This document shows positions 1 to 64,000 of a stretch of 64,000 nucleotides of DNA, piece after piece (positions within the stretch are counted from its first letter, which is position 1; each line of letters opens with the position of its first letter). The stretch is from the IMG/VR virus record IMGVR_UViG_3300028558_000791, positions 124,001 through 188,000 of that record; one strand, given 5' to 3'. Made by a program: the position numbers and the translations under genes. The notes under the pieces are model-generated. The model did not search any database. It saw nothing but the letters and a program-made list of their open reading frames with translations, and was not told the DNA's origin.

Positions 1-10
1 GCCTGCTGCA

Positions 11-304
11 ATGGCTGATAAGCTCAGAATCATTGCTAGTGATGCTCGTATTAAAGAACACCAAACAATGTCTCAAAGCTTAACTGAACAAGTTAGATTC
101 AAGGCTTTTGCAGCCGCTAAACAAGGAAAAGTATCTCTTCATATCTGGTGTGGCAGCCAAAACATCTCAAAAGAAGCTGCCGAGATGGTCGCTCGTGAAT
201 TGGAACGAGACGGTTTCAAATGTACCATCAGCCATGAAATTACAGCCCATTATTCAAATACGGACTGTGATTCTGAAGACCTTTTATTTGTTAGTTGGGA
301 ATGA
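11..304 (+). CDS. hypothetical protein
   Basis: 97-aa ORF directly upstream of trpS; no motif recognised. Confidence 0.6.
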   Translation: MADKLRIIASDARIKEHQTMSQSLTEQVRFKAFAAAKQGKVSLHIWCGSQNISKEAAEMVARELERDGFKCTISHEITAHYSNTDCDSEDLLFVSWE

Positions 305-307
305 ATC

Positions 308-1270
308 ATGAAAATCCTGTCAGGCATACAGCCGTCAGGAACAATTCACATCGGAAACTATTTTGGAATGATCAAGCCACTGCTTGGTTTCCAAGACAAG
401 GGAGAAGTGTTTTGTTTCTTGGCGGATTACCATTCAATGACCTCATTGTTTGATGCAAAAGAACGTAAAGCAAATTCTATCGAAGCGGCCACTACTCTTT
501 TAGCTTGTGGTCTAGACCCCCTGAAGACAACCTTCTTCAAACAGTCAGACGTACCACAAGTAACTGAACTGGCCTGGATGCTGTCCACCGTAACTCCTAT
601 GGGATTACTAGAACGCTGTCATAGCTACAAAGATAAGACATCCAAAGGTATCTCGGCTAATCATGGGCTATTTGCTTATCCCGTATTGATGGCAGCAGAT
701 ATTCTCATCTACCAATCTAATCTTGTACCAGTTGGTAAAGATCAGATGCAGCACCTAGAAGTTGCCCGCGACATTGCTGTCAAGTTCAATACTGCTTATG
801 GAGATGTATTTACCCTGCCAGAACCATTCATTCAACAGCAAGTTGCTATTGTTCCGGGAACTGATGGCGGTAAGATGTCCAAAAGCCACGGCAATACACT
901 TGAAGTGTTTGGAGATGAGAAGCTTCTCAAAAAGAAGATAATGTCCATCACAATGGATAGTAGGTCTCCAACTGAGCCTAAACCTGACGCTAGCCAGAAT
1001 ACAGCTATTCAGTTGCTGAAATTGGTAGCTCCCGAAGATATTGCTTCTGATACAGAGACAAAGCTTAGGGAAGGTCAGCTTGGCTATGGTACGCTCAAGG
1101 GAATCCTGTTTGAGCATTGTACTAACTACTTTGCCAAACCACGTGAGTTGTACAACGATTTGAAGAATAACCAAGACTATGTTGAGGCTATTCTCGAAGA
1201 TGGGGCTGCTCGTGCAGCTTGTACAGCTCAATATACGATGAAGAACGTAAGGAAGGCTGTTGGTCTATGA
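308..1270 (+). CDS. trpS: tryptophanyl-tRNA synthetase
   Basis: SGIQPSG..HIGNY, YPVLMAADIL, VPVGKDQ..HLE, KMSKS class Ic motifs. Confidence 0.97.
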   Translation: MKILSGIQPSGTIHIGNYFGMIKPLLGFQDKGEVFCFLADYHSMTSLFDAKERKANSIEAATTLLACGLDPLKTTFFKQSDVPQVTELAWMLSTVTPMGLLERCHSYKDKTSKGISANHGLFAYPVLMAADILIYQSNLVPVGKDQMQHLEVARDIAVKFNTAYGDVFTLPEPFIQQQVAIVPGTDGGKMSKSHGNTLEVFGDEKLLKKKIMSITMDSRSPTEPKPDASQNTAIQLLKLVAPEDIASDTETKLREGQLGYGTLKGILFEHCTNYFAKPRELYNDLKNNQDYVEAILEDGAARAACTAQYTMKNVRKAVGL

Positions 1271-1461
1271 AGACTAAAGAATGGCTTCTAAATCGTAAAA
1301 GAGATTTGGAAGAAGAGCTTGAGGGTTACGACGAGCTAATAGAAGAGCTGAAAGAAGTTGAAAAAGCTCTTGCTGCTTTGGAACCCAAAAAGAAAAAGAC
1401 CGAGTGTAATGGATGCGCAAGTGGTTGTGATATCTGTCGCACTGGCCCTTACTACCGATGA
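1267..1461 (+). CDS. small coiled-coil protein with C-terminal CxxCxxxCxxC
   Basis: ATG overlaps trpS stop (ATGA); CNGCASGCDIC. Confidence 0.6.
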   Translation: MKTKEWLLNRKRDLEEELEGYDELIEELKEVEKALAALEPKKKKTECNGCASGCDICRTGPYYR

Positions 1462-1688
1462 AGGATATCATGTCAGATCAGGACGATGAAGATTTGAGGT
1501 TGCGTGATAAACTGGCAGCGGCTGCCCTTCCAGCTCTCATTCAGAGGTATAACGATAAAGTTGATAGTAAATGGATTGTAGATGGTGAGGTAACAGAACG
1601 ATTTGGTTATGATGCAGATCAGATAGCTATCTTGGCGTATAAGATAGCTGATGCGATGCGTAAAGCTAGATTACAAGCTTTTACTTGA
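1458..1688 (+). CDS. conserved phage hypothetical protein (LRD..AAAAL..AY.IADAM type)
   Basis: recognisable small phage protein pattern; ATGA coupling. Confidence 0.65.
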   Translation: MKDIMSDQDDEDLRLRDKLAAAALPALIQRYNDKVDSKWIVDGEVTERFGYDADQIAILAYKIADAMRKARLQAFT

Positions 1689-1696
1689 GAAAAACA

Positions 1697-2902
1697 ATGA
1701 AAACATTTGAAGACTTGGAACAACGTGGTCTAATTAAACAGACAACTAACACAGAGAAGTTACGTGAACTACTCAACTCAAATGTTCCAGTCACGTTTTA
1801 CATTGGGTTCGATCCGACCGCTGACAGTTTGCATGTAGGACATCTACTGCAAATTGTTACGGCCAAACGTTTAGCTGATGCGGGCCATCGCCCCATCATG
1901 CTAATCGGCGGGGCTACCGCATTGATCGGTGATCCCACCGGGAAGTCTGAAATGCGCAAGATGCTTTCTCACTCTGACATTAGAGTGAATGGTGAAGCTA
2001 TTGCTGGGCAGATTCAGCAGATAATGGGAAAAGATGTTGAAATCATTTCCAACATGTCATGGTTTGACGATGCAGATTTCCTAACTGTGTTACGCACCAT
2101 TGGTCCATTCTTTTCCGTCAATGAAATGTTACGTGCGGATTGTTTCAAGAGCCGCATGGAACATGGACTCTCTTTTCTAGAGTTCAACTACATGATTATG
2201 CAGGCGCAAGACTTTCGCATGCTTCATCTTGAAGAGGGTTGTGCCCTTCAGATTGGCGGAGATGATCAGTGGTCTAACATGTTAGCCGGCATTCATTTGA
2301 TCCATAAGAAGCATGGGCAAGAAGTATTTGGCCTAACGCTTCCTCTGTTGGTCAATTCAGATGGAACTAAAATGGGAAAGACTGAAAAAGGGGCGGTCTG
2401 GCTTGACCCAGAGAAAACTTCTCCATTTGATTTCTTTCAGTTCTGGCGTAATATTGAAGATGACAAAGTCAAGCAGTGTATCAACTTTTTTACGCATGAA
2501 GTTAATTCAGAGGGTTCTATTCTGTTAAACATCAATCAGCACAAAAAGTTTCTAGCTTTCGAAGTTACGAAACTTGTTCACGGCGAATCGGCAGCACAGC
2601 AAGCGCTCGAACAGGCGGAAGCCTTGTTCGAGAAACGAGACACCTCTGAATTGGAAGCAACGCCGATTCTAGAAGGAACTCACATCCTTGAAGCGATAAT
2701 CAAATGCGGCTTTGCGAAATCTCGCACTGAAGCAAGAAATTTGATTCTCAACAAAGGTATTACAGTTAACCAAGAAGTGCTAACTGATCCAACTATCATT
2801 GTCTCTAAAACTAATTTTGGAAACGAATTGATAATTCGAAAAGGTAAAAAGCATTTCTCTCGCTTGCTTATTGAGGATAAATGCCTAGACCAGAATCTGT
2901 AA
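1697..2902 (+). CDS. tyrS: tyrosyl-tRNA synthetase
   Basis: YIGFDPTADSLHVGH, QIGGDDQWSN, KMGKT, C-terminal S4 domain; ATG at 1697 preferred to TTG 1685. Confidence 0.97.
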   Translation: MKTFEDLEQRGLIKQTTNTEKLRELLNSNVPVTFYIGFDPTADSLHVGHLLQIVTAKRLADAGHRPIMLIGGATALIGDPTGKSEMRKMLSHSDIRVNGEAIAGQIQQIMGKDVEIISNMSWFDDADFLTVLRTIGPFFSVNEMLRADCFKSRMEHGLSFLEFNYMIMQAQDFRMLHLEEGCALQIGGDDQWSNMLAGIHLIHKKHGQEVFGLTLPLLVNSDGTKMGKTEKGAVWLDPEKTSPFDFFQFWRNIEDDKVKQCINFFTHEVNSEGSILLNINQHKKFLAFEVTKLVHGESAAQQALEQAEALFEKRDTSELEATPILEGTHILEAIIKCGFAKSRTEARNLILNKGITVNQEVLTDPTIIVSKTNFGNELIIRKGKKHFSRLLIEDKCLDQNL

Positions 2903-3192
2903 CTAACGAAGACCTAGCTAAATGGTCAGAGAAAATTGATAACGACCCGCTCATCTCCGAGGGCTTAGCCCAGAACCCAATCGTTCGAGAGGTTTGCTAT
3001 GCGGGACAATGGTTAGCTGACAAGCTAACGGAACTGGACTGCCCAGATCATTTGATTGGTAGGATGATGTATACGGCAGCTCAGATTTCCTTTGGAAGAA
3101 AAGACACATGGGAAATTCATATCGATATGCTTTATCGTTTCATCGATGGCACATTGGAATTCGAAATGGAACCTGAGGAAAATCTTAACTAA
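2881..3192 (+). CDS. hypothetical protein
   Basis: GAGG SD upstream; 103 aa. Confidence 0.7.
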   Translation: MPRPESVTNEDLAKWSEKIDNDPLISEGLAQNPIVREVCYAGQWLADKLTELDCPDHLIGRMMYTAAQISFGRKDTWEIHIDMLYRFIDGTLEFEMEPEENLN

Positions 3193-3566
3193 TGCTTCAT
3201 GAATTGATAGACAGAGATGAACCGCAATGCCTCTACTGTAATTCCGCGGTCAATCTGACTCTCAGTCTCAAAAGTGAATGGCTTCCCAATACTTCTCTAA
3301 AAGTAGACAATGAAGTCATGTCTTGTAGCAAATGTAAAGAAGTATTTGAGATACACTCTATCCAGGGTGGAGATGGTAACACAGAGTATACTGGAATGAC
3401 CTTTACATGTAAGGGCTATCGAGTATTTAATAACTACATTGAATCTTACTTTGACATCAGTGATGCTAAAGGAAAACATATTGTGGCTATTCCATTTTTT
3501 GAACCGGACTTCTCTGATAGGGATAAATTGTACGAGAAGCTAAAAACATATCTTATATTTTCTTGA
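3192..3566 (+). CDS. zinc-ribbon protein (CxxC..CxxC)
   Basis: CLYC/CSKC; ends KLKTYLIFS. Confidence 0.7.
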   Translation: MLHELIDRDEPQCLYCNSAVNLTLSLKSEWLPNTSLKVDNEVMSCSKCKEVFEIHSIQGGDGNTEYTGMTFTCKGYRVFNNYIESYFDISDAKGKHIVAIPFFEPDFSDRDKLYEKLKTYLIFS

Positions 3567-3679
3567 ATTGTGTCGCTTAGTGTGGGACCCGCGAATCTTT
3601 TTATTTATGCTACGGTTGACTCTAATCTTAGCATGACTAGATTGTATAGTGATCCCTTTATTGTAAGGAAAGAAAAAGC

Positions 3680-4810
3680 ATGCCTACTCAACAGCCGCAA
3701 CAAATGGCCACATCAGATTTCAATCTGCAGAAACTAAATACCAAAGAACTTTCGGAGCATACTTCCGCTACCATTCAGATGGGTGGCAACATTGCTGTGT
3801 TTGGCCGTCGTGGAACGGGCAAGACCGAAATCTCCAAAGCAGAGATTAAGAAGCTGGACTTCAAAGAAGTCTACTTGAATCTCTCCGTTATGGAGCGAGT
3901 CGACATGGGAGGTTATCCTGATGTCATGGCTCCCGCAAGAAAGAGCGATTACGTCAACTTCTTGATGCCAAAGTTCTATGAAGAGATGATTGATGGTAAG
4001 CAAGGCGTAGTTGCTTTGCTGGACGAAGTAGATAAGGCTGACCCAAGTCTTTGGGCACCTTTGCTTGAGTTCACTCAGTTTAGAACTATCAACGGTAGGC
4101 CGTTGCCAAACTTACACGCCATCATTATGACGGGTAACCTTATCTCTGAGGGTGGCGCTCGTCCTAGCTTGCCATTGCTGGATAGAACTGAAAAGTTCTT
4201 GGTTGAAGCTGACGCTGCCTCTTGGTTAGATTGGGCCGGTAAGTCTGGTCGCATTCACCCATCTGTCACTGCGTATATTCACGACCACTCTAGAGATTTG
4301 TTCGGAGCGGTTGACCCAGAAGAAAGATATGCTGACCCATCCCCTCGTGGTTGGGACCGAGCCTCTCAGATTCTCTTTGCTGGAGAAGGTCATGGATGGA
4401 ACCCATATCTCCTCAACAAGAAGGTGTCTGGTTGCGTTGGTAAAGATGCTGGCATCAAGTACTCTAACTACTATGAGCACTACATGGAACTAGTTCCAAT
4501 GGTTGAAGCCATCTATGCTGGTCAAGACGTGTCCGCTAAGTATAGCTCACTTGAGCCAACCAAGAAGTTGGTTGCTTGTATGATTACCTGCACCCGCTTG
4601 GCCAATCAGTTGGACCATGTGGAAGTTGGTGGTGAATTGCCTCCTGCCATCAAGCATGTTGGTAAGTTCTTACACAAGGTCTCTCATGAGAATGTTTTGG
4701 TTGCCGTTCGCAGCCAGGTTCAGATTGAGCGTCTGGTGAAGTTCAATTTGGATGAGCATCCTGATTGGAGTCAGGTTCTTGGCAGAATCAATAAGGAAGT
4801 TGATCAGTAA
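3680..4810 (+). CDS. MoxR-like AAA+ ATPase
   Basis: Walker A GRRGTGKT, Walker B LLDEVD, TGN sensor, SPRGW; next to a vWA gene. Confidence 0.9.
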   Translation: MPTQQPQQMATSDFNLQKLNTKELSEHTSATIQMGGNIAVFGRRGTGKTEISKAEIKKLDFKEVYLNLSVMERVDMGGYPDVMAPARKSDYVNFLMPKFYEEMIDGKQGVVALLDEVDKADPSLWAPLLEFTQFRTINGRPLPNLHAIIMTGNLISEGGARPSLPLLDRTEKFLVEADAASWLDWAGKSGRIHPSVTAYIHDHSRDLFGAVDPEERYADPSPRGWDRASQILFAGEGHGWNPYLLNKKVSGCVGKDAGIKYSNYYEHYMELVPMVEAIYAGQDVSAKYSSLEPTKKLVACMITCTRLANQLDHVEVGGELPPAIKHVGKFLHKVSHENVLVAVRSQVQIERLVKFNLDEHPDWSQVLGRINKEVDQ

Positions 4811-4848
4811 TCCTTATTCGCCAAGATATATGATCTAATGGAGTCTCA

Positions 4849-6639
4849 ATGAAATTTAGCAAAGTAATAGGGAAAATTGATCCCAAATTAGTATCTCAGG
4901 CAGAAGATAAACTGTCCAAGGTATTCCTAGAGTTAGCCGTTAGGTATGACAATGAACATGTCGCAACCGGTATGGGTGGAGATCCTTTAATCTTTAGCCT
5001 TATGTATCCGGTTGAGCACATCTGTACTTTGAACATTCCAACAGCCGCAACTGATGGTAAGAGATACTATTGGAATCCCAGATTCATTCTCAAGCATTCC
5101 CAAAGAGGCTTGAGAATAGTTTGCGCCCATGAAGCGTGGCACGCTATCTATATGCATCCATCTCGTAGGGGCTCCAGAAATCCAAAGCTTTGGAATATTG
5201 CCGTAGACTATATCGTTAATGGTACAGTTATGGAAGACTTCAAGGCCCGTCGTAAAGATGCTGCTGGTGAGTTTACGAAACATCTAGGGCGCTTCATGCC
5301 TTTTGATACCTTCTGTGAACTTGTCAAGAATCCTTATGCAAAGATTGCTGGATTCGAAGACATCAATTTTGGTGTCCAAGATCCGAATGCCAACACTCCA
5401 GACGTAACTTTTAAAGCTCCGAATGAAGATCGTGAGCTAACTCCGGAAGAACAAAAGGCTTTGGAGAAGCGTGAGAAAGGTGTACGATTCTATTATGCTG
5501 ACCCTAACCTCGATGAGGATATGAAGAAGCCTGAGAAAATCTACGACATCCTTTACAATCTCCTTCCTAAATGCTCCAAATGTGGACGCCTTGGCGTTTA
5601 TCACAAGCCTGGCTCCAAGAAGGGCCAGAAGGGTCAAAAGTCTCAACAGGGACAGCAGGGACAGCAAGGTCAGAATGGACAACAAGGACAGTCTGGGCAA
5701 TCTGGTCAACAAGGTCAAGGAAATGGTCAAAGCCAGCCAGGTCAAGGTTCTGGTCAAGGACAGCCGAGCGATCAGCATGAACACGGAGATGGACAGCAAT
5801 GTGGCTGCCCGGACCATGGACATGGTAATCAGCCTGGTGATGGACAAGGACAGGGACAAGGATCTGGTTCTGGTGGTTCTCAAACACAGGGACAAGGATC
5901 TGAAGATGGACCTTGTGATGAATGTGGTGGTGGACAAGATATCTTTGGACTAGGTGGTACGGTAGACGATCACATGGATTCGGAAGAGTCTGAAGAAAAA
6001 TTGGCCAAGAGAATCTCTGATGCTATGGAAGCTGCCAGGAAAATGGCAGGACATGTTCCGGCTGCATTGGAAGACGAACTTGGTAAGCTAACCGCTCCCA
6101 AAGTAACTTGGCAGGATATTATCCGCACTCGTCTATTGAAGGCTAGGGCTGGTAACGGTCGCAATGATTGGACTCGTTTCAAGACTCGTCCAATGTTCTC
6201 TGGGCTAATGATTCCTAAGAGAAGGAACTTCTACGCTCACTTCGGCTGCTTGGTTGACACCAGCGGTTCTATGAGTAAGGATGACATGGCTTTCGGTCTG
6301 TCGCAACTTATCGCATTGGATGAGCGCTCTGAAGGTACTATCGTGCCGGCTGACGCTACAATCTATTGGGATAAGGCTGTCAAGATTAAAAAATGCGATC
6401 CTGAAGAGATCAAGAAGTTCGTGCCAGTTGGTCGCGGTGGAACTATGTTTGCCGACTTTTTTGATCAGTATGAGAAGAATATTGGTCACTGTGACTTTCT
6501 AATTGTTATCACAGACGGATTCTTATTGGATACTGACATCGCCAACATGAAACACCCAGGCGTAGATGTCATCTGGTTGATTACTAGTGGAAGCGCTTTC
6601 AATCCTCCATTTGGTCGAGCCTTCGATTTACGTGCATAA
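4849..6639 (+). CDS. DUF2201-type metallopeptidase-vWA protein with Gln/Gly-rich linker
   Basis: TAATDG, HEAWH, WNIAVD; MIDAS DTSGSMS, GRGGT, ITDG. Confidence 0.88.
   Translation: MKFSKVIGKIDPKLVSQAEDKLSKVFLELAVRYDNEHVATGMGGDPLIFSLMYPVEHICTLNIPTAATDGKRYYWNPRFILKHSQRGLRIVCAHEAWHAIYMHPSRRGSRNPKLWNIAVDYIVNGTVMEDFKARRKDAAGEFTKHLGRFMPFDTFCELVKNPYAKIAGFEDINFGVQDPNANTPDVTFKAPNEDRELTPEEQKALEKREKGVRFYYADPNLDEDMKKPEKIYDILYNLLPKCSKCGRLGVYHKPGSKKGQKGQKSQQGQQGQQGQNGQQGQSGQSGQQGQGNGQSQPGQGSGQGQPSDQHEHGDGQQCGCPDHGHGNQPGDGQGQGQGSGSGGSQTQGQGSEDGPCDECGGGQDIFGLGGTVDDHMDSEESEEKLAKRISDAMEAARKMAGHVPAALEDELGKLTAPKVTWQDIIRTRLLKARAGNGRNDWTRFKTRPMFSGLMIPKRRNFYAHFGCLVDTSGSMSKDDMAFGLSQLIALDERSEGTIVPADATIYWDKAVKIKKCDPEEIKKFVPVGRGGTMFADFFDQYEKNIGHCDFLIVITDGFLLDTDIANMKHPGVDVIWLITSGSAFNPPFGRAFDLRA
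5620..5905 (+). repeat. low-complexity coding repeats (GQ/QG; ggacaa/ggtcaa units)
   Basis: imperfect ggacagcaa/ggtcaagga repeats encoding GQQGQ.. inside the vWA gene. Confidence 0.8.
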
Positions 6640-7133
6640 TGAACGAGAAAGATTGCATATTTGGCTGCGACCATGAAAGGCACAAACCTTATCATGAGAA
6701 GTTTGATCGCGCTCAGGAAGGTAATACCGAGCGCCAGTATTACTGGAACGTAGCCAAATATGTTTTAGACTCCAAGCTTTCCCCTTCTGATGGGGATGAC
6801 TTAGAGCTTTTTGAAGATGCTATCTTTGATAGCCCTTGGGGACGGGTTCATATTTATTTCTACGAGTGGTTGTTCCAAAACTATTACAAATCTCAACCAG
6901 AAGTAGTTGTTCAGATTTTTACTAGATACTTAGAGTATTTAGGGAAGATATCAATGCTATTTGTAGATGATGCATTTAGTTTCATCTTTAAGCGAGAAGA
7001 TTACAAACTGATTGAAAAGCTATTAGCGATAATGCCTTTGACTACCAAGTTGCAATTCATTAAGACCTCAGAGAAATACCCTAAGGCGATACAGTCAGTT
7101 CCCAAATTGAAGTTGTACAACTTATTCTCGTGA
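6639..7133 (+). CDS. hypothetical protein
   Basis: TAATG coupling; ends KLKLYNLFS. Confidence 0.7.
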   Translation: MNEKDCIFGCDHERHKPYHEKFDRAQEGNTERQYYWNVAKYVLDSKLSPSDGDDLELFEDAIFDSPWGRVHIYFYEWLFQNYYKSQPEVVVQIFTRYLEYLGKISMLFVDDAFSFIFKREDYKLIEKLLAIMPLTTKLQFIKTSEKYPKAIQSVPKLKLYNLFS

Positions 7134-7140
7134 CGCGCCC

Positions 7141-7169
7141 TTGACAGGCGTTTCGCGCATGCTTATCTT
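7141..7169 (+). promoter_or_regulatory. sigma70-like promoter
   Basis: TTGACA-17-TATCTT in an intergenic gap. Confidence 0.6.
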
Positions 7170-7202
7170 GAGGGTAGGCTGAGATGTGTTATATTCATTA
7201 GT

Positions 7203-7673
7203 GTGAATAACGTAATCTTCATCGAGTTTTACAGCAAACAAAACTTTCCGCCTGGCAAATGGTTGAATGAACCTGATCTTTGTTTTTGGGACCATGGACT
7301 GCCCTGTTTAGCAATTCGAGATATGGGGATGGGTGTATGGAAGGGATTCGTAGCAGTAGATGAGGGTCATCTTCTTTACGGCAAGCCTGTTGATGAAATA
7401 ATTAAGCACCCCGCAATGATGGATGCTTTTCTATCTGTGTACGGCGGCTTTAGCGGAGCGGGACGCTTACCTGTTAAGTATAAAGAGTTTGCTAAGAATT
7501 ATTGGTGGATTGGTATTGAAACTTCACAAGGTGGAGACTTGATGCCTTTACTGAAGCTAGATAATAGTGATCCCAATATGGCTAAAATGATATCAACGCA
7601 GACCTATAAAGACTTTTCGTTTATTCGAAAAGAAACTAACAAGTTGGCGAAATTGATATCGAAACTAAAATGA
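7203..7673 (+). CDS. hypothetical protein
   Basis: GTG start 9 nt after a GTTATA motif; 156 aa. Confidence 0.7.
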   Translation: MNNVIFIEFYSKQNFPPGKWLNEPDLCFWDHGLPCLAIRDMGMGVWKGFVAVDEGHLLYGKPVDEIIKHPAMMDAFLSVYGGFSGAGRLPVKYKEFAKNYWWIGIETSQGGDLMPLLKLDNSDPNMAKMISTQTYKDFSFIRKETNKLAKLISKLK

Positions 7674-7757
7674 CCATGACTGGATTTATGATAATAGATG
7701 TCCTTCTAACGATTGGACTCTTCTGTAATTTGTGCAAAGATACCTATCGGTGATTTA

Positions 7758-8066
7758 ATGAGTAAGACACCTGTGACTGGTGCCACCCCGCGCTATCGAA
7801 TTGAGAGCGTGAAGGGACAATATTTTGATGTGTTCGCTAAAAAAGCCAACGCTATCAAAGCCGCCATCGGTATGGCAGTAGAATACCCTGGCCAAACATT
7901 TCTTGTTGTCAAAACGACCTTGCTCAAGCAAAAGGTCGTTTTTCGTTTCAAAGTTGAAACGGAATTCCAATTCGATGACTTGCAAGATGTTTATCGTGGG
8001 ATCATTGAAGTTTACCAACAGAAGCTAGATAAAACTAAGTATTGGAGAAAGCCAGATGTTACTTGA
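7758..8066 (+). CDS. hypothetical protein
   Basis: ATG at 7758 with GGTG SD, in frame with the listed ORF. Confidence 0.65.
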   Translation: MSKTPVTGATPRYRIESVKGQYFDVFAKKANAIKAAIGMAVEYPGQTFLVVKTTLLKQKVVFRFKVETEFQFDDLQDVYRGIIEVYQQKLDKTKYWRKPDVT

Positions 8067-8547
8067 GATTGCCTTGATGGGCGGATTGCTTTCCATCCTA
8101 GTGTTCATCCATTTCTTTGTGGACTGGATTTTCCAGTCTCATGCAGAGGCTATGGTCAAACACAACAACCCCAAGATCCGCGCCAAACATTGCGCAATCT
8201 ATACGGTAGGCTTCCTCCCATTCATCGCCCTCTTCCACCTTAGCTGGGTGGAGTGGCTCGTGGCCCTCAACATTCTGTTCTGGTCTCACTTCGGTGAGGA
8301 TACCTACGTTCCAGTCTTCCTGTGGGCAAAATACATTCGTAAGCCACCGGAGATGACTGAACCTCGTAAACAGACTGGTATCGACGGATACGTTAGCATT
8401 CTTCCACCTGACCCTAAAGCAGGGTTTGTTGATTTCATTCAAACCCCAATGGGCAAGATTCTAATGATTGCCATTGACCAAATCATCCATATCTGTTTCC
8501 TTCTTCCTATTGCCTGGATGCTGATGCTCCATGTAATTGAGCAATGA
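8056..8547 (+). CDS. DUF3307-like membrane protein
   Basis: HFFVDWIFQS, H..IY, SHF.ED, DQIIH; hydrophobic segments. Confidence 0.75.
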   Translation: MLLEIALMGGLLSILVFIHFFVDWIFQSHAEAMVKHNNPKIRAKHCAIYTVGFLPFIALFHLSWVEWLVALNILFWSHFGEDTYVPVFLWAKYIRKPPEMTEPRKQTGIDGYVSILPPDPKAGFVDFIQTPMGKILMIAIDQIIHICFLLPIAWMLMLHVIEQ

Positions 8548-8569
8548 CTAACCTGAGAGGCACTAACTA

Positions 8570-10660
8570 ATGAAACTGTCCGATGTCAAGCCACACTTCG
8601 AGTCTTCTGGTGAAATGCAAGAGCATTTCTTCTCCATTCAAGACAAGGGTATGTTGTTCGAAATCTTGCGCAGCAAGATGTACTCGAATCCGATCCTAGC
8701 TATCTGTCGTGAGATTACCAGCAATGCCCGCGATGCTCATCGTGAAGTTGGTATTGCTGACAGGCCGATTGAGATTCGCCTGCCAGTTGGTTTGGAACCT
8801 CACTTCAAGATCAAGGACTTCGGCCCTGGCATTAGTCCAGACCGAATGGTCAATATCTTCATCTCCTATACGGCTTCTACCAAACGTGAAGACAACATTC
8901 AAACTGGTGGATTCGGTCTGGGAGCTAAGACGCCATTCTCTTACAGCGATACATTCCAGGTCACGACTGTTCATGATGGCACCAAGTACAGCTATACTTG
9001 TCTGATTGACGACACCAAGGTCGGCAAGCTTGTCCTGTTGGATAAGAGGCCGAGTACTGAACCTAACAGTACAGAAATCTCTATCCCAGTGAAGCCGGTT
9101 GACTTCAATACGTTCCGCCTGTATGTGGAACAAGCTTGTCGTCACTGGGATGTCAAGCCCATTGTGACTGGTGGTCACATTGATTGGCAGAAGATCAACA
9201 AGATTGCCGAAGGTCCAGGCTGGGCCATTGCCGCAACTCATGACTACAACCGTAACGTCAAGCTGATCATCGATGGTATTGAATACCCGCTGGCTCTTGA
9301 GGATTTGCGCAAGTATGCCGATGGTAAGCTGATTGATGCGTCCAGAGGCGACCTCATCATGTACTTCGGTGTTGGTGAGTTGAGCTTGTCAGCTACTCGT
9401 GAGAACATCTTCTTGGACAAGCCGACTCAGGCGAAGATCAAAGGACGTCTCGATCAAATTATGAAAGAGATTAGGCAGACTGTCTCTGATAAGATTGATG
9501 CCTTCCCCAATTTGTGGGACGCTAACGTCTACTATCGTAAAGAGCTAACCTCTGTCTTCAATAACTTGAACTTCTTGGGCAAGTTGTTCTGGAAGACTCA
9601 CGAACTGACCAATGGTTATCTTGAGGTTAAGTGTGGTATGTTCGAGTTCTCCAAGGGACATTACTCTCGCAAGGGGAATGATCCTGACAAGTTGAAGCGC
9701 TCGGGTCATGCTGTTGGTCCTCGCTCTTTCCACTTTGAAGAAGGTGTTGAGTTGTATCTCAATGACCTTCCAATCAAGGAGCCGACCCCTCGCCATGTCA
9801 AGAAGGCATTTGAGGATAACCCGGCACTCAAACACATCATTGTCATTTGTCCTAATGATAAATGCACTGAAGCTGATTTGAATACTCAAATTCACCTTGA
9901 TGAGATGAAGCCTAAGCGACTTTCATCTATTACCAAGGCATCTTCTCGTTCATACACTCCGGCCGCATCCCGACTTTTAGTTTTTAAGTTTGATGCCCAG
10001 GCTAGCGCTTTCCGCCAGGTGAGTTATGATAACATGGAGGAAGACACGAACGACAAGGTTCTGTGCACGCTTTCGCGTGACCAATACTCGGGTCGTTTGG
10101 CTACGTTAGCTAATAAACAAACTTTGAGCCTGGCCGCTTTCAAGTCCCTAATGGAAAGAAATCCAAAAGTTTCTTTCTATGGAGTTGACAAGGATACAGA
10201 CCCCAAGCGCGTTGAAGAAGAGTTCAATGATTTCGATAAGTTGGATGACTACATTGAGAAAAAGGTTTTCAATAACAAGTCAATCAATTATGTCGAGATA
10301 AAGTTCGCGCAAGCACATACTTATCATATAGATGAACGAATGCTCAAGCACCTCGAAAAGCTGGAGCCACTCGTCACTGACAAACAAAGTCCGTTCCTCG
10401 TTAGACTTGAACTTCACAAAGTAATTAAGAAACTTAGTGGAAATGACCGAAGCTTGTTAGATATCTATGAGTCAGTTAAAGGCGAGATCAAAGAGCCCGT
10501 CCTGAAACAGTTCGTCAAAGATAATCCTAATTGGAACATCGAAGAGATTAACCGAGCCTACGAAAAGAAGTACCCACTACTTACTGCAATCAACATGTAC
10601 AACGTTCAGCAAGTCGTAGAACATGTAGCTCATTATGTAAACATGGTCGATAAGATTTAA
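8570..10660 (+). CDS. rIIA: rIIA-like protein (N-terminal GHKL/Hsp90-like ATPase)
   Basis: MYSNPILAICREITSNARDAH, DFGPG, STK, GGFGLGAKTPFSY; followed by rIIB. Confidence 0.9.
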   Translation: MKLSDVKPHFESSGEMQEHFFSIQDKGMLFEILRSKMYSNPILAICREITSNARDAHREVGIADRPIEIRLPVGLEPHFKIKDFGPGISPDRMVNIFISYTASTKREDNIQTGGFGLGAKTPFSYSDTFQVTTVHDGTKYSYTCLIDDTKVGKLVLLDKRPSTEPNSTEISIPVKPVDFNTFRLYVEQACRHWDVKPIVTGGHIDWQKINKIAEGPGWAIAATHDYNRNVKLIIDGIEYPLALEDLRKYADGKLIDASRGDLIMYFGVGELSLSATRENIFLDKPTQAKIKGRLDQIMKEIRQTVSDKIDAFPNLWDANVYYRKELTSVFNNLNFLGKLFWKTHELTNGYLEVKCGMFEFSKGHYSRKGNDPDKLKRSGHAVGPRSFHFEEGVELYLNDLPIKEPTPRHVKKAFEDNPALKHIIVICPNDKCTEADLNTQIHLDEMKPKRLSSITKASSRSYTPAASRLLVFKFDAQASAFRQVSYDNMEEDTNDKVLCTLSRDQYSGRLATLANKQTLSLAAFKSLMERNPKVSFYGVDKDTDPKRVEEEFNDFDKLDDYIEKKVFNNKSINYVEIKFAQAHTYHIDERMLKHLEKLEPLVTDKQSPFLVRLELHKVIKKLSGNDRSLLDIYESVKGEIKEPVLKQFVKDNPNWNIEEINRAYEKKYPLLTAINMYNVQQVVEHVAHYVNMVDKI

Positions 10661-10667
10661 CAGGAGA

Positions 10668-11627
10668 ATGAAAATGTCAAAGAGAGTTAACTGGACAATT
10701 ACCGAGAACAATGTCTCGGTAAACTATGATGGCGAAACACACATCGTCCCTCGCAGTGATGCGTTGGCCGATCGTTTGATCAAAGCAGTCAAAGAGAACA
10801 AGTTGCAAGAAATCCCTGCACTTGTTTCGGCTGCAAAGCGAATCGAGATTTTCTCGAAGGGTAACTTCGTGGTTCAGGATGGACGGGTAATGATTAATGG
10901 ACTTGCGGCACCTGAAGTGCTTAGCAACAAGATCATCCGATTCTCCAACGAAGGTTTGCCTTTCCAGCCTTTGCTCAAGTTCGCTGAGAACTTGCAGAAG
11001 AACCCTTCCTTCCGAGCGGTCAATGAACTCTTTACCTTCTTGGAGAAGAATGACCACCCTCTGACGGAGACTGGTAACTTCATTGCTTACAAGCGTGTCC
11101 GTGGAACTTTCCGAGACATTCACTCCAACACCATGGACAACTCGGTTGGTAACCTGGTAGAGATTCCTCGTAACCAAGTTGATGAGGACTCTAACCGTAC
11201 GTGTAGCCATGGTTTGCACGTTGCCAACTGGACCTATGCTCACACGCAGTTCGCCAGTTCCGATGCTAGCTCCGATGTCATGTTGGAAGTAGAGGTCAAT
11301 CCGGCCGATGTTGTTGCTATTCCTGTGGACTATAACAACGCCAAGATGCGTGTCTGTAAGTATAAGGTTTTGGGTGTGGTTACTACTCCGTTCGACCCAA
11401 GCCTTGCTCTTCGAGTAGTCGATCCGGATTATACTGGTTCGGCAGCTTCTGAGTTGGACGAAGAAGATGAAGAGAATGATACCTGCGAATACTGTGGCGA
11501 AGAGGTATATGATGGTGGCCGCCTCTGTAGCGAATGCGAATACGATGAGGAAGAAGAAGAGGATGACGAAGATGACGAGGTTGTCAGCGAGCGTTATCCT
11601 TACGAGGATGAACTTGAGGGTGAATGA
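10668..11627 (+). CDS. rIIB: rIIB-like protein with acidic Zn-finger tail
   Basis: GNFIAYKRV, RNQVD..CSHGLHV, VNPADVVAIPVDYNNAKMRVCKY. Confidence 0.9.
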   Translation: MKMSKRVNWTITENNVSVNYDGETHIVPRSDALADRLIKAVKENKLQEIPALVSAAKRIEIFSKGNFVVQDGRVMINGLAAPEVLSNKIIRFSNEGLPFQPLLKFAENLQKNPSFRAVNELFTFLEKNDHPLTETGNFIAYKRVRGTFRDIHSNTMDNSVGNLVEIPRNQVDEDSNRTCSHGLHVANWTYAHTQFASSDASSDVMLEVEVNPADVVAIPVDYNNAKMRVCKYKVLGVVTTPFDPSLALRVVDPDYTGSAASELDEEDEENDTCEYCGEEVYDGGRLCSECEYDEEEEEDDEDDEVVSERYPYEDELEGE

Positions 11628-11857
11628 GAATAACTGTTGTCCATGATGGGATAACATATCATTGTTCATTTTCGTCAGATGGATTGATTGGGATTCAATA
11701 TGTTAAGAATAGTGCCTCTGGGCTTCCATTTCTGAATACTACTGATATCTCTATTTTTGCAATAAAGCAATCATTACCGGTCTGGGTTAATGAGCGACTA
11801 CCAGTATCAGTTAAAGAACAGGTAGAAAGAGTTATTAAATTGTGGGCGTTTCGTTAA
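11624..11857 (+). CDS. hypothetical protein
   Basis: ATGA coupling; ends IKLWAFR. Confidence 0.6.
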   Translation: MRITVVHDGITYHCSFSSDGLIGIQYVKNSASGLPFLNTTDISIFAIKQSLPVWVNERLPVSVKEQVERVIKLWAFR

Positions 11858-11922
11858 CCCAACGCTACCTTCATCTCCGTATGTGAGATATAGTTTTCTT
11901 GATAAGATTTTACGGAGATATT

Positions 11923-13041
11923 ATGAATATTGCAATTCTCGGATCGATGTGGGGAGATGAGGGTAAGGGACATATTACTCATCATCTCTCCCGTGATTAC
12001 GATTGGGTAATTCGTTTCAATGGTGGCGCTAATGCTGGCCACACTATCTACCGTGATGGAGTGAAGTTTGTTCATAACCTTCTTCCATCGGTAGACTTCA
12101 GACACGCCAATACCAAAGCTTACCTGGGCTCTGGTATGGTGATTGATATGGAAAAGCTTCGCGATGAAGTTGTTGAAGCCAACAAAACATATCCTGGAGT
12201 TGGTAAACGAATCTATGTTGATAAGGATGCTTTTATCGTTGAGCAAAAGCACAAAGATGAAGATAAAGCAGCCAATGCCCATATCGGCTCAACCAATAGA
12301 GGAATCGGCCCAGCCTACAAGGACAAGATTGGTCGCTCTGGTAAAAGAGTTGGCGACTTGTTCTCTGGAGGCGAACCGGCTGTTTTACTTGAACTAATGA
12401 AGTTGGGTGTCAACTTCACTACTGTTCTAGAGATTGAAGACGCATTCAGGGCTAGCAACCTTCTCTTTGAAGGAGCGCAGGGTGTTCTGTTGGATATCAA
12501 TCATGGCATCTATCCCTATGTCAGTTGTAGCGATGCAACTGTTGGAGGCATCATTGCTTCCGGCTTTGCTTTTGCAAAGCTTGATAGGGTGTATGGTGTG
12601 GCTAAGTGCTATACCACTAAGGTAGGGGAAGGTCCTTTTCCTACTGAGCTTCAAGGCGAAGCGGCTGATGACTTGAGGAAGCTAGGGAATGAGTTTGGCG
12701 CTACCACTGGCCGTCCTCGACGTGTTGGTTGGTTAGACCTTGCTGCGCTTACCTATGCTTGTAAGAAGGGCGGTATTACTCACCTCATTCTAACCAAGTT
12801 CGACATCCTCAATGGAATGCCGAAGGTTCCGGTTGCGGTGATGTATAAGAAAACTCCTACGAGCCCATCTGACTTCTTTGATGCTATTCCTCTAACTACC
12901 GAAGTGGCAGGATGGGATGACGCTAAGGACTATTCTCAATTGAAGGATTTCATTTCTTTGGTAGAGAAATTTACTAAGCGACCAGTTGGACTTATCTCAT
13001 GTGGCACAGACGATAGAGATATCACTAACTGGGCTGCGTGA
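11923..13041 (+). CDS. purA: adenylosuccinate synthetase
   Basis: WGDEGKG, GGANAGHT, GIGPAY, EGAQG, GATTGRPRRVGWLD; GGAG SD before ATG 11923. Confidence 0.97.
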   Translation: MNIAILGSMWGDEGKGHITHHLSRDYDWVIRFNGGANAGHTIYRDGVKFVHNLLPSVDFRHANTKAYLGSGMVIDMEKLRDEVVEANKTYPGVGKRIYVDKDAFIVEQKHKDEDKAANAHIGSTNRGIGPAYKDKIGRSGKRVGDLFSGGEPAVLLELMKLGVNFTTVLEIEDAFRASNLLFEGAQGVLLDINHGIYPYVSCSDATVGGIIASGFAFAKLDRVYGVAKCYTTKVGEGPFPTELQGEAADDLRKLGNEFGATTGRPRRVGWLDLAALTYACKKGGITHLILTKFDILNGMPKVPVAVMYKKTPTSPSDFFDAIPLTTEVAGWDDAKDYSQLKDFISLVEKFTKRPVGLISCGTDDRDITNWAA

Positions 13042-13053
13042 TATAGACGCTGC

Positions 13054-14100
13054 ATGTTCACCTTGAGTCACATGTTTGATTTAGATAAAGTTGACCCAGA
13101 ATTCAGAATCTTAACTGATAAACTATTCTTCACTGATAGAACAGACCTAGACCTTTCTAAGTTCAAAGATTTGTTTGAAAGCAGCGAGTTCAATTACAGA
13201 TATTTGTGGGACCGTTTTTCTCGTGGAATAGAAATCTTTTGGGACGAAAACTTCTGGGTAAACCGATTAGATATACTTCTATCTCTAGAATCTAAAAGGC
13301 TTGAGACAGAAATTAGCGCATTACTTCTAAATAGATTTAGAAGACTCATTGATACTCGTCATAACCCAGACCCAAAACTATATACTGAGTTCTCGCAATT
13401 CATTGCTTGGACAAAAACAAAAGCTTCACGTAAAGAAGATATTCAAACCTTTCGAGAATACTTTGTCAGCCTAGTTCATTCTATGCAAGTAGATAGACTA
13501 ACACATACTGTTAGTCATTTCATTCCACATCTCTTTCAAGATTTGAATGAGTATCTTACCTTATTAGGTAAGAGAGTTAGTGAATCCGCTAGGAGCTTTG
13601 AAGTTTTACGACAACTGGAGAGCCAAGGCGTTCCAATTGACAAAGGGCCAATCTTCAAATTATCTAGCAATCTTTTATTGAAAAGGGCACTCAATCGTCC
13701 CAACAGACGTTCATTCTTTGGCCTCTTGGATGACCCATCTGTTATGGCTCACCTCAAATCAGAGTATAAGCCGGAGAATCGTAGTCGCTTAGTTGACCTT
13801 ATCAAAATGTGTGACTTCAAAGAAATTGAGGAGCGCCATCTGCGTAACGTCAAAAACCTGTTAGAGTTAGACGCTTCTGTTACAGAAGAGTTACTTGTTT
13901 CATATGCTGATAGTCTCTATGCCCGCGGAACTGGGTATAAAGGAGCTAATGCTAAGCGATTGGTGCGACTTTGCAAAATGTTCCCAGCTTTCTCTCCTAA
14001 AAAAGTTTTAGTCTACCTTTCTACTCATAGTAGAATGTCTGATATCAAACATCTGATATCAGCCTTCCCGGATCTAAAAACTTTGATCCCTTTCGTGTAA
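13054..14100 (+). CDS. hypothetical helical protein
   Basis: 348 aa; GATATA-N8-ATG; ends LKTLIPFV. Confidence 0.75.
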   Translation: MFTLSHMFDLDKVDPEFRILTDKLFFTDRTDLDLSKFKDLFESSEFNYRYLWDRFSRGIEIFWDENFWVNRLDILLSLESKRLETEISALLLNRFRRLIDTRHNPDPKLYTEFSQFIAWTKTKASRKEDIQTFREYFVSLVHSMQVDRLTHTVSHFIPHLFQDLNEYLTLLGKRVSESARSFEVLRQLESQGVPIDKGPIFKLSSNLLLKRALNRPNRRSFFGLLDDPSVMAHLKSEYKPENRSRLVDLIKMCDFKEIEERHLRNVKNLLELDASVTEELLVSYADSLYARGTGYKGANAKRLVRLCKMFPAFSPKKVLVYLSTHSRMSDIKHLISAFPDLKTLIPFV

Positions 14101-14108
14101 GAGGTCCT

Positions 14109-14300
14109 ATGTTATGGAATCATTTAGATTATAGCCTTCAAGTAAAAGTTATAGACAGAATCGTCGATCTTCTTAAGAACGAAGAAGATGATACTATGCA
14201 AGACGGAATTATTGCGGCAGTTCATGAGCTAGAGGTCTGGAGTAATACTCCATGTCAGATAATAGAAGATGATCCGTACTCTGAGAAAGGGTGGGAATAA
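14109..14300 (+). CDS. hypothetical protein
   Basis: GAGG SD; 63 aa. Confidence 0.6.
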   Translation: MLWNHLDYSLQVKVIDRIVDLLKNEEDDTMQDGIIAAVHELEVWSNTPCQIIEDDPYSEKGWE

Positions 14301-14623
14301 TGATTTCAGTTACTGAAAATGCAGTGCTAAAAGTTAAAGAACTCGCTGATAGTGAGGGTATTGGACACTATACTATTCGCGCAAGAGTTATTGGTGGCGG
14401 TTGCGCCGGCTTTACCTACGATCTTTACTTTGAAGATAAGGTGAGTGATGTGGATGATACTTTTGAATTTGGCGATGTAAAACTAATCATTGATCCACTT
14501 TCTTTGCAGTATCTAGAAGAAACCACTATTGATTGGGTCGAGAGTCCATTCGGTGCTGGGTTCAAATTCCTCAACCCGGCCGTGACAGGTTCATGTGGTT
14601 GTGGTAGTTCAGTGAGTTTCTAA
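14300..14623 (+). CDS. A-type Fe-S cluster carrier (IscA/ErpA/HesB family)
   Basis: GGGCAGF.Y, F.NP...SCGCGSS. Confidence 0.93.
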   Translation: MISVTENAVLKVKELADSEGIGHYTIRARVIGGGCAGFTYDLYFEDKVSDVDDTFEFGDVKLIIDPLSLQYLEETTIDWVESPFGAGFKFLNPAVTGSCGCGSSVSF

Positions 14624-14934
14624 TGAATTGGTCATTAGCCGAAGCAATGGCTTTTGCTAAATCATTGCATGAGTTTCTGTTTCCATTAGGTTATGGTATC
14701 GCCTTAACTGGAAGTGTTCTGACCAAAGGTTTTAGCGAAAAAGATTTGGACTTAGTTGTCTATCCTTTGAAAAAGATATCATCCAGCTACAATAACTTGT
14801 TAGAGAATCTCCCGAAGTTCGGACTTACATTCGTCCGCCTTCCCAATAAGAATTTGGGATATCAAGACGATGGTAAAAACGTTCAGGTCTGGGAGTATGA
14901 GGGCAAGCGCGTAGACTTATTCTTTTTGAGTTAA
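14623..14934 (+). CDS. minimal Pol-beta-family nucleotidyltransferase
   Basis: LTGSV...KDLDLVV...RVDLF. Confidence 0.7.
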   Translation: MNWSLAEAMAFAKSLHEFLFPLGYGIALTGSVLTKGFSEKDLDLVVYPLKKISSSYNNLLENLPKFGLTFVRLPNKNLGYQDDGKNVQVWEYEGKRVDLFFLS

Positions 14935-14935
14935 T

Positions 14936-15157
14936 ATGTCTGAACTAGAACTTTTGAAACAAATTCATATCCTACAGACAGAAGAAATTCTTCTGTTAAA
15001 GAAAAGCCTGTTATCGCACGAAGAACAAGTACAGCACCTAAATGAATTACTTGTAATTCAAAACAAGATAATTGAATTGCAAAAACAAATGATAAAAGAT
15101 TTAACGCCTCAGGCTAAAGTGTCCCATCTTAGATTGGTAAAGAGAGAAAATGAGTAA
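14936..15157 (+). CDS. small coiled-coil protein
   Basis: heptad-rich 73-aa ORF. Confidence 0.55.
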   Translation: MSELELLKQIHILQTEEILLLKKSLLSHEEQVQHLNELLVIQNKIIELQKQMIKDLTPQAKVSHLRLVKRENE

Positions 15158-16307
15158 GCATCCTGTATTAGATTTGATTATACAAAAGAGTCCGCACCTA
15201 AGCTGGATGCAGGATAATACTGTCCTCTTGGTTCGCCACGGCTCTCACGCCTATGGTACCAACGTTGCCACCTCTGACGAGGACTTCAAAGGAGTTGCTA
15301 TCCCGACCAAGAAGTATTTCTTGGGAACCATGCATCGCTTTGAACAAGCTGAGTTGAAAGCCCCTGACCCGGATGCTGTTATCTATGATATCCGAAAGTT
15401 CTTCAACTTAGCTGCTGACTGTAACCCTAATATCATTGAAGTGTTGCACACCGATCCTTCTGACCATTTCTTGGTTACTCCGATTGGTCAGCAAATCTTG
15501 GACCACAAGGATGACTTCTTGTCCAAGAAGATCAAGTTCACCTTCATGGGTTACTCGGTTGCCCAACTCAAGAGAATCAAGACTCACAAGCGCTGGATCA
15601 TGAACCCACCTAAAACTCCTCCTACTAGGAAGGAGATGGGGTTGCCAGAGCAGACCTTGATTCCTCAAGATCAGTTGATGGCAGCCAACGCTGAAGTTCA
15701 GAAGGAGCTTGATAGGTTCCAGTTCGACTTCATGGAAGGTTTGGAAGAGTCTCAGAAGATTAGTATTCGAGGCACGGTCAACGAAATGTTGGCTGAGCTA
15801 AAGATTACATCTGACCAGCACTGGATGGCCGCGGCCCGTAAGATTGGTTTGGATGACAACTTCATTCATCTCATGCAGCTTGAGCGTGAATACGCAGGAG
15901 CTAAGCGAGAGTGGGATCAATACCAGAACTGGAAGAAGACTCGCAACCCAGCACGCTCTGCCCTTGAAGAGAAGTACGGCTATGATACGAAGCACGCTTA
16001 TCACTTGGTAAGATTGATTCGTATGTGTCGTGAGATTCTCATCACTGGTAAAGTGTTGGTGAAGCGACCAGACCGAGAGGAACTGTTGAGCATTCGTAAC
16101 GGTGCCTGGACTTATGATCAGTTGATTGAATTCGCTGACCGTGAGGAAAAGGAACTCAACGAATTGTATCTCACCAGTACGGCCCTTCCCAAGATGCCTG
16201 ACAAGGACAAGTTGGACCAGCTTTGTATTAGGTTGGTAGAAGAGGCCTTGGATTCAGAATTGAGGAGACGTTATCGTATGTATAAACACTTAGGTATTAG
16301 ACAGTAA
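15150..16307 (+). CDS. Pol-beta-superfamily nucleotidyltransferase (YcgL/RlaP-like)
   Basis: GSHAYG...SDEDFKG, NPNIIE, YDTKHAYHLVRL. Confidence 0.85.
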   Translation: MSKHPVLDLIIQKSPHLSWMQDNTVLLVRHGSHAYGTNVATSDEDFKGVAIPTKKYFLGTMHRFEQAELKAPDPDAVIYDIRKFFNLAADCNPNIIEVLHTDPSDHFLVTPIGQQILDHKDDFLSKKIKFTFMGYSVAQLKRIKTHKRWIMNPPKTPPTRKEMGLPEQTLIPQDQLMAANAEVQKELDRFQFDFMEGLEESQKISIRGTVNEMLAELKITSDQHWMAAARKIGLDDNFIHLMQLEREYAGAKREWDQYQNWKKTRNPARSALEEKYGYDTKHAYHLVRLIRMCREILITGKVLVKRPDREELLSIRNGAWTYDQLIEFADREEKELNELYLTSTALPKMPDKDKLDQLCIRLVEEALDSELRRRYRMYKHLGIRQ

Positions 16308-16702
16308 TGTTTTTAGCATATGCCGCGCTGTTATCGTCTCTACTAGAATTCGCTATGAGCGTATTTGTGGTAGTAATTGTTTACCAAATCTTTTTATCAG
16401 ATTGGGTAGCGACTAAACGTGCACAGTGGAAAATTGATAAGAGCAAAAGCGGGAGCATCGATAAGATTGCTCAGGTTAAGTTAGTATCAGATGATGCGAA
16501 AGGTATTGAGGAATTTGTAACCACCAACGCCTCATACCTTTCGGATCAGATGGTCAAGAAATTGGTGGCACGCATTGAATCCCTGAAGGTTGACCAAGTG
16601 ATTGCCGGAGATGAACTACTAAAAACCAGGATTGCCGAGTTGCAACCTGAGGAAGAGGAAACAGATGCCGAGACCCTTAGATCCCAACGTTCTAGTAATT
16701 GA
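16307..16702 (+). CDS. membrane-anchored hypothetical protein
   Basis: N-terminal hydrophobic helix. Confidence 0.65.
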   Translation: MFLAYAALLSSLLEFAMSVFVVVIVYQIFLSDWVATKRAQWKIDKSKSGSIDKIAQVKLVSDDAKGIEEFVTTNASYLSDQMVKKLVARIESLKVDQVIAGDELLKTRIAELQPEEEETDAETLRSQRSSN

Positions 16703-17249
16703 TGTAGAGAGTACCTGCTGGGAACCACCCGAAGTGCAACCCAAGGACCAAATTTCAGAAATCATTGAGATTGGCATTGCTGTAGTCAACATCACCACAT
16801 TGAGCGTTAGTGCTAACGCCAGTATTCTAATCAAACCCCAAAGGTCTAAGCTTAGCAAGTTTTGTACCAAGCTGACCACTCTGACCCAAGAGATGGTAGA
16901 TACAGGCGTCACCTTCAAGCAGGCTATGGATATCCTGAGGGATAAGTACAAGTCAGAGGATCGTACCTTCGTAAGCTGGGGCGACTATGACCGTAAGATG
17001 TTTGAAAGAAACTGTAGAGACTATGGCGTCAAGTATCCCTTTGGACCTCGCCATATGAATCTTAAAAATTCTTTCACTATGCTCCATGGCTTGGACCGCG
17101 AGCCAGGTTTAGACACCGCCTTGGAACATATCGGATTGAAACTGAAAGGAACTCATCATCGAGGTATTGATGATGCAGCTAACATAGCGAATATATTCAC
17201 TTATACCTTAGAGGCTCATAGGTTAGGCCACAAGAACTTTAGCCAATAA
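16665..17249 (+). CDS. DEDDh 3'-5' exonuclease (ERI-1/KapD-like)
   Basis: IDVESTC, EIIEIG, SWGDYD, HHRGIDDA; GAGG SD before ATG 16665. Confidence 0.9.
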   Translation: MPRPLDPNVLVIDVESTCWEPPEVQPKDQISEIIEIGIAVVNITTLSVSANASILIKPQRSKLSKFCTKLTTLTQEMVDTGVTFKQAMDILRDKYKSEDRTFVSWGDYDRKMFERNCRDYGVKYPFGPRHMNLKNSFTMLHGLDREPGLDTALEHIGLKLKGTHHRGIDDAANIANIFTYTLEAHRLGHKNFSQ

Positions 17250-17269
17250 TCTGGCATACTAGGGACGAT

Positions 17270-17617
17270 ATGGAAGACGAGAAGACCTTACAAGTTTCTA
17301 TTTCACTAGTAGCCGCGAACCAACTTAAGTTACAGCTTGTTGTACGCGGTACACCTGAGTCGTACTTACGACTAGGTATTAAGGGTGGAGGGTGTTCTGG
17401 TTTCTCGTATGTCCTTAAATACGAAGATGATCCGCCTAGAGATCGAGATGTGGTGTTCGAAGAGCATGGCGTCAAGATAGTGGTTGATAAGAAGAGTTTA
17501 ATCTATCTTAATGGCGCCACGCTGGATTGGGAGAAGACACTTATGAAGCAAGGCTTCAAGTTCATCAATCCCAATGAAAAGTCCTCATGTGGGTGCGGCC
17601 ATTCTTTTACAGTCTAA
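17270..17617 (+). CDS. iscA: A-type Fe-S cluster carrier (IscA family), second copy
   Basis: GGGCSGFSY, DKKSLIYL.G, NPNEKSSCGCGHSF. Confidence 0.93.
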   Translation: MEDEKTLQVSISLVAANQLKLQLVVRGTPESYLRLGIKGGGCSGFSYVLKYEDDPPRDRDVVFEEHGVKIVVDKKSLIYLNGATLDWEKTLMKQGFKFINPNEKSSCGCGHSFTV

Positions 17618-17630
17618 CAAAGGAATTAAT

Positions 17631-17855
17631 ATGATTCACGGAATCTATCTAAAGAGTAAGCCTAAGAACAAATGGCACCTGGTCTCTCAAACTGTCTCCG
17701 CTGAAATGGCCAATATGGAAGTCGAAGCTTTCAAAAAGCAAGCCATTGAAGATGGAAATGAACAAGCTGAGGTGGCTATTCAAATCTTTGATTCCGCCTT
17801 CTTCATTCCAGAATTCCTTATCGAACTAAAAGAACGGAAAGTCCAGTATAACTAA
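17631..17855 (+). CDS. hypothetical protein
   Basis: AAGGA SD before ATG 17631. Confidence 0.65.
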   Translation: MIHGIYLKSKPKNKWHLVSQTVSAEMANMEVEAFKKQAIEDGNEQAEVAIQIFDSAFFIPEFLIELKERKVQYN

Positions 17856-17857
17856 TC

Positions 17858-18787
17858 ATGTTCAAGCAATCAAAATTCGAGACTCTTCTCCGAGAGTTGG
17901 AAGGCCCCACTGCGTCTAAAAAACAATTAGACAAGTTGCGCGACTATCTAAAGAATGATAATGTCTTCCACCCATTGTTCGAAAGCTACCTCTCTAAAAG
18001 GTTGAGAGATAACATTCATCCGGAGCGTTTGTTGAATATGGCTTATCACTTAGAGAAGAGTGATGAGACTAGCTATCTAAGTAGAACTCTCAACCGGCAG
18101 GTGGTATCGCACATGCTACTCAAAGATGAGTGTTTCGATCAGTTTTACTTCATGAGCCGACATGATATACGTACTGATAGACACGTTCTTAATAGTCTAG
18201 TCGAGAACTTCTTTGAATATGGTAGTGATTCGTTTGATGCCCTAGATAAGATTGCTCCTTACATCAATACTGATAAGTATGAGATAATACTAAAAATCAT
18301 GGATTCCAATGAGTCGCGAAACTATCGCACTCTTAGGTTGATAGAGAAATTACCAACGGAAGAGTATCGTCTATTATTGATTCGTGCTTTGGAAACTCAT
18401 AGCCTTCAGTTTATTAAAATCATGGAGTGGCCAAATGCTGCGACTACTAAGCATATTTCAGAATTACTTATTCAAAATGGTGATGATGATAAGTTTGCTG
18501 TTGCGTTAAGGAATACTCTAATTCTACCTTCTCAATTGGAAACTGCCTATAGCCTTAGTACTTTGATAGAGGATCACATTCAACATATCCCTGTTACTGC
18601 TGCCCGTCTATACTATCGGGCCGAACAAGAAGAGCGGTGGGAATACCTATTGATATTGGGGGCTAATAAGAATAAGAAAGAGTTATTACGTAGTATTGTT
18701 AAATCTAAAGATCAAGAAATGATTGATAAGTTTTTTGCGATCTACAAGAATTCTCCAGAGGTAAAGCACCTGGTTCCTTTTATGTGA
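17858..18787 (+). CDS. hypothetical helical protein
   Basis: 309 aa; ends VKHLVPFM. Confidence 0.75.
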   Translation: MFKQSKFETLLRELEGPTASKKQLDKLRDYLKNDNVFHPLFESYLSKRLRDNIHPERLLNMAYHLEKSDETSYLSRTLNRQVVSHMLLKDECFDQFYFMSRHDIRTDRHVLNSLVENFFEYGSDSFDALDKIAPYINTDKYEIILKIMDSNESRNYRTLRLIEKLPTEEYRLLLIRALETHSLQFIKIMEWPNAATTKHISELLIQNGDDDKFAVALRNTLILPSQLETAYSLSTLIEDHIQHIPVTAARLYYRAEQEERWEYLLILGANKNKKELLRSIVKSKDQEMIDKFFAIYKNSPEVKHLVPFM

Positions 18788-18829
18788 GATAACATGGTTA
18801 TATAGTCATGTGATATCTTAAGGGAATAC

Positions 18830-19936
18830 ATGTCTAATGCACTAAACTTACAAGAATTAGATCAGGAGCAGGCGCTCAATCTTACCAAATTCTTTATCCA
18901 ATCAAAACATAATGTCTTTCTATTTGGGAGGCGTGGGGTCGGCAAGACTGACATTGCTATCCAGGCAGCCAAAGAATGCGGCCTCAAAATTGCTTACATC
19001 AATCTAAGTGTGATTGAAAGACCAGATTTAGCTGGTTATCCCGATTTGAGTTCGCCTGGAGATATTGTTAACTTCAAATCTCCCTATTTCCTACCCAAAC
19101 TATTGGATGGATACAAGGCAGACAGTGTAATCCTCTTCGATGAGGTAGATAAGGTTCAGCCAGAAGTAACCGCTCCTCTGTTAGAGATTCTACTCTTCAA
19201 GAAGATTAATGGTATCCCAATCAACGCAGTTTCTTGTATCCTGACCGGTAACCTAGCTAATGAAGGCGCCTATTCCAACGAGATCAGTTCAGCTCTTTTG
19301 GATCGTGGCGCCAAGTTCATTCTACAATTTAACTTCGAGAAGTGGGTTGATTGGGCCAAGGCTCATAACGTTCATGACCTTATCTTAGGATTTTTGCGCA
19401 GTGACCCTGAGTTTGCTTGTGGTAAGATAGAAGATACTGTTTATGCCTCACCATCTCCAAGAAGTTGGACATGGGCATCTGATGCGTTGCTACGCGCCAA
19501 AGAACTCAAGATGTCCGATATAGAGTCGGTCACCCAAATCATCTCCGGTTATGTCGGAAGTGAAGCGGGAATGAGGTTCAAACTTTGGTATGAACATTTC
19601 CGTAAGTTTGAACCTCATGTTCATACACTAATTGACCGTGGCGAAATGTCTCTCAATTACGGAGACTTAGTTCCAACAGAGAAGTTGGTCTTTGTTATAT
19701 CTGCATGTTATTATGCGAAACAAAGAGTCTTTAAGGACAAATCTAAGAATAGGTTTGCATATCTAGAGAACCTATGTAACTTTTTCCATCAATGTAAAGT
19801 AGAGTCGGAAGTCCAAATTATGGGACTGCATAACTCTTTTGATTTCGATATGATTAGGGTACACAAGCTTTATACTTGTAAGCCCTTTTTTGACCTCTTC
19901 AATAAGTTGAGTGAAAACGTTACGTTCAAGAAGTGA
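18830..19936 (+). CDS. MoxR-like AAA+ ATPase, paralog of 3680-4810
   Basis: GRRGVGKT, LFDEVD, TGN, SPRSW; colinear similarity to the first copy. Confidence 0.9.
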   Translation: MSNALNLQELDQEQALNLTKFFIQSKHNVFLFGRRGVGKTDIAIQAAKECGLKIAYINLSVIERPDLAGYPDLSSPGDIVNFKSPYFLPKLLDGYKADSVILFDEVDKVQPEVTAPLLEILLFKKINGIPINAVSCILTGNLANEGAYSNEISSALLDRGAKFILQFNFEKWVDWAKAHNVHDLILGFLRSDPEFACGKIEDTVYASPSPRSWTWASDALLRAKELKMSDIESVTQIISGYVGSEAGMRFKLWYEHFRKFEPHVHTLIDRGEMSLNYGDLVPTEKLVFVISACYYAKQRVFKDKSKNRFAYLENLCNFFHQCKVESEVQIMGLHNSFDFDMIRVHKLYTCKPFFDLFNKLSENVTFKK

Positions 19937-19946
19937 TGGCGTGCCC

Positions 19947-19974
19947 TTGACGCCTAATTTTTAGGTTTTACGTT
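19947..19974 (+). promoter_or_regulatory. sigma70-like promoter
   Basis: CCC-TTGACG-16-TACGTT before the thioredoxin gene. Confidence 0.45.
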
Positions 19975-19989
19975 CTTATATGAGGTCCC

Positions 19990-20316
19990 ATGAGTGACAT
20001 TGTAAATGTAGATGATAATAATTTTGAAACGGAAGTCCTGCAATCGGATGTCCCTGTTTTGGTAGATTTTGGTGCCACTTGGTGTGGACCTTGCCAAAGA
20101 CAACTGCCAATCGTTGAGAAGTTCGCAATTGACAACGGTACTGTGAAGGTTTGCAAAGTAGATATTGATGATGCTCCTGTTGTTGCCCAGAAGCTAGGCA
20201 TTCGTGGAGTTCCTACTTTGATGTTGTTTAATGATGGCAAAGCTGTTGGCCATAAAGTTGGGCTAACCTCTTTAGCTGAGATTAGCAACTTCGTGATGAC
20301 TAAGACTGGTAGCTGA
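19990..20316 (+). CDS. trxA: thioredoxin
   Basis: VLVDFGATWCGPC, IRGVPTL. Confidence 0.95.
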   Translation: MSDIVNVDDNNFETEVLQSDVPVLVDFGATWCGPCQRQLPIVEKFAIDNGTVKVCKVDIDDAPVVAQKLGIRGVPTLMLFNDGKAVGHKVGLTSLAEISNFVMTKTGS

Positions 20317-20354
20317 AGTTTACCAGAAGATACAACTAAATATGTAGCATGAGG

Positions 20355-20381
20355 GCCGGCGTTTGCTGGCTTTTACATTTT
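20355..20381 (+). terminator. putative intrinsic terminator
   Basis: GCCGGC-GTTT-GCTGGC hairpin followed by TTTTACATTTT. Confidence 0.45.
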
Positions 20382-20606
20382 ATGGACATTCATACAGCCG
20401 CTCATTATATGAGGCACGGATATAGAATTAGGCGTTCAAGTCTTCCTGAACGCAGTTATCTTTACAGCAAAGATAATATGTTATGGGAGTTTTCAGTGGC
20501 CGGACATCTGCCAACATATCTTTTGCTGGAAGATTTATTAGCCAACGATTGGGAGTTGATAACAGACGGTATTATCAAACACTTCCCACTCATTTATTCA
20601 GATTGA
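20382..20606 (+). CDS. DUF2829/Tad2-like small protein
   Basis: M..A...M..G.RIRR..W/L and EDLLANDWEL pattern; ATG 20382 preferred. Confidence 0.55.
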   Translation: MDIHTAAHYMRHGYRIRRSSLPERSYLYSKDNMLWEFSVAGHLPTYLLLEDLLANDWELITDGIIKHFPLIYSD

Positions 20607-20613
20607 GGATTCA

Positions 20614-20874
20614 ATGTGGTTTGAACAATTGCTGCTGTTAGCGTTAATAGCTAGTAGTGTATTCTTAATTGGAATACCACTATATAAGATAGCTCGAACT
20701 TTGGTTCCTAAGAAAAGAAATCCATTAGCTGAAGCTAAGGATAGACTTGAGCAAACGCGCCTCGAAGTTGAGGCGGCTCGTTTGGAAAAAGAGCGAGAGA
20801 AACTCTACAACAAAATGTATGAAGAGGCTCTCCAAGAAGATGAAATAGAAATTCAACAGGAGAAACGTAAATGA
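20614..20874 (+). CDS. membrane-anchored coiled-coil protein
   Basis: N-terminal TM helix; GAGG SD. Confidence 0.7.
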   Translation: MWFEQLLLLALIASSVFLIGIPLYKIARTLVPKKRNPLAEAKDRLEQTRLEVEAARLEKEREKLYNKMYEEALQEDEIEIQQEKRK

Positions 20875-22094
20875 GTTCAAGTAAAGATAACACCATATTT
20901 GGCTTGCTTGTCAAGCTCGGCCTTGGTATTGGTGTATTGATTATAGGCGCCGTATTGATTATCAATATGGTTACTACAGTCGGTGCAGATGAGATCGTGA
21001 TCAAGCAAGACTTGATTGGTGGACAGTTGCATGTATGGGATACGCCCGGCGTTCACTGGCAGAACTTTGGCACCATTACGGTATACAAACGCAGTGCTCA
21101 ATTCTGGTTCTCTGCCCGAGAAGATGAAGGTAAGAAGACTGATGACGCTATCAAAGTCAGGTTCAATGATGGTGGACATGGAAACATCTCCGGTTCCCTT
21201 CGTTATACGCTTCCCGCCGACCCTAATAAGATGTTGGAAGTTCACCGAACCTTCCATTCAATGAAGGCTATCGATCATGAGTTGATTCAGCAAGTTGTTA
21301 ACAAGGGTGTGTATATGAGCGGCCCCCTGATGAGCAGCCGAGAGTCTTATGCTGAGAAGCGTGCTGACCTCATCAACTATATCACTGATCAGATTGTTTA
21401 TGGTGTGTATCGCACTGAACATGAGCAAGTCAAGACAACTGATCCTCTGACTAGTCAAGAAAAGACTGTGGATATTGTTCGTCCCAAGGCTGACCCCAAG
21501 TCTCCTAACGGCGTGCTCCGCGAGGAAGAGTCTCCCATTCAGCGCTTCGGCATGAGTGCGAGCAATATCACCATCAATAGCATCGAATACGATGCCGTGG
21601 TAGAAGCTCAAATCAAACAACAGCAGGAAGCAATCAACGCCGTTCAACAGGCTATTGTTAATTCTAAGAAAGCTGAACAGGATGCCATTACAGTTGAGTT
21701 GCAAGGTAAGGCTGCTGCCGCCAAAGCAAAATGGGATCAAGAAGTGCAGAAAGCTACCGCTGTAACTGTTGCTGAGCAAGAGAAGGCCGTTGCTGTTACC
21801 AAGGCTCAAAAAGATAAGGAAGTGGCCGCGTTATCTTTGGATACAGCTAAACTAAGCGCTCAAGAAACACTTACTACTGCCAAGGCAGAAGCAGATGCTA
21901 AGAGATTGTCAATGCAATCTGACAACTATCAGGGCAAAAAGATCGAGGCCGCAGTTGAGATTCAGAAGGCTTGGGCTGCCGCTTATGGTGCACAACCTCA
22001 AGTACCCAGCATCAGTATGGGCGGATCAAGCTCTCCTACCACAACGGCAATGGATGCTGTTGCGGTTAGGGCACTGCGTGACTTGAATAAGTGA
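20871..22094 (+). CDS. SPFH/band-7 (prohibitin-like) membrane protein
   Basis: N-terminal TM, VRFNDGG, Ala/Glu/Lys-rich coiled-coil C-terminus. Confidence 0.8.
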   Translation: MSSSKDNTIFGLLVKLGLGIGVLIIGAVLIINMVTTVGADEIVIKQDLIGGQLHVWDTPGVHWQNFGTITVYKRSAQFWFSAREDEGKKTDDAIKVRFNDGGHGNISGSLRYTLPADPNKMLEVHRTFHSMKAIDHELIQQVVNKGVYMSGPLMSSRESYAEKRADLINYITDQIVYGVYRTEHEQVKTTDPLTSQEKTVDIVRPKADPKSPNGVLREEESPIQRFGMSASNITINSIEYDAVVEAQIKQQQEAINAVQQAIVNSKKAEQDAITVELQGKAAAAKAKWDQEVQKATAVTVAEQEKAVAVTKAQKDKEVAALSLDTAKLSAQETLTTAKAEADAKRLSMQSDNYQGKKIEAAVEIQKAWAAAYGAQPQVPSISMGGSSSPTTTAMDAVAVRALRDLNK

Positions 22095-22101
22095 GTTGGT
22101 A

Positions 22102-22497
22102 ATGCTTATCTTTCTCGGTATTGTATTAGTTATTGTTACATTCATAGTTGGTGCCGGAGCTACCCACGGTTATGCTAAACACCGTTGGCCTCCCTTAATT
22201 GTAAAGCGACAAGTCTATGTAACAGGTGAAGGCTGGGTAAATCAGGCCCAAGACGATAATAGCGCAAAAAGAATTGCCTCTACTATTTTTTGGCCTAGTT
22301 ATTGGATATTCATTTGGCCATTCACTAAAGTCAATGAAGTAACCTTTACGCATATCGAGAAAGAAGCCGCTTTGCAAGTTGCTAAGAATAAAACTCGTGT
22401 AGCAGACTTACAGGCTACACGAGAACAATTATCGGCCTCTAATGCTGAATTAGAGCGAGCCGAAGTGGAATTAGAAAAGGAACTCAGTAATGTCTGA
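22102..22497 (+). CDS. membrane protein with C-terminal coiled coil
   Basis: two hydrophobic segments, FWP motif. Confidence 0.65.
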   Translation: MLIFLGIVLVIVTFIVGAGATHGYAKHRWPPLIVKRQVYVTGEGWVNQAQDDNSAKRIASTIFWPSYWIFIWPFTKVNEVTFTHIEKEAALQVAKNKTRVADLQATREQLSASNAELERAEVELEKELSNV

Positions 22498-23425
22498 AGT
22501 AAAGATGGTTGTGGGATACCCGGCTTCGGGTAAGAGTACGGTTACTAAAGACCTTATCAAAAAAGGAGCCGTCTCCCTAAACAGGGATACCGAGGGCGGT
22601 ACCATCGTCAGCCTTCTACCTAAACTAGAGGCGCTCATCAAAGATGGCAAGGATGTTGTTCTTGATAACACATTTCCTACCATTGAAGTGCGTAAGCCTT
22701 TCATTGAGTTGGCTAAGAAGTACAATGCTGACGTTAGCTGTACGTTGATGGGGACTACCATTGAGGAAGCTCAGTTCAATGTAGTACAGCGAGCTATTAG
22801 TTTGATTGGTAAGTTTCCGACCCCGGAAGCCATCAAAGCTGCCAAGCATACCAATATCTTCCCTCCTACCGTCTTGTTCAAATACAAGAAGGAGTTTCAG
22901 AAGCCAACTGTAGAGGAAGGCTTCTCAAAGGTAGAGCTTCATAAGTTCGTCCGCCTGGATAACCCAGAGTTCACCAACAAGGCCATCATTGTGGACTATG
23001 ATGGAACTTTGCGTGAGTGTATCGGCGGCAATGAGAAGTTCCCGGTCTCCAAGGATCAGATTGAGATTAAGCCTGGACGAGCTAAGATTCTCCAAGCTTA
23101 CAAAGACAAAGGGTACCTTCTGTTGGGAATCTCCAATCAGAGTGGCGTTCACAAAGGCGAATTGAGTGAGCAGACCGCCATTGAATTGTTTGAGCACACT
23201 AACAAGGGGCTAGGTATTGATATTGAATATCGATTCTGTCCCCACCAGTCGGCACCAATTTCCTGCTATTGCAGGAAGCCAATGAATGGAGTCGGGGTTG
23301 AATTCATTCTCAAACACAAACTCCGTGCCAAAGACTGCATCATGGTTGGCGATATGACAACCGATAAGACATTCGCTGCCCGTTCTGGATTTCAATACGT
23401 AGACCAAGCAGAGTTTTTCAAATGA
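22490..23425 (+). CDS. polynucleotide kinase-phosphatase-like protein (P-loop kinase + HAD-IIIA)
   Basis: GYPASGKST, VLDNT; DYDGTL, SNQSG, CYCRKP, MVGD. Confidence 0.85.
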   Translation: MSEVKMVVGYPASGKSTVTKDLIKKGAVSLNRDTEGGTIVSLLPKLEALIKDGKDVVLDNTFPTIEVRKPFIELAKKYNADVSCTLMGTTIEEAQFNVVQRAISLIGKFPTPEAIKAAKHTNIFPPTVLFKYKKEFQKPTVEEGFSKVELHKFVRLDNPEFTNKAIIVDYDGTLRECIGGNEKFPVSKDQIEIKPGRAKILQAYKDKGYLLLGISNQSGVHKGELSEQTAIELFEHTNKGLGIDIEYRFCPHQSAPISCYCRKPMNGVGVEFILKHKLRAKDCIMVGDMTTDKTFAARSGFQYVDQAEFFK

Positions 23426-23718
23426 GAAAAAAGTTCAAAATTACTTTTGAAGTGGATTGTAATTATCCCCATATTGATAATGCTGTACCCATTAGATCAT
23501 CTACAAAAATGATAAAAGATTTTGAACAGTGGCTTAAAGATTGGACTAATAGTAGCGGTAAAGATATTATGCCAATTCTTTATGAGCCGGCTCGTGGAAA
23601 AACAGGCTCTAAGGGTGACTGGGAACATGCGCCAAATGGTACGGTAAAGGTAAAGATTGTACGAGATAAAGAAACTATTCTAGATACATGGTGGGATGTA
23701 TTATCTGATGATTTTTGA
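23422..23718 (+). CDS. hypothetical protein
   Basis: ATGA coupling; 98 aa. Confidence 0.6.
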   Translation: MRKKFKITFEVDCNYPHIDNAVPIRSSTKMIKDFEQWLKDWTNSSGKDIMPILYEPARGKTGSKGDWEHAPNGTVKVKIVRDKETILDTWWDVLSDDF

Positions 23719-23727
23719 GAGGCAATT

Positions 23728-24687
23728 ATGATTAAGGTAGAGATGTTAGTTGGAATCCCAGGTTCTGGGAAGTCCACGTATGCAAAACAGGTTGTAGCCA
23801 AGGATCCATCGAACTGGGTTCGCGTCAACAACGATGACCTTCGTGCCATGATGAATGGTAGCGTCTGGAGTGCAGACTACGAGAAGATGGTTACGGATGC
23901 CCGCAACTATCTTATCCGAGATGCATTGAAGCGCGGGAAGAACGTCATCATCGACAATTTGAATCTCAACCGTCGTCACTTCGATGATGTCTGTAAGATT
24001 GCCAAGTCAGTCAATGCCGACATCCAGGTTTTCGAGAAGGCTTTCTACATTGAGTTGGAAGAAGCCTTGGAGCGTAACGCTAAGCGTGAAGGCGCGGCTC
24101 GTGTACCTGATGATGTCATCAAGAAGTGGTGGAAGGAGTCTGGTAAGACTCAGTTCAAGTTTTTCAAGCCCCGAGTAGAAATCTACAAGGAAAGCAAGGG
24201 TAGTGCTCCTGCATTTGCTCCGCCTGAGTGGATTGAAGGTTTGTCTGAAGCAGTTCTCTGTGACTTGGACGGCACCCTTGCTTTGATTCATGGCAGAAGC
24301 CCGTACGATGCTTCTGATTGTGACGTCAAGGACTTGCCAAACATTCCGGTTATTGAAACCGTTCTTGCTCATTATAGGGCTGGTCGAAAGATTATCTTCT
24401 GTTCTGGGCGTGAAGACAAGTACCGACCAGAAACCATTAGGTTCATCGAGAAGCACTGCTTCGTTCCTCTGGCAACTAATCCTGGTGTGAACTCGTTTAG
24501 TTACCAGCTTCACATGCGCAAGACCGATGACTTCCGTAAGGATGCCATTATCAAGGAAGAAATCTATCAGAACGAAATTGAGGGACAGTACAACGTACTC
24601 TGCGTCCTCGATGACCGTGATCAAGTGGTTGAGTTTTGGAGAGCCAAGGGACTGACTTGCTTCCAAGTCGCGCCCGGCAACTTCTGA
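23728..24687 (+). CDS. pseT: T4 PseT-like polynucleotide 5'-kinase/3'-phosphatase
   Basis: GIPGSGKST, NNDDLR; DLDGTL, SGR, RKDAIIK, DDRDQVV..WR..GL.CFQV. Confidence 0.93.
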   Translation: MIKVEMLVGIPGSGKSTYAKQVVAKDPSNWVRVNNDDLRAMMNGSVWSADYEKMVTDARNYLIRDALKRGKNVIIDNLNLNRRHFDDVCKIAKSVNADIQVFEKAFYIELEEALERNAKREGAARVPDDVIKKWWKESGKTQFKFFKPRVEIYKESKGSAPAFAPPEWIEGLSEAVLCDLDGTLALIHGRSPYDASDCDVKDLPNIPVIETVLAHYRAGRKIIFCSGREDKYRPETIRFIEKHCFVPLATNPGVNSFSYQLHMRKTDDFRKDAIIKEEIYQNEIEGQYNVLCVLDDRDQVVEFWRAKGLTCFQVAPGNF

Positions 24688-24688
24688 G

Positions 24689-25015
24689 ATGAGTAAGGTA
24701 TATATTCTATTTACTAGGAATTATCCTAAAGATGATGGTAACTATACCTATCTTCCGCAATTTGAAATTCATAGTAAGAGACCTAAAACCAAAGGCGTCA
24801 AAGATAAGGTGGCAGAATTAGATGTCGGCGAATGTGTCGATGTTTACCGAGCCACCTTATCTGAAGACGAGGATTATGTGAAGATGGAATTGTTTACCGT
24901 CTCTAATGTAGATGGTAAGGTACAAGAAACATTCACTGAATCTTTTTGCCTAGAGCGTGAAGAGATTTACAATGATAAAGAGTACCAGCAGTTACTGAAG
25001 AACAAAAGCACATGA
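24689..25015 (+). CDS. hypothetical protein
   Basis: 108-aa ORF within an operon. Confidence 0.65.
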   Translation: MSKVYILFTRNYPKDDGNYTYLPQFEIHSKRPKTKGVKDKVAELDVGECVDVYRATLSEDEDYVKMELFTVSNVDGKVQETFTESFCLEREEIYNDKEYQQLLKNKST

Positions 25016-25548
25016 AAGAGCCATTCATCAACCATATGTTTTCTAAGGACCACAGCCGGCCTTGGGAACGGGACTATCTGCCACGAACTGAAGATGTAAC
25101 TATCTATTCTCATTACGAGAAGTATCGTAATGATGATGATAAACAGTATTGTGAGTTCTGTGATGAAGAGCTGGGTTATGGTGATGACGGTTACGAAGAC
25201 TGCGATTGCCCGGATGCTTTAGATGAAAGAGAGCATAGGGGTAATCATCCTAAGATTACACAGGTGACTTTACAATCTATCTTGGATAGATTGCCAGAAG
25301 GTGTAAAGCCGTCTGATGTAAGGGTCTCTCTGAGCCTAGATACTGGAGATATGGGCATCTATGGTTACGAGGTAACCTTTTCATACAGTAAGACTTTTGA
25401 AGCTGACCCAGAGGGGTTTAAAGCTGCTCAGGAACGCTATGAGAAGAACTATCAAGCTTATCTTGTTGAGAAGCAGAAATATGACGAATGGAAACGTCAG
25501 CAAGAGGTTCAGGCCCTTGAAGAGAAGCTCGCTAAGCTGAAAAGATAA
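25012..25548 (+). CDS. hypothetical protein with CxxC/CxC motif
   Basis: ATGA coupling; CEFC..CDC. Confidence 0.65.
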   Translation: MKEPFINHMFSKDHSRPWERDYLPRTEDVTIYSHYEKYRNDDDKQYCEFCDEELGYGDDGYEDCDCPDALDEREHRGNHPKITQVTLQSILDRLPEGVKPSDVRVSLSLDTGDMGIYGYEVTFSYSKTFEADPEGFKAAQERYEKNYQAYLVEKQKYDEWKRQQEVQALEEKLAKLKR

Positions 25549-25566
25549 GTTTTTCTCGGCCCCGCC

Positions 25567-25594
25567 TTGACGCCCTATTTGTCAGAATTACGGT
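25567..25594 (+). promoter_or_regulatory. sigma70-like promoter, probably leaderless
   Basis: TTGACG-16-TACGGT, 6 nt before ATG 25601; no SD. Confidence 0.4.
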
Positions 25595-25600
25595 AGTAGT

Positions 25601-26353
25601 ATGATCAAGCTACCTCGAACGCTACACATTGCGGGCTCGGGCCTGTCCTCCGATAAGGACCCCGAGGTCGTACAATTCAATAAATTGTCTGGTGAATTTC
25701 TCACGGTGGAAGAGAAGCTAGACGGCACTGGTGTGTCAATCTTTTTTGACGACCATTTTGTACCACAACTCTGGCATCGCGGTGCTCCTGCGAATGGCAA
25801 AGAGTTTCACAGACTCCATGCGTGGATAAACGCCCATGAGGATGATCTGTTCGATCTCTTAGAAGATAAGTACGTACTTTTCGGAGAATGGATGCTGCGC
25901 AAGCATAGCATCTTCTATGACCGACTGCCTACTTACTTCTTTGAATCAGATATCTATGACCGCAAGAATCACATCTGGCTTTCTACGTTCGCAAGAACTA
26001 GTTTGTTGTCTGGCCGTGATTTCATTCGTTCGGTCCCCGTCTTGGCAGCTTTCAAGCCTACCAAGCTAAATCAGATAACTGATTTGGTTAAGAAGTCTAT
26101 GTATCAGTCTGACAACTGGGCCGAGGTTCTTTGGAAGAAGTCTGAGAAGGAAGGTTTAGAACTGAAACAACTCTTAAGTGAGTGTGACCGTTCTGACTTG
26201 GCGGAAGGTCTGTATATCAAACTTGAAGATGAAAAACAAGTTATTGGTAGATACAAATATGTGCGCCGAGAGTTTGTTGAAAACATTATCAACTCTGGCA
26301 CTCATCTGATTGACCGAGTTCCATTCCACAACATTTCTATTCAAGGAGTTTAA
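25601..26353 (+). CDS. RNA ligase family protein (Rnl2-like)
   Basis: K.PRT.H, motif I EEKLDG, LFGEW, EGLYIK, RYKYVR. Confidence 0.85.
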   Translation: MIKLPRTLHIAGSGLSSDKDPEVVQFNKLSGEFLTVEEKLDGTGVSIFFDDHFVPQLWHRGAPANGKEFHRLHAWINAHEDDLFDLLEDKYVLFGEWMLRKHSIFYDRLPTYFFESDIYDRKNHIWLSTFARTSLLSGRDFIRSVPVLAAFKPTKLNQITDLVKKSMYQSDNWAEVLWKKSEKEGLELKQLLSECDRSDLAEGLYIKLEDEKQVIGRYKYVRREFVENIINSGTHLIDRVPFHNISIQGV

Positions 26354-26357
26354 TATC

Positions 26358-26618
26358 ATGGTCCCGATTTTTTTTGGTTTCATCTTACTGATGGCGATCT
26401 ACATCATCTGGAAGATGTTCATTGATGGATGGCTTTTCAAAGGCATCCTCTTCTTCGCAGGCTGGTTTGGCCTGTATGTCTATCTCGCTGTTTATGTTGA
26501 GGGCGCCAAAGGTGTTGCCTTTACCATGAGTAATGGATTCACGATGACTTGGGCCGCGGTGGTTCCAACTATCATCTGCTTCCTGTGTTTGCTGTGTACA
26601 AGGGTGTCAGATGACTAA
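26358..26618 (+). CDS. small membrane protein
   Basis: three hydrophobic helices; AAGGAG SD. Confidence 0.7.
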   Translation: MVPIFFGFILLMAIYIIWKMFIDGWLFKGILFFAGWFGLYVYLAVYVEGAKGVAFTMSNGFTMTWAAVVPTIICFLCLLCTRVSDD

Positions 26619-26814
26619 GATGTTCAAAGAAAATGGTTTCCTCTCTGAAGAGGGTAATAAGGTTCTGCATTCATTTCACTATGGCCTAACTGAGATTATG
26701 GCCACGGCTGAAGTTCGTAATATGTCGGTGCAGGAACTGCAAGTCCTACAAGCCAATCTAGCATCCCTAGTTGGTACTACAATCTCTAATGCAATTCAGT
26801 CAAAGAAAGAGTGA
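26611..26814 (+). CDS. hypothetical protein
   Basis: 67 aa, overlapping its neighbours. Confidence 0.6.
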   Translation: MTKMFKENGFLSEEGNKVLHSFHYGLTEIMATAEVRNMSVQELQVLQANLASLVGTTISNAIQSKKE

Positions 26815-28064
26815 GTGTTATGTTGCTTGTCCAGAAGTATTTGGAAACACATACATTTGGAGACTTGGCGCGAGACCACGGTGTCTATGCGTCGTTCTCT
26901 AAGTCCGGTCACAAGTTCTCTCTGAACTACGATCAAATTGAAGCAAGGGAGTCAGATCCCTTGTCTCAGGAAACTCGCGGACTCATCTTGGCCGCAGAGG
27001 ATGGAAAGTCTTTCACCTCTCAGGCTCAGCAGGTCAATGGTCGTAACAACTACGACCATATCTCTCCGGGCAAGACTAAGATTCTTGCTTATCCAATGAA
27101 GCGTTTTTTTAATCATGGTCAGGGCTCTGCCGCTGATATTGATTGGTCTGATCCTAAGTTGGCCGTGCTGGAGAAGCTGGACGGAACCTTGTGCATTGTG
27201 TACTACGATACCTTCACGGACAAGTGGTGCATGGCAACTCGTTCTGTTCCGGAAGCTGACTTGCTGATGGATAATGGTATCTATACCTTCCGCACTCTGT
27301 TCGAGAAGGCACTAGTAGATACTACTGGCTATGAGTTCGATATCTTCACACGATCCCTAGACAAGGCTTACACTTACTGCTTCGAGTTGACAACCCCATA
27401 CAATCGTATCGTGGTTGAATACAAGAACAACGGTGTAACGTTGTTGGCAGTTCGTGGCCTGGTCACTTTACAGGAATTGGACTTCAAGCACCCTGTAGTT
27501 GATTTGCTTCCAACTAGTTTGCCGCTTGTACAGGGACACACGTATACTTCTGTGCAGGACCTTGTGGATTGGGTATCTTCATTGAACCCAATGGAGCATG
27601 AAGGTGTTGTTGTTCGAGACGGACAGTTCAATCGAATCAAGGTCAAGAACGCGGCCTACGTGGCTTACAACAAGGTACGCGATGCTTTGGCAACTTCACC
27701 ACGTAACATGGTAGAATTGATTCTGACAGAAAAGGATGACGATGTCATTCCTATGCTGCCAGAAGAGATTGTCAAGAATCTCCAGACCATCAAGGTTGGT
27801 ATTCAAAAGGTTATCAAGCAGCATGACGAAGCTTACTTGGCTATCAAGGCTGAGGCAGACAAGCTCATGCCGGGAGATAAGAAGACCTTTGCCGTTCTAA
27901 CTACCGTCACCTACAAGTCCCTGAACTTGTGGACGGCTCCATTCTTCCAGTTGTTCGATGGTAAAGCTTCGAATATGAAGGACTTTATCATGAAGTCTCG
28001 CCAGAAGGATGGTACCTGGGGTAACAACTTCCTAGATAAAATGCTAGAATTAGCAAAGCAATAG
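26811..28064 (+). CDS. T4 Rnl1-like RNA ligase
   Basis: ETRGLI, P.KRFFN, LEKLDG, FELT.P.NRIVV.Y, EGVVV, RIKVK; only gene in the window ending in TAG. Confidence 0.88.
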   Translation: MSVMLLVQKYLETHTFGDLARDHGVYASFSKSGHKFSLNYDQIEARESDPLSQETRGLILAAEDGKSFTSQAQQVNGRNNYDHISPGKTKILAYPMKRFFNHGQGSAADIDWSDPKLAVLEKLDGTLCIVYYDTFTDKWCMATRSVPEADLLMDNGIYTFRTLFEKALVDTTGYEFDIFTRSLDKAYTYCFELTTPYNRIVVEYKNNGVTLLAVRGLVTLQELDFKHPVVDLLPTSLPLVQGHTYTSVQDLVDWVSSLNPMEHEGVVVRDGQFNRIKVKNAAYVAYNKVRDALATSPRNMVELILTEKDDDVIPMLPEEIVKNLQTIKVGIQKVIKQHDEAYLAIKAEADKLMPGDKKTFAVLTTVTYKSLNLWTAPFFQLFDGKASNMKDFIMKSRQKDGTWGNNFLDKMLELAKQ

Positions 28065-28106
28065 TGCAGCGGGGAATCTGTGCTATAATTACGATATATA
28101 CTATGT

Positions 28107-28820
28107 ATGAACAAATACATGTTTGAGAGTGATTATAGCACAGATTCTGTTAGATGGCTTAATAAAATCACTGAAATCAATCCAAAACTTAGCGATCACG
28201 TCGAACTGGAAAAGCTTCAAGATGAAATCATTGCGAACAATGATGCTGCCCTAGCCTACTTCTTTGCTTGCGAATTTTCTTATAAGACTTATCGAATGCA
28301 AAAGGTCATTCTAGATAAGAGAGATCCAAAATATGCTTTTGTCTTTGCACAAAGTATTCCTAATGCTTCTATCAAATCATTACAAGACATTGTAGTCGAA
28401 TCTAAAAAGGTTAAGTATATTACCAAATTCGCTTGTTTTATTAAGCAAGCCGATCGCAAGCTCCTTGAAGGGCTGATCGTGAAATCTAAGAACGTCAAGT
28501 ATATTCATATGTATTTGAAACATGTCAAGAATGCTGACGTTACTAAATTCAAACAAATCATCATAGAATCCGGCAAGCCTAGATATCTTTTCGAATTAGC
28601 CAAGCATTCTACTTCTAAAGAAGATATTGAGATGCTAGAAGACTTAATCATCAAATCAAACTCATTTACATATATGAGATTGTTTGCTGAGAAGATTAAG
28701 ATGGCCGATGTCGACAAGATTGAGCAAGCTGTCTTAGCCACTGATAATGGTCCTGAGATCAAAAAGTTCGCTAAGTATGTGCGTAAATCTAAGATGAAAC
28801 AATTTTTATTGGTGATGTAA
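28107..28820 (+). CDS. helical repeat protein
   Basis: recurring ~25-aa units (L.D.I..S...Y...FA..I..AD). Confidence 0.7.
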   Translation: MNKYMFESDYSTDSVRWLNKITEINPKLSDHVELEKLQDEIIANNDAALAYFFACEFSYKTYRMQKVILDKRDPKYAFVFAQSIPNASIKSLQDIVVESKKVKYITKFACFIKQADRKLLEGLIVKSKNVKYIHMYLKHVKNADVTKFKQIIIESGKPRYLFELAKHSTSKEDIEMLEDLIIKSNSFTYMRLFAEKIKMADVDKIEQAVLATDNGPEIKKFAKYVRKSKMKQFLLVM

Positions 28821-28843
28821 CCTATTGATATAGAGCTTGTAAG

Positions 28844-29446
28844 ATGCGCATTTTTGTCTGGTCACTAGCTTTGACCATTGTCCTATTATTTGTTTTTGCT
28901 GAGATTGCAACTCCAATTGTTCAAAAACCTCATATTGAACATAAACTACCCATTCATAAGACTCTATATTTAGAACGTGGCATCTACGATGAGGAAATGT
29001 ATCATATCATGGCGGCAGCTATGGAATGGAACCGGGCTACCAACGGACAGGTAGTAATTGATATTAAGAGATTGCCTAGCCAAGACATTCGAGCTGCTGA
29101 TGCAATTATCATGTTCAATGTAACTCCAGACTTCCCAGATATCATCATACTAGATAACATCAAGCATTTCACTACATTAGGCTATTACAATGAGCGAGGA
29201 CTTAATTATATCGCTCTTGTAGATGAAAGAATCTCTAATGGTAGCTTTGACGCAGTAGTAATGCACGAACTAGGTCATGCCCTCGGATTGCAGCATCCTG
29301 ACTCAGAAGACCATCCAGAGATTGGTATTGGTAATCTAATGTATTCGATTGTAGATATTGGTGGCAATCATATTACCGATGATGACTTAAAACAATTCTG
29401 CACCATTTACCATTGCGATTCGAGCAAGTTCCATGTCATCCCCTAA
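28844..29446 (+). CDS. matrixin-like zinc metalloprotease with signal/TM anchor
   Basis: HELGHALGLQH plus Met-turn LMY. Confidence 0.85.
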   Translation: MRIFVWSLALTIVLLFVFAEIATPIVQKPHIEHKLPIHKTLYLERGIYDEEMYHIMAAAMEWNRATNGQVVIDIKRLPSQDIRAADAIIMFNVTPDFPDIIILDNIKHFTTLGYYNERGLNYIALVDERISNGSFDAVVMHELGHALGLQHPDSEDHPEIGIGNLMYSIVDIGGNHITDDDLKQFCTIYHCDSSKFHVIP

Positions 29447-29498
29447 ATACAATAATCATCGTTAGTCACCTAATGTGGTAATATGATGACATTGATGT

Positions 29499-30020
29499 AT
29501 GAAGAAGTCATACGCACAATTAGCTAAAGAACGTCGAGAGGGTCTAAAACAACAAGGTTTATGTATCAACTGCGGTAAACAGCCGCCACAGATAGATAAA
29601 GTAAAGTGTCCTACATGTTTGGAGGCATCTCGTGCTTCTTGTAAAAAATATCTAAGAGAGAACCCTAACGCAAAGAAAGTTAGGAATCGCTGGAAGGCTA
29701 ATCCAAAATCACAAGCCAAACATAAAGAGACGCGTAAGCGTTGGAGACTTGAACTCAAGTATAAAGTAATTGCATCATTGGGTGGCAGATGTGAATGCTG
29801 CCAAGATGATACATTGCCATTTCTCCAAGTTGATCATGTAAACAAAGATGGTAAGAAACATAGAACAGAGATTGGTAGAAGTACTAGACTTTTCAGAGAC
29901 ATGCTTAAGTATCCTAATAGATACAAGCTTCGTATACTTTGTGCCAATTGTCATTTTGCTATTACCAATTTAGGAACCTGTCCTCATAAGGATAAAAGTC
30001 ATGGACTCTCCGAAGTATAA
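29499..30020 (+). CDS. HNH endonuclease with N-terminal Zn finger
   Basis: CINC/CPTC; CECC..LQVDHVN..G..HR..LCANCH. Confidence 0.8.
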   Translation: MKKSYAQLAKERREGLKQQGLCINCGKQPPQIDKVKCPTCLEASRASCKKYLRENPNAKKVRNRWKANPKSQAKHKETRKRWRLELKYKVIASLGGRCECCQDDTLPFLQVDHVNKDGKKHRTEIGRSTRLFRDMLKYPNRYKLRILCANCHFAITNLGTCPHKDKSHGLSEV

Positions 30021-30666
30021 TCGTACATTCCATATGCCCTGGAGCAAAGGGGCGACCAACGATGACAAGATAGCTACGTCCATGGGTCACCTAATTGGAT
30101 CGCCCATTGTCATCACTGAAAAAATGGATGGTTCTAATACTTCATTAGAGGCCAGTGGATGTTATGCTCGTACTCACTCAGGCCCACCAAGTCATTTATC
30201 GTTTGATGGATTGAAAGCTTTGCATGCTACCATCAAATACAAGATACCTGAGAAGATTCAATTATTCGGGGAATGGTGCTTTGCTCGCCATTCTATTGAT
30301 TACAAAGAGTTGCCATCATACTTCATGCTCTTCAATGTTCGAGATATGACTAATAGAGTCCCGCCTATGTGGTCTTCTTGGGATGAAGTAGAGATGTGGG
30401 CTGAGGAAATTGGCGTCCCAACTGTTCCGGTTCTTTTCAAAGGTACCGTATCTTCTGAAAAAGAATTGAAAGAATTAGTGGAATCTTTTATGAATCAGCC
30501 CTCAGCCTGTGGCGGTATAAGAGAGGGCGTAGTCGCCAGACTAGCTTTAGAATTTCCAGATGAAAGCTTTTCATTATGTGTAATGAAGTGTGTTCGTGCA
30601 AATCATGTGCAAACTTCAGAGCACTGGAAAGACCAGGAAATCGTTAAGAATAGATTAAAGTTGTAA
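30001..30666 (+). CDS. RNA ligase family protein
   Basis: KYNRTFH.PWS, TEKMDGSN, LFGEW, EGVVAR, K.VR..HVQT. Confidence 0.85.
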   Translation: MDSPKYNRTFHMPWSKGATNDDKIATSMGHLIGSPIVITEKMDGSNTSLEASGCYARTHSGPPSHLSFDGLKALHATIKYKIPEKIQLFGEWCFARHSIDYKELPSYFMLFNVRDMTNRVPPMWSSWDEVEMWAEEIGVPTVPVLFKGTVSSEKELKELVESFMNQPSACGGIREGVVARLALEFPDESFSLCVMKCVRANHVQTSEHWKDQEIVKNRLKL

Positions 30667-30676
30667 TTACGGGCAC

Positions 30677-30705
30677 TTGACACCTCGGGGTGGCCGATTT
30701 ATATT
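30677..30705 (+). promoter_or_regulatory. sigma70-like promoter
   Basis: TTGACA-17-TATATT. Confidence 0.6.
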
Positions 30706-30778
30706 ATGTGAATATCTAGACATCACTAAGAAGATCAAGTTCGCTTGATTACGAGGGGAATTAACAAGGATAATACAT

Positions 30779-31045
30779 ATGGGATTACGTAGATTTCATT
30801 TCGAAAGACTGGAAGATGCGTCCGGTGTAAGTGGTTGTGGTAAAGTTGCTGAAGGTTGCCTGTTTACGGACACAGGTGAAGCCGTCGTACATTGGTTGGG
30901 TAATCATGGTAGTATCAATGTCTACCACTCTATCAATGACGTGATTTATGTTCACGGACACGAGGGTAGAACCAGAATCGTGTTTGATGATGATGGTCCA
31001 ACTCTTGAGAGCATTAAGGAAGAGTTAAAGAAGGATGGAAACTAA
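30779..31045 (+). CDS. conserved phage hypothetical protein
   Basis: R.ED.SGVSG.G.VAEG..F.D...HGH.G.T pattern; AAGGA SD. Confidence 0.75.
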   Translation: MGLRRFHFERLEDASGVSGCGKVAEGCLFTDTGEAVVHWLGNHGSINVYHSINDVIYVHGHEGRTRIVFDDDGPTLESIKEELKKDGN

Positions 31046-31754
31046 GCGTACCATATTCATTGGTGATATTCACGGTTGTTTAACTGAGTTCAATGAACTC
31101 TTGCAGAAAGTCTCCTACAACCCAAGTGAAGATCGAGTAATTCTATTAGGAGACTTAATTGATCGCGGACCAGACTCCGTGGGTGTTGTGCGCAGAGCGC
31201 GAGAACTAAAGCTGGAATGTGTAATGGGTAACCATGAACACAAGTTCCTCAAATGGTTCCGTTCGCAGGGCACCCGCGTTGATGTCTATGACCGACGGGA
31301 TTTCTATTCTCAATTATCAGACCAAGATATAGGTTACATTCAAGACATGCCGCTCTACGTTGAGCTAGACAATGTCGTTGCAGTTCATGCCGGGTTAAAG
31401 CCCGGCATTGCTTTATCTAGTCAAACCAAAGATGATTTGATGTATCTACGATACACAGATTCGGATAGAAGATTTATCAGTATCAAGAAAATTGCTAAGC
31501 TGGGCAAAGAGGCAACCGGAGCTGTATTCTGGACAGAATTCTGGCACGGACCCAAATCTGTTGTGTATGGTCACAACGTATCATCTTATAAGGATCCGCT
31601 CCTCGAAGATGTTGCTCCAGGTGTAACATGTTATGGTTTGGACACCGGTTGCTGTTTTGGTGGCCGCTTGACTGCTCTCATATGGGAAACCAAAGAGATC
31701 GTTCAAGTCCAAGCGAAGCGGACATATTACGAATCGAAATTTGAGTCCAAATGA
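31035..31754 (+). CDS. calcineurin-like metallophosphoesterase (PrpA/ApaH-like)
   Basis: GDIHG, GDLIDRG, GNHE, HAG, GH, DTGC. Confidence 0.92.
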   Translation: METKRTIFIGDIHGCLTEFNELLQKVSYNPSEDRVILLGDLIDRGPDSVGVVRRARELKLECVMGNHEHKFLKWFRSQGTRVDVYDRRDFYSQLSDQDIGYIQDMPLYVELDNVVAVHAGLKPGIALSSQTKDDLMYLRYTDSDRRFISIKKIAKLGKEATGAVFWTEFWHGPKSVVYGHNVSSYKDPLLEDVAPGVTCYGLDTGCCFGGRLTALIWETKEIVQVQAKRTYYESKFESK

Positions 31755-32101
31755 GTTATTCCCAAAATCAATTGAAGGCCCTATCACAAAGCAATCCAAA
31801 AGAACTTGCAAGAATCTTAACCAGCCCCGGAATCGACGTACATGCGTTGACATTTGGGGCTGAGTTTTTAGGGGAGATTGCCGATGAGCGGATTGCTCTC
31901 CCCACACTGAGAATCCTACTGAAGCATGTAAATGCGGTTGTACGAGAAGGAGCTATGATGGGCTTATCATCCTTCTATATGGAACGCAAGCCCCCTCAAG
32001 ATATCCTTGAGAGACTGCGGACAATGTCTAAGACTGACCCATCACCAAGCTGTAAAGAGTTCGCAGGAACCATCCTAAAGGACTTTGAGGTACTTCCATG
32101 A
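31751..32101 (+). CDS. HEAT-repeat protein
   Basis: L..LLKH.NAVVREGA..GL, DPSP..KE.A. Confidence 0.65.
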   Translation: MSYSQNQLKALSQSNPKELARILTSPGIDVHALTFGAEFLGEIADERIALPTLRILLKHVNAVVREGAMMGLSSFYMERKPPQDILERLRTMSKTDPSPSCKEFAGTILKDFEVLP

Positions 32102-32613
32102 AAGAGATTAAGGCCGACTTGTTCGAGACGATTTACGAAGATGGCGTAGATGCTATCTGTATCACCACTAATGGTATGTACTTGACTGATGGTCGAGCCG
32201 CCATGGGTGGTGGTTGCGCTGGAGTGTGTGCTAAGCGCTGGCCCGAGACTGCATTTAGGTTGGGCAAGTGCTTGAAGAACTTTCTTACTAACGTCCCCTT
32301 TGTCATCGGGGCTTTGGATGCTGATGGTGAATATCTGGAACCTAACCTCAAGATGATTAAAGAAAAGAAGTTCAAGACTCTCATCTTCAGTTACCCGACT
32401 ATTGACAACTTGATGGATGGAGCCAAATTGAAACTGATTGAGAACTCTGCTAAGGAACTAAAGGTCCTAGTAGATAGGTTTGAACTCAAAGGAATCATGG
32501 TTCCACGTCCTGGTGTAGGAATTGGCGGACTTAGCTGGGGAGATGTTAAATCTGTAATCGAACCTTACATGGACGATAGGTTTACTGTCGTGTCATTCGA
32601 CCACGAAGAATAA
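32098..32613 (+). CDS. macrodomain (ADP-ribose binding/hydrolase) protein
   Basis: ITTN...MGGGCA..CAKRWP, PRPGVGIGGLSW. Confidence 0.8.
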   Translation: MKEIKADLFETIYEDGVDAICITTNGMYLTDGRAAMGGGCAGVCAKRWPETAFRLGKCLKNFLTNVPFVIGALDADGEYLEPNLKMIKEKKFKTLIFSYPTIDNLMDGAKLKLIENSAKELKVLVDRFELKGIMVPRPGVGIGGLSWGDVKSVIEPYMDDRFTVVSFDHEE

Positions 32614-32644
32614 TGTCTCATTGACTTGAGATATATTACAGGGC

Positions 32645-33121
32645 ATGCCTATTGCACGTTCTGTTGCAGATTGTATTCAAGAACTAGAATACCAACTAGC
32701 TAAACAAAAAGCAGTCCAGAAAGAATTCCCCGATGCCAAATGGCATTGGAAAACTGGATTTCAATCCAAAATGGTCAATCAAAAGTATACTAAATTCACT
32801 TTTAGTAGACATGGCCGTGGGTTATACGTAGTCCCTTACTGTGAAGTAACAGTAAGTTATAATGGGAATTCAGAAACAGTATTGGTTTATTCTAAACCCA
32901 AATACAATAGATTAGTCTATCTATCTTGGAATGTCAATCTAAGAACATATGTAATGAAGTTTGCTAGGTTAACTATCAACTTGAAACATAACGAATTTAG
33001 AAATGACATGCTAAATAGCTGCCGCGCTGAAATTATGTCCTTCATCAAGAACAATCCAAGTTACAAGATGGACGACAAGAATCTAGAGCCCAGGCTGAAG
33101 AAGCTTCTAATCTTTACCTAA
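32645..33121 (+). CDS. hypothetical protein
   Basis: GATATA-N9-ATG; ends LKKLLIFT. Confidence 0.7.
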   Translation: MPIARSVADCIQELEYQLAKQKAVQKEFPDAKWHWKTGFQSKMVNQKYTKFTFSRHGRGLYVVPYCEVTVSYNGNSETVLVYSKPKYNRLVYLSWNVNLRTYVMKFARLTINLKHNEFRNDMLNSCRAEIMSFIKNNPSYKMDDKNLEPRLKKLLIFT

Positions 33122-33129
33122 AGGTGAAT

Positions 33130-33291
33130 ATGAAATTACTAAAATGTAAACTCTGTATGGGTGAAATGGATTTTATCAGCAGCGAACATGCTATCAATCG
33201 TAAGGTGAAATGCCTCAAGTGCGGATACACCAATGAGAACGAGCGTACTGGTCCTGAGGTTGTGATTATTAGGAAGCGTCCGCAGCAATAA
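33130..33291 (+). CDS. small zinc-ribbon protein (53 aa, not in ORF track)
   Basis: MKLLKCKLC...KCLKCG; AGGTG SD. Confidence 0.6.
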   Translation: MKLLKCKLCMGEMDFISSEHAINRKVKCLKCGYTNENERTGPEVVIIRKRPQQ

Positions 33292-34222
33292 TCTGCTGCT
33301 TGTTGGCACGGTACCATTCGATAGTGCGCTTAATGCCTACTTCTAAAGTGGTGCTGGCCGTCCAACCAAGTACAGAGCTTGCTCTATAAGTGCTCAGTAA
33401 CCTTTTAGGTTGGCCGTCAGAAACTTCTCCATTAAACTTGATGACGGCATCGGGAGCATCAAAGCCCGTTAGTTTGGCCATTAGTAGGGCCAGGTCTTTG
33501 ATAGAAATATCTTTACCCATACCAAGGTTGATTGGTAGGTCGGTGCTAAGACCAGACTCTACGGCCTTAACAATGGCTGTAGCGGCATCACCAGCATAGA
33601 GGAACTCACGAGTAGCTTGTCCAGTTCCCCAACATTCTACCATCTTTTGACCATTGGTAACGGCATTATCAAATTTCCTAATTAGCGCAGGGATAACATG
33701 GCTGTTGACAGGATCGAAATGATCATGTTCACCATACATATTCACTGGGATTAGATGGGCCCCACCAATACCATATTGCTCGCGGTAAGTATTGCCTAAC
33801 ATCAAAAGTGTACGTTTAGCAATCCCGTATGGAGCATTTGTCTCTTCTGGATACCCATTCCATAGGTCAGTCTCTACAAATGGAGTCTTACAATGTTTAG
33901 GATAGGCACAGACACTACCTAGTGTATAGACGTTCTTACATTCGGCTTTATGAGCAGCATGAAAGATATTGCTAGCCATATCTAGGTTTTTATGAAGGAA
34001 ATCAGCAGGACTATTCTTGTTAGCTAGGATACCGCCACATACAGCGGCCATATGTAAAATGGCATCTGGTTTAATCTGAGAAATAGCGTACATTGAAGCG
34101 TGGGCATCCAGTAGATTCAAATCTTTGCTGGAAGGAAACCATAATTCGTTCTTGCTATTAGAGAAAGCGGCTTGCACATGCTTGCCTAAAAATCCAGTTC
34201 CGCCGGTTACTAATATCTTCAT
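33269..34222 (-). CDS. fcl: GDP-L-fucose synthase
   Basis: GGTGFLG, GGILAN, SVCAYP, YGIAK, SHVIPALI, WGTG..TREFL. Confidence 0.92.
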   Translation of the reverse strand: MKILVTGGTGFLGKHVQAAFSNSKNELWFPSSKDLNLLDAHASMYAISQIKPDAILHMAAVCGGILANKNSPADFLHKNLDMASNIFHAAHKAECKNVYTLGSVCAYPKHCKTPFVETDLWNGYPEETNAPYGIAKRTLLMLGNTYREQYGIGGAHLIPVNMYGEHDHFDPVNSHVIPALIRKFDNAVTNGQKMVECWGTGQATREFLYAGDAATAIVKAVESGLSTDLPINLGMGKDISIKDLALLMAKLTGFDAPDAVIKFNGEVSDGQPKRLLSTYRASSVLGWTASTTLEVGIKRTIEWYRANKQQIIAADAS

Positions 34223-35229
34223 TTGTGATGATCCTTAATCGTCTTTTCTCTACGAGCTAGCTCCATATCAGAGTCAATCATCTCTTGAACTAGGTCTAGG
34301 AAACTATAGTTTGGAGTCCAACCTAACTGAGTGCGTAGCTTAGTGGAGTCTCCGCATAAAGCATCTACCTCAGATGGTCTTAGGTACTTAGGGTCGAACT
34401 CAACATATTTAGTGTAATCCAGTCCAAGGATACCGAAGACTAGCTTGGCGAACTCTTCAACGGAGTGAATCTCCCCCGAGGACACCACAAAGTCATCTGC
34501 CTGTGGCGCTGTGATAATCTTATACATTGCATCGGCCACATCAGCGGCATGGGACCAGTCGCGCTGCGCGGACAAATTCCCGAGATACAGCTTATCCTGC
34601 AAGCCCAATTTGATTCTAGTTGCCGCTCTAGTGATCTTACGAGTGACGAAGGTTTCTCCACGTCTTGGGCTCTCATGGTTGAACGAGATGGCATTGCAAG
34701 CATGTAGGCCGTAGGCTTCTCTATAATTTACTGTAGCAAAGTATCCGGCTACCTTGGCAACGCCGTAAGGGCTGCGAGGATGGAATCTAGTAAGTTCATT
34801 CTGGGGCGGCGGCTCTGATCCAAACATTTCCGAGCTGGAAGCAGTAAGGAATGCGGTCTTCGGACTATTCTTTCGAATTGCTTCTAAGACTCTAAGTACG
34901 CCGGTACCTGTAACATCCATAGTGTATTCGGGAATATCAAAGCTAACACGAACGTGGCTTTGGGCACCCATGTTGAAGAATAAGTCTGGCTTTATATCAC
35001 CAATCCAATTTGCTAGAGATGAATAGTCAGATAAGTCACCGTAGACCATCTCTAGCTTGCTGGCATCAATATGAGGATCGGTGTATAGATGATCGATACG
35101 CTCGGTATTGAGAGAGCTACTACGGCGCTTCAATCCATAAACTTTATACCCCTTGGATAGTAAGAGGTCGCACAGGTAAGAACCAGTCTGTCCTGTAATG
35201 CCTGTGATACATGCCGTTCCAATTGTCAT
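34219..35229 (-). CDS. gmd: GDP-mannose 4,6-dehydratase
   Basis: GITGQ.GSY, AQSHVRVSF, SPYGVAK, FNHESPRRGETFVTRKI. Confidence 0.96.
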   Translation of the reverse strand: MTIGTACITGITGQTGSYLCDLLLSKGYKVYGLKRRSSSLNTERIDHLYTDPHIDASKLEMVYGDLSDYSSLANWIGDIKPDLFFNMGAQSHVRVSFDIPEYTMDVTGTGVLRVLEAIRKNSPKTAFLTASSSEMFGSEPPPQNELTRFHPRSPYGVAKVAGYFATVNYREAYGLHACNAISFNHESPRRGETFVTRKITRAATRIKLGLQDKLYLGNLSAQRDWSHAADVADAMYKIITAPQADDFVVSSGEIHSVEEFAKLVFGILGLDYTKYVEFDPKYLRPSEVDALCGDSTKLRTQLGWTPNYSFLDLVQEMIDSDMELARREKTIKDHHK

Positions 35230-35909
35230 TAACTAATCCTTATGGCGAAGGCAACGCCCGGTTTATTTTCTCGATATGAGACGTATCTGAAATTAGGGAA
35301 AGATTTACTTAGACTATCCCAAACTTCTTGAAGGCCCATACAATCAACTATATCATCAAATACCATTACTCCCCCAATCGATACGTGCCCCATTGTATCC
35401 ATCAGGTCTTGAGCGGCTCCGTCAACAGAATGATCGCCATCAATTAGAATCATATCTACCATTTTATCAGGGTTCTTACTAAAGAACTCTCGCAAAGTTA
35501 CATGTGAATCACCACTAATAAAATTAATAGGTTTACTGTACCCAAATTTACGTAGTTCTTCTGTTACAAAATCTGGTCCTGGATTAGGTGCACCGCCATA
35601 ATTCATATGCCATTCATCAAATGCATATATTTCGCATTCTGGCGATGCAATAACTACTGCCGCAGTAGACCAACCTCGTCTAACGCCAACCTCTAAAAAA
35701 GTAGATGGAACAATTTGATTAGCTAAAAAAGTAACAAAAGCCCTAGTCTCTGGCTCTTGTCTATTCAGCAAATCAATTACCATTTGTCCATAGACTGGAT
35801 CAGTAGAAATCATATCGTGCAACTTATTAGTATTTGAAATGTTCTCAGATGATTTAATCATTGTAATTAATTGCTCATCTGTTAGCGATAATAAGCTATG
35901 CTTTTTCAT
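35229..35909 (-). CDS. class I SAM-dependent methyltransferase (Methyltransf_24-like)
   Basis: LEVGVRRG.ST, IDGDHS, GGVMVFDD. Confidence 0.85.
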   Translation of the reverse strand: MKKHSLLSLTDEQLITMIKSSENISNTNKLHDMISTDPVYGQMVIDLLNRQEPETRAFVTFLANQIVPSTFLEVGVRRGWSTAAVVIASPECEIYAFDEWHMNYGGAPNPGPDFVTEELRKFGYSKPINFISGDSHVTLREFFSKNPDKMVDMILIDGDHSVDGAAQDLMDTMGHVSIGGVMVFDDIVDCMGLQEVWDSLSKSFPNFRYVSYRENKPGVAFAIRIS

Positions 35910-37033
35910 GGTCCATTAACTCCTCTTACGTAACCATTAACAGTATCGATAATGTATTGTTGTTCGTCTACGGTTAATTCTGGAAAGCTTGGTAGAATAA
36001 AACACTCTTTATTCAAGAGGTTTGCAACGGTACAGTCACCTGGCCTAATATCTGGATTATTTATGAGATGACTATGAGAAAAGATAGAGTAAAACATTGG
36101 TCTCACTTCTATTCCCTTCATCTTGAAATAAAGTTCGGCCGCATCATATGACAATTGGCCAGGGACTCTGACACCAAACATCCAGTTAGCATTGGCGGTA
36201 TTTTCTTCACTAATTTGGATTCTAATCTCATCACGATTACCAAAAGCCTGTCGATAAGTGTCAAAGATATTACGTTTGAGATTTAGGATATCGTGTAATG
36301 TATCTAGCTGGCCATATAAGATAGCTGCTTGCACATTGGTCATACGATAATTATAACCCAATTCATTATGGACGAATCTTGTTTTAGACTGTCCCTGTCC
36401 CTGTACACATTTAGCATACTCGTAGGTTTCTTCAAAATTAGTTATAAAGAGGCCACCTTCACCACTGGTAATATTCTTGTTTCCAAAGAAAGATGCAGAA
36501 GCGGCGAAGCTGGCACGACCTGTTGCTAATCCACCATAGCCTCCTAAAAATCCTTCGCAGTTATCCTCTACAAAATGAACGTTAGGGAATTTAGCTTGCA
36601 ATCGAGGGACATTAACAACGTTACCAATATTGTGAACAATCAATACGTCAGCATCTGGTTCGGCAGTGATGGCCGCTTCCAATTTATCAATATCTACATT
36701 CCAAGTATCTAGATTGGCATCGATAGGGATTAGTTCGTAGTTGCCATCAAATAGAAAAGCATTCCAGGCGGCAACATAAACGTTGTTTGGTACGATGATC
36801 TTCTTCTTGCCAGAGGAGGGCGGACATACTTTATACAACGCTTTAGCCATCAAATGGCAGGCACTAGTTCCGTTGTTGAGCGGAATTACATACGGTGTTT
36901 GTAATATACCTTGTAGCCTCTCAGTTACCATGGGCAGATATTTACCTTGGGAAGACAGCCAAGTGGAATCTAATGCATCATGAGCGTACTGTAAAGAGCT
37001 AGGTGGTAGATATGGTTTATATACTGGTATCAT
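35906..37033 (-). CDS. DegT/DnrJ PLP aminotransferase, perosamine synthase-like
   Basis: NNGTSA.HL, VEDNCE, SFFGNKNITSGEGG, GYNYRMTNVQAA. Confidence 0.88.
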   Translation of the reverse strand: MIPVYKPYLPPSSLQYAHDALDSTWLSSQGKYLPMVTERLQGILQTPYVIPLNNGTSACHLMAKALYKVCPPSSGKKKIIVPNNVYVAAWNAFLFDGNYELIPIDANLDTWNVDIDKLEAAITAEPDADVLIVHNIGNVVNVPRLQAKFPNVHFVEDNCEGFLGGYGGLATGRASFAASASFFGNKNITSGEGGLFITNFEETYEYAKCVQGQGQSKTRFVHNELGYNYRMTNVQAAILYGQLDTLHDILNLKRNIFDTYRQAFGNRDEIRIQISEENTANANWMFGVRVPGQLSYDAAELYFKMKGIEVRPMFYSIFSHSHLINNPDIRPGDCTVANLLNKECFILPSFPELTVDEQQYIIDTVNGYVRGVNGP

Positions 37034-37034
37034 T

Positions 37035-37340
37035 TTAATATGTCTTATGTTGGTTTTGGATGAATGTACCGTTATCTAAATCATCGCCCTTAACAGCCGC
37101 AGAGACTACTTCGGCCACTTTCTTATCAACTTCTAAAATCATTGCCTGTCTTTGAACGTTAAGGTCCATGGATTTTTGGAATGCGTTGAAGAGTTTCTTC
37201 ATGCCTTCCTCGGTACCATAGACGATTTTAAACTCTTCAAAGCTCATTTTTCTAACAATGTAGAGTTCTTCCTGTGCCAAGAACATTTTCTGATTGACTG
37301 TTGCTAGCTTATCTATTAATGAACCAATTGTATCAGCCAT
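37035..37340 (-). CDS. hypothetical protein
   Basis: MADTIGSLIDKL; GGAG SD. Confidence 0.7.
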   Translation of the reverse strand: MADTIGSLIDKLATVNQKMFLAQEELYIVRKMSFEEFKIVYGTEEGMKKLFNAFQKSMDLNVQRQAMILEVDKKVAEVVSAAVKGDDLDNGTFIQNQHKTY

Positions 37341-37956
37341 TTTTCTTCTCCATTTTCCTGGCAGGCACTCCCACATAAATCCCGCTCTCTATTATATCTT
37401 TTGATACGCATGCGGCGGCTCCGACAGTTACATCGTCACAAATAGAAATATCTTCAACTGTGGAAGAGTTGGTACCCATATACACTCTGTGCCCAGCCGT
37501 CACTTTGCCACTAACATGAACGCCGGGGGCGGTAGTAAAAAAGGCTCCCGTCTTAACGTCATGCCCAATAGTTGTAGCTAGGTTTAATTGTGACCATGGA
37601 CCAAGAGTAATATCACAAGTTAGAATACAGTTGGCACAAATCACCGAACCATATCCCACTATAATGTTAGGATCCATTAGATTCGCACTAGGCGACACTA
37701 AAGTTTTGAAAACTCCCATCCCATGGCGAGCAATGATTTGATCAACTATTTTCTTTCGTAATTTGGGGCTACCAACTGCCACTACAGCTTGATGCTGGGA
37801 AGGATCAAAGTAGTCTTCATTTTTTACTTTAGTGCCGCAAAAATATCCCCCAGCATTCAAATCAATAAAGGCATCAACCTCACAACCACACTGTAAAGCA
37901 AGCCAATAAACCTCTTTGGCAAATCCGCCAGCCCCATATATACAAAGTTTAGACAT
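37333..37956 (-). CDS. NeuD/PerB/PglD-family sugar N/O-acetyltransferase
   Basis: IYGAGGFAKE, IGHD, hexapeptide repeats, GVPAR. Confidence 0.88.
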   Translation of the reverse strand: MSKLCIYGAGGFAKEVYWLALQCGCEVDAFIDLNAGGYFCGTKVKNEDYFDPSQHQAVVAVGSPKLRKKIVDQIIARHGMGVFKTLVSPSANLMDPNIIVGYGSVICANCILTCDITLGPWSQLNLATTIGHDVKTGAFFTTAPGVHVSGKVTAGHRVYMGTNSSTVEDISICDDVTVGAAACVSKDIIESGIYVGVPARKMEKKNG

Positions 37957-38869
37957 GTAGATTCCTTTCAATCAAATCTTCTACAATAGTAAGGTTAGTA
38001 TGCCCGGAAACAGTGATCTTAGATGTGTACTTAACCTTATCTCTAAATAAACTAGATAACCAAAAAGTATTATCCTTCTCTGGTATCATATTAGAAAAAC
38101 AAACAAGATTTTTAGGTTTATCAAATAAGTTGTCTTGAATGAAGGCAAAGGTATAAGCGCCGGAAGCCCTACCAATAATGGTATCACAGTATGTACTAAT
38201 AAAAGCATTTTCATTCAAATCAAAACCATTCTTCTTAATAATAGAAGAAGAATATATAATGTTAGAGTGTTTGGCTGGATCGAAACCAGCTTCATGATTA
38301 GTGAGTATAAAAGTGATGCCGTGGTATTTGTTTGCTAGGTTAGTTATAACTGGTAGCATTGGAAAGTTTTCCGCCTGCCCAGATTGGGCGTGTCCGTTAG
38401 CCACTAATACTAATGGTCCGGTGTTAGTATCTAATAGGTTTTTTGCAGAGGCGATTTCAAATTTAGAGAAATCTATTTTAGGAAACCACTTTTCAGGATT
38501 AGGCTCGATGTCAGATAAACTGAATCCAAAATGGATCTTACATACCTCATCAAACATAATGTAAAGACAATCAAAGGTAATTCCATATGTATTCATATAA
38601 TGGAATCGTCTTTGAGCATACCAAGTATTAATTAATATAGTGTCACCTCTGATAATTACTCCTTCATGCTCACTGAAATTTAGTGGTACTTGATTGAATG
38701 ACATACTCGGAATATCCGCTAAAATATTCATATTATTCCTATGCGAATAGGATATCTGAACATCAGGAAACTTTTGTCGAAATACTTCTGATAGTTTTCT
38801 AACAAACTCTCTAGAAACGTGAATATCACCATTATGAAAGTGATTATAGAAAACTATATGTCTGTACAT
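37949..38869 (-). CDS. hypothetical protein, possibly glycosyltransferase-like
   Basis: HNGD, IIGRASG; lies in the sugar operon. Confidence 0.6.
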   Translation of the reverse strand: MYRHIVFYNHFHNGDIHVSREFVRKLSEVFRQKFPDVQISYSHRNNMNILADIPSMSFNQVPLNFSEHEGVIIRGDTILINTWYAQRRFHYMNTYGITFDCLYIMFDEVCKIHFGFSLSDIEPNPEKWFPKIDFSKFEIASAKNLLDTNTGPLVLVANGHAQSGQAENFPMLPVITNLANKYHGITFILTNHEAGFDPAKHSNIIYSSSIIKKNGFDLNENAFISTYCDTIIGRASGAYTFAFIQDNLFDKPKNLVCFSNMIPEKDNTFWLSSLFRDKVKYTSKITVSGHTNLTIVEDLIERNLHV

Positions 38870-39432
38870 TATAAGCTCGAAGTTGGTATGGTTAGATATG
38901 GTTCTGGTACAACATCTGCCATTGTATAGTTACGTACTCCTGAGTTATGGACATGATAGGATTTGATTGATTTGCTAGGGTTAGTTACACCATAGCCTGC
39001 CTTATTAAACTCATAAGCTATTCTATTATCACAACCTCTAATTCCTAAAGTGAAATTACCGAAGACGCCCTCTACTTTGCCTTTTACAATCCAGGTATCT
39101 TGACTATCTGACCTGTCAAAAAATCTAACAAGAGCATCATTGCCTAGCCAGTCCCAACGACTTAGGGCGTACAATTGTTTGTGCTTCATATTGAGCGCTA
39201 AAGCAATCGTCTCATCAAAGAATATGTCAGAGTTACAAATGATATTGATGTCATCTGGTTCAGTTATCTTATTGATTTGTTGAAAGAAAAAATCATAGGT
39301 AGGTTTGCTAGCAGACTCTATTACGGTAGTGGTAATCAACTTATTAGCTAAGTTTCTCTGTAGACAGTAATCGATCTCTCTTTTGCGAATCGGATTTTTA
39401 TCTTCATAGTAGTTGTAGAATAATCTAATCAT
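38869..39432 (-). CDS. putative GT-A glycosyltransferase-like protein
   Basis: NSDIFFD, ALSRW, SQDTW, G..GCDN. Confidence 0.6.
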   Translation of the reverse strand: MIRLFYNYYEDKNPIRKREIDYCLQRNLANKLITTTVIESASKPTYDFFFQQINKITEPDDINIICNSDIFFDETIALALNMKHKQLYALSRWDWLGNDALVRFFDRSDSQDTWIVKGKVEGVFGNFTLGIRGCDNRIAYEFNKAGYGVTNPSKSIKSYHVHNSGVRNYTMADVVPEPYLTIPTSSL

Positions 39433-39433
39433 A

Positions 39434-40390
39434 TTACACCAAATGTATTAGGTCAGTCATGTGTAGAAGTTCAACTACCCTCGAAGTAAAGGTATGTTCT
39501 TTTAGAACTCTTTGATATCCGTTCATGCCGACCTGTCTTGCAATTTCCGGATTACTTTTACAATACTCAACAATATCAGTTATCTCTTTAACGGAGCGTG
39601 CCGTGAAAATTTCTTTACCTTCAATGAAGTAACTTTCAACTCCTGGGAAATACCAGGTGATAGTTGGCCTGCCAGATGCTAAACAATGTAGCAGCCTATC
39701 AGAGAAGTAATGTGACACATTGTTGAAGTGGCTGATGCTTAGCGCACAGACACTTTGATTGTATATTTCATTAGCTCGTACTGGCTCGATAGTTGGACAG
39801 GCAGGAACATATCCAGTTCCAAACATACCAAATTTAACTCCATATGTACTTCTTAAAGAGTCAACTACACCAGTTCTTAAATGACCATCTGGAAAAGTAT
39901 GGCCATAGTTATTTCCTAAGAAACTAACATCATACTTAAACAAATCTAGATTCATTGGATAATTAACTTTAGGGTGATATCCAATTTGCCAGTATTTAAC
40001 ATTTTTGCATCCGGCCCTCCTATACATCTCTAATTGTCCAGTACTAGAAATTAAAGAAAGATCTACTTCATGAGCCGTATCAAGAAATGGTTTTTGAGCA
40101 GAATCTCTTACGTCACCCGTCCAGTTTGTAATTACTACACCAGGAGATAGTTTTCTAGCTTCAGCAATCACGCTAGCATCAATCAACCCAGTGAATTGTA
40201 GTTGCATATGAATTAGATTGGGCTGGAACTTCTTGACCTTAGTAAGGAATTCATGAGCCACTGTTCCTTTGCTATGAGTTCTTTCCCATAGTCCCCAGAA
40301 ATCAAATACTTCTAGTTTAGTTCCGGCGTTCTCAAAACCTTCAACCATACCAGGTTGATTGCCAATTGGTAAATAAAGTACCTTTAACAT
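39434..40390 (-). CDS. glycosyltransferase (CgeB/Glyco_trans_1_2-like)
   Basis: YDVSFLG, YFSDR....LASG, EHTF..RV. Confidence 0.8.
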   Translation of the reverse strand: MLKVLYLPIGNQPGMVEGFENAGTKLEVFDFWGLWERTHSKGTVAHEFLTKVKKFQPNLIHMQLQFTGLIDASVIAEARKLSPGVVITNWTGDVRDSAQKPFLDTAHEVDLSLISSTGQLEMYRRAGCKNVKYWQIGYHPKVNYPMNLDLFKYDVSFLGNNYGHTFPDGHLRTGVVDSLRSTYGVKFGMFGTGYVPACPTIEPVRANEIYNQSVCALSISHFNNVSHYFSDRLLHCLASGRPTITWYFPGVESYFIEGKEIFTARSVKEITDIVEYCKSNPEIARQVGMNGYQRVLKEHTFTSRVVELLHMTDLIHLV

Positions 40391-42180
40391 TATACGCCCA
40401 CCAATTTCTGAACTGAAGCGACAAGCTTATCATTGTACTCACTATCAAACTTAGCAGGAGTCTTTGGTTTATCCATGAAAACAGATACCGCCTTGTGTAT
40501 GTCCGTAGCCACAGGGTAGGTAGAGTTGTTTTGTGAAATCATAACGGAACCATTCTGGTTTAGATAGGTTTGGTTGTTTGTAATGATAGGTAGTGATAGC
40601 GCACTAGCTAGGTTTAGAATACCTGACATGTAATATGTATTGGTGGCCATATCAACTACAGCTTTAGCTCCCATAAACAAAGCAGCGATACTACTATAAC
40701 CAACAGTGTCGGAAACAAATTCTGCGTAGGTAGGTAGTTTGACACGAGACCCAACTATGATAAGCTTACCGAATCTTTCTTCCCACGACTCTAGAAGAAT
40801 GCGAGTTATCTCTTCATCTTTTTCAAAGTATAAGAAATAATCAAATCTAATAGCGCTGGCAGCTAACATTGGCCATGGTTTCTCTACTCGTAAAACATTG
40901 GCTTCCGGTACGTGTCTCAATATCTCTTGCATATTGATTAGTGATGGTGTTAGAATAGTTTCACAGGCCCTAAACTTGTCTATATGTGCTTGTTGTAGAT
41001 TGCCTTGAAACCATTCTTCTACCCAAACTCTTTTGCTAGGTTTAAGGGTATCTAGAGAACACATTACTACGTTGGGCTCATCGAAAGATTTATTGAATCC
41101 CATCATGCTAGTTGCTTTAGAGGACACCACTAAATTAGGAAAGAAGGGAGCAATCTTCTTCATCCAAAGTCTGGAGTGTGGGCTATCTGGAAAGATGATT
41201 CCCGAGTTCTGATAAGTGGTTGGTGGCTCGTAAGTTTCGGGGGTCAGCAGCGCAAATTCTTTACTATTACGCATCACTTGAAAATTGAGCGTGTCGGACT
41301 TAGGTTCAACGTAGTTGCTCGACGTGTAGGTGTTGGACGTACCTGGATGCACCAGGCCCTCTGATATTATACGAGAGTGCATTGGCGGTCTAGGAGCAGA
41401 TGTCAATACAGTCGGAATACCACTACTCTGAATTGTAGAAACAAAAGTAGATGGTGGTGGAACAAAACCAAACGGAAAGTTAGGACCATTAGGTGGCGGC
41501 TGAACAACTACTGCTGGTTGGCTACCCACGTATGGTAGTGTAAGTCCAGCTTCGTTTTTGACACAGAACCAGATTCTTCTCTTATGGATATCGGTACTGT
41601 TGTCATTACGTTCGATCCAGTCATATTTGAACTCACTAGAGTTGAACTTATCTTTATCCATTCGTTTGAAAGTCATACCATAATTGGTTAGTAGTCTTTC
41701 AATATACGCTGCGCTTGGGCGAGACCCAGTTCCGTTAAATGCTAAATCATAAACTTCTTTGGCTTCCGGAATATGAATGATCTTGTTAGGATCATCAGAG
41801 TCACAGACTGCAGTTTCTAGAATCAGATATGTAGTAGAAGCGCAGGCGGCCTTGATATGTTCATCGATTGAAGCAAGATGACACACTAAACCTAAATCAA
41901 GAATCATATCGAACTTAGTTCCATGGAAAGGCCACGGTCCTTCTAAGTTGGCTCTTATTACCTTAACGCCTGGGAATTTTTTAGATACTACTTTGAGATG
42001 GTCTTGTCGAACATCTACAGCAGTTATGTCTGCACCTAAACGATATAGAACTCCACTTAAATCAGCATGCCCACAACCTAAATCGGCCACTTTCTTGTTG
42101 TAAAAGAATTTGTAGCCGAAATAATCTATGATGCCTTTGATACGCTTTGAATTCCAATCGAAGTATTTTCCGTCAAACAT
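40390..42180 (-). CDS. SAM methyltransferase fused via a Pro-rich linker to a degenerate GT-like domain
   Basis: ADLGCGH, FD.ILDLG..CH, LILET; C-terminal half uncertain. Confidence 0.7.
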   Translation of the reverse strand: MFDGKYFDWNSKRIKGIIDYFGYKFFYNKKVADLGCGHADLSGVLYRLGADITAVDVRQDHLKVVSKKFPGVKVIRANLEGPWPFHGTKFDMILDLGLVCHLASIDEHIKAACASTTYLILETAVCDSDDPNKIIHIPEAKEVYDLAFNGTGSRPSAAYIERLLTNYGMTFKRMDKDKFNSSEFKYDWIERNDNSTDIHKRRIWFCVKNEAGLTLPYVGSQPAVVVQPPPNGPNFPFGFVPPPSTFVSTIQSSGIPTVLTSAPRPPMHSRIISEGLVHPGTSNTYTSSNYVEPKSDTLNFQVMRNSKEFALLTPETYEPPTTYQNSGIIFPDSPHSRLWMKKIAPFFPNLVVSSKATSMMGFNKSFDEPNVVMCSLDTLKPSKRVWVEEWFQGNLQQAHIDKFRACETILTPSLINMQEILRHVPEANVLRVEKPWPMLAASAIRFDYFLYFEKDEEITRILLESWEERFGKLIIVGSRVKLPTYAEFVSDTVGYSSIAALFMGAKAVVDMATNTYYMSGILNLASALSLPIITNNQTYLNQNGSVMISQNNSTYPVATDIHKAVSVFMDKPKTPAKFDSEYNDKLVASVQKLVGV

Positions 42181-42212
42181 TATCTTCCAATCTTGATCTA
42201 ATTAGATTTTAT

Positions 42213-42965
42213 TCACATCGATGGACCATGATACGGAATAAAAACAGGTTTGATTCGGTATGTATAAGCGTAGCAGTTGTTTTGGAATTTTACTAAATTG
42301 TTCTTATGAGCGGCATCTTTGAATTCTCGATACCCTTCAGTAGCAACAACAGTTTCATCAAAATGATGTCCCTTGTCTTTTAGATAGCCCACTTCCCATC
42401 CAACTAACCTGGCCCTAAAGAAGAAATCGGCATCTTCCTCTCCATAGATTCCATAATCTGTAGTGAAGTAACCAATCTTTTTATGTAGGTCCCTATGGAA
42501 AACTGAACAGGCTGTTCCAAGGTTGCCAGCCTTCTTGAGTTGGAAAGTCTTATCATTCCTAGTAACTAGATCATAGTTGTCGTTTTCAAAACTCACACCA
42601 ATGGTAATTCTGTTACCTTCTTTGTCTTTGATTATGTCTGTACATTGAGACAGCCATTTATCGGGGAACTCAACGTCATTGTCTATAGTGGCAAGGAACT
42701 CATCCTCCGCCCCATACTTATTTGCCATTAGAAGACCTTGGTTTCTTCCCATAGCAATTCCTTTGTTTGTAGGATTGAAATGAATCTTACAATCAACTGA
42801 TAATTGTTCCGGTAGTTTTTCTAAAAACTCTTTTGTTCCATCAGTAGATCCATTATCTACAATCAATAATCTATATGGGCCATCAGTAGTTTTGAAAAAG
42901 TTATCAAACATTCGTTTTGTGAATTCGAGCCTGTTATAGGTTACTAGCATAATTGAAGTCGTCAT
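42213..42965 (-). CDS. family 2 glycosyltransferase
   Basis: VTYNR, VDNGSTDGT, GRNQG, DND, YGEEDAD; GAGG SD before ATG 42965. Confidence 0.9.
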   Translation of the reverse strand: MTTSIMLVTYNRLEFTKRMFDNFFKTTDGPYRLLIVDNGSTDGTKEFLEKLPEQLSVDCKIHFNPTNKGIAMGRNQGLLMANKYGAEDEFLATIDNDVEFPDKWLSQCTDIIKDKEGNRITIGVSFENDNYDLVTRNDKTFQLKKAGNLGTACSVFHRDLHKKIGYFTTDYGIYGEEDADFFFRARLVGWEVGYLKDKGHHFDETVVATEGYREFKDAAHKNNLVKFQNNCYAYTYRIKPVFIPYHGPSM

Positions 42966-43026
42966 GATATCCTCATATAACTTAAGGGTGAGCGGTGCGC
43001 CTTTCAACGCATATAAAAGGTGAATT

Positions 43027-43218
43027 ATGGATCCAAATGAAAAGAAAACCGTCAAAATTCCAGTTTGGGATCTGGAAGTGGATGAAATTATAGAGATGGA
43101 AATAGATCAAGACGCCCTAGATGCTATGGATAAAGCTGACAAAGAAGCTGAAGAGCGCTATGAAGAGGCTTGCAGACGTGACCGAGAAGAACTAAGATAT
43201 GTGAGGGATGATGACTGA
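43027..43218 (+). CDS. small acidic protein
   Basis: AGGTG SD; 63 aa. Confidence 0.6.
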   Translation: MDPNEKKTVKIPVWDLEVDEIIEMEIDQDALDAMDKADKEAEERYEEACRRDREELRYVRDDD

Positions 43219-43384
43219 AGAAGAGTTACAATCAATAATAGCTAAATTGAAAGCATTTCTAGCAACTCCTGAAGGGAAAGAATCCCTTAGGATAGCTGGC
43301 GAAAAAGCCGCTAAAACAGCTAAAGATATGGAAGAACGAACAAAAATTCCCTGGGAATGGATGCATCGACCAATTGACTTCTAA
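43208..43384 (+). CDS. hypothetical protein (58 aa, not in ORF track)
   Basis: MMTEEELQSII...WMHRPIDF; fills a gap, GAGG SD. Confidence 0.55.
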   Translation: MMTEEELQSIIAKLKAFLATPEGKESLRIAGEKAAKTAKDMEERTKIPWEWMHRPIDF

Positions 43385-43402
43385 TAACTAAGCATTATAT
43401 AG

Positions 43403-44068
43403 ATGCTACCTTTGAAGTTCCGACTTAGATATCTAACTAAATTGGCCCAGACTGAATCTGGAGACCCAGCCGCTCCAGGAGCGCCTTCTTCTCCGGCCGC
43501 GCCAGCGTCTCCTACTTCTCCTACATCCCCTAATGCTCCAACTACGCCACAGTCTACAACTTCAGCTTCTATCATCCCTCCGCCTAATTTTCAAGCTTCC
43601 GCAGCTTATGGATGGATGAGTAACTGTTATAACTCTAATACAATTTCTATAATTGATAAACTAATTAGCCTTTTAAATCTAGCCCTTCATTATTCTAGTA
43701 ATGGCAAATTCAATTTCCTAATTCTAAGAAATAATAGTTTCCAGGTTGATCCCAGCGGCGCTACTTCTGTAGACACTAAAAATCTGTTGAATCTAGCTAT
43801 TTTGATGTTTAGAACCTATTTGAATAATGGTAACCAGTTCGCTCAAAAAGTAACTGGAGCACAAATTCATCAATGGAACGAGAGAATTTCAACAGCACAA
43901 GCTTTTCTTAATTTATCTCAATTAAGCCCAACCGGCACGATTGCAACAAAAGTACCTGGTAACATGAGAGAAAATGTGCTAAATTCTCTAAGAGAGTTAG
44001 ATAGATACAATCCATTACAAGCGCCACAAACGCCACAAACGATGCAAAGAACGCAACAACAGCGTTAA
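43403..44068 (+). CDS. Pro/Ser/Thr-rich hypothetical protein, possibly virion-associated
   Basis: N-terminal TKLAQ followed by a low-complexity PAAP/PTSP tract. Confidence 0.65.
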   Translation: MLPLKFRLRYLTKLAQTESGDPAAPGAPSSPAAPASPTSPTSPNAPTTPQSTTSASIIPPPNFQASAAYGWMSNCYNSNTISIIDKLISLLNLALHYSSNGKFNFLILRNNSFQVDPSGATSVDTKNLLNLAILMFRTYLNNGNQFAQKVTGAQIHQWNERISTAQAFLNLSQLSPTGTIATKVPGNMRENVLNSLRELDRYNPLQAPQTPQTMQRTQQQR

Positions 44069-44083
44069 GTTATATTCATCATT

Positions 44084-44872
44084 ATGTCAAACACATTGAA
44101 AGACCGCGTTGAACGATACCAATCGGTCAGCGACCACAGATTACTCGACCGAGTACCAATTATCATTTGCGTCAACGGGCGAGGATTTTCCAAAGTAACT
44201 CAGTTGCTTGACAAGCCCTATTGTCCAAAATTTGCCGAATGCATTCTCTCCACAACTTTACGACTTTGCCAAGACGTCGAGGGTTCACTCTTTGCCTACC
44301 AGCACAATGATGAGATTGTTATTGTAGCTCGTAATGACCAGAAGGATGACACTACTCCTTGGTATGACAATAAGCTTCAGAAAATCTGCTCAGTTACTTC
44401 AGCTATTGCAACAATGCACTTCAATCAAATGGCAGCTAAGGTTGATTTGAATATCACTGGCGCCCCTATCTTTACATCTCAGATATTTGCCGTACCAACT
44501 CTTAGTGAGGCGGTTAATACTATCATCTACAAACAACAGCAGAATTTCCATACCTCGATTCAATCCGCTTGTTTATACGAGCTTATTAAGAAGTATGATA
44601 AGAACAATATCAAAGAGATGATGGCCGGATTGAGCGTGGATGAAAAGGTAGACCTACTTCATCAAGAGGTAGATATCAATTTCAATGACTATCCAGTTTC
44701 TTTTAGACGAGGAGCGGCTGCTTACAAGGTTCCTATTGTATCCGGGGACTCAATGAGAAATAAATGGCATCTCAATCTTGAGCCGCCAATATTTACCAAG
44801 GACCAGTCCTTCTTATCTAACATCTTTAAAAATGGCGCGGATATCTTTAGACAAGAAAGCTTTGGCCGGTAA
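44084..44872 (+). CDS. Thg1-like tRNA(His) guanylyltransferase / 3'-5' polymerase (divergent)
   Basis: L.DR...Y, II.VNGRGFSK.T, KPY, AYQHNDEI, WYD.K.QK..SV, FRRG. Confidence 0.8.
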   Translation: MSNTLKDRVERYQSVSDHRLLDRVPIIICVNGRGFSKVTQLLDKPYCPKFAECILSTTLRLCQDVEGSLFAYQHNDEIVIVARNDQKDDTTPWYDNKLQKICSVTSAIATMHFNQMAAKVDLNITGAPIFTSQIFAVPTLSEAVNTIIYKQQQNFHTSIQSACLYELIKKYDKNNIKEMMAGLSVDEKVDLLHQEVDINFNDYPVSFRRGAAAYKVPIVSGDSMRNKWHLNLEPPIFTKDQSFLSNIFKNGADIFRQESFGR

Positions 44873-44877
44873 CTGCC

Positions 44878-45039
44878 ATGAAGAAGTGCTTTACGTTTCC
44901 CAATAAGAAACGATACAATACGGAGAAGGATGCCGACACGGCTATCTTATTAATTGACAACCGGAACCTCCGTGCTTATCATTGTAGTGGGTGCGACGGA
45001 TGGCACCTTACCTCAAATTTAAAAAATTATAGGGATTGA
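44878..45039 (+). CDS. small phage protein, Y.C..C.GWHLTS type (53 aa)
   Basis: KKRY.TE..A...RAYHCSGCDGWHLTS. Confidence 0.65.
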   Translation: MKKCFTFPNKKRYNTEKDADTAILLIDNRNLRAYHCSGCDGWHLTSNLKNYRD

Positions 45040-45063
45040 CACCTATCAATAAGTGGTTATAAT
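45036..45063 (+). promoter_or_regulatory. near-consensus sigma70 promoter for the tRNA cluster
   Basis: TTGACA-16-TATAAT ending 15 nt before tRNA-Thr. Confidence 0.75.
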
Positions 45064-45078
45064 ATGTACCACGAGCAA

Positions 45079-45152
45079 GCTGGCTTAGTATAACGGCATT
45101 ATTCTTCCCTTGTAACGAAGAGAACCGAGTTCGACTCTCGGCGCCAGCTCCA
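45079..45152 (+). tRNA. tRNA-Thr(UGU)
   Basis: cloverleaf; loop CT-TGT-AA, GTTCGA T-loop, U73, encoded CCA. Confidence 0.9.
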
Positions 45153-45242
45153 CTGCTAGCGGGTTTATACCCTAGCCGCAATCATCCCTTCAGGAATATA
45201 GGTACGTATTTAACCTAGATGATTGCATGAGAATACAATTAA

Positions 45243-45317
45243 GCCCATGTAGTATAACGGTTATTACCCGTCTTTGGTAAAGACGAAAATTGAGTTCGAC
45301 TCTCAACTTGGGCTCCA
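45243..45317 (+). tRNA. tRNA-Thr(GGU)
   Basis: CGTCT-TT-GGT-AA-AGACG arm, U73, CCA. Confidence 0.92.
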
Positions 45318-45410
45318 GCGTCCTGTTTCACTAGTTTTCGGTTCAGTGAACAACATCTACTACTTCCTCAAAGTATGGATAGTTAATGGACGATTCTTTA
45401 AACCGAATAA

Positions 45411-45486
45411 GCCCGTGTAGCTCAGTTGATAGAGCACCTCACTAGTAACGAGGATGTCGGTGGTTTGATTCCACTCGCGGGCTCCA
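45411..45486 (+). tRNA. tRNA-Thr(AGU)
   Basis: GCCCGTG/CGCGGGC acceptor, CCTCA-CT-AGT-AA-CGAGG arm, U73, CCA. Confidence 0.88.
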
Positions 45487-45487
45487 A

Positions 45488-45706
45488 ATGTTTAAGACGA
45501 ACGTTTATGTAAGAGGTATTCGACAATCACCTACTTATTGGTACATTGCACATTCCACTTTGTTTTTCAGAACAGACAAAGAATCCGCCATCAAAATGCT
45601 GCATGTACATGATGTTGTAGAGATTGATAAATTTTTTCTAGGCGTCAGATATTCTAGTAAGTCATATGTAATTGAAATACCTGCTAACCAGCTCAAACTA
45701 AGCTAA
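45488..45706 (+). CDS. hypothetical protein
   Basis: 72-aa ORF starting 1 nt after a tRNA CCA. Confidence 0.55.
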   Translation: MFKTNVYVRGIRQSPTYWYIAHSTLFFRTDKESAIKMLHVHDVVEIDKFFLGVRYSSKSYVIEIPANQLKLS

Positions 45707-45775
45707 TGTCGTATAGTGGTATTACGCTGCCTTCGTAACGCAGTCACGTGAGTTCGATTCTCACCTTTAGCTCCA
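45702..45775 (+). tRNA. tRNA-Thr(CGU)
   Basis: CTGCC-TT-CGT-AA-CGCAG arm, GTTCGATT T-loop, U73, CCA. Confidence 0.9.
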
Positions 45776-45778
45776 AAC

Positions 45779-46042
45779 ATGACCATTACATATTTTGAAG
45801 ATGTAGATGAATGCATAATGGCCGCTTACAGATATGTAAGAGATACTGGCAACAAAGTTGAGAGTTATTCTCATTCTGATGGTGGTGATGCAATCGGAGT
45901 AATATCTGCTGATGGCACCGCATTCATGATGTGGATGGAGCATCATAATACTAGCCCTAAAAGAACTTTAGCTCGACTTATTCACGAACATAAAATTACT
46001 GTTGTACAATTTATTAACAAACAGCTTTTACCTTTTCTTTAA
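45779..46042 (+). CDS. hypothetical protein
   Basis: starts 3 nt after CCA; ends NKQLLPFL. Confidence 0.6.
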   Translation: MTITYFEDVDECIMAAYRYVRDTGNKVESYSHSDGGDAIGVISADGTAFMMWMEHHNTSPKRTLARLIHEHKITVVQFINKQLLPFL

Positions 46043-46046
46043 CAAT

Positions 46047-46403
46047 GGGGATGACCAGGTTTCGACAGAGTAAAGAATTATTGAAATGATTCAGACCGAG
46101 GATGATTGCACCCTCGTAAATAAGTGATCGACGTATAAATGCAAACGATAATGCATTTGCAATGGCCGCCTAACGGCACCATTTGTTTTTAGATGAGATT
46201 GTCTTAGTAATCTAAAAGCACCAACTACGAAGGCTGGTCCAAATATTCGGCTACGGAGTATGCGGATGACGACAACAGTAGATAGCCTGAAAGAGTGAGT
46301 ATCTGACTTTGGCGCTGATGACTAAGTCCTTCAGCTAGGTCTGTGAATGAGTTTCAATGACAACGTATTTTGGACCGGGGTTCGATTCCCCGCATCTCCA
46401 CCA
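46047..46403 (+). ncRNA. ssrA: tmRNA, tag ANDNAFAMAA
   Basis: GGGGATG/CATCTCC-ACCA acceptor with G3:U70, TTCGAC 5' motif, GGTTCGATTCC T-arm; resume GCA at 46141 to TAA 46173. Confidence 0.95.
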
Positions 46404-46404
46404 C

Positions 46405-46647
46405 ATGTATTTAGTAACAATGTTTGAAGACTTCCATGGCAACAGACAAGGCTTCATCGCTTTGGCCAAGGAAGATATTTGGGATCATTTAGTCAAGCAT
46501 CTTGACAACTGGGACGTGCCCTACACTCTTGATGAGCTAGAAACGACCATTCGTAAAGGCTGTGGCGAAATGAATCAACATAGTAAAAGTTCTGTAACAG
46601 TTAGAATCGTTGAGATTCAGCCAGGTCAAGGTTTCGATCTATTATGA
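46405..46647 (+). CDS. hypothetical protein
   Basis: ATG 1 nt after the tmRNA CCA; the listed start at 46357 lies inside the tmRNA. Confidence 0.6.
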   Translation: MYLVTMFEDFHGNRQGFIALAKEDIWDHLVKHLDNWDVPYTLDELETTIRKGCGEMNQHSKSSVTVRIVEIQPGQGFDLL

Positions 46648-47135
46648 AATGGCCACTCCGTGATAAGACGCCCGCTCTTCCAGAAATTGGATCAGTGGGC
46701 GATTTTGCATCTAGACGTTCCTTCTATTTTCATCCTGGAGTAGACGTTTACTGCGGCTTCGGTCAAGAGATTCAAGCCATTGAAGATGGTAAGGTAGTTC
46801 ATATTGAAAACTTCACTGGCCCCAATGCCATTCCTCCTAGCCCATGGTGGCTAGAAACCTGGAGCATCTTGATTGAAGGAGCCTCTGGCGTGCTTGGCTA
46901 CTGTGAAATTAAACCATTGCCACATATCACGATCGGCTCTAAAGTCAGGGAAGGCGATCTAATCGCTACTGTCGTTCCTGTCCTCAAAAAGGATAAGGGT
47001 AATGGCACGACTATGCTACACTTTGAGCATTATGAACCTGGGACTAAGCACCATGTAACGTGGGTGCTGGACACAATTAAACCAGAAGAATTGAAAAACT
47101 CTAGATTTGTACTAGAGAAACTAATCGACCAATAA
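46644..47135 (+). CDS. M23-family peptidase-like protein
   Basis: HPGVD..., V.EGD.IA, MLHFE (first His of HxH replaced). Confidence 0.75.
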   Translation: MKWPLRDKTPALPEIGSVGDFASRRSFYFHPGVDVYCGFGQEIQAIEDGKVVHIENFTGPNAIPPSPWWLETWSILIEGASGVLGYCEIKPLPHITIGSKVREGDLIATVVPVLKKDKGNGTTMLHFEHYEPGTKHHVTWVLDTIKPEELKNSRFVLEKLIDQ

Positions 47136-47153
47136 CAGGATATATACATTACC

Positions 47154-47750
47154 ATGAGTTATCTATAGAATCGTTTAATTTCTGATATGAAGAGCACTCC
47201 ACAAACGGAGTCGCAATCCGTGTATCAACACGGCGTCTCTGTTAAAGAGCACATTTTTGAATTGATTACATTTTTGAAAACCGGCCAGATAGGCGAAGGT
47301 TGGAGATTACCTGATTGGATAAGCAAGTATCGAGAGCAATTGTTAGCCTCCTTGCTACCAGACGATATTATTGCGGGATACGCAGTCTTCCATGATTGCG
47401 GCAAACCCTACTGTCTAACTATAGACAAGCAAGGTCGTAGGCATTTCCCAAACCATCCTTGGATGTCTTATGAGACATGGTTAAGGATTAGTTCTAACAA
47501 AACTATTGCCAAACTCATTCTATGGGATATGAAAATCCATACTATGAAGGCAGTTGATGTGGATGATTTTTGTAAGCACCGAGAGGCAATTACTTTGCTT
47601 CTAGCCGGATTGGCTGAGGTGCATAGCAATGCAAAAATGTTTGGCGGCATTGAATCTGAATCATTCAAGATTAAGTGGAGTCAAATTAACAAACGCGGTA
47701 AAGCAATTTGCCGCAAACTATTTGGAGAGAATCATGTGTCTTTAGGTTAA
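47154..47750 (+). CDS. HD-domain phosphohydrolase with in-frame TAG at codon 5
   Basis: QHG, FHDCGKPY, HFPNH; GATATA-N9-ATG at 47154, TAG 47166-47168, in frame with ATG 47187. Confidence 0.75.

Positions 47751-64000: not shown

What the first reader, a model, noticed from the sequence alone, without database searches (positions are those of the whole stretch)
1458..46042. Unrelated proteins share a C-terminal K-x-L/Y-x-x-F-x-stop motif
Seen: KLKTYLIFS* (3566), KLKLYNLFS* (7133), VIKLWAFR* (11857), DLKTLIPFV* (14100), EVKHLVPFM* (18787), RLKKLLIFT* (33121), INKQLLPFL* (46042) and KARLQAFT* (1688), with variant KMKQFLLVM* (28820). The proteins differ in size and show no other visible similarity. 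Inference: a common docking or targeting peptide for one hub. Candidates are a sliding clamp (compare T4 C-terminal clamp-binding peptides), the MoxR/vWA chaperone, the phage ClpP/ClpR, or a packaging or compartment-import signal.
Basis: partly seen in the sequence, partly recalled or inferred. Interest (0 to 1): 0.68.

Follow-up and report, generated by a model that had tools for sequence, protein, structure and literature searches.

The report
Shared C-terminal tail on huge-phage proteins
About fifty proteins of this 481-kb phage, most of them copies of an undescribed zinc-ribbon gene family but some clearly unrelated, end in the same short basic-hydrophobic tail with a phenylalanine one residue before the end. 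The tail is strongly conserved across related phages, so it probably plugs into one common partner that is still unknown.

Summary
All nine C-termini read as stated. Genome-wide (481-kb IMG/VR phage record, my 665 gene calls), 17 proteins end K-x-[LY]-x-x-F-x against 0.29 expected, and 46 end hydrophobic-x-x-F-x against 7.4. Every strong profile match lies exactly at a stop codon.

"Unrelated proteins" is only half right. Twenty-six carriers are diverged paralogs of one undescribed family: an N-terminal CxxC zinc ribbon, a beta-sheet body and a C-terminal helix. Twenty-one sit in one tandem array outside the window, five longer ones lie just upstream of it, and window 3192-3566 is a further member.

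The tail also sits on proteins outside the family. These include an all-alpha solenoid (17858-18787), proteins of 164, 158 and 348 aa, and a lytic-transglycosylase protein next to the portal gene. A matrix trained on family tails alone finds six such non-family C-termini against 0.29 expected.

In two ortholog sets the tail is at or near the most conserved stretch, and chance look-alikes lose it in orthologs. The end at 28820 is not a member.

Best reading: a portable C-terminal docking element whose register (Phe, one residue, carboxylate) is read by one partner. The partner is not identified. A T4-type clamp is absent. The neighbouring MoxR-like ATPase/VWA-peptidase genes and incorporation into the virion head are the leading guesses. 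No known family matches.

The parts
3192..3566 (+). 124-aa member of the undescribed zinc-ribbon family (two CxxC pairs, seven-strand beta body, C-terminal helix 110-123). Tail class A, ending ..KLKTYLIFS.
   Evidence: tail; a body-only family HMM hits it at E 9e-11; 43 homologs keep the tail invariant down to about 39% identity. AF2 pLDDT 89.9; no Pfam match above cut-off and no PHROG.
6639..7133 (+). 164-aa non-family carrier ending ..KLKLYNLFS. Its start overlaps the stop of the VWA-peptidase gene.
   Evidence: top-scoring non-family C-terminus (20.1 bits) with a matrix trained on family tails only; the G001 ortholog (78% identical) has an identical tail; no family match.
13054..14100 (+). 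348-aa (342 from my start) non-family carrier. Tail class C, ending ..LKTLIPFV.
   Evidence: orthologs at 73% and 52% identity keep L..PF plus one residue; no BLAST similarity to the 309-aa carrier.
17858..18787 (+). 309-aa all-alpha armadillo/HEAT-like solenoid. Tail class C, ending ..PEVKHLVPFM. It lies directly upstream of a MoxR-like AAA+ gene.
   Evidence: 36 of the 37 proteins listed, down to 39% identity, end PEVKHL[VTA]PF[MLI]; the exception is a 239-aa fragment; the tail is among the lowest-entropy windows. AF2 pLDDT 91.2, 21 helices; only weak ARM-repeat fold matches; the adjacency to the AAA+ gene is kept in a distant relative.
32645..33121 (+). 158-aa non-family carrier ending ..RLKKLLIFT.
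   Evidence: 11.7 bits with the family-trained matrix; orthologs at 78% and 56% identity keep the tail.
1458..1688 (+). 72/76-aa protein of a widespread small phage family (PHROG 2201-like). Class B-like tail ending ..RLQAFT.
   Evidence: phrog_2201, E 7e-8; all 20 proteins returned (the window's own plus 19 homologs) end R-L-x-[AST]-F-T. G002 has the variant ..RLQVFK.
11624..11857 (+). 77-aa protein ending ..IKLWAFR. Probable class B carrier, not checked in orthologs.
   Evidence: 9.8 bits, ending at the stop; no ortholog in the four relatives' fragments.
45779..46042 (+). 87-aa protein ending ..KQLLPFL. Class C tail, not checked in orthologs. It lies 5 nt upstream of the phage tmRNA gene.
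   Evidence: 6.4 bits, ending at the stop; tmRNA at 46047-46403.
28107..28820 (+). Not a member of the motif.
   Evidence..FLLVM, no Phe at -2; orthologs end FLLVW and FLLMV; negative score.
3680..4810 (+). MoxR-like AAA+ ATPase, paralog 1. Candidate partner by neighbourhood only.
   Evidence: weak AAA_2 match; clearly paralogous to 18830-19936; the order carrier, AAA+, VWA is kept in a 491-kb relative.
4849..6639 (+). Protein with a DUF2201 N-terminal metallopeptidase domain and a VWA-like domain. Candidate partner by neighbourhood only.
   Evidence: Iyer et al. 2021 (PMC7824862) describe this MoxR-vWA(peptidase) pair in jumbo phages; complex test with the 164-aa carrier gave no answer.
18830..19936 (+). 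MoxR-like AAA+ ATPase, paralog 2, directly downstream of the 309-aa carrier.
58337..59532 (+). Two Clp protease genes. The first (58337-58921) lacks the catalytic Ser and His (ClpR-like). The second (58933-59532) keeps them. Candidate partner, untested.
   Evidence: two PF00574 matches, E about 1e-45; sequences read.

Best explanation
The tail is a portable C-terminal docking element. Its last 9-16 residues fit the pattern [KR](-9), hydrophobic(-8), K(-7), x, L/Y(-5), hydrophobic(-4), small or hydrophobic(-3), F(-2), any(-1), then the free carboxylate.

Shown:
- It is strictly terminal.
- It is strongly enriched.
- It is at or near the best-conserved stretch of its proteins across a clade of roughly 430-510-kb phages.
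- It occurs on an undescribed, fast-diverging zinc-ribbon family (26 copies here, 21 of them in a tandem array) and on several unrelated bodies.

Inferred:
- Because the Phe always sits exactly one residue before the end while the last side chain varies, a single pocket probably reads Phe plus the terminal carboxylate. The principle is like the HbYX tails of proteasome activators.
- The variable bodies would then be the cargo or the target-binding parts that the tail brings to one machine.

Partner (guess only): a phage-encoded machine conserved in the clade. The MoxR-like AAA+/VWA-metallopeptidase system ranks first because of gene neighbourhood. Incorporation into the prohead ranks second, because a lytic-transglycosylase carrier lies next to the terminase and portal genes. 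ClpP/ClpR comes third.
For: Enrichment and strict terminality.

Independent cross-family test: a matrix trained on 26 family tails was scored on the 633 non-family proteins. Six scored 4 bits or more against 0.29 expected, and four scored 8 bits or more against 0.04. Poisson P is 6e-7 and 1e-7.

Unrelated bodies:
- No BLAST similarity once the tails are removed.
- A body-only HMM recruits only the array, window 3192-3566 and a few weak zinc-ribbon hits.
- AF2 gives an all-beta body and an all-alpha body.

Selection on the tail:
- For a 9-residue window, the tail is the lowest-entropy window of 116 in the 124-aa ortholog set. In the 309-aa set only 3 of 301 windows are lower. Polar tail positions (K, T, S, E, H) are invariant too.
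- Orthologs in four related IMG/VR fragments keep the tail. Four chance matches lose the Phe or the register.

The array diverges faster than its flanks yet keeps the tail. Best-hit identity is 24-56% (two further hits cover only the tail), with 6 of 21 members undetectable, against 28-71% for the flanking genes.

Tail classes A and B intergrade inside the array itself.

Neighbourhood: 3 of the 4 outer neighbours of the MoxR/VWA genes are carriers. Post hoc binomial P is 0.001-0.004. Two of these adjacencies are kept in distant relatives.

The SLT-domain carrier lies two genes after the portal gene, in the order TerL, portal, 411-aa gene, SLT carrier.
Against: - No partner was found. The one complex prediction (VWA-peptidase with the 164-aa carrier) scored 0.00, which the tool rates as no answer.
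- In the zinc-ribbon family, AF2 makes the tail a confident helix (pLDDT about 94 over residues 111-120). It follows the last strand directly, with no flexible linker, as expected of a structural element. In the solenoid, the last helix also has pLDDT about 85.
- I could not inspect coordinates, so whether the Phe is buried in cis is unknown.
- Most carriers are paralogs, so much of the raw count reflects common descent.
- The neighbourhood statistic is post hoc, and synteny is conserved across the whole clade, so the adjacencies seen in relatives are not independent.
- About fifty clients is many for one hub.
Confidence: 0.5

Rival explanations
1. The tail is a structural signature only. It is the C-terminal amphipathic helix that caps the beta sheet of the zinc-ribbon family and is conserved because it is part of the fold. 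The non-family cases arose by 3'-end recombination or convergence, and there the tail serves as an ordinary terminal helix. No common partner exists.
For: - AF2 places a high-confidence helix (110-123) directly after the last strand.
- The hydrophobic positions -12, -8, -5, -4 and -2 fall on one helical face (my reading of the sequence).
- The profile search of 1.84 billion proteins finds the class A tail almost only on 58-132-aa proteins, about 50 of 61 with an N-terminal CxxC. That marks it as a family feature.
- With 26 copies in the genome, there is ample template for spreading a 3' end.
Against: - Polar, presumably exposed tail residues are invariant across orthologs.
- The same register (Phe, one residue, end) holds on an all-alpha solenoid whose tail contains two prolines.
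- Non-family tails are under strong purifying selection in orthologs.
- Tail DNA is not conserved between carriers, so there is no recent recombination.
- One array member has lost the tail and another has Leu for Phe, so the fold tolerates change.
Confidence: 0.25
2. The tail is a membrane-targeting amphipathic helix of the MinD/FtsA kind. Basic residues flank a hydrophobic and aromatic face, the helix inserts into the cytoplasmic leaflet, and the common 'hub' is the inner membrane.
For: The composition and position of class A and B tails fit: Lys/Arg plus Leu, Tyr, Phe or Trp, at the extreme C-terminus, predicted helical. The resemblance to MinD and FtsA tails rests on my own knowledge and was not tested here.
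Against: - The conservation is position-specific, with an invariant Phe register. Lipid binding seldom demands that.
- Class C tails contain prolines at -3 and -10 and form at most a six-residue helix.
- The helix has high pLDDT and continues the fold, unlike typical free membrane-targeting tails.
Confidence: 0.08
3. The tail is a sliding-clamp binding peptide, as on T4 gp43, gp33 and gp55 or on bacterial beta-clamp partners (QL[SD]LF). It would tether many proteins to the replication fork.
For: The core L-x-[LVIAP]-F near a C-terminus resembles positions 2-5 of the bacterial clamp-binding motif (my own knowledge). The phage has a DnaE-type polymerase.
Against: - No gp45 domain, no family B polymerase and no DnaN N- or C-terminal domain were found in the genome.
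- The phage's own polymerase ends in an acidic tail without the motif.
- The Gln of the bacterial motif is replaced by varied residues.
- About fifty clamp clients, mostly hypervariable small proteins, would have no precedent.
Confidence: 0.05

Closest known systems
T4 internal proteins and their capsid targeting sequence (CTS)
   Same: Both are sets of fast-evolving small phage proteins of differing sequence that share one short, conserved terminal peptide. In T4 the peptide directs them to one destination, the prohead scaffold (established knowledge, not tested here).
   Different: The T4 peptide is N-terminal and is cut off by the prohead protease. Here the peptide is C-terminal, has a different sequence, shows no evidence of cleavage, and no virion data exist. 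Most carriers here also share a zinc ribbon.
HbYX C-terminal motif of proteasome activators (PAN, Rpt subunits, PA200, Mpa/Bpa)
   Same: Both have a hydrophobic residue, a penultimate aromatic residue, any last residue and a free carboxylate at the extreme C-terminus. The register, not the last side chain, is what is conserved.
   Different: Here the aromatic residue is Phe, not Tyr. The motif extends upstream to -9 with basic residues. Carriers are about fifty small proteins, not ring ATPases. No 20S or HslV-type ring was sought or found; only ClpP/ClpR is present.
Encapsulin cargo-loading peptides and scaffold C-termini that bind HK97-fold shells
   Same: A short C-terminal peptide on otherwise unrelated cargo proteins docks to the shell interior. 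One carrier here lies in the head-gene module.
   Different: The encapsulin consensus (Gly-Ser-Leu core after a flexible linker) is absent. The tail here is helical and directly continues the fold. The major capsid protein of this phage was not identified.
Poxvirus ankyrin/PRANC (F-box-like) multigene family
   Same: A large, diversified viral multigene family combines variable target-binding bodies with one conserved C-terminal docking element that plugs into a proteolytic machine. This is the model for the most novel reading.
   Different: The virus, host, fold and motif all differ. No link to proteolysis is shown here beyond neighbouring peptidase, AAA+ and Clp genes.
Zinc-ribbon expansion of Bacillus phage G (about 35 copies; Iyer et al. 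2021, PMC7824862)
   Same: A lineage-specific expansion of small zinc-ribbon proteins in a phage of about 500 kb.
   Different: The tail profile finds nothing in the phage G genome, and tblastn with an array member finds nothing in 50,697 phage records. The expansions are analogous, not the same family as far as these searches can tell.

Membership tests
T4-type clamp-binding C-terminal peptides | A gp45-type sliding clamp is encoded by the phage | tested here: not met
   PF09116 finds no match at E<=1 in the whole genome. The DnaN domains PF00712 and PF02768 also find nothing.
T4-type clamp-binding C-terminal peptides | The replicative polymerase carries the same C-terminal peptide | tested here: not met
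   There is no family B polymerase. The DnaE-type polymerase ends in an acidic stretch without the motif.
HbYX docking motif | Hydrophobic, Tyr, any residue at the extreme C-terminus with a free carboxylate | tested here: inconclusive
   The form is met with Phe in place of Tyr in all 46 loose matches. Position -3 is A, L, V, T, P or I, and the last residue varies. Whether it docks into a ring protease was not testable.
HbYX docking motif | A 20S/HslV-type ring with inter-subunit pockets as receptor | not tested
   Only ClpP and ClpR-like genes were sought and found.
ssrA/ClpX-type C-terminal degron | The tail ends in Ala-Ala (LAA or MAA) like the tmRNA tag | tested here: not met
   The phage's own tmRNA encodes the tag ANDNAFAMAA. 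No carrier ends that way.
T4 capsid targeting sequence | An N-terminal peptide removed by the prohead protease | tested here: not met
   The motif is strictly C-terminal. Cleavage is not testable with these tools.
Encapsulin cargo-loading peptide | A C-terminal peptide with a Gly-Ser-Leu type core after a flexible linker | tested here: not met
   The tail logo has no such core. AF2 shows a helix directly after the last strand.
Any curated protein family (Pfam-A, PHROGs) | A match above the family cut-off for the carriers | tested here: not met
   - Nine window carriers: no Pfam match above cut-off.
- PHROGs match only the 76-aa protein.
- Of three array-family proteins scanned (109, 130 and 213 aa), none reaches a cut-off; one has a weak sub-threshold CKS hit.
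- Ten further carriers: only the SLT domain, just below its cut-off.
Undescribed zinc-ribbon/C-terminal-helix family (defined here) | N-terminal CxxC, a body match to the family HMM, and the tail at the stop | tested here: met
   - All 26 family ORFs of the locus have an N-terminal CxxC, and 24 have the tail.
- Window 3192-3566 matches the body-only HMM at E 9e-11.
- 62 representatives in 1.84 billion proteins match the tail profile, and the match ends at or one residue before the C-terminus in all 61 with a reported stretch.
- The other window carriers are not recruited.

The most novel reading that the evidence does not exclude
The hypervariable zinc-ribbon array and the other carriers form a viral adaptor system. 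Each variable body would bind a different host (for example defence) protein. The common HbYX-like C-terminal tail would plug all of them into one phage-encoded AAA+/peptidase machine (MoxR-like ATPase with VWA-metallopeptidase, or ClpP/ClpR), or load them into the capsid for injection. This would be a phage counterpart of the poxvirus ankyrin/PRANC adaptors or of T4 internal proteins, using a C-terminal signal that has not been described.
Probability: 0.12. Interest if true: 0.85.

Novelty: new variant of a known kind. Interest (0 to 1): 0.6.

Why it matters
Huge phages carry hundreds of genes with no assigned function. A single short tail that marks about 7% of this phage's genes would group them into one pathway. 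It would also give a simple experimental handle: tail-tagged reporters, point mutants of the penultimate Phe, and pull-downs.

If the tail is a targeting or adaptor signal, it would reveal how a huge phage routes a large, fast-evolving arsenal of small proteins to one machine or compartment. That could also become a portable tag. If the tail turns out to be structural, the result still defines a large new zinc-ribbon protein family, apparently clade-specific and absent from Pfam and PHROGs.

Tried and rejected
- **DNA-level explanation** (promoter, terminator or coupling signal at the gene ends). Rejected: there is no shared nucleotide motif and the codons vary.
- **Complex prediction** of the VWA-peptidase with the 164-aa carrier scored 0.00 in both runs. 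The tool rates this as no answer, so it counts neither for nor against binding.
- **Fold searches.** The 124-aa model gave only generic beta-sheet matches: PDB Foldseek best E 0.03, VIA-align best Z 6.1, ESM Atlas TM about 0.5. BFVD returned only uncharacterized proteins of an uncultured phage, TM up to 0.57. The 309-aa model gave only weak ARM-repeat matches.
- **Feature search in the ESM Atlas** gave no lead above 0.9.
- **Near-identity DNA search and tblastn against GenBank phages** found no relative of the carriers. The nearest deposited huge phage by rIIA, LR756500.1, shares only 40 of 665 proteins and lacks the motif. It serves as a negative control but not for phyletic profiling.
- **Bacillus phage G** lacks the tail.
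- **tblastn with the VWA-peptidase** found only the peptidase domain in N4-like phages and in one 469-kb Sinorhizobium phage. The MoxR/VWA idea could therefore not be tested in cultured phages.
- **Degron idea.** I asked whether the tail equals the phage tmRNA tag. It does not.
- **Literature search** found no description of the motif.
- **Short metagenome contigs** carrying family members gave no useful context.
- **Not done:** the sequencing-run and read tools were not used. Only two structures could be predicted, so class B carriers were not modelled.


Full report
**What the window is.** The window is bases 124,001-188,000 of a single 480,838-bp contig with 43.4% G+C. IMG/VR classes it as a complete virus record. 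It is a huge tailed phage. The window encodes:
- rIIA and rIIB;
- Trp- and Tyr-tRNA synthetases, adenylosuccinate synthetase, two polynucleotide kinase-phosphatases, three RNA ligases, Thg1 and RNase T;
- two MoxR-like AAA+ ATPases, a protein joining a metallopeptidase domain to a VWA-like domain, and an SPFH protein;
- a sugar-biosynthesis block on the minus strand;
- a ClpR-like plus ClpP pair;
- a tmRNA and seven tRNAs.

Elsewhere the genome has a DnaE-type polymerase. It has no family B polymerase, no gp45 clamp domain and no detectable DnaN domain. No close relative is in GenBank phages. Metagenomic contigs of about 427-511 kb carry orthologs.

- Genome-wide, 17 proteins end K.[LY]..F.$ against 0.29 expected. 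The expectation is the same whether each protein's last 30 residues are shuffled or the pattern's internal frequency is used.
- 46 proteins end [LYFIMW]..F.$ against 7.4 expected.
- A 16-residue profile of the tails was searched against all 10,061 six-frame ORFs. Every hit above 7.2 bits ends exactly at a stop, including five array ORFs outside the seed. Hits below that score are scattered, as expected of noise.
- The DNA at these gene ends shares no motif.

**What the tail looks like.** The logo reads: R/K at -9, L/I/V at -8, K at -7, L or Y at -5, a hydrophobic residue or K at -4, A/L/V/T/P at -3, F at -2 (fixed by the search pattern and kept in orthologs), and a variable last residue, mostly S, L, W or T. 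Three flavours intergrade:
- class A ends like ..KLKTYLVFS;
- class B ends like ..NLKAFW or ..NLKAFL;
- class C ends like ..L-x-P-F plus one residue.

Class A and class B tails both occur on members of the same tandem array, here and in a relative. I therefore treat them as one element.

**Are the proteins unrelated?** Partly.

With the last 20 residues removed, the carriers show almost no BLAST similarity to each other. Reading the sequences tells more. Twenty-six ORFs at genome 403-417 kb all start with a CxxC zinc knuckle, and 24 of them carry the tail. Twenty-one are tandem, often overlapping genes of 107-174 aa, and five are about 200 aa.

A family HMM built without the last 14 residues recruits the array and window 3192-3566 at E 9e-11. 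It recruits none of the other window carriers.

A tail-only profile was run against 1.84 billion representative proteins. It finds 62 proteins at E<=0.001, nearly all 58-132 aa. The match ends at or one residue before the C-terminus in all 61 with a reported stretch. About 50 of the 61 new ones have an N-terminal CxxC.

So class A marks an undescribed family, absent from Pfam and PHROGs. BFVD holds look-alikes only as uncharacterized proteins of an uncultured phage.

**The tail is also on other bodies.** I trained a position matrix on the 26 family tails only and scored the C-termini of the 633 non-family proteins.
- Six reach 4 bits against 0.29 expected.
- Four reach 8 bits against 0.04 expected.
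- The top 11 ranks all have F at -2.

These non-family carriers include window 6639-7133 (164 aa), 32645-33121 (158 aa) and 13054-14100 (348 aa). AlphaFold2 confirms that the bodies differ.
- The 124-aa family member is a seven-strand beta structure with a C-terminal helix at 110-123 (pLDDT 89.9).
- The 309-aa carrier at 17858-18787 is an all-alpha solenoid of 21 helices (pLDDT 91.2), with only weak armadillo-repeat matches.

A 382-aa carrier with a lytic-transglycosylase (SLT) domain lies two genes after the portal gene, in the order TerL, portal, 411-aa gene, SLT carrier.

**Conservation.**
- The 43 homologs of the 124-aa protein range down to about 39% identity. The invariant columns include L113, K116, T119, Y120, F123 and S124. 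The last nine residues form the lowest-entropy window of the protein.
- Of the 37 proteins listed for the 309-aa carrier, 36 end PEVKHL[VTA]PF[MLI]. The exception is a 239-aa fragment. Only 3 of 301 nine-residue windows are more conserved than the tail.
- All 20 proteins returned for the 76-aa query (the window's own plus 19 homologs) end R-L-x-[AST]-F-T.
- I fetched four related IMG/VR fragments. Orthologs of 13 carriers there keep the tail.
- Four loose matches that I had judged to be chance (genome 85477, 93674, 173286, 188732) lose the Phe or the register in at least one ortholog. This is a useful internal control.
- One relative (G005) has a syntenic array with 25 profile matches.
- Array members diverge much faster than the flanking genes but keep the tail.
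- Two huge phages outside the clade, LR756500.1 and Bacillus phage G, lack the motif.

- The end at 28820 is not a member.
- 11857 and 46042 fit the profile but have no ortholog check.
- 1688 belongs to a widespread small phage family (PHROG 2201). The profile matches stop a few residues before the end. The last five residues may therefore be a clade-specific extension, but this is weak evidence.

**How it most likely works.** Four facts argue for a docking or targeting element read by one partner, with Phe plus the terminal carboxylate as the key:
- the absolute register (Phe, one residue, end) with a variable last side chain;
- invariant polar positions within the tail;
- occurrence on unrelated folds;
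- purifying selection stronger than on the rest of each protein.

The principle is that of HbYX tails. That comparison comes from my own knowledge and is not a membership claim.

Against this reading, AF2 makes the family's tail a confident helix directly continuing the fold, so a structural role is not excluded. I could not inspect the coordinates.

**Who the partner might be.**
- *Clamp.* Weakened by the absences listed above and by the acidic end of the polymerase.
- *ssrA-type degron.* Excluded in form. The phage tmRNA tag ends in MAA.
- *MoxR-like/VWA-peptidase genes.* Three of their four outer neighbours are carriers, post hoc P of 0.001-0.004. Two of the adjacencies persist in relatives whose orthologs are 39-41% identical. 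Iyer et al. (PMC7824862) proposed that this pair acts in virion assembly and processing.
- *Prohead incorporation.* The SLT carrier beside the portal gene points in the same direction.
- *Peptidases next to the array.* A trypsin-like and a zinc metallopeptidase gene flank the array, and a release-factor gene lies just upstream of it among the longer family members. This arrangement is conserved in G005.

All of this is context, not proof. The single complex prediction allowed gave no answer.

**Verdict.** The motif is real, selected and specific to this clade. It is the signature of a new zinc-ribbon multigene family and is also borne by unrelated proteins. A common-partner docking role is the best explanation, at about 0.5. 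A purely structural role is the main rival, at about 0.25. The partner is unknown. Terminal targeting peptides on diversified viral gene families are a known kind of system. This one is a new variant: it is C-terminal, has a new sequence, and has no identified receptor.

Noticed in passing
window 46047-46403 (+): Phage-encoded tmRNA with the tag peptide ANDNAFAMAA, 5 nt downstream of a tail carrier. The tag looks proteobacterial, which may hint at the host.
   Followed up: partly
window 48924-48997 and 49183-49255 (+); genome-wide stop usage; L002 6809-7903: Two tRNAs with the anticodon CTA (amber suppressors, labelled tRNA-Pyl by ARAGORN). TAG ends only 37 of my 665 gene calls, 5 of the 248 genes of 200 aa or more, and none of the 46 carriers. 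A release-factor gene with an SPF (RF2-type) motif lies just upstream of the zinc-ribbon array, among the longer family members. Together these suggest possible TAG recoding. I named no other genetic code and did not test this.
   Followed up: partly
window 45079-45775 (+): Four tRNA-Thr genes with the four anticodons TGT, GGT, AGT and CGT in a row, plus tRNA-Arg(CCT) at 51455-51530.
   Followed up: no
window 58337-59532 (+): A tandem Clp pair. The first copy lacks the catalytic Ser and His (ClpR-like) and the second keeps them. No ClpX-like gene was recognised next to them; the 466-aa and 149-aa neighbours have no Pfam match.
   Followed up: partly
window 3680-4810 and 18830-19936 (+): Two clearly paralogous MoxR-like AAA+ ATPases. 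Only the first is paired with the VWA/metallopeptidase protein (4849-6639).
   Followed up: partly
window 15150-17249, 22490-28064, 30001-30666, 44084-44872: A dense RNA-repair and tRNA-repair set: an RlaP nucleotidyltransferase, RNase T, two polynucleotide kinase-phosphatases, three RNA ligases (two Rnl2-like, one T4 Rnl1-like) and a Thg1-like tRNA-His guanylyltransferase.
   Followed up: no
window 33269-43055 (-): The only long minus-strand block of the window. It encodes GDP-mannose dehydratase, epimerases, an aminotransferase, glycosyltransferases and a 596-aa methyltransferase-domain protein, and has lower G+C (38-40%).
   Followed up: no
L002 10983-11327 and 13660-14001 (genome 410983-411327, 413660-414001): Two array members depart from the tail. 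One has lost it altogether, and one has Leu in place of the penultimate Phe. These are natural variants that could serve as controls in experiments.
   Followed up: partly
genome 69467-69700 and 242566-246294: In tblastn against the relatives, the first 71 residues of this 77-aa class B carrier hit (35-38% identity) ORFs that end like the 1242-aa protein of the head-gene module. I did not compare the carrier directly with that protein in this genome.
   Followed up: no
window 20871-22094 (+): The SPFH/Band 7 protein is one of only 40 proteins shared with the otherwise unrelated 462-kb phage LR756500.1 (45% identity). The AAA+ gene at 18830-19936 and rIIA/rIIB are also shared.
   Followed up: no
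window 61971-62954 (+): An FtsK/HerA-type ATPase, followed by a protein of at least 348 aa with no family match that runs off the window end.
   Followed up: no

What the first reader, a model, noticed from the sequence alone, without database searches (positions are those of the whole stretch)
45079..45775. Complete four-anticodon Thr tRNA set including rare tRNA-Thr(AGU)
Seen: Thr UGU, GGU, AGU and CGU occur consecutively behind a near-consensus promoter. Their bodies are divergent, all have U73, and three have a 31-39 mismatch with C39 (C-C, A-C, C-C). Established: most bacteria use A34 only in tRNA-Arg(ICG), and 2-3 tRNAs suffice for the Thr box. Inference: one tRNA per codon may make decoding independent of wobble modification, or may replace host tRNA-Thr destroyed by a defence nuclease. 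The opened anticodon stem could aid evasion.
Basis: partly seen in the sequence, partly recalled or inferred. Interest (0 to 1): 0.65.

Follow-up and report, generated by a model that had tools for sequence, protein, structure and literature searches.

The report
Four-anticodon threonine tRNA array, huge phage
A 481-kb soil phage that carries about 58 tRNA genes has a promoter-driven row of four threonine tRNAs, one for each ACN codon; the A-starting anticodon is less rare in phages than supposed, but three of the four tRNAs share an unusual unpaired base in the anticodon arm that may protect them from a bacterial tRNA-cutting defence.

Summary
Four tRNA-Thr genes (UGU, GGU, AGU, CGU) lie at 45079-45775 behind a perfect TTGACA-16-TATAAT promoter. 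All have U73 and an encoded CCA, and three have an unpaired 31-39 with C39.

The window is part of a 480,838-bp virus record from a rhizosphere metagenome. That record has 57 tRNAs called by ARAGORN, a further degenerate Trp tRNA, a tmRNA, TrpRS, TyrRS and a T4-style tRNA repair set.

The array sits downstream of a Thg1-like gene and is conserved in about 13 related huge phages, with changing membership. AGU occurs in six relatives on two different tRNA bodies. One lineage has a second GGU in that slot instead. Thr is the only complete four-codon box.

AGU is not rare in viruses: at least 120 IMG/VR contigs carry it, but there it stands without GGU and with a normal 31-39 pair.

The distinctive feature is C39 opposite C31 or A31. 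It is found in 22 of 24 UGU, CGU and AGU tRNAs of the clade and in 0 of 12 GGU tRNAs. The PARIS nuclease AriB cuts E. coli tRNA-Thr UGU and CGU and needs U39, so evasion is plausible but untested.

A34 is probably unmodified and reads ACU, the phage's commonest Thr codon (46%).

The parts
44084..44872 (+). Thg1-like protein (tRNA 3'-5' nucleotidyltransferase family, 262 aa). It is the conserved left-hand neighbour of the Thr array.
   Evidence: Pfam PF04446 Thg1 at E 3.9e-18, 66 bits against a cut-off of 29.2. It was used to find 20 related loci at 64-93% identity.
45036..45063 (+). Sigma-70-type promoter, TTGACA-16 nt-TATAAT, preceded by an A/T-rich stretch.
   Evidence: 12 of 12 consensus matches. 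The promoter is conserved upstream of the first Thr tRNA in L002, L003, L004, L006, L007, L009 and L010.
45079..45152 (+). tRNA-Thr(UGU) with U73, encoded CCA and a C31.C39 mismatch.
   Evidence: ARAGORN; Rfam 42.7 bits; anticodon arm read.
45243..45317 (+). tRNA-Thr(GGU) with U73, encoded CCA and a paired U31-A39.
   Evidence: ARAGORN; Rfam 53.5 bits; near-identical orthologues in L002, L003 and L004.
45411..45486 (+). tRNA-Thr(AGU) of 'type A' body, with anticodon loop CUAGUAA, an A31.C39 mismatch, U73 and encoded CCA.
   Evidence: ARAGORN; Rfam 57.3 bits. Orthologues in L006, L009 and L010 show compensatory changes in the D and T stems and an invariant loop. The sequence is identical in runs X2 and X22.
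45702..45775 (+). tRNA-Thr(CGU) with U73, encoded CCA and a C31.C39 mismatch.
   Evidence: ARAGORN; Rfam 52.2 bits. All 8 CGU tRNAs of the clade have C39 opposite C31 or A31.
46047..46403 (+). One-piece tmRNA with tag ANDNAFAMAA, the conserved right-hand neighbour of the array.
   Evidence: ARAGORN; Rfam RF00023 at 142 bits. Also present in L006-L009, L017 and L019. Its 5' part has depth 2082 in a soil metatranscriptome.
48924..49255 (+). Two tRNAs with a CUA (amber-reading) anticodon, at 48924-48997 and 49183-49255. They belong to the same conserved RNA-gene neighbourhood.
   Evidence: ARAGORN and Rfam; present in nearly all relatives.
51455..51530 (+). tRNA-Arg(CCU), the conserved end of the neighbourhood.
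22490..24687 (+). Two polynucleotide kinase/phosphatase (Pnkp-like) genes at 22490-23425 and 23728-24687: the RNA end-healing enzymes.
   Evidence: Pfam AAA_33 with PNK3P, and HAD_PNKP at E 2.4e-47; NCBIfam matches.
26811..28064 (+). T4 RnlA (Rnl1) family RNA ligase: the tRNA sealing enzyme.
   Evidence: Pfam PF09511 at 47.4 bits against a cut-off of 28.3; TIGR02308 at E 3.2e-19, below the equivalog cut-off.
15150..16307 (+). RlaP-family nucleotidyltransferase of the 'RNA repair pathway'.
   Evidence: Pfam PF10127 at E 6.9e-16.
308..2902 (+). Tryptophanyl-tRNA synthetase (308-1270) and tyrosyl-tRNA synthetase (1685-2902).
   Evidence: TIGR00233 at 282 bits against a cut-off of 177, and TIGR00234 at 378 bits against a cut-off of 114.

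Best explanation
The four genes form a working, promoter-driven tRNA-Thr operon. It belongs to the near-complete tRNA complement of a ~481-kb soil or rhizosphere huge phage.

Shown:
- The phage has 57 ARAGORN-called tRNAs, plus a degenerate Trp tRNA, grouped by amino acid.
- It has no ThrRS and no TadA.
- The Thr array lies between a Thg1-like gene and a tmRNA, and this arrangement is conserved in a clade of huge phages.
- The AGU tRNA is kept with compensatory stem changes in diverged relatives and occurs on two unrelated Thr bodies.
- ACU is the phage's commonest Thr codon.
- C39 opposite C31 or A31 is near-universal in the clade's UGU, CGU and AGU tRNAs and absent from its GGU tRNAs.

Inferred:
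1. The tRNAs are transcribed early by host sigma-70 RNA polymerase and charged by host ThrRS through G1-C72, C2-G71, G35, U36 and U73.
2. A34 stays unmodified, because the loop CUAGUAA does not fit the UACG or UAMG motifs of bacterial TadA. The tRNA therefore reads mainly ACU by Watson-Crick pairing. With GGU, UGU and CGU, every ACN codon then has a cognate phage tRNA, and phage translation does not depend on host tRNA-Thr.
3. The change from U39 to C39, left unpaired, removes the U36-A-A-U39 element and alters the stem next to the 40|41 cleavage site used by Toprim anticodon-arm nucleases of the PARIS AriB type. The phage copies would then survive when host tRNA-Thr is cut. The phage's Pnkp-like, RnlA-family, Thg1-like and CCA-adding enzymes would repair whatever damage still occurs.
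For: - Genome context: a 480,838-bp virus record with 56 Rfam tRNA matches and 57 ARAGORN tRNAs plus a tmRNA. A terminase-like ORF is present.
- Amino-acid-wise clustering of the tRNA genes.
- No PF00587 (ThrRS-type core) and no PF14437; the only PF00383 hit is a Cdd-type cytidine deaminase.
- The array and its promoter are conserved in relatives.
- AGU bodies: type A (window, L006, L009, L010) are 80-91% alike, with covarying D- and T-stem pairs and an invariant loop. Type B (L002, L003) is closest to a UGU body.
- A34 is confirmed in independent DNA and in a metatranscriptome contig.
- Codon usage: ACT 46%, ACC 22%, ACA 21%, ACG 12%.
- TadA motifs UACG and UAMG (PMC11472039). An unmodified A34 Thr anticodon discriminates U over C by 10:1 or more in E. 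coli, and Mycoplasma tRNA-Thr(AGU) is unmodified (PMC11066159).
- The 31-39 mismatch occurs in 13 of 18 Thr tRNAs against about 10% of the other tRNAs in five genomes. By isoacceptor over 14 phages: UGU 9/10, CGU 8/8, AGU 5/6, GGU 0/12.
- Background pairing at 31-39 is 95.5% in unrelated viral arrays and 99% in the tRNAs of the bacterial loci fetched.
- None of 158 unrelated AGU tRNAs has C39.
- U39 after U36-A37-A38 occurs in 9 of 74 tRNAs in the clade against about 48% in unrelated viral arrays.
- AriB cleaves E. coli tRNA-Lys(UUU), Thr(UGU), Asn(GUU) and Thr(CGU) at 40|41. A U39-to-A change abolishes cleavage, and T5 tRNA variants rescue infection (PMC12409363).
- T5 tRNA-Thr(UGU) has G39. 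This phage's tRNA-Lys(UUU) reads UAAACC at positions 36-41, as the AriB-resistant T5 tRNA-Lys does.
- tRNA repair genes lie in the same window, and the genome has two CCA-adding-family genes.
Against: - The host is unknown. It is therefore not known whether its tRNA-Thr carries U39, whether it has a PARIS-like nuclease, or whether its TadA is unusually broad.
- ACT preference is the same in relatives with and without AGU (0.38-0.48 against 0.33-0.53), so codon usage does not predict who keeps AGU.
- Other NNT-rich boxes (Ala, Gly, Val, Ser) have no A34 tRNA.
- One lineage (L004, L005, L021) has GGU in the AGU slot.
- Evasion alone would be served by a paired non-U39, as in T5 (C31-G39) and in this phage's own Lys and Asn tRNAs. 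Why position 31 is never G is not explained and may point to a decoding or modification reason instead.
- RNA evidence comes from contigs of one metatranscriptome. These cannot show mature tRNA, its modification state or its level.
Confidence: 0.5

Rival explanations
1. Inosine route. The host TadA, or an unrecognised phage enzyme, deaminates A34, so the tRNA is Thr(IGU) and reads ACU, ACC and ACA. It would then be a functional duplicate or replacement of GGU, as in Lactobacillaceae and in most viral arrays, rather than an ACU specialist.
For: In 79 of 79 unrelated viral loci and 79 of 79 bacterial loci, AGU occurs without GGU nearby, so there it must cover ACC. Relative L006 has UGU, AGU and CGU but no GGU. 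Some bacterial TadA enzymes have widened substrate ranges (PMC11472039).
Against: The loop CUAGUAA has G35 and U36, which fit neither UACG nor UAMG. No TadA-type deaminase is found in the phage. In E. coli only 3 of 15 A34 orthogonal tRNAs were inosine-modified, and the Thr variant behaved as unmodified. The metatranscriptome contig reads A, not G, at position 34, which is weak evidence because it may be precursor RNA or DNA. In this phage GGU is also present, so an IGU copy would be largely redundant.
Confidence: 0.15
2. Pure supply and tuning. The array only raises decoding capacity for a Thr-rich, ACT-rich phage proteome after host shut-off. The 31-39 mismatch tunes ribosome affinity or modification of weak-anticodon tRNAs and has nothing to do with nucleases.
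For: Thr makes up 6.8% of codons and ACT is among the commonest codons. Huge phages generally carry large tRNA sets (PMC7162821). The mismatch is left unpaired rather than compensated, which evasion alone does not require. Mismatches also occur in this phage's Gln, Val and Pro tRNAs.
Against: The mismatch is isoacceptor-specific in a way that mirrors a known nuclease's target list (UGU and CGU yes, GGU no). U39 is depleted after UAA across several amino acids of the clade. The phage invests in a full tRNA healing and sealing set. Codon usage does not track the presence of AGU.
Confidence: 0.25
3. Evolutionary noise. AGU is a recent point mutant of a duplicated GGU or UGU gene in a fast-turnover array, neutral or on its way to loss.
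For: Array membership changes between close relatives, and the window and L002 (93% identical in the neighbouring gene) have different bodies in the AGU slot. Odd anticodons occur sporadically in the clade: Phe AAA, Leu AAG, Pro AGG, Ser ACU.
Against: Type A AGU is kept in four phages whose Thg1-like proteins are only 68-74% identical to the window's, with compensatory stem changes and an invariant anticodon loop. AGU also sits on a second, unrelated body. It is the commonest kind of viral A34 tRNA after Arg(ACG) in the loci sampled.
Confidence: 0.05

Closest known systems
tRNA complements of huge phages (Al-Shayeb et al. 2020, PMC7162821)
   Same: The genome is over 200 kb and carries dozens of tRNAs (up to 67 are reported), a tmRNA, aminoacyl-tRNA synthetases and enzymes for ligating tRNAs cleaved by host defences. 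All of these are present here.
   Different: This is a different clade: the best cultured terminase match is 27% identical.
[quoted passage not shown]
   Same: The isoacceptors are the same. A non-U base at position 39 next to the 40|41 cleavage site is shared: T5 Thr has G39, T5 Lys has A39, and here Thr has C39 or A39, Lys has A39 and Asn has C39.
   Different: T5 keeps 31-39 paired, whereas here the pair is broken (C.C or A.C). Here all four anticodons are supplied. Nuclease resistance has been shown for T5 and not tested here. The host and its defences are unknown.
tRNA-Thr(AGU) of Mollicutes and Lactobacillaceae/Leuconostocaceae (PMC8007984, PMC11066159)
   Same: A bacterial-type tRNA-Thr with A34. 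Unmodified A34 is documented in Mycoplasma.
   Different: In those bacteria AGU replaces GGU, and the same holds in the bacterial loci sampled here (0 of 79 with GGU nearby). Those tRNAs have a paired A31-U39, and A73 in the Lactobacillaceae, Weissella and Mesoplasma examples read. Here AGU stands beside GGU, with C39 and U73.
tRNA-Thr(AGU) in other viral tRNA arrays (IMG/VR)
   Same: A bona fide Thr(AGU) inside large tRNA arrays: at least 120 contigs, and 79 of the 80 examined were verified.
   Different: Those arrays have no GGU, often have AGU as the only Thr tRNA, and always pair 31-39.
T4 Pnkp/Rnl1 tRNA repair against the PrrC anticodon nuclease
   Same: Kinase-phosphatase and RnlA-family ligase genes are present in the same window.
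   Different: Activity and targets were not tested. Here repair is combined with a full replacement tRNA set.

Membership tests
Elongator tRNA-Thr (bacterial type) | Cloverleaf recognised by tRNA models, with a 7-nt anticodon loop carrying U33, NGU and A37 | tested here: met
   ARAGORN structures; Rfam RF00005 at 42.7-57.3 bits. The loops are CUUGUAA, UUGGUAA, CUAGUAA and UUCGUAA.
Elongator tRNA-Thr (bacterial type) | ThrRS identity elements G1-C72, C2-G71, G35 and U36 (E. coli set, from established knowledge) | tested here: met
   All four, and all 34 distinct Thr-type tRNAs of the clade, begin with GC and end with GC followed by U73 and CCA.
Elongator tRNA-Thr (bacterial type) | Aminoacylation with threonine | not testable with these tools
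   No phage ThrRS was found. Charging by the host enzyme is inferred.
I34 tRNA (TadA substrate) | A34 within the TadA loop motif: YUACGAA in E. coli, YUAMGRA in S. pyogenes | tested here: not met
   The loop is CUAGUAA, with G35 and U36 in place of C/A35 and G36.
I34 tRNA (TadA substrate) | A tRNA adenosine deaminase available from the phage | tested here: not met
   PF14437 gives no hit. The single PF00383 hit is a 138-aa Cdd-type cytidine deaminase. The host enzyme is unknown.
Phage tRNA that evades an anticodon-arm nuclease (T5/PARIS type) | Same isoacceptor as the nuclease's targets, with a changed base at the recognition or cleavage site (positions 39-41) | tested here: met
   UGU and CGU carry C39-G40, where E. 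coli has U39-C/G40. U39 after UAA occurs in 12% of tRNAs in the clade against about 48% in other viral arrays.
Phage tRNA that evades an anticodon-arm nuclease (T5/PARIS type) | Resistance to cleavage and rescue of infection on a defence-carrying host | not testable with these tools
   No host, no nuclease and no assay are available.
Phage tRNA that evades an anticodon-arm nuclease (T5/PARIS type) | Difference from the host's own tRNA at those positions | tested here: inconclusive
   The host is unknown. The exact type-A arm with C39 is absent from 185,579 species genomes, but that search tested only one arm sequence.
Huge-phage translation gene complement | Phage genome over 200 kb with dozens of tRNAs, a tmRNA, aaRS and tRNA repair genes | tested here: met
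Stop-codon-recoded phage (code 15 or code 4) | Open frames only under a recoded stop, or an excess of in-frame TAG or TGA | tested here: not met
   Under table 11, ORFs of 100 aa or more cover 92% of the genome. Only 8 TAG codons join long same-frame ORFs, against 40 for TAA and 25 for TGA. CUA- and UUA-anticodon tRNAs exist all the same.

The most novel reading that the evidence does not exclude
A whole clade of soil huge phages has remodelled the 3' side of the anticodon arm of its Thr (UGU, CGU, AGU), Lys and Asn tRNAs. It has removed U39, and in the Thr tRNAs it has deliberately left 31-39 unpaired. This would be a heritable counter-measure to a PARIS/AriB-like Toprim tRNase that is widespread in soil bacteria. 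The unmodified A34 tRNA would complete a modification-independent, one-tRNA-per-codon Thr decoding set, so that phage translation continues after all host tRNA-Thr is destroyed. If true, the 31.39 mismatch would be a sequence signature for predicting which tRNAs are under nuclease attack in uncultured phage-host systems.
Probability: 0.3. Interest if true: 0.7.

Novelty: new variant of a known kind. Interest (0 to 1): 0.5.

Why it matters
Phage tRNAs are now recognised as counter-defence tools, but the experimental cases are a few coliphage tRNAs.

This clade offers a natural comparative data set of about 14 phages and more than 36 Thr tRNAs. One position, 39, together with its unpaired partner, separates the isoacceptors that a known nuclease attacks (UGU, CGU) from the one it spares (GGU). 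That gives a directly testable prediction for in vitro cleavage assays, and a possible sequence signature for tRNA-targeting immunity in soils.

It also corrects a statement in the literature. A review reports ANN anticodons other than ACG as absent from phages (PMC8007984). Here tRNA-Thr(AGU) turned up in at least 120 viral contigs, and in this clade it stands beside GGU. The decoding role of A34 (unmodified or inosine) in phages is therefore an open, tractable question.

Tried and rejected
- Megablast of 8 kb around the array against 50,697 cultured phage records found no match.
- Exact search for the AGU arm with any base at position 34 found nothing in IMG/VR or in 185,579 species genomes.
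The host remains unknown. From memory, the tmRNA tags look proteobacterial; this was not tested.
- Phage TadA, ThrRS-type synthetase core (PF00587) and RtcB were all sought and not found.
- Stop-codon recoding was tested because of the CUA and UUA tRNAs, and no evidence was found.
- Cultured phages with tRNA-Thr similar to viral AGU tRNAs (Syn19, BRock, phiHQ, Xanthomonas X1, Lak-C1) all turned out to be UGU or GGU. I therefore found no cultured phage with AGU, but this was not an exhaustive search.
- Correlation of ACT usage with the presence of AGU among relatives: none.
- The spacers between the tRNAs hold no further tRNA-like remnants.
- A literature search for 'Thr-AGT' with 'phage' returned only unrelated papers. 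Rafels-Ybern 2018 is not held.
Full report
**1. The observation**

ARAGORN and Rfam agree on four tRNA-Thr genes on the + strand:
- UGU at 45079-45152
- GGU at 45243-45317
- AGU at 45411-45486
- CGU at 45702-45775

Each has G1-C72, C2-G71, U73 and an encoded CCA. A perfect TTGACA-16-TATAAT promoter lies at 45036-45063.

**2. What the window is**

The window is bases 124001-188000 of a 480,838-bp IMG/VR virus record. G+C is 43% and the standard code fits: ORFs of 100 aa or more cover 92%. The record has a terminase-like gene whose best cultured match is only 27% identical.

Public runs place it in rhizosphere and soil metagenomes.

ARAGORN finds 57 tRNAs and a tmRNA in the genome. A degenerate Trp(CCA) tRNA that ARAGORN missed brings the set to all 20 amino acids. 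The genes are grouped by amino acid: Ser, Val, Gly, Leu, His-Glu-Arg and Thr blocks.

The window itself encodes the following:
- TrpRS and TyrRS
- an RlaP nucleotidyltransferase
- two Pnkp-like kinase-phosphatases
- a T4 RnlA-family RNA ligase
- a Thg1-like enzyme, directly upstream of the Thr promoter

Two CCA-adding-family genes lie elsewhere in the genome. This is the translation and tRNA-repair repertoire described for huge phages (PMC7162821).

No ThrRS-type synthetase and no TadA-type deaminase were found. The one deaminase hit is a Cdd-type cytidine deaminase.

**3. Is one tRNA per codon a general design?**

It is not. Thr is the only four-codon box with all four anticodons. Leu-CUN, Ser-UCN and Arg-CGN have three, Ala, Gly and Val have two, and Pro has one.

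Other A34 genes in the genome are Arg(ACG), a Phe(AAA) and a second AGU-anticodon tRNA. That second tRNA has a non-Thr acceptor stem (A1-U72, C73, G37) and is conserved in three genomes.

**4. Relatives**

The Thg1-like protein retrieved 20 IMG/VR loci at 64-93% identity. Four large relatives carry 52-64 tRNAs each.

The order Thg1-like gene, promoter, Thr tRNAs, tmRNA, CUA tRNA(s), Arg(CCU) is conserved, but the Thr membership varies:

| Thr tRNAs in the array | Loci |
|---|---|
| UGU, GGU, AGU, CGU | window, L002, L003, L009 |
| UGU, GGU, GGU, CGU | L004, L005, L021 |
| UGU, AGU, CGU | L006 |
| UGU, GGU, CGU | L007, L008 |
| AGU, UGU, GGU | L010 |
| GGU only | L011-L015, L018 |
| UGU only | L019 |

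On a tree of all Thr bodies with position 34 masked, AGU sits on two separate Thr-type bodies:
- Type A: window, L006, L009 and L010, 80-91% alike.
- Type B: L002 and L003, closest to a UGU body at 80%.

The non-Thr 'AGU2' lineage is a third carrier of the anticodon.

Type A shows compensatory changes in the D and T stems and an invariant CUAGUAA loop.

The window and L002 are 93% identical in the neighbouring gene, yet they hold different bodies with the same anticodon in the same slot. The anticodon, not the body, appears to be what is kept. The GGU in that slot in L004, L005 and L021 is a third, unrelated body.

A34 is not an assembly error. An independent rhizosphere metagenome contig matches 45269-45590 exactly. 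A 584-nt contig from a soil metatranscriptome holds the whole AGU tRNA without a difference, joined through a different spacer to a CGU tRNA.

In that RNA run only the tRNA and tmRNA genes and one stretch near 46.7 kb are covered. The tmRNA 5' part reaches depth 2082. This suggests transcription, but contigs cannot prove it.

**5. How rare is AGU?**

The literature reports ANN anticodons other than Arg-ACG as absent from bacteria. The stated exceptions are Leuconostocaceae (Thr-AGU, Leu-AAG), some Firmicutes and Mollicutes. The same review reports them as absent from phages too (PMC8007984; PMC11066159).

A pattern scan contradicts the phage part. Of 80 loci examined, 79 hold a bona fide Thr(AGU), mostly inside arrays of 10-30 tRNAs.

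In 185,579 species genomes the same pattern is dominated by Lactobacillaceae and Mesoplasma. There are also tRNA arrays on contigs of soil and aquatic MAGs.

In all 158 of these cases there is no GGU nearby and 31-39 is a normal pair. So AGU as such is ordinary for viral arrays, where it seems to replace GGU.

Within the clade, what stands out is AGU beside GGU, as in the window (L006 has AGU without GGU), and above all the unpaired C39.

**6. The 31-39 mismatch**

In five genomes of the clade, 13 of 18 Thr tRNAs are mismatched at 31-39, against about 10% of the other tRNAs. Counts by isoacceptor over 14 distinct phages:

| Isoacceptor | Mismatched at 31-39 | Notes |
|---|---|---|
| UGU | 9 of 10 | C39 in 7 |
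| CGU | 8 of 8 | all C39 |
| AGU (Thr-type) | 5 of 6 | |
| AGU2 | 3 of 3 | |
| GGU | 0 of 12 | all paired |

Position 31 is C or A and never G. The single transition that would restore a pair has not been fixed in any lineage, so the open pair looks selected.

Background pairing at 31-39 is 95.5% in unrelated viral arrays and 99% in bacterial loci. In that small viral sample, 7 of 27 Thr UGU and CGU tRNAs are also mismatched, which hints at a wider phenomenon.

**7. Link to a known defence**

AriB is the Toprim nuclease of PARIS. It depletes E. coli tRNA-Lys(UUU), Thr(UGU), Asn(GUU) and Thr(CGU) by cutting between positions 40 and 41. All targets share U36-A-A-U39.

A U39-to-A change abolishes cleavage of tRNA-Lys. 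The T5 Lys, Thr and Asn tRNA variants together neutralise PARIS (PMC12409363).

T5 tRNA-Thr(UGU) has C31-G39.

In this clade the isoacceptors with C39 are the AriB targets UGU and CGU, plus AGU, which E. coli lacks. GGU, which is not a target, is untouched.

The phage's tRNA-Lys(UUU) reads UAAACC at positions 36-41, like the resistant T5 tRNA-Lys. Its Asn(GUU) tRNAs have C39 or G39.

U39 after U36-A37-A38 occurs in 9 of 74 tRNAs in the clade, against about 48% in unrelated viral arrays.

With the healing and sealing genes in the same window, this makes nuclease pressure a reasonable reading. It rests on analogy. The host, its tRNAs and its defences are unknown, and non-independence among related phages inflates the counts.

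A further Thr-specific toxin exists. [quoted passage not shown] So all Thr isoacceptors are known targets of some bacterial weapon.

**8. A34: unmodified or inosine?**

Bacterial TadA edits A within UACG in E. coli and Klebsiella, or UAMG in S. pyogenes (PMC11472039). The loop here is CUAGUAA.

Unmodified A34 in a Thr anticodon reads U over C by 10:1 or more in E. coli. Mycoplasma tRNA-Thr(AGU) is unmodified.

ACT is 46% of the phage's Thr codons. I therefore favour an unmodified ACU reader.

The preference for ACT is clade-wide and does not track the presence of AGU, so supply alone does not explain who keeps the gene.

**9. Verdict**

The finding is real, and the context makes it more ordinary in one respect and more interesting in another.
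- More ordinary: this is a huge-phage tRNA complement, and AGU is common in viral arrays.
- More interesting: a conserved, isoacceptor-specific unpaired C39 mirrors the target list of a known tRNA-cutting defence.

It is a new variant of a known kind. Mechanistic claims beyond the anatomy and its conservation are inferences. The assays that would settle them are listed under the next steps.

Noticed in passing
window 46047-46403: A one-piece tmRNA with tag ANDNAFAMAA sits directly after the Thr array. Relatives have tags such as ANDNAFAPLALAA, ANDFAFAEAA and ADESAFAMAA. The 5' part of the gene appears at depth 2082 in a soil metatranscriptome, about 100-fold above the neighbouring tRNAs.
   Followed up: partly
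window 48924-48997 and 49183-49255; genome 50073-50149: Two tRNAs have the amber-reading anticodon CUA and are conserved in nearly all relatives. One tRNA elsewhere in the genome has the ochre-reading anticodon UUA. TAG ends only 12 of 425 long ORFs, yet there is no excess of in-frame TAG and table 11 fits. What these tRNAs do, and which amino acid they carry, is unexplained.
   Followed up: partly
genome 45791-45866 (outside the window); orthologues at L023:5869-5944 and L028:7120-7193: A second tRNA carries the AGU anticodon but has a non-Thr acceptor stem (A1-U72, A2-U71, C73), G37 and the same A31.C39 mismatch. It is conserved in three genomes with compensatory T-stem changes. Its amino-acid identity and role are unknown.
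   Followed up: partly
genome 41709-41784 (outside the window): A tRNA-Phe(AAA) stands beside Phe(GAA). A review (PMC8007984) reports A34 as universally missing from the Phe/Leu split box. The G002 orthologue has an 8-nt loop instead, so this may be an unstable or non-canonical tRNA. Relatives also show Leu(AAG), Pro(AGG) and Ser(ACU).
   Followed up: partly
window 15150-16307, 22490-24687, 26811-28064: A T4-style tRNA repair set is present: an RlaP nucleotidyltransferase, two Pnkp-like kinase/phosphatases and an RnlA-family RNA ligase. The genome also has two CCA-adding-family genes at 229261-229659 and 258639-259010.
   Followed up: partly
window 308-1270 and 1685-2902: The phage encodes tryptophanyl- and tyrosyl-tRNA synthetases, both above the NCBIfam equivalog cut-offs. 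The genome's only Trp tRNA is degenerate: it scores below the Rfam threshold and ARAGORN misses it.
   Followed up: partly
window 33269-43055, minus strand: A sugar-modification cluster is present. It holds GDP-mannose 4,6-dehydratase, an NAD-dependent epimerase, a DegT-type aminotransferase, glycosyltransferases and a methyltransferase-domain protein. This suggests modification of a glycan or of DNA or the virion.
   Followed up: no
genome 35998-37912 (L001:4-1917): A 473-aa ORF is followed by a 138-aa cytidine deaminase, just upstream of the first large tRNA block. By eye the 473-aa ORF looks like a Ro60/TROVE protein with a vWA-like C-terminus; it was not scanned against any family library. 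A Ro-like protein in a phage rich in tRNAs could point to non-coding-RNA quality control.
   Followed up: no
window 11899-13041; 4849-6639: An adenylosuccinate synthetase (PurA-like) gene and a DUF2201 metallopeptidase/vWA gene lie here. They are auxiliary metabolic or unknown functions.
   Followed up: no
L044-L123 (IMG/VR) and L208, L211, L218, L241 (MAG contigs): Unrelated viral tRNA arrays very often use Thr(AGU) in place of Thr(GGU). In 7 of 27 of their Thr UGU and CGU tRNAs, 31-39 is mismatched, against 4.5% of all their tRNAs. Prevotella phage Lak-C1 carries a tRNA-Leu(AAG) (L168).
   Followed up: partly
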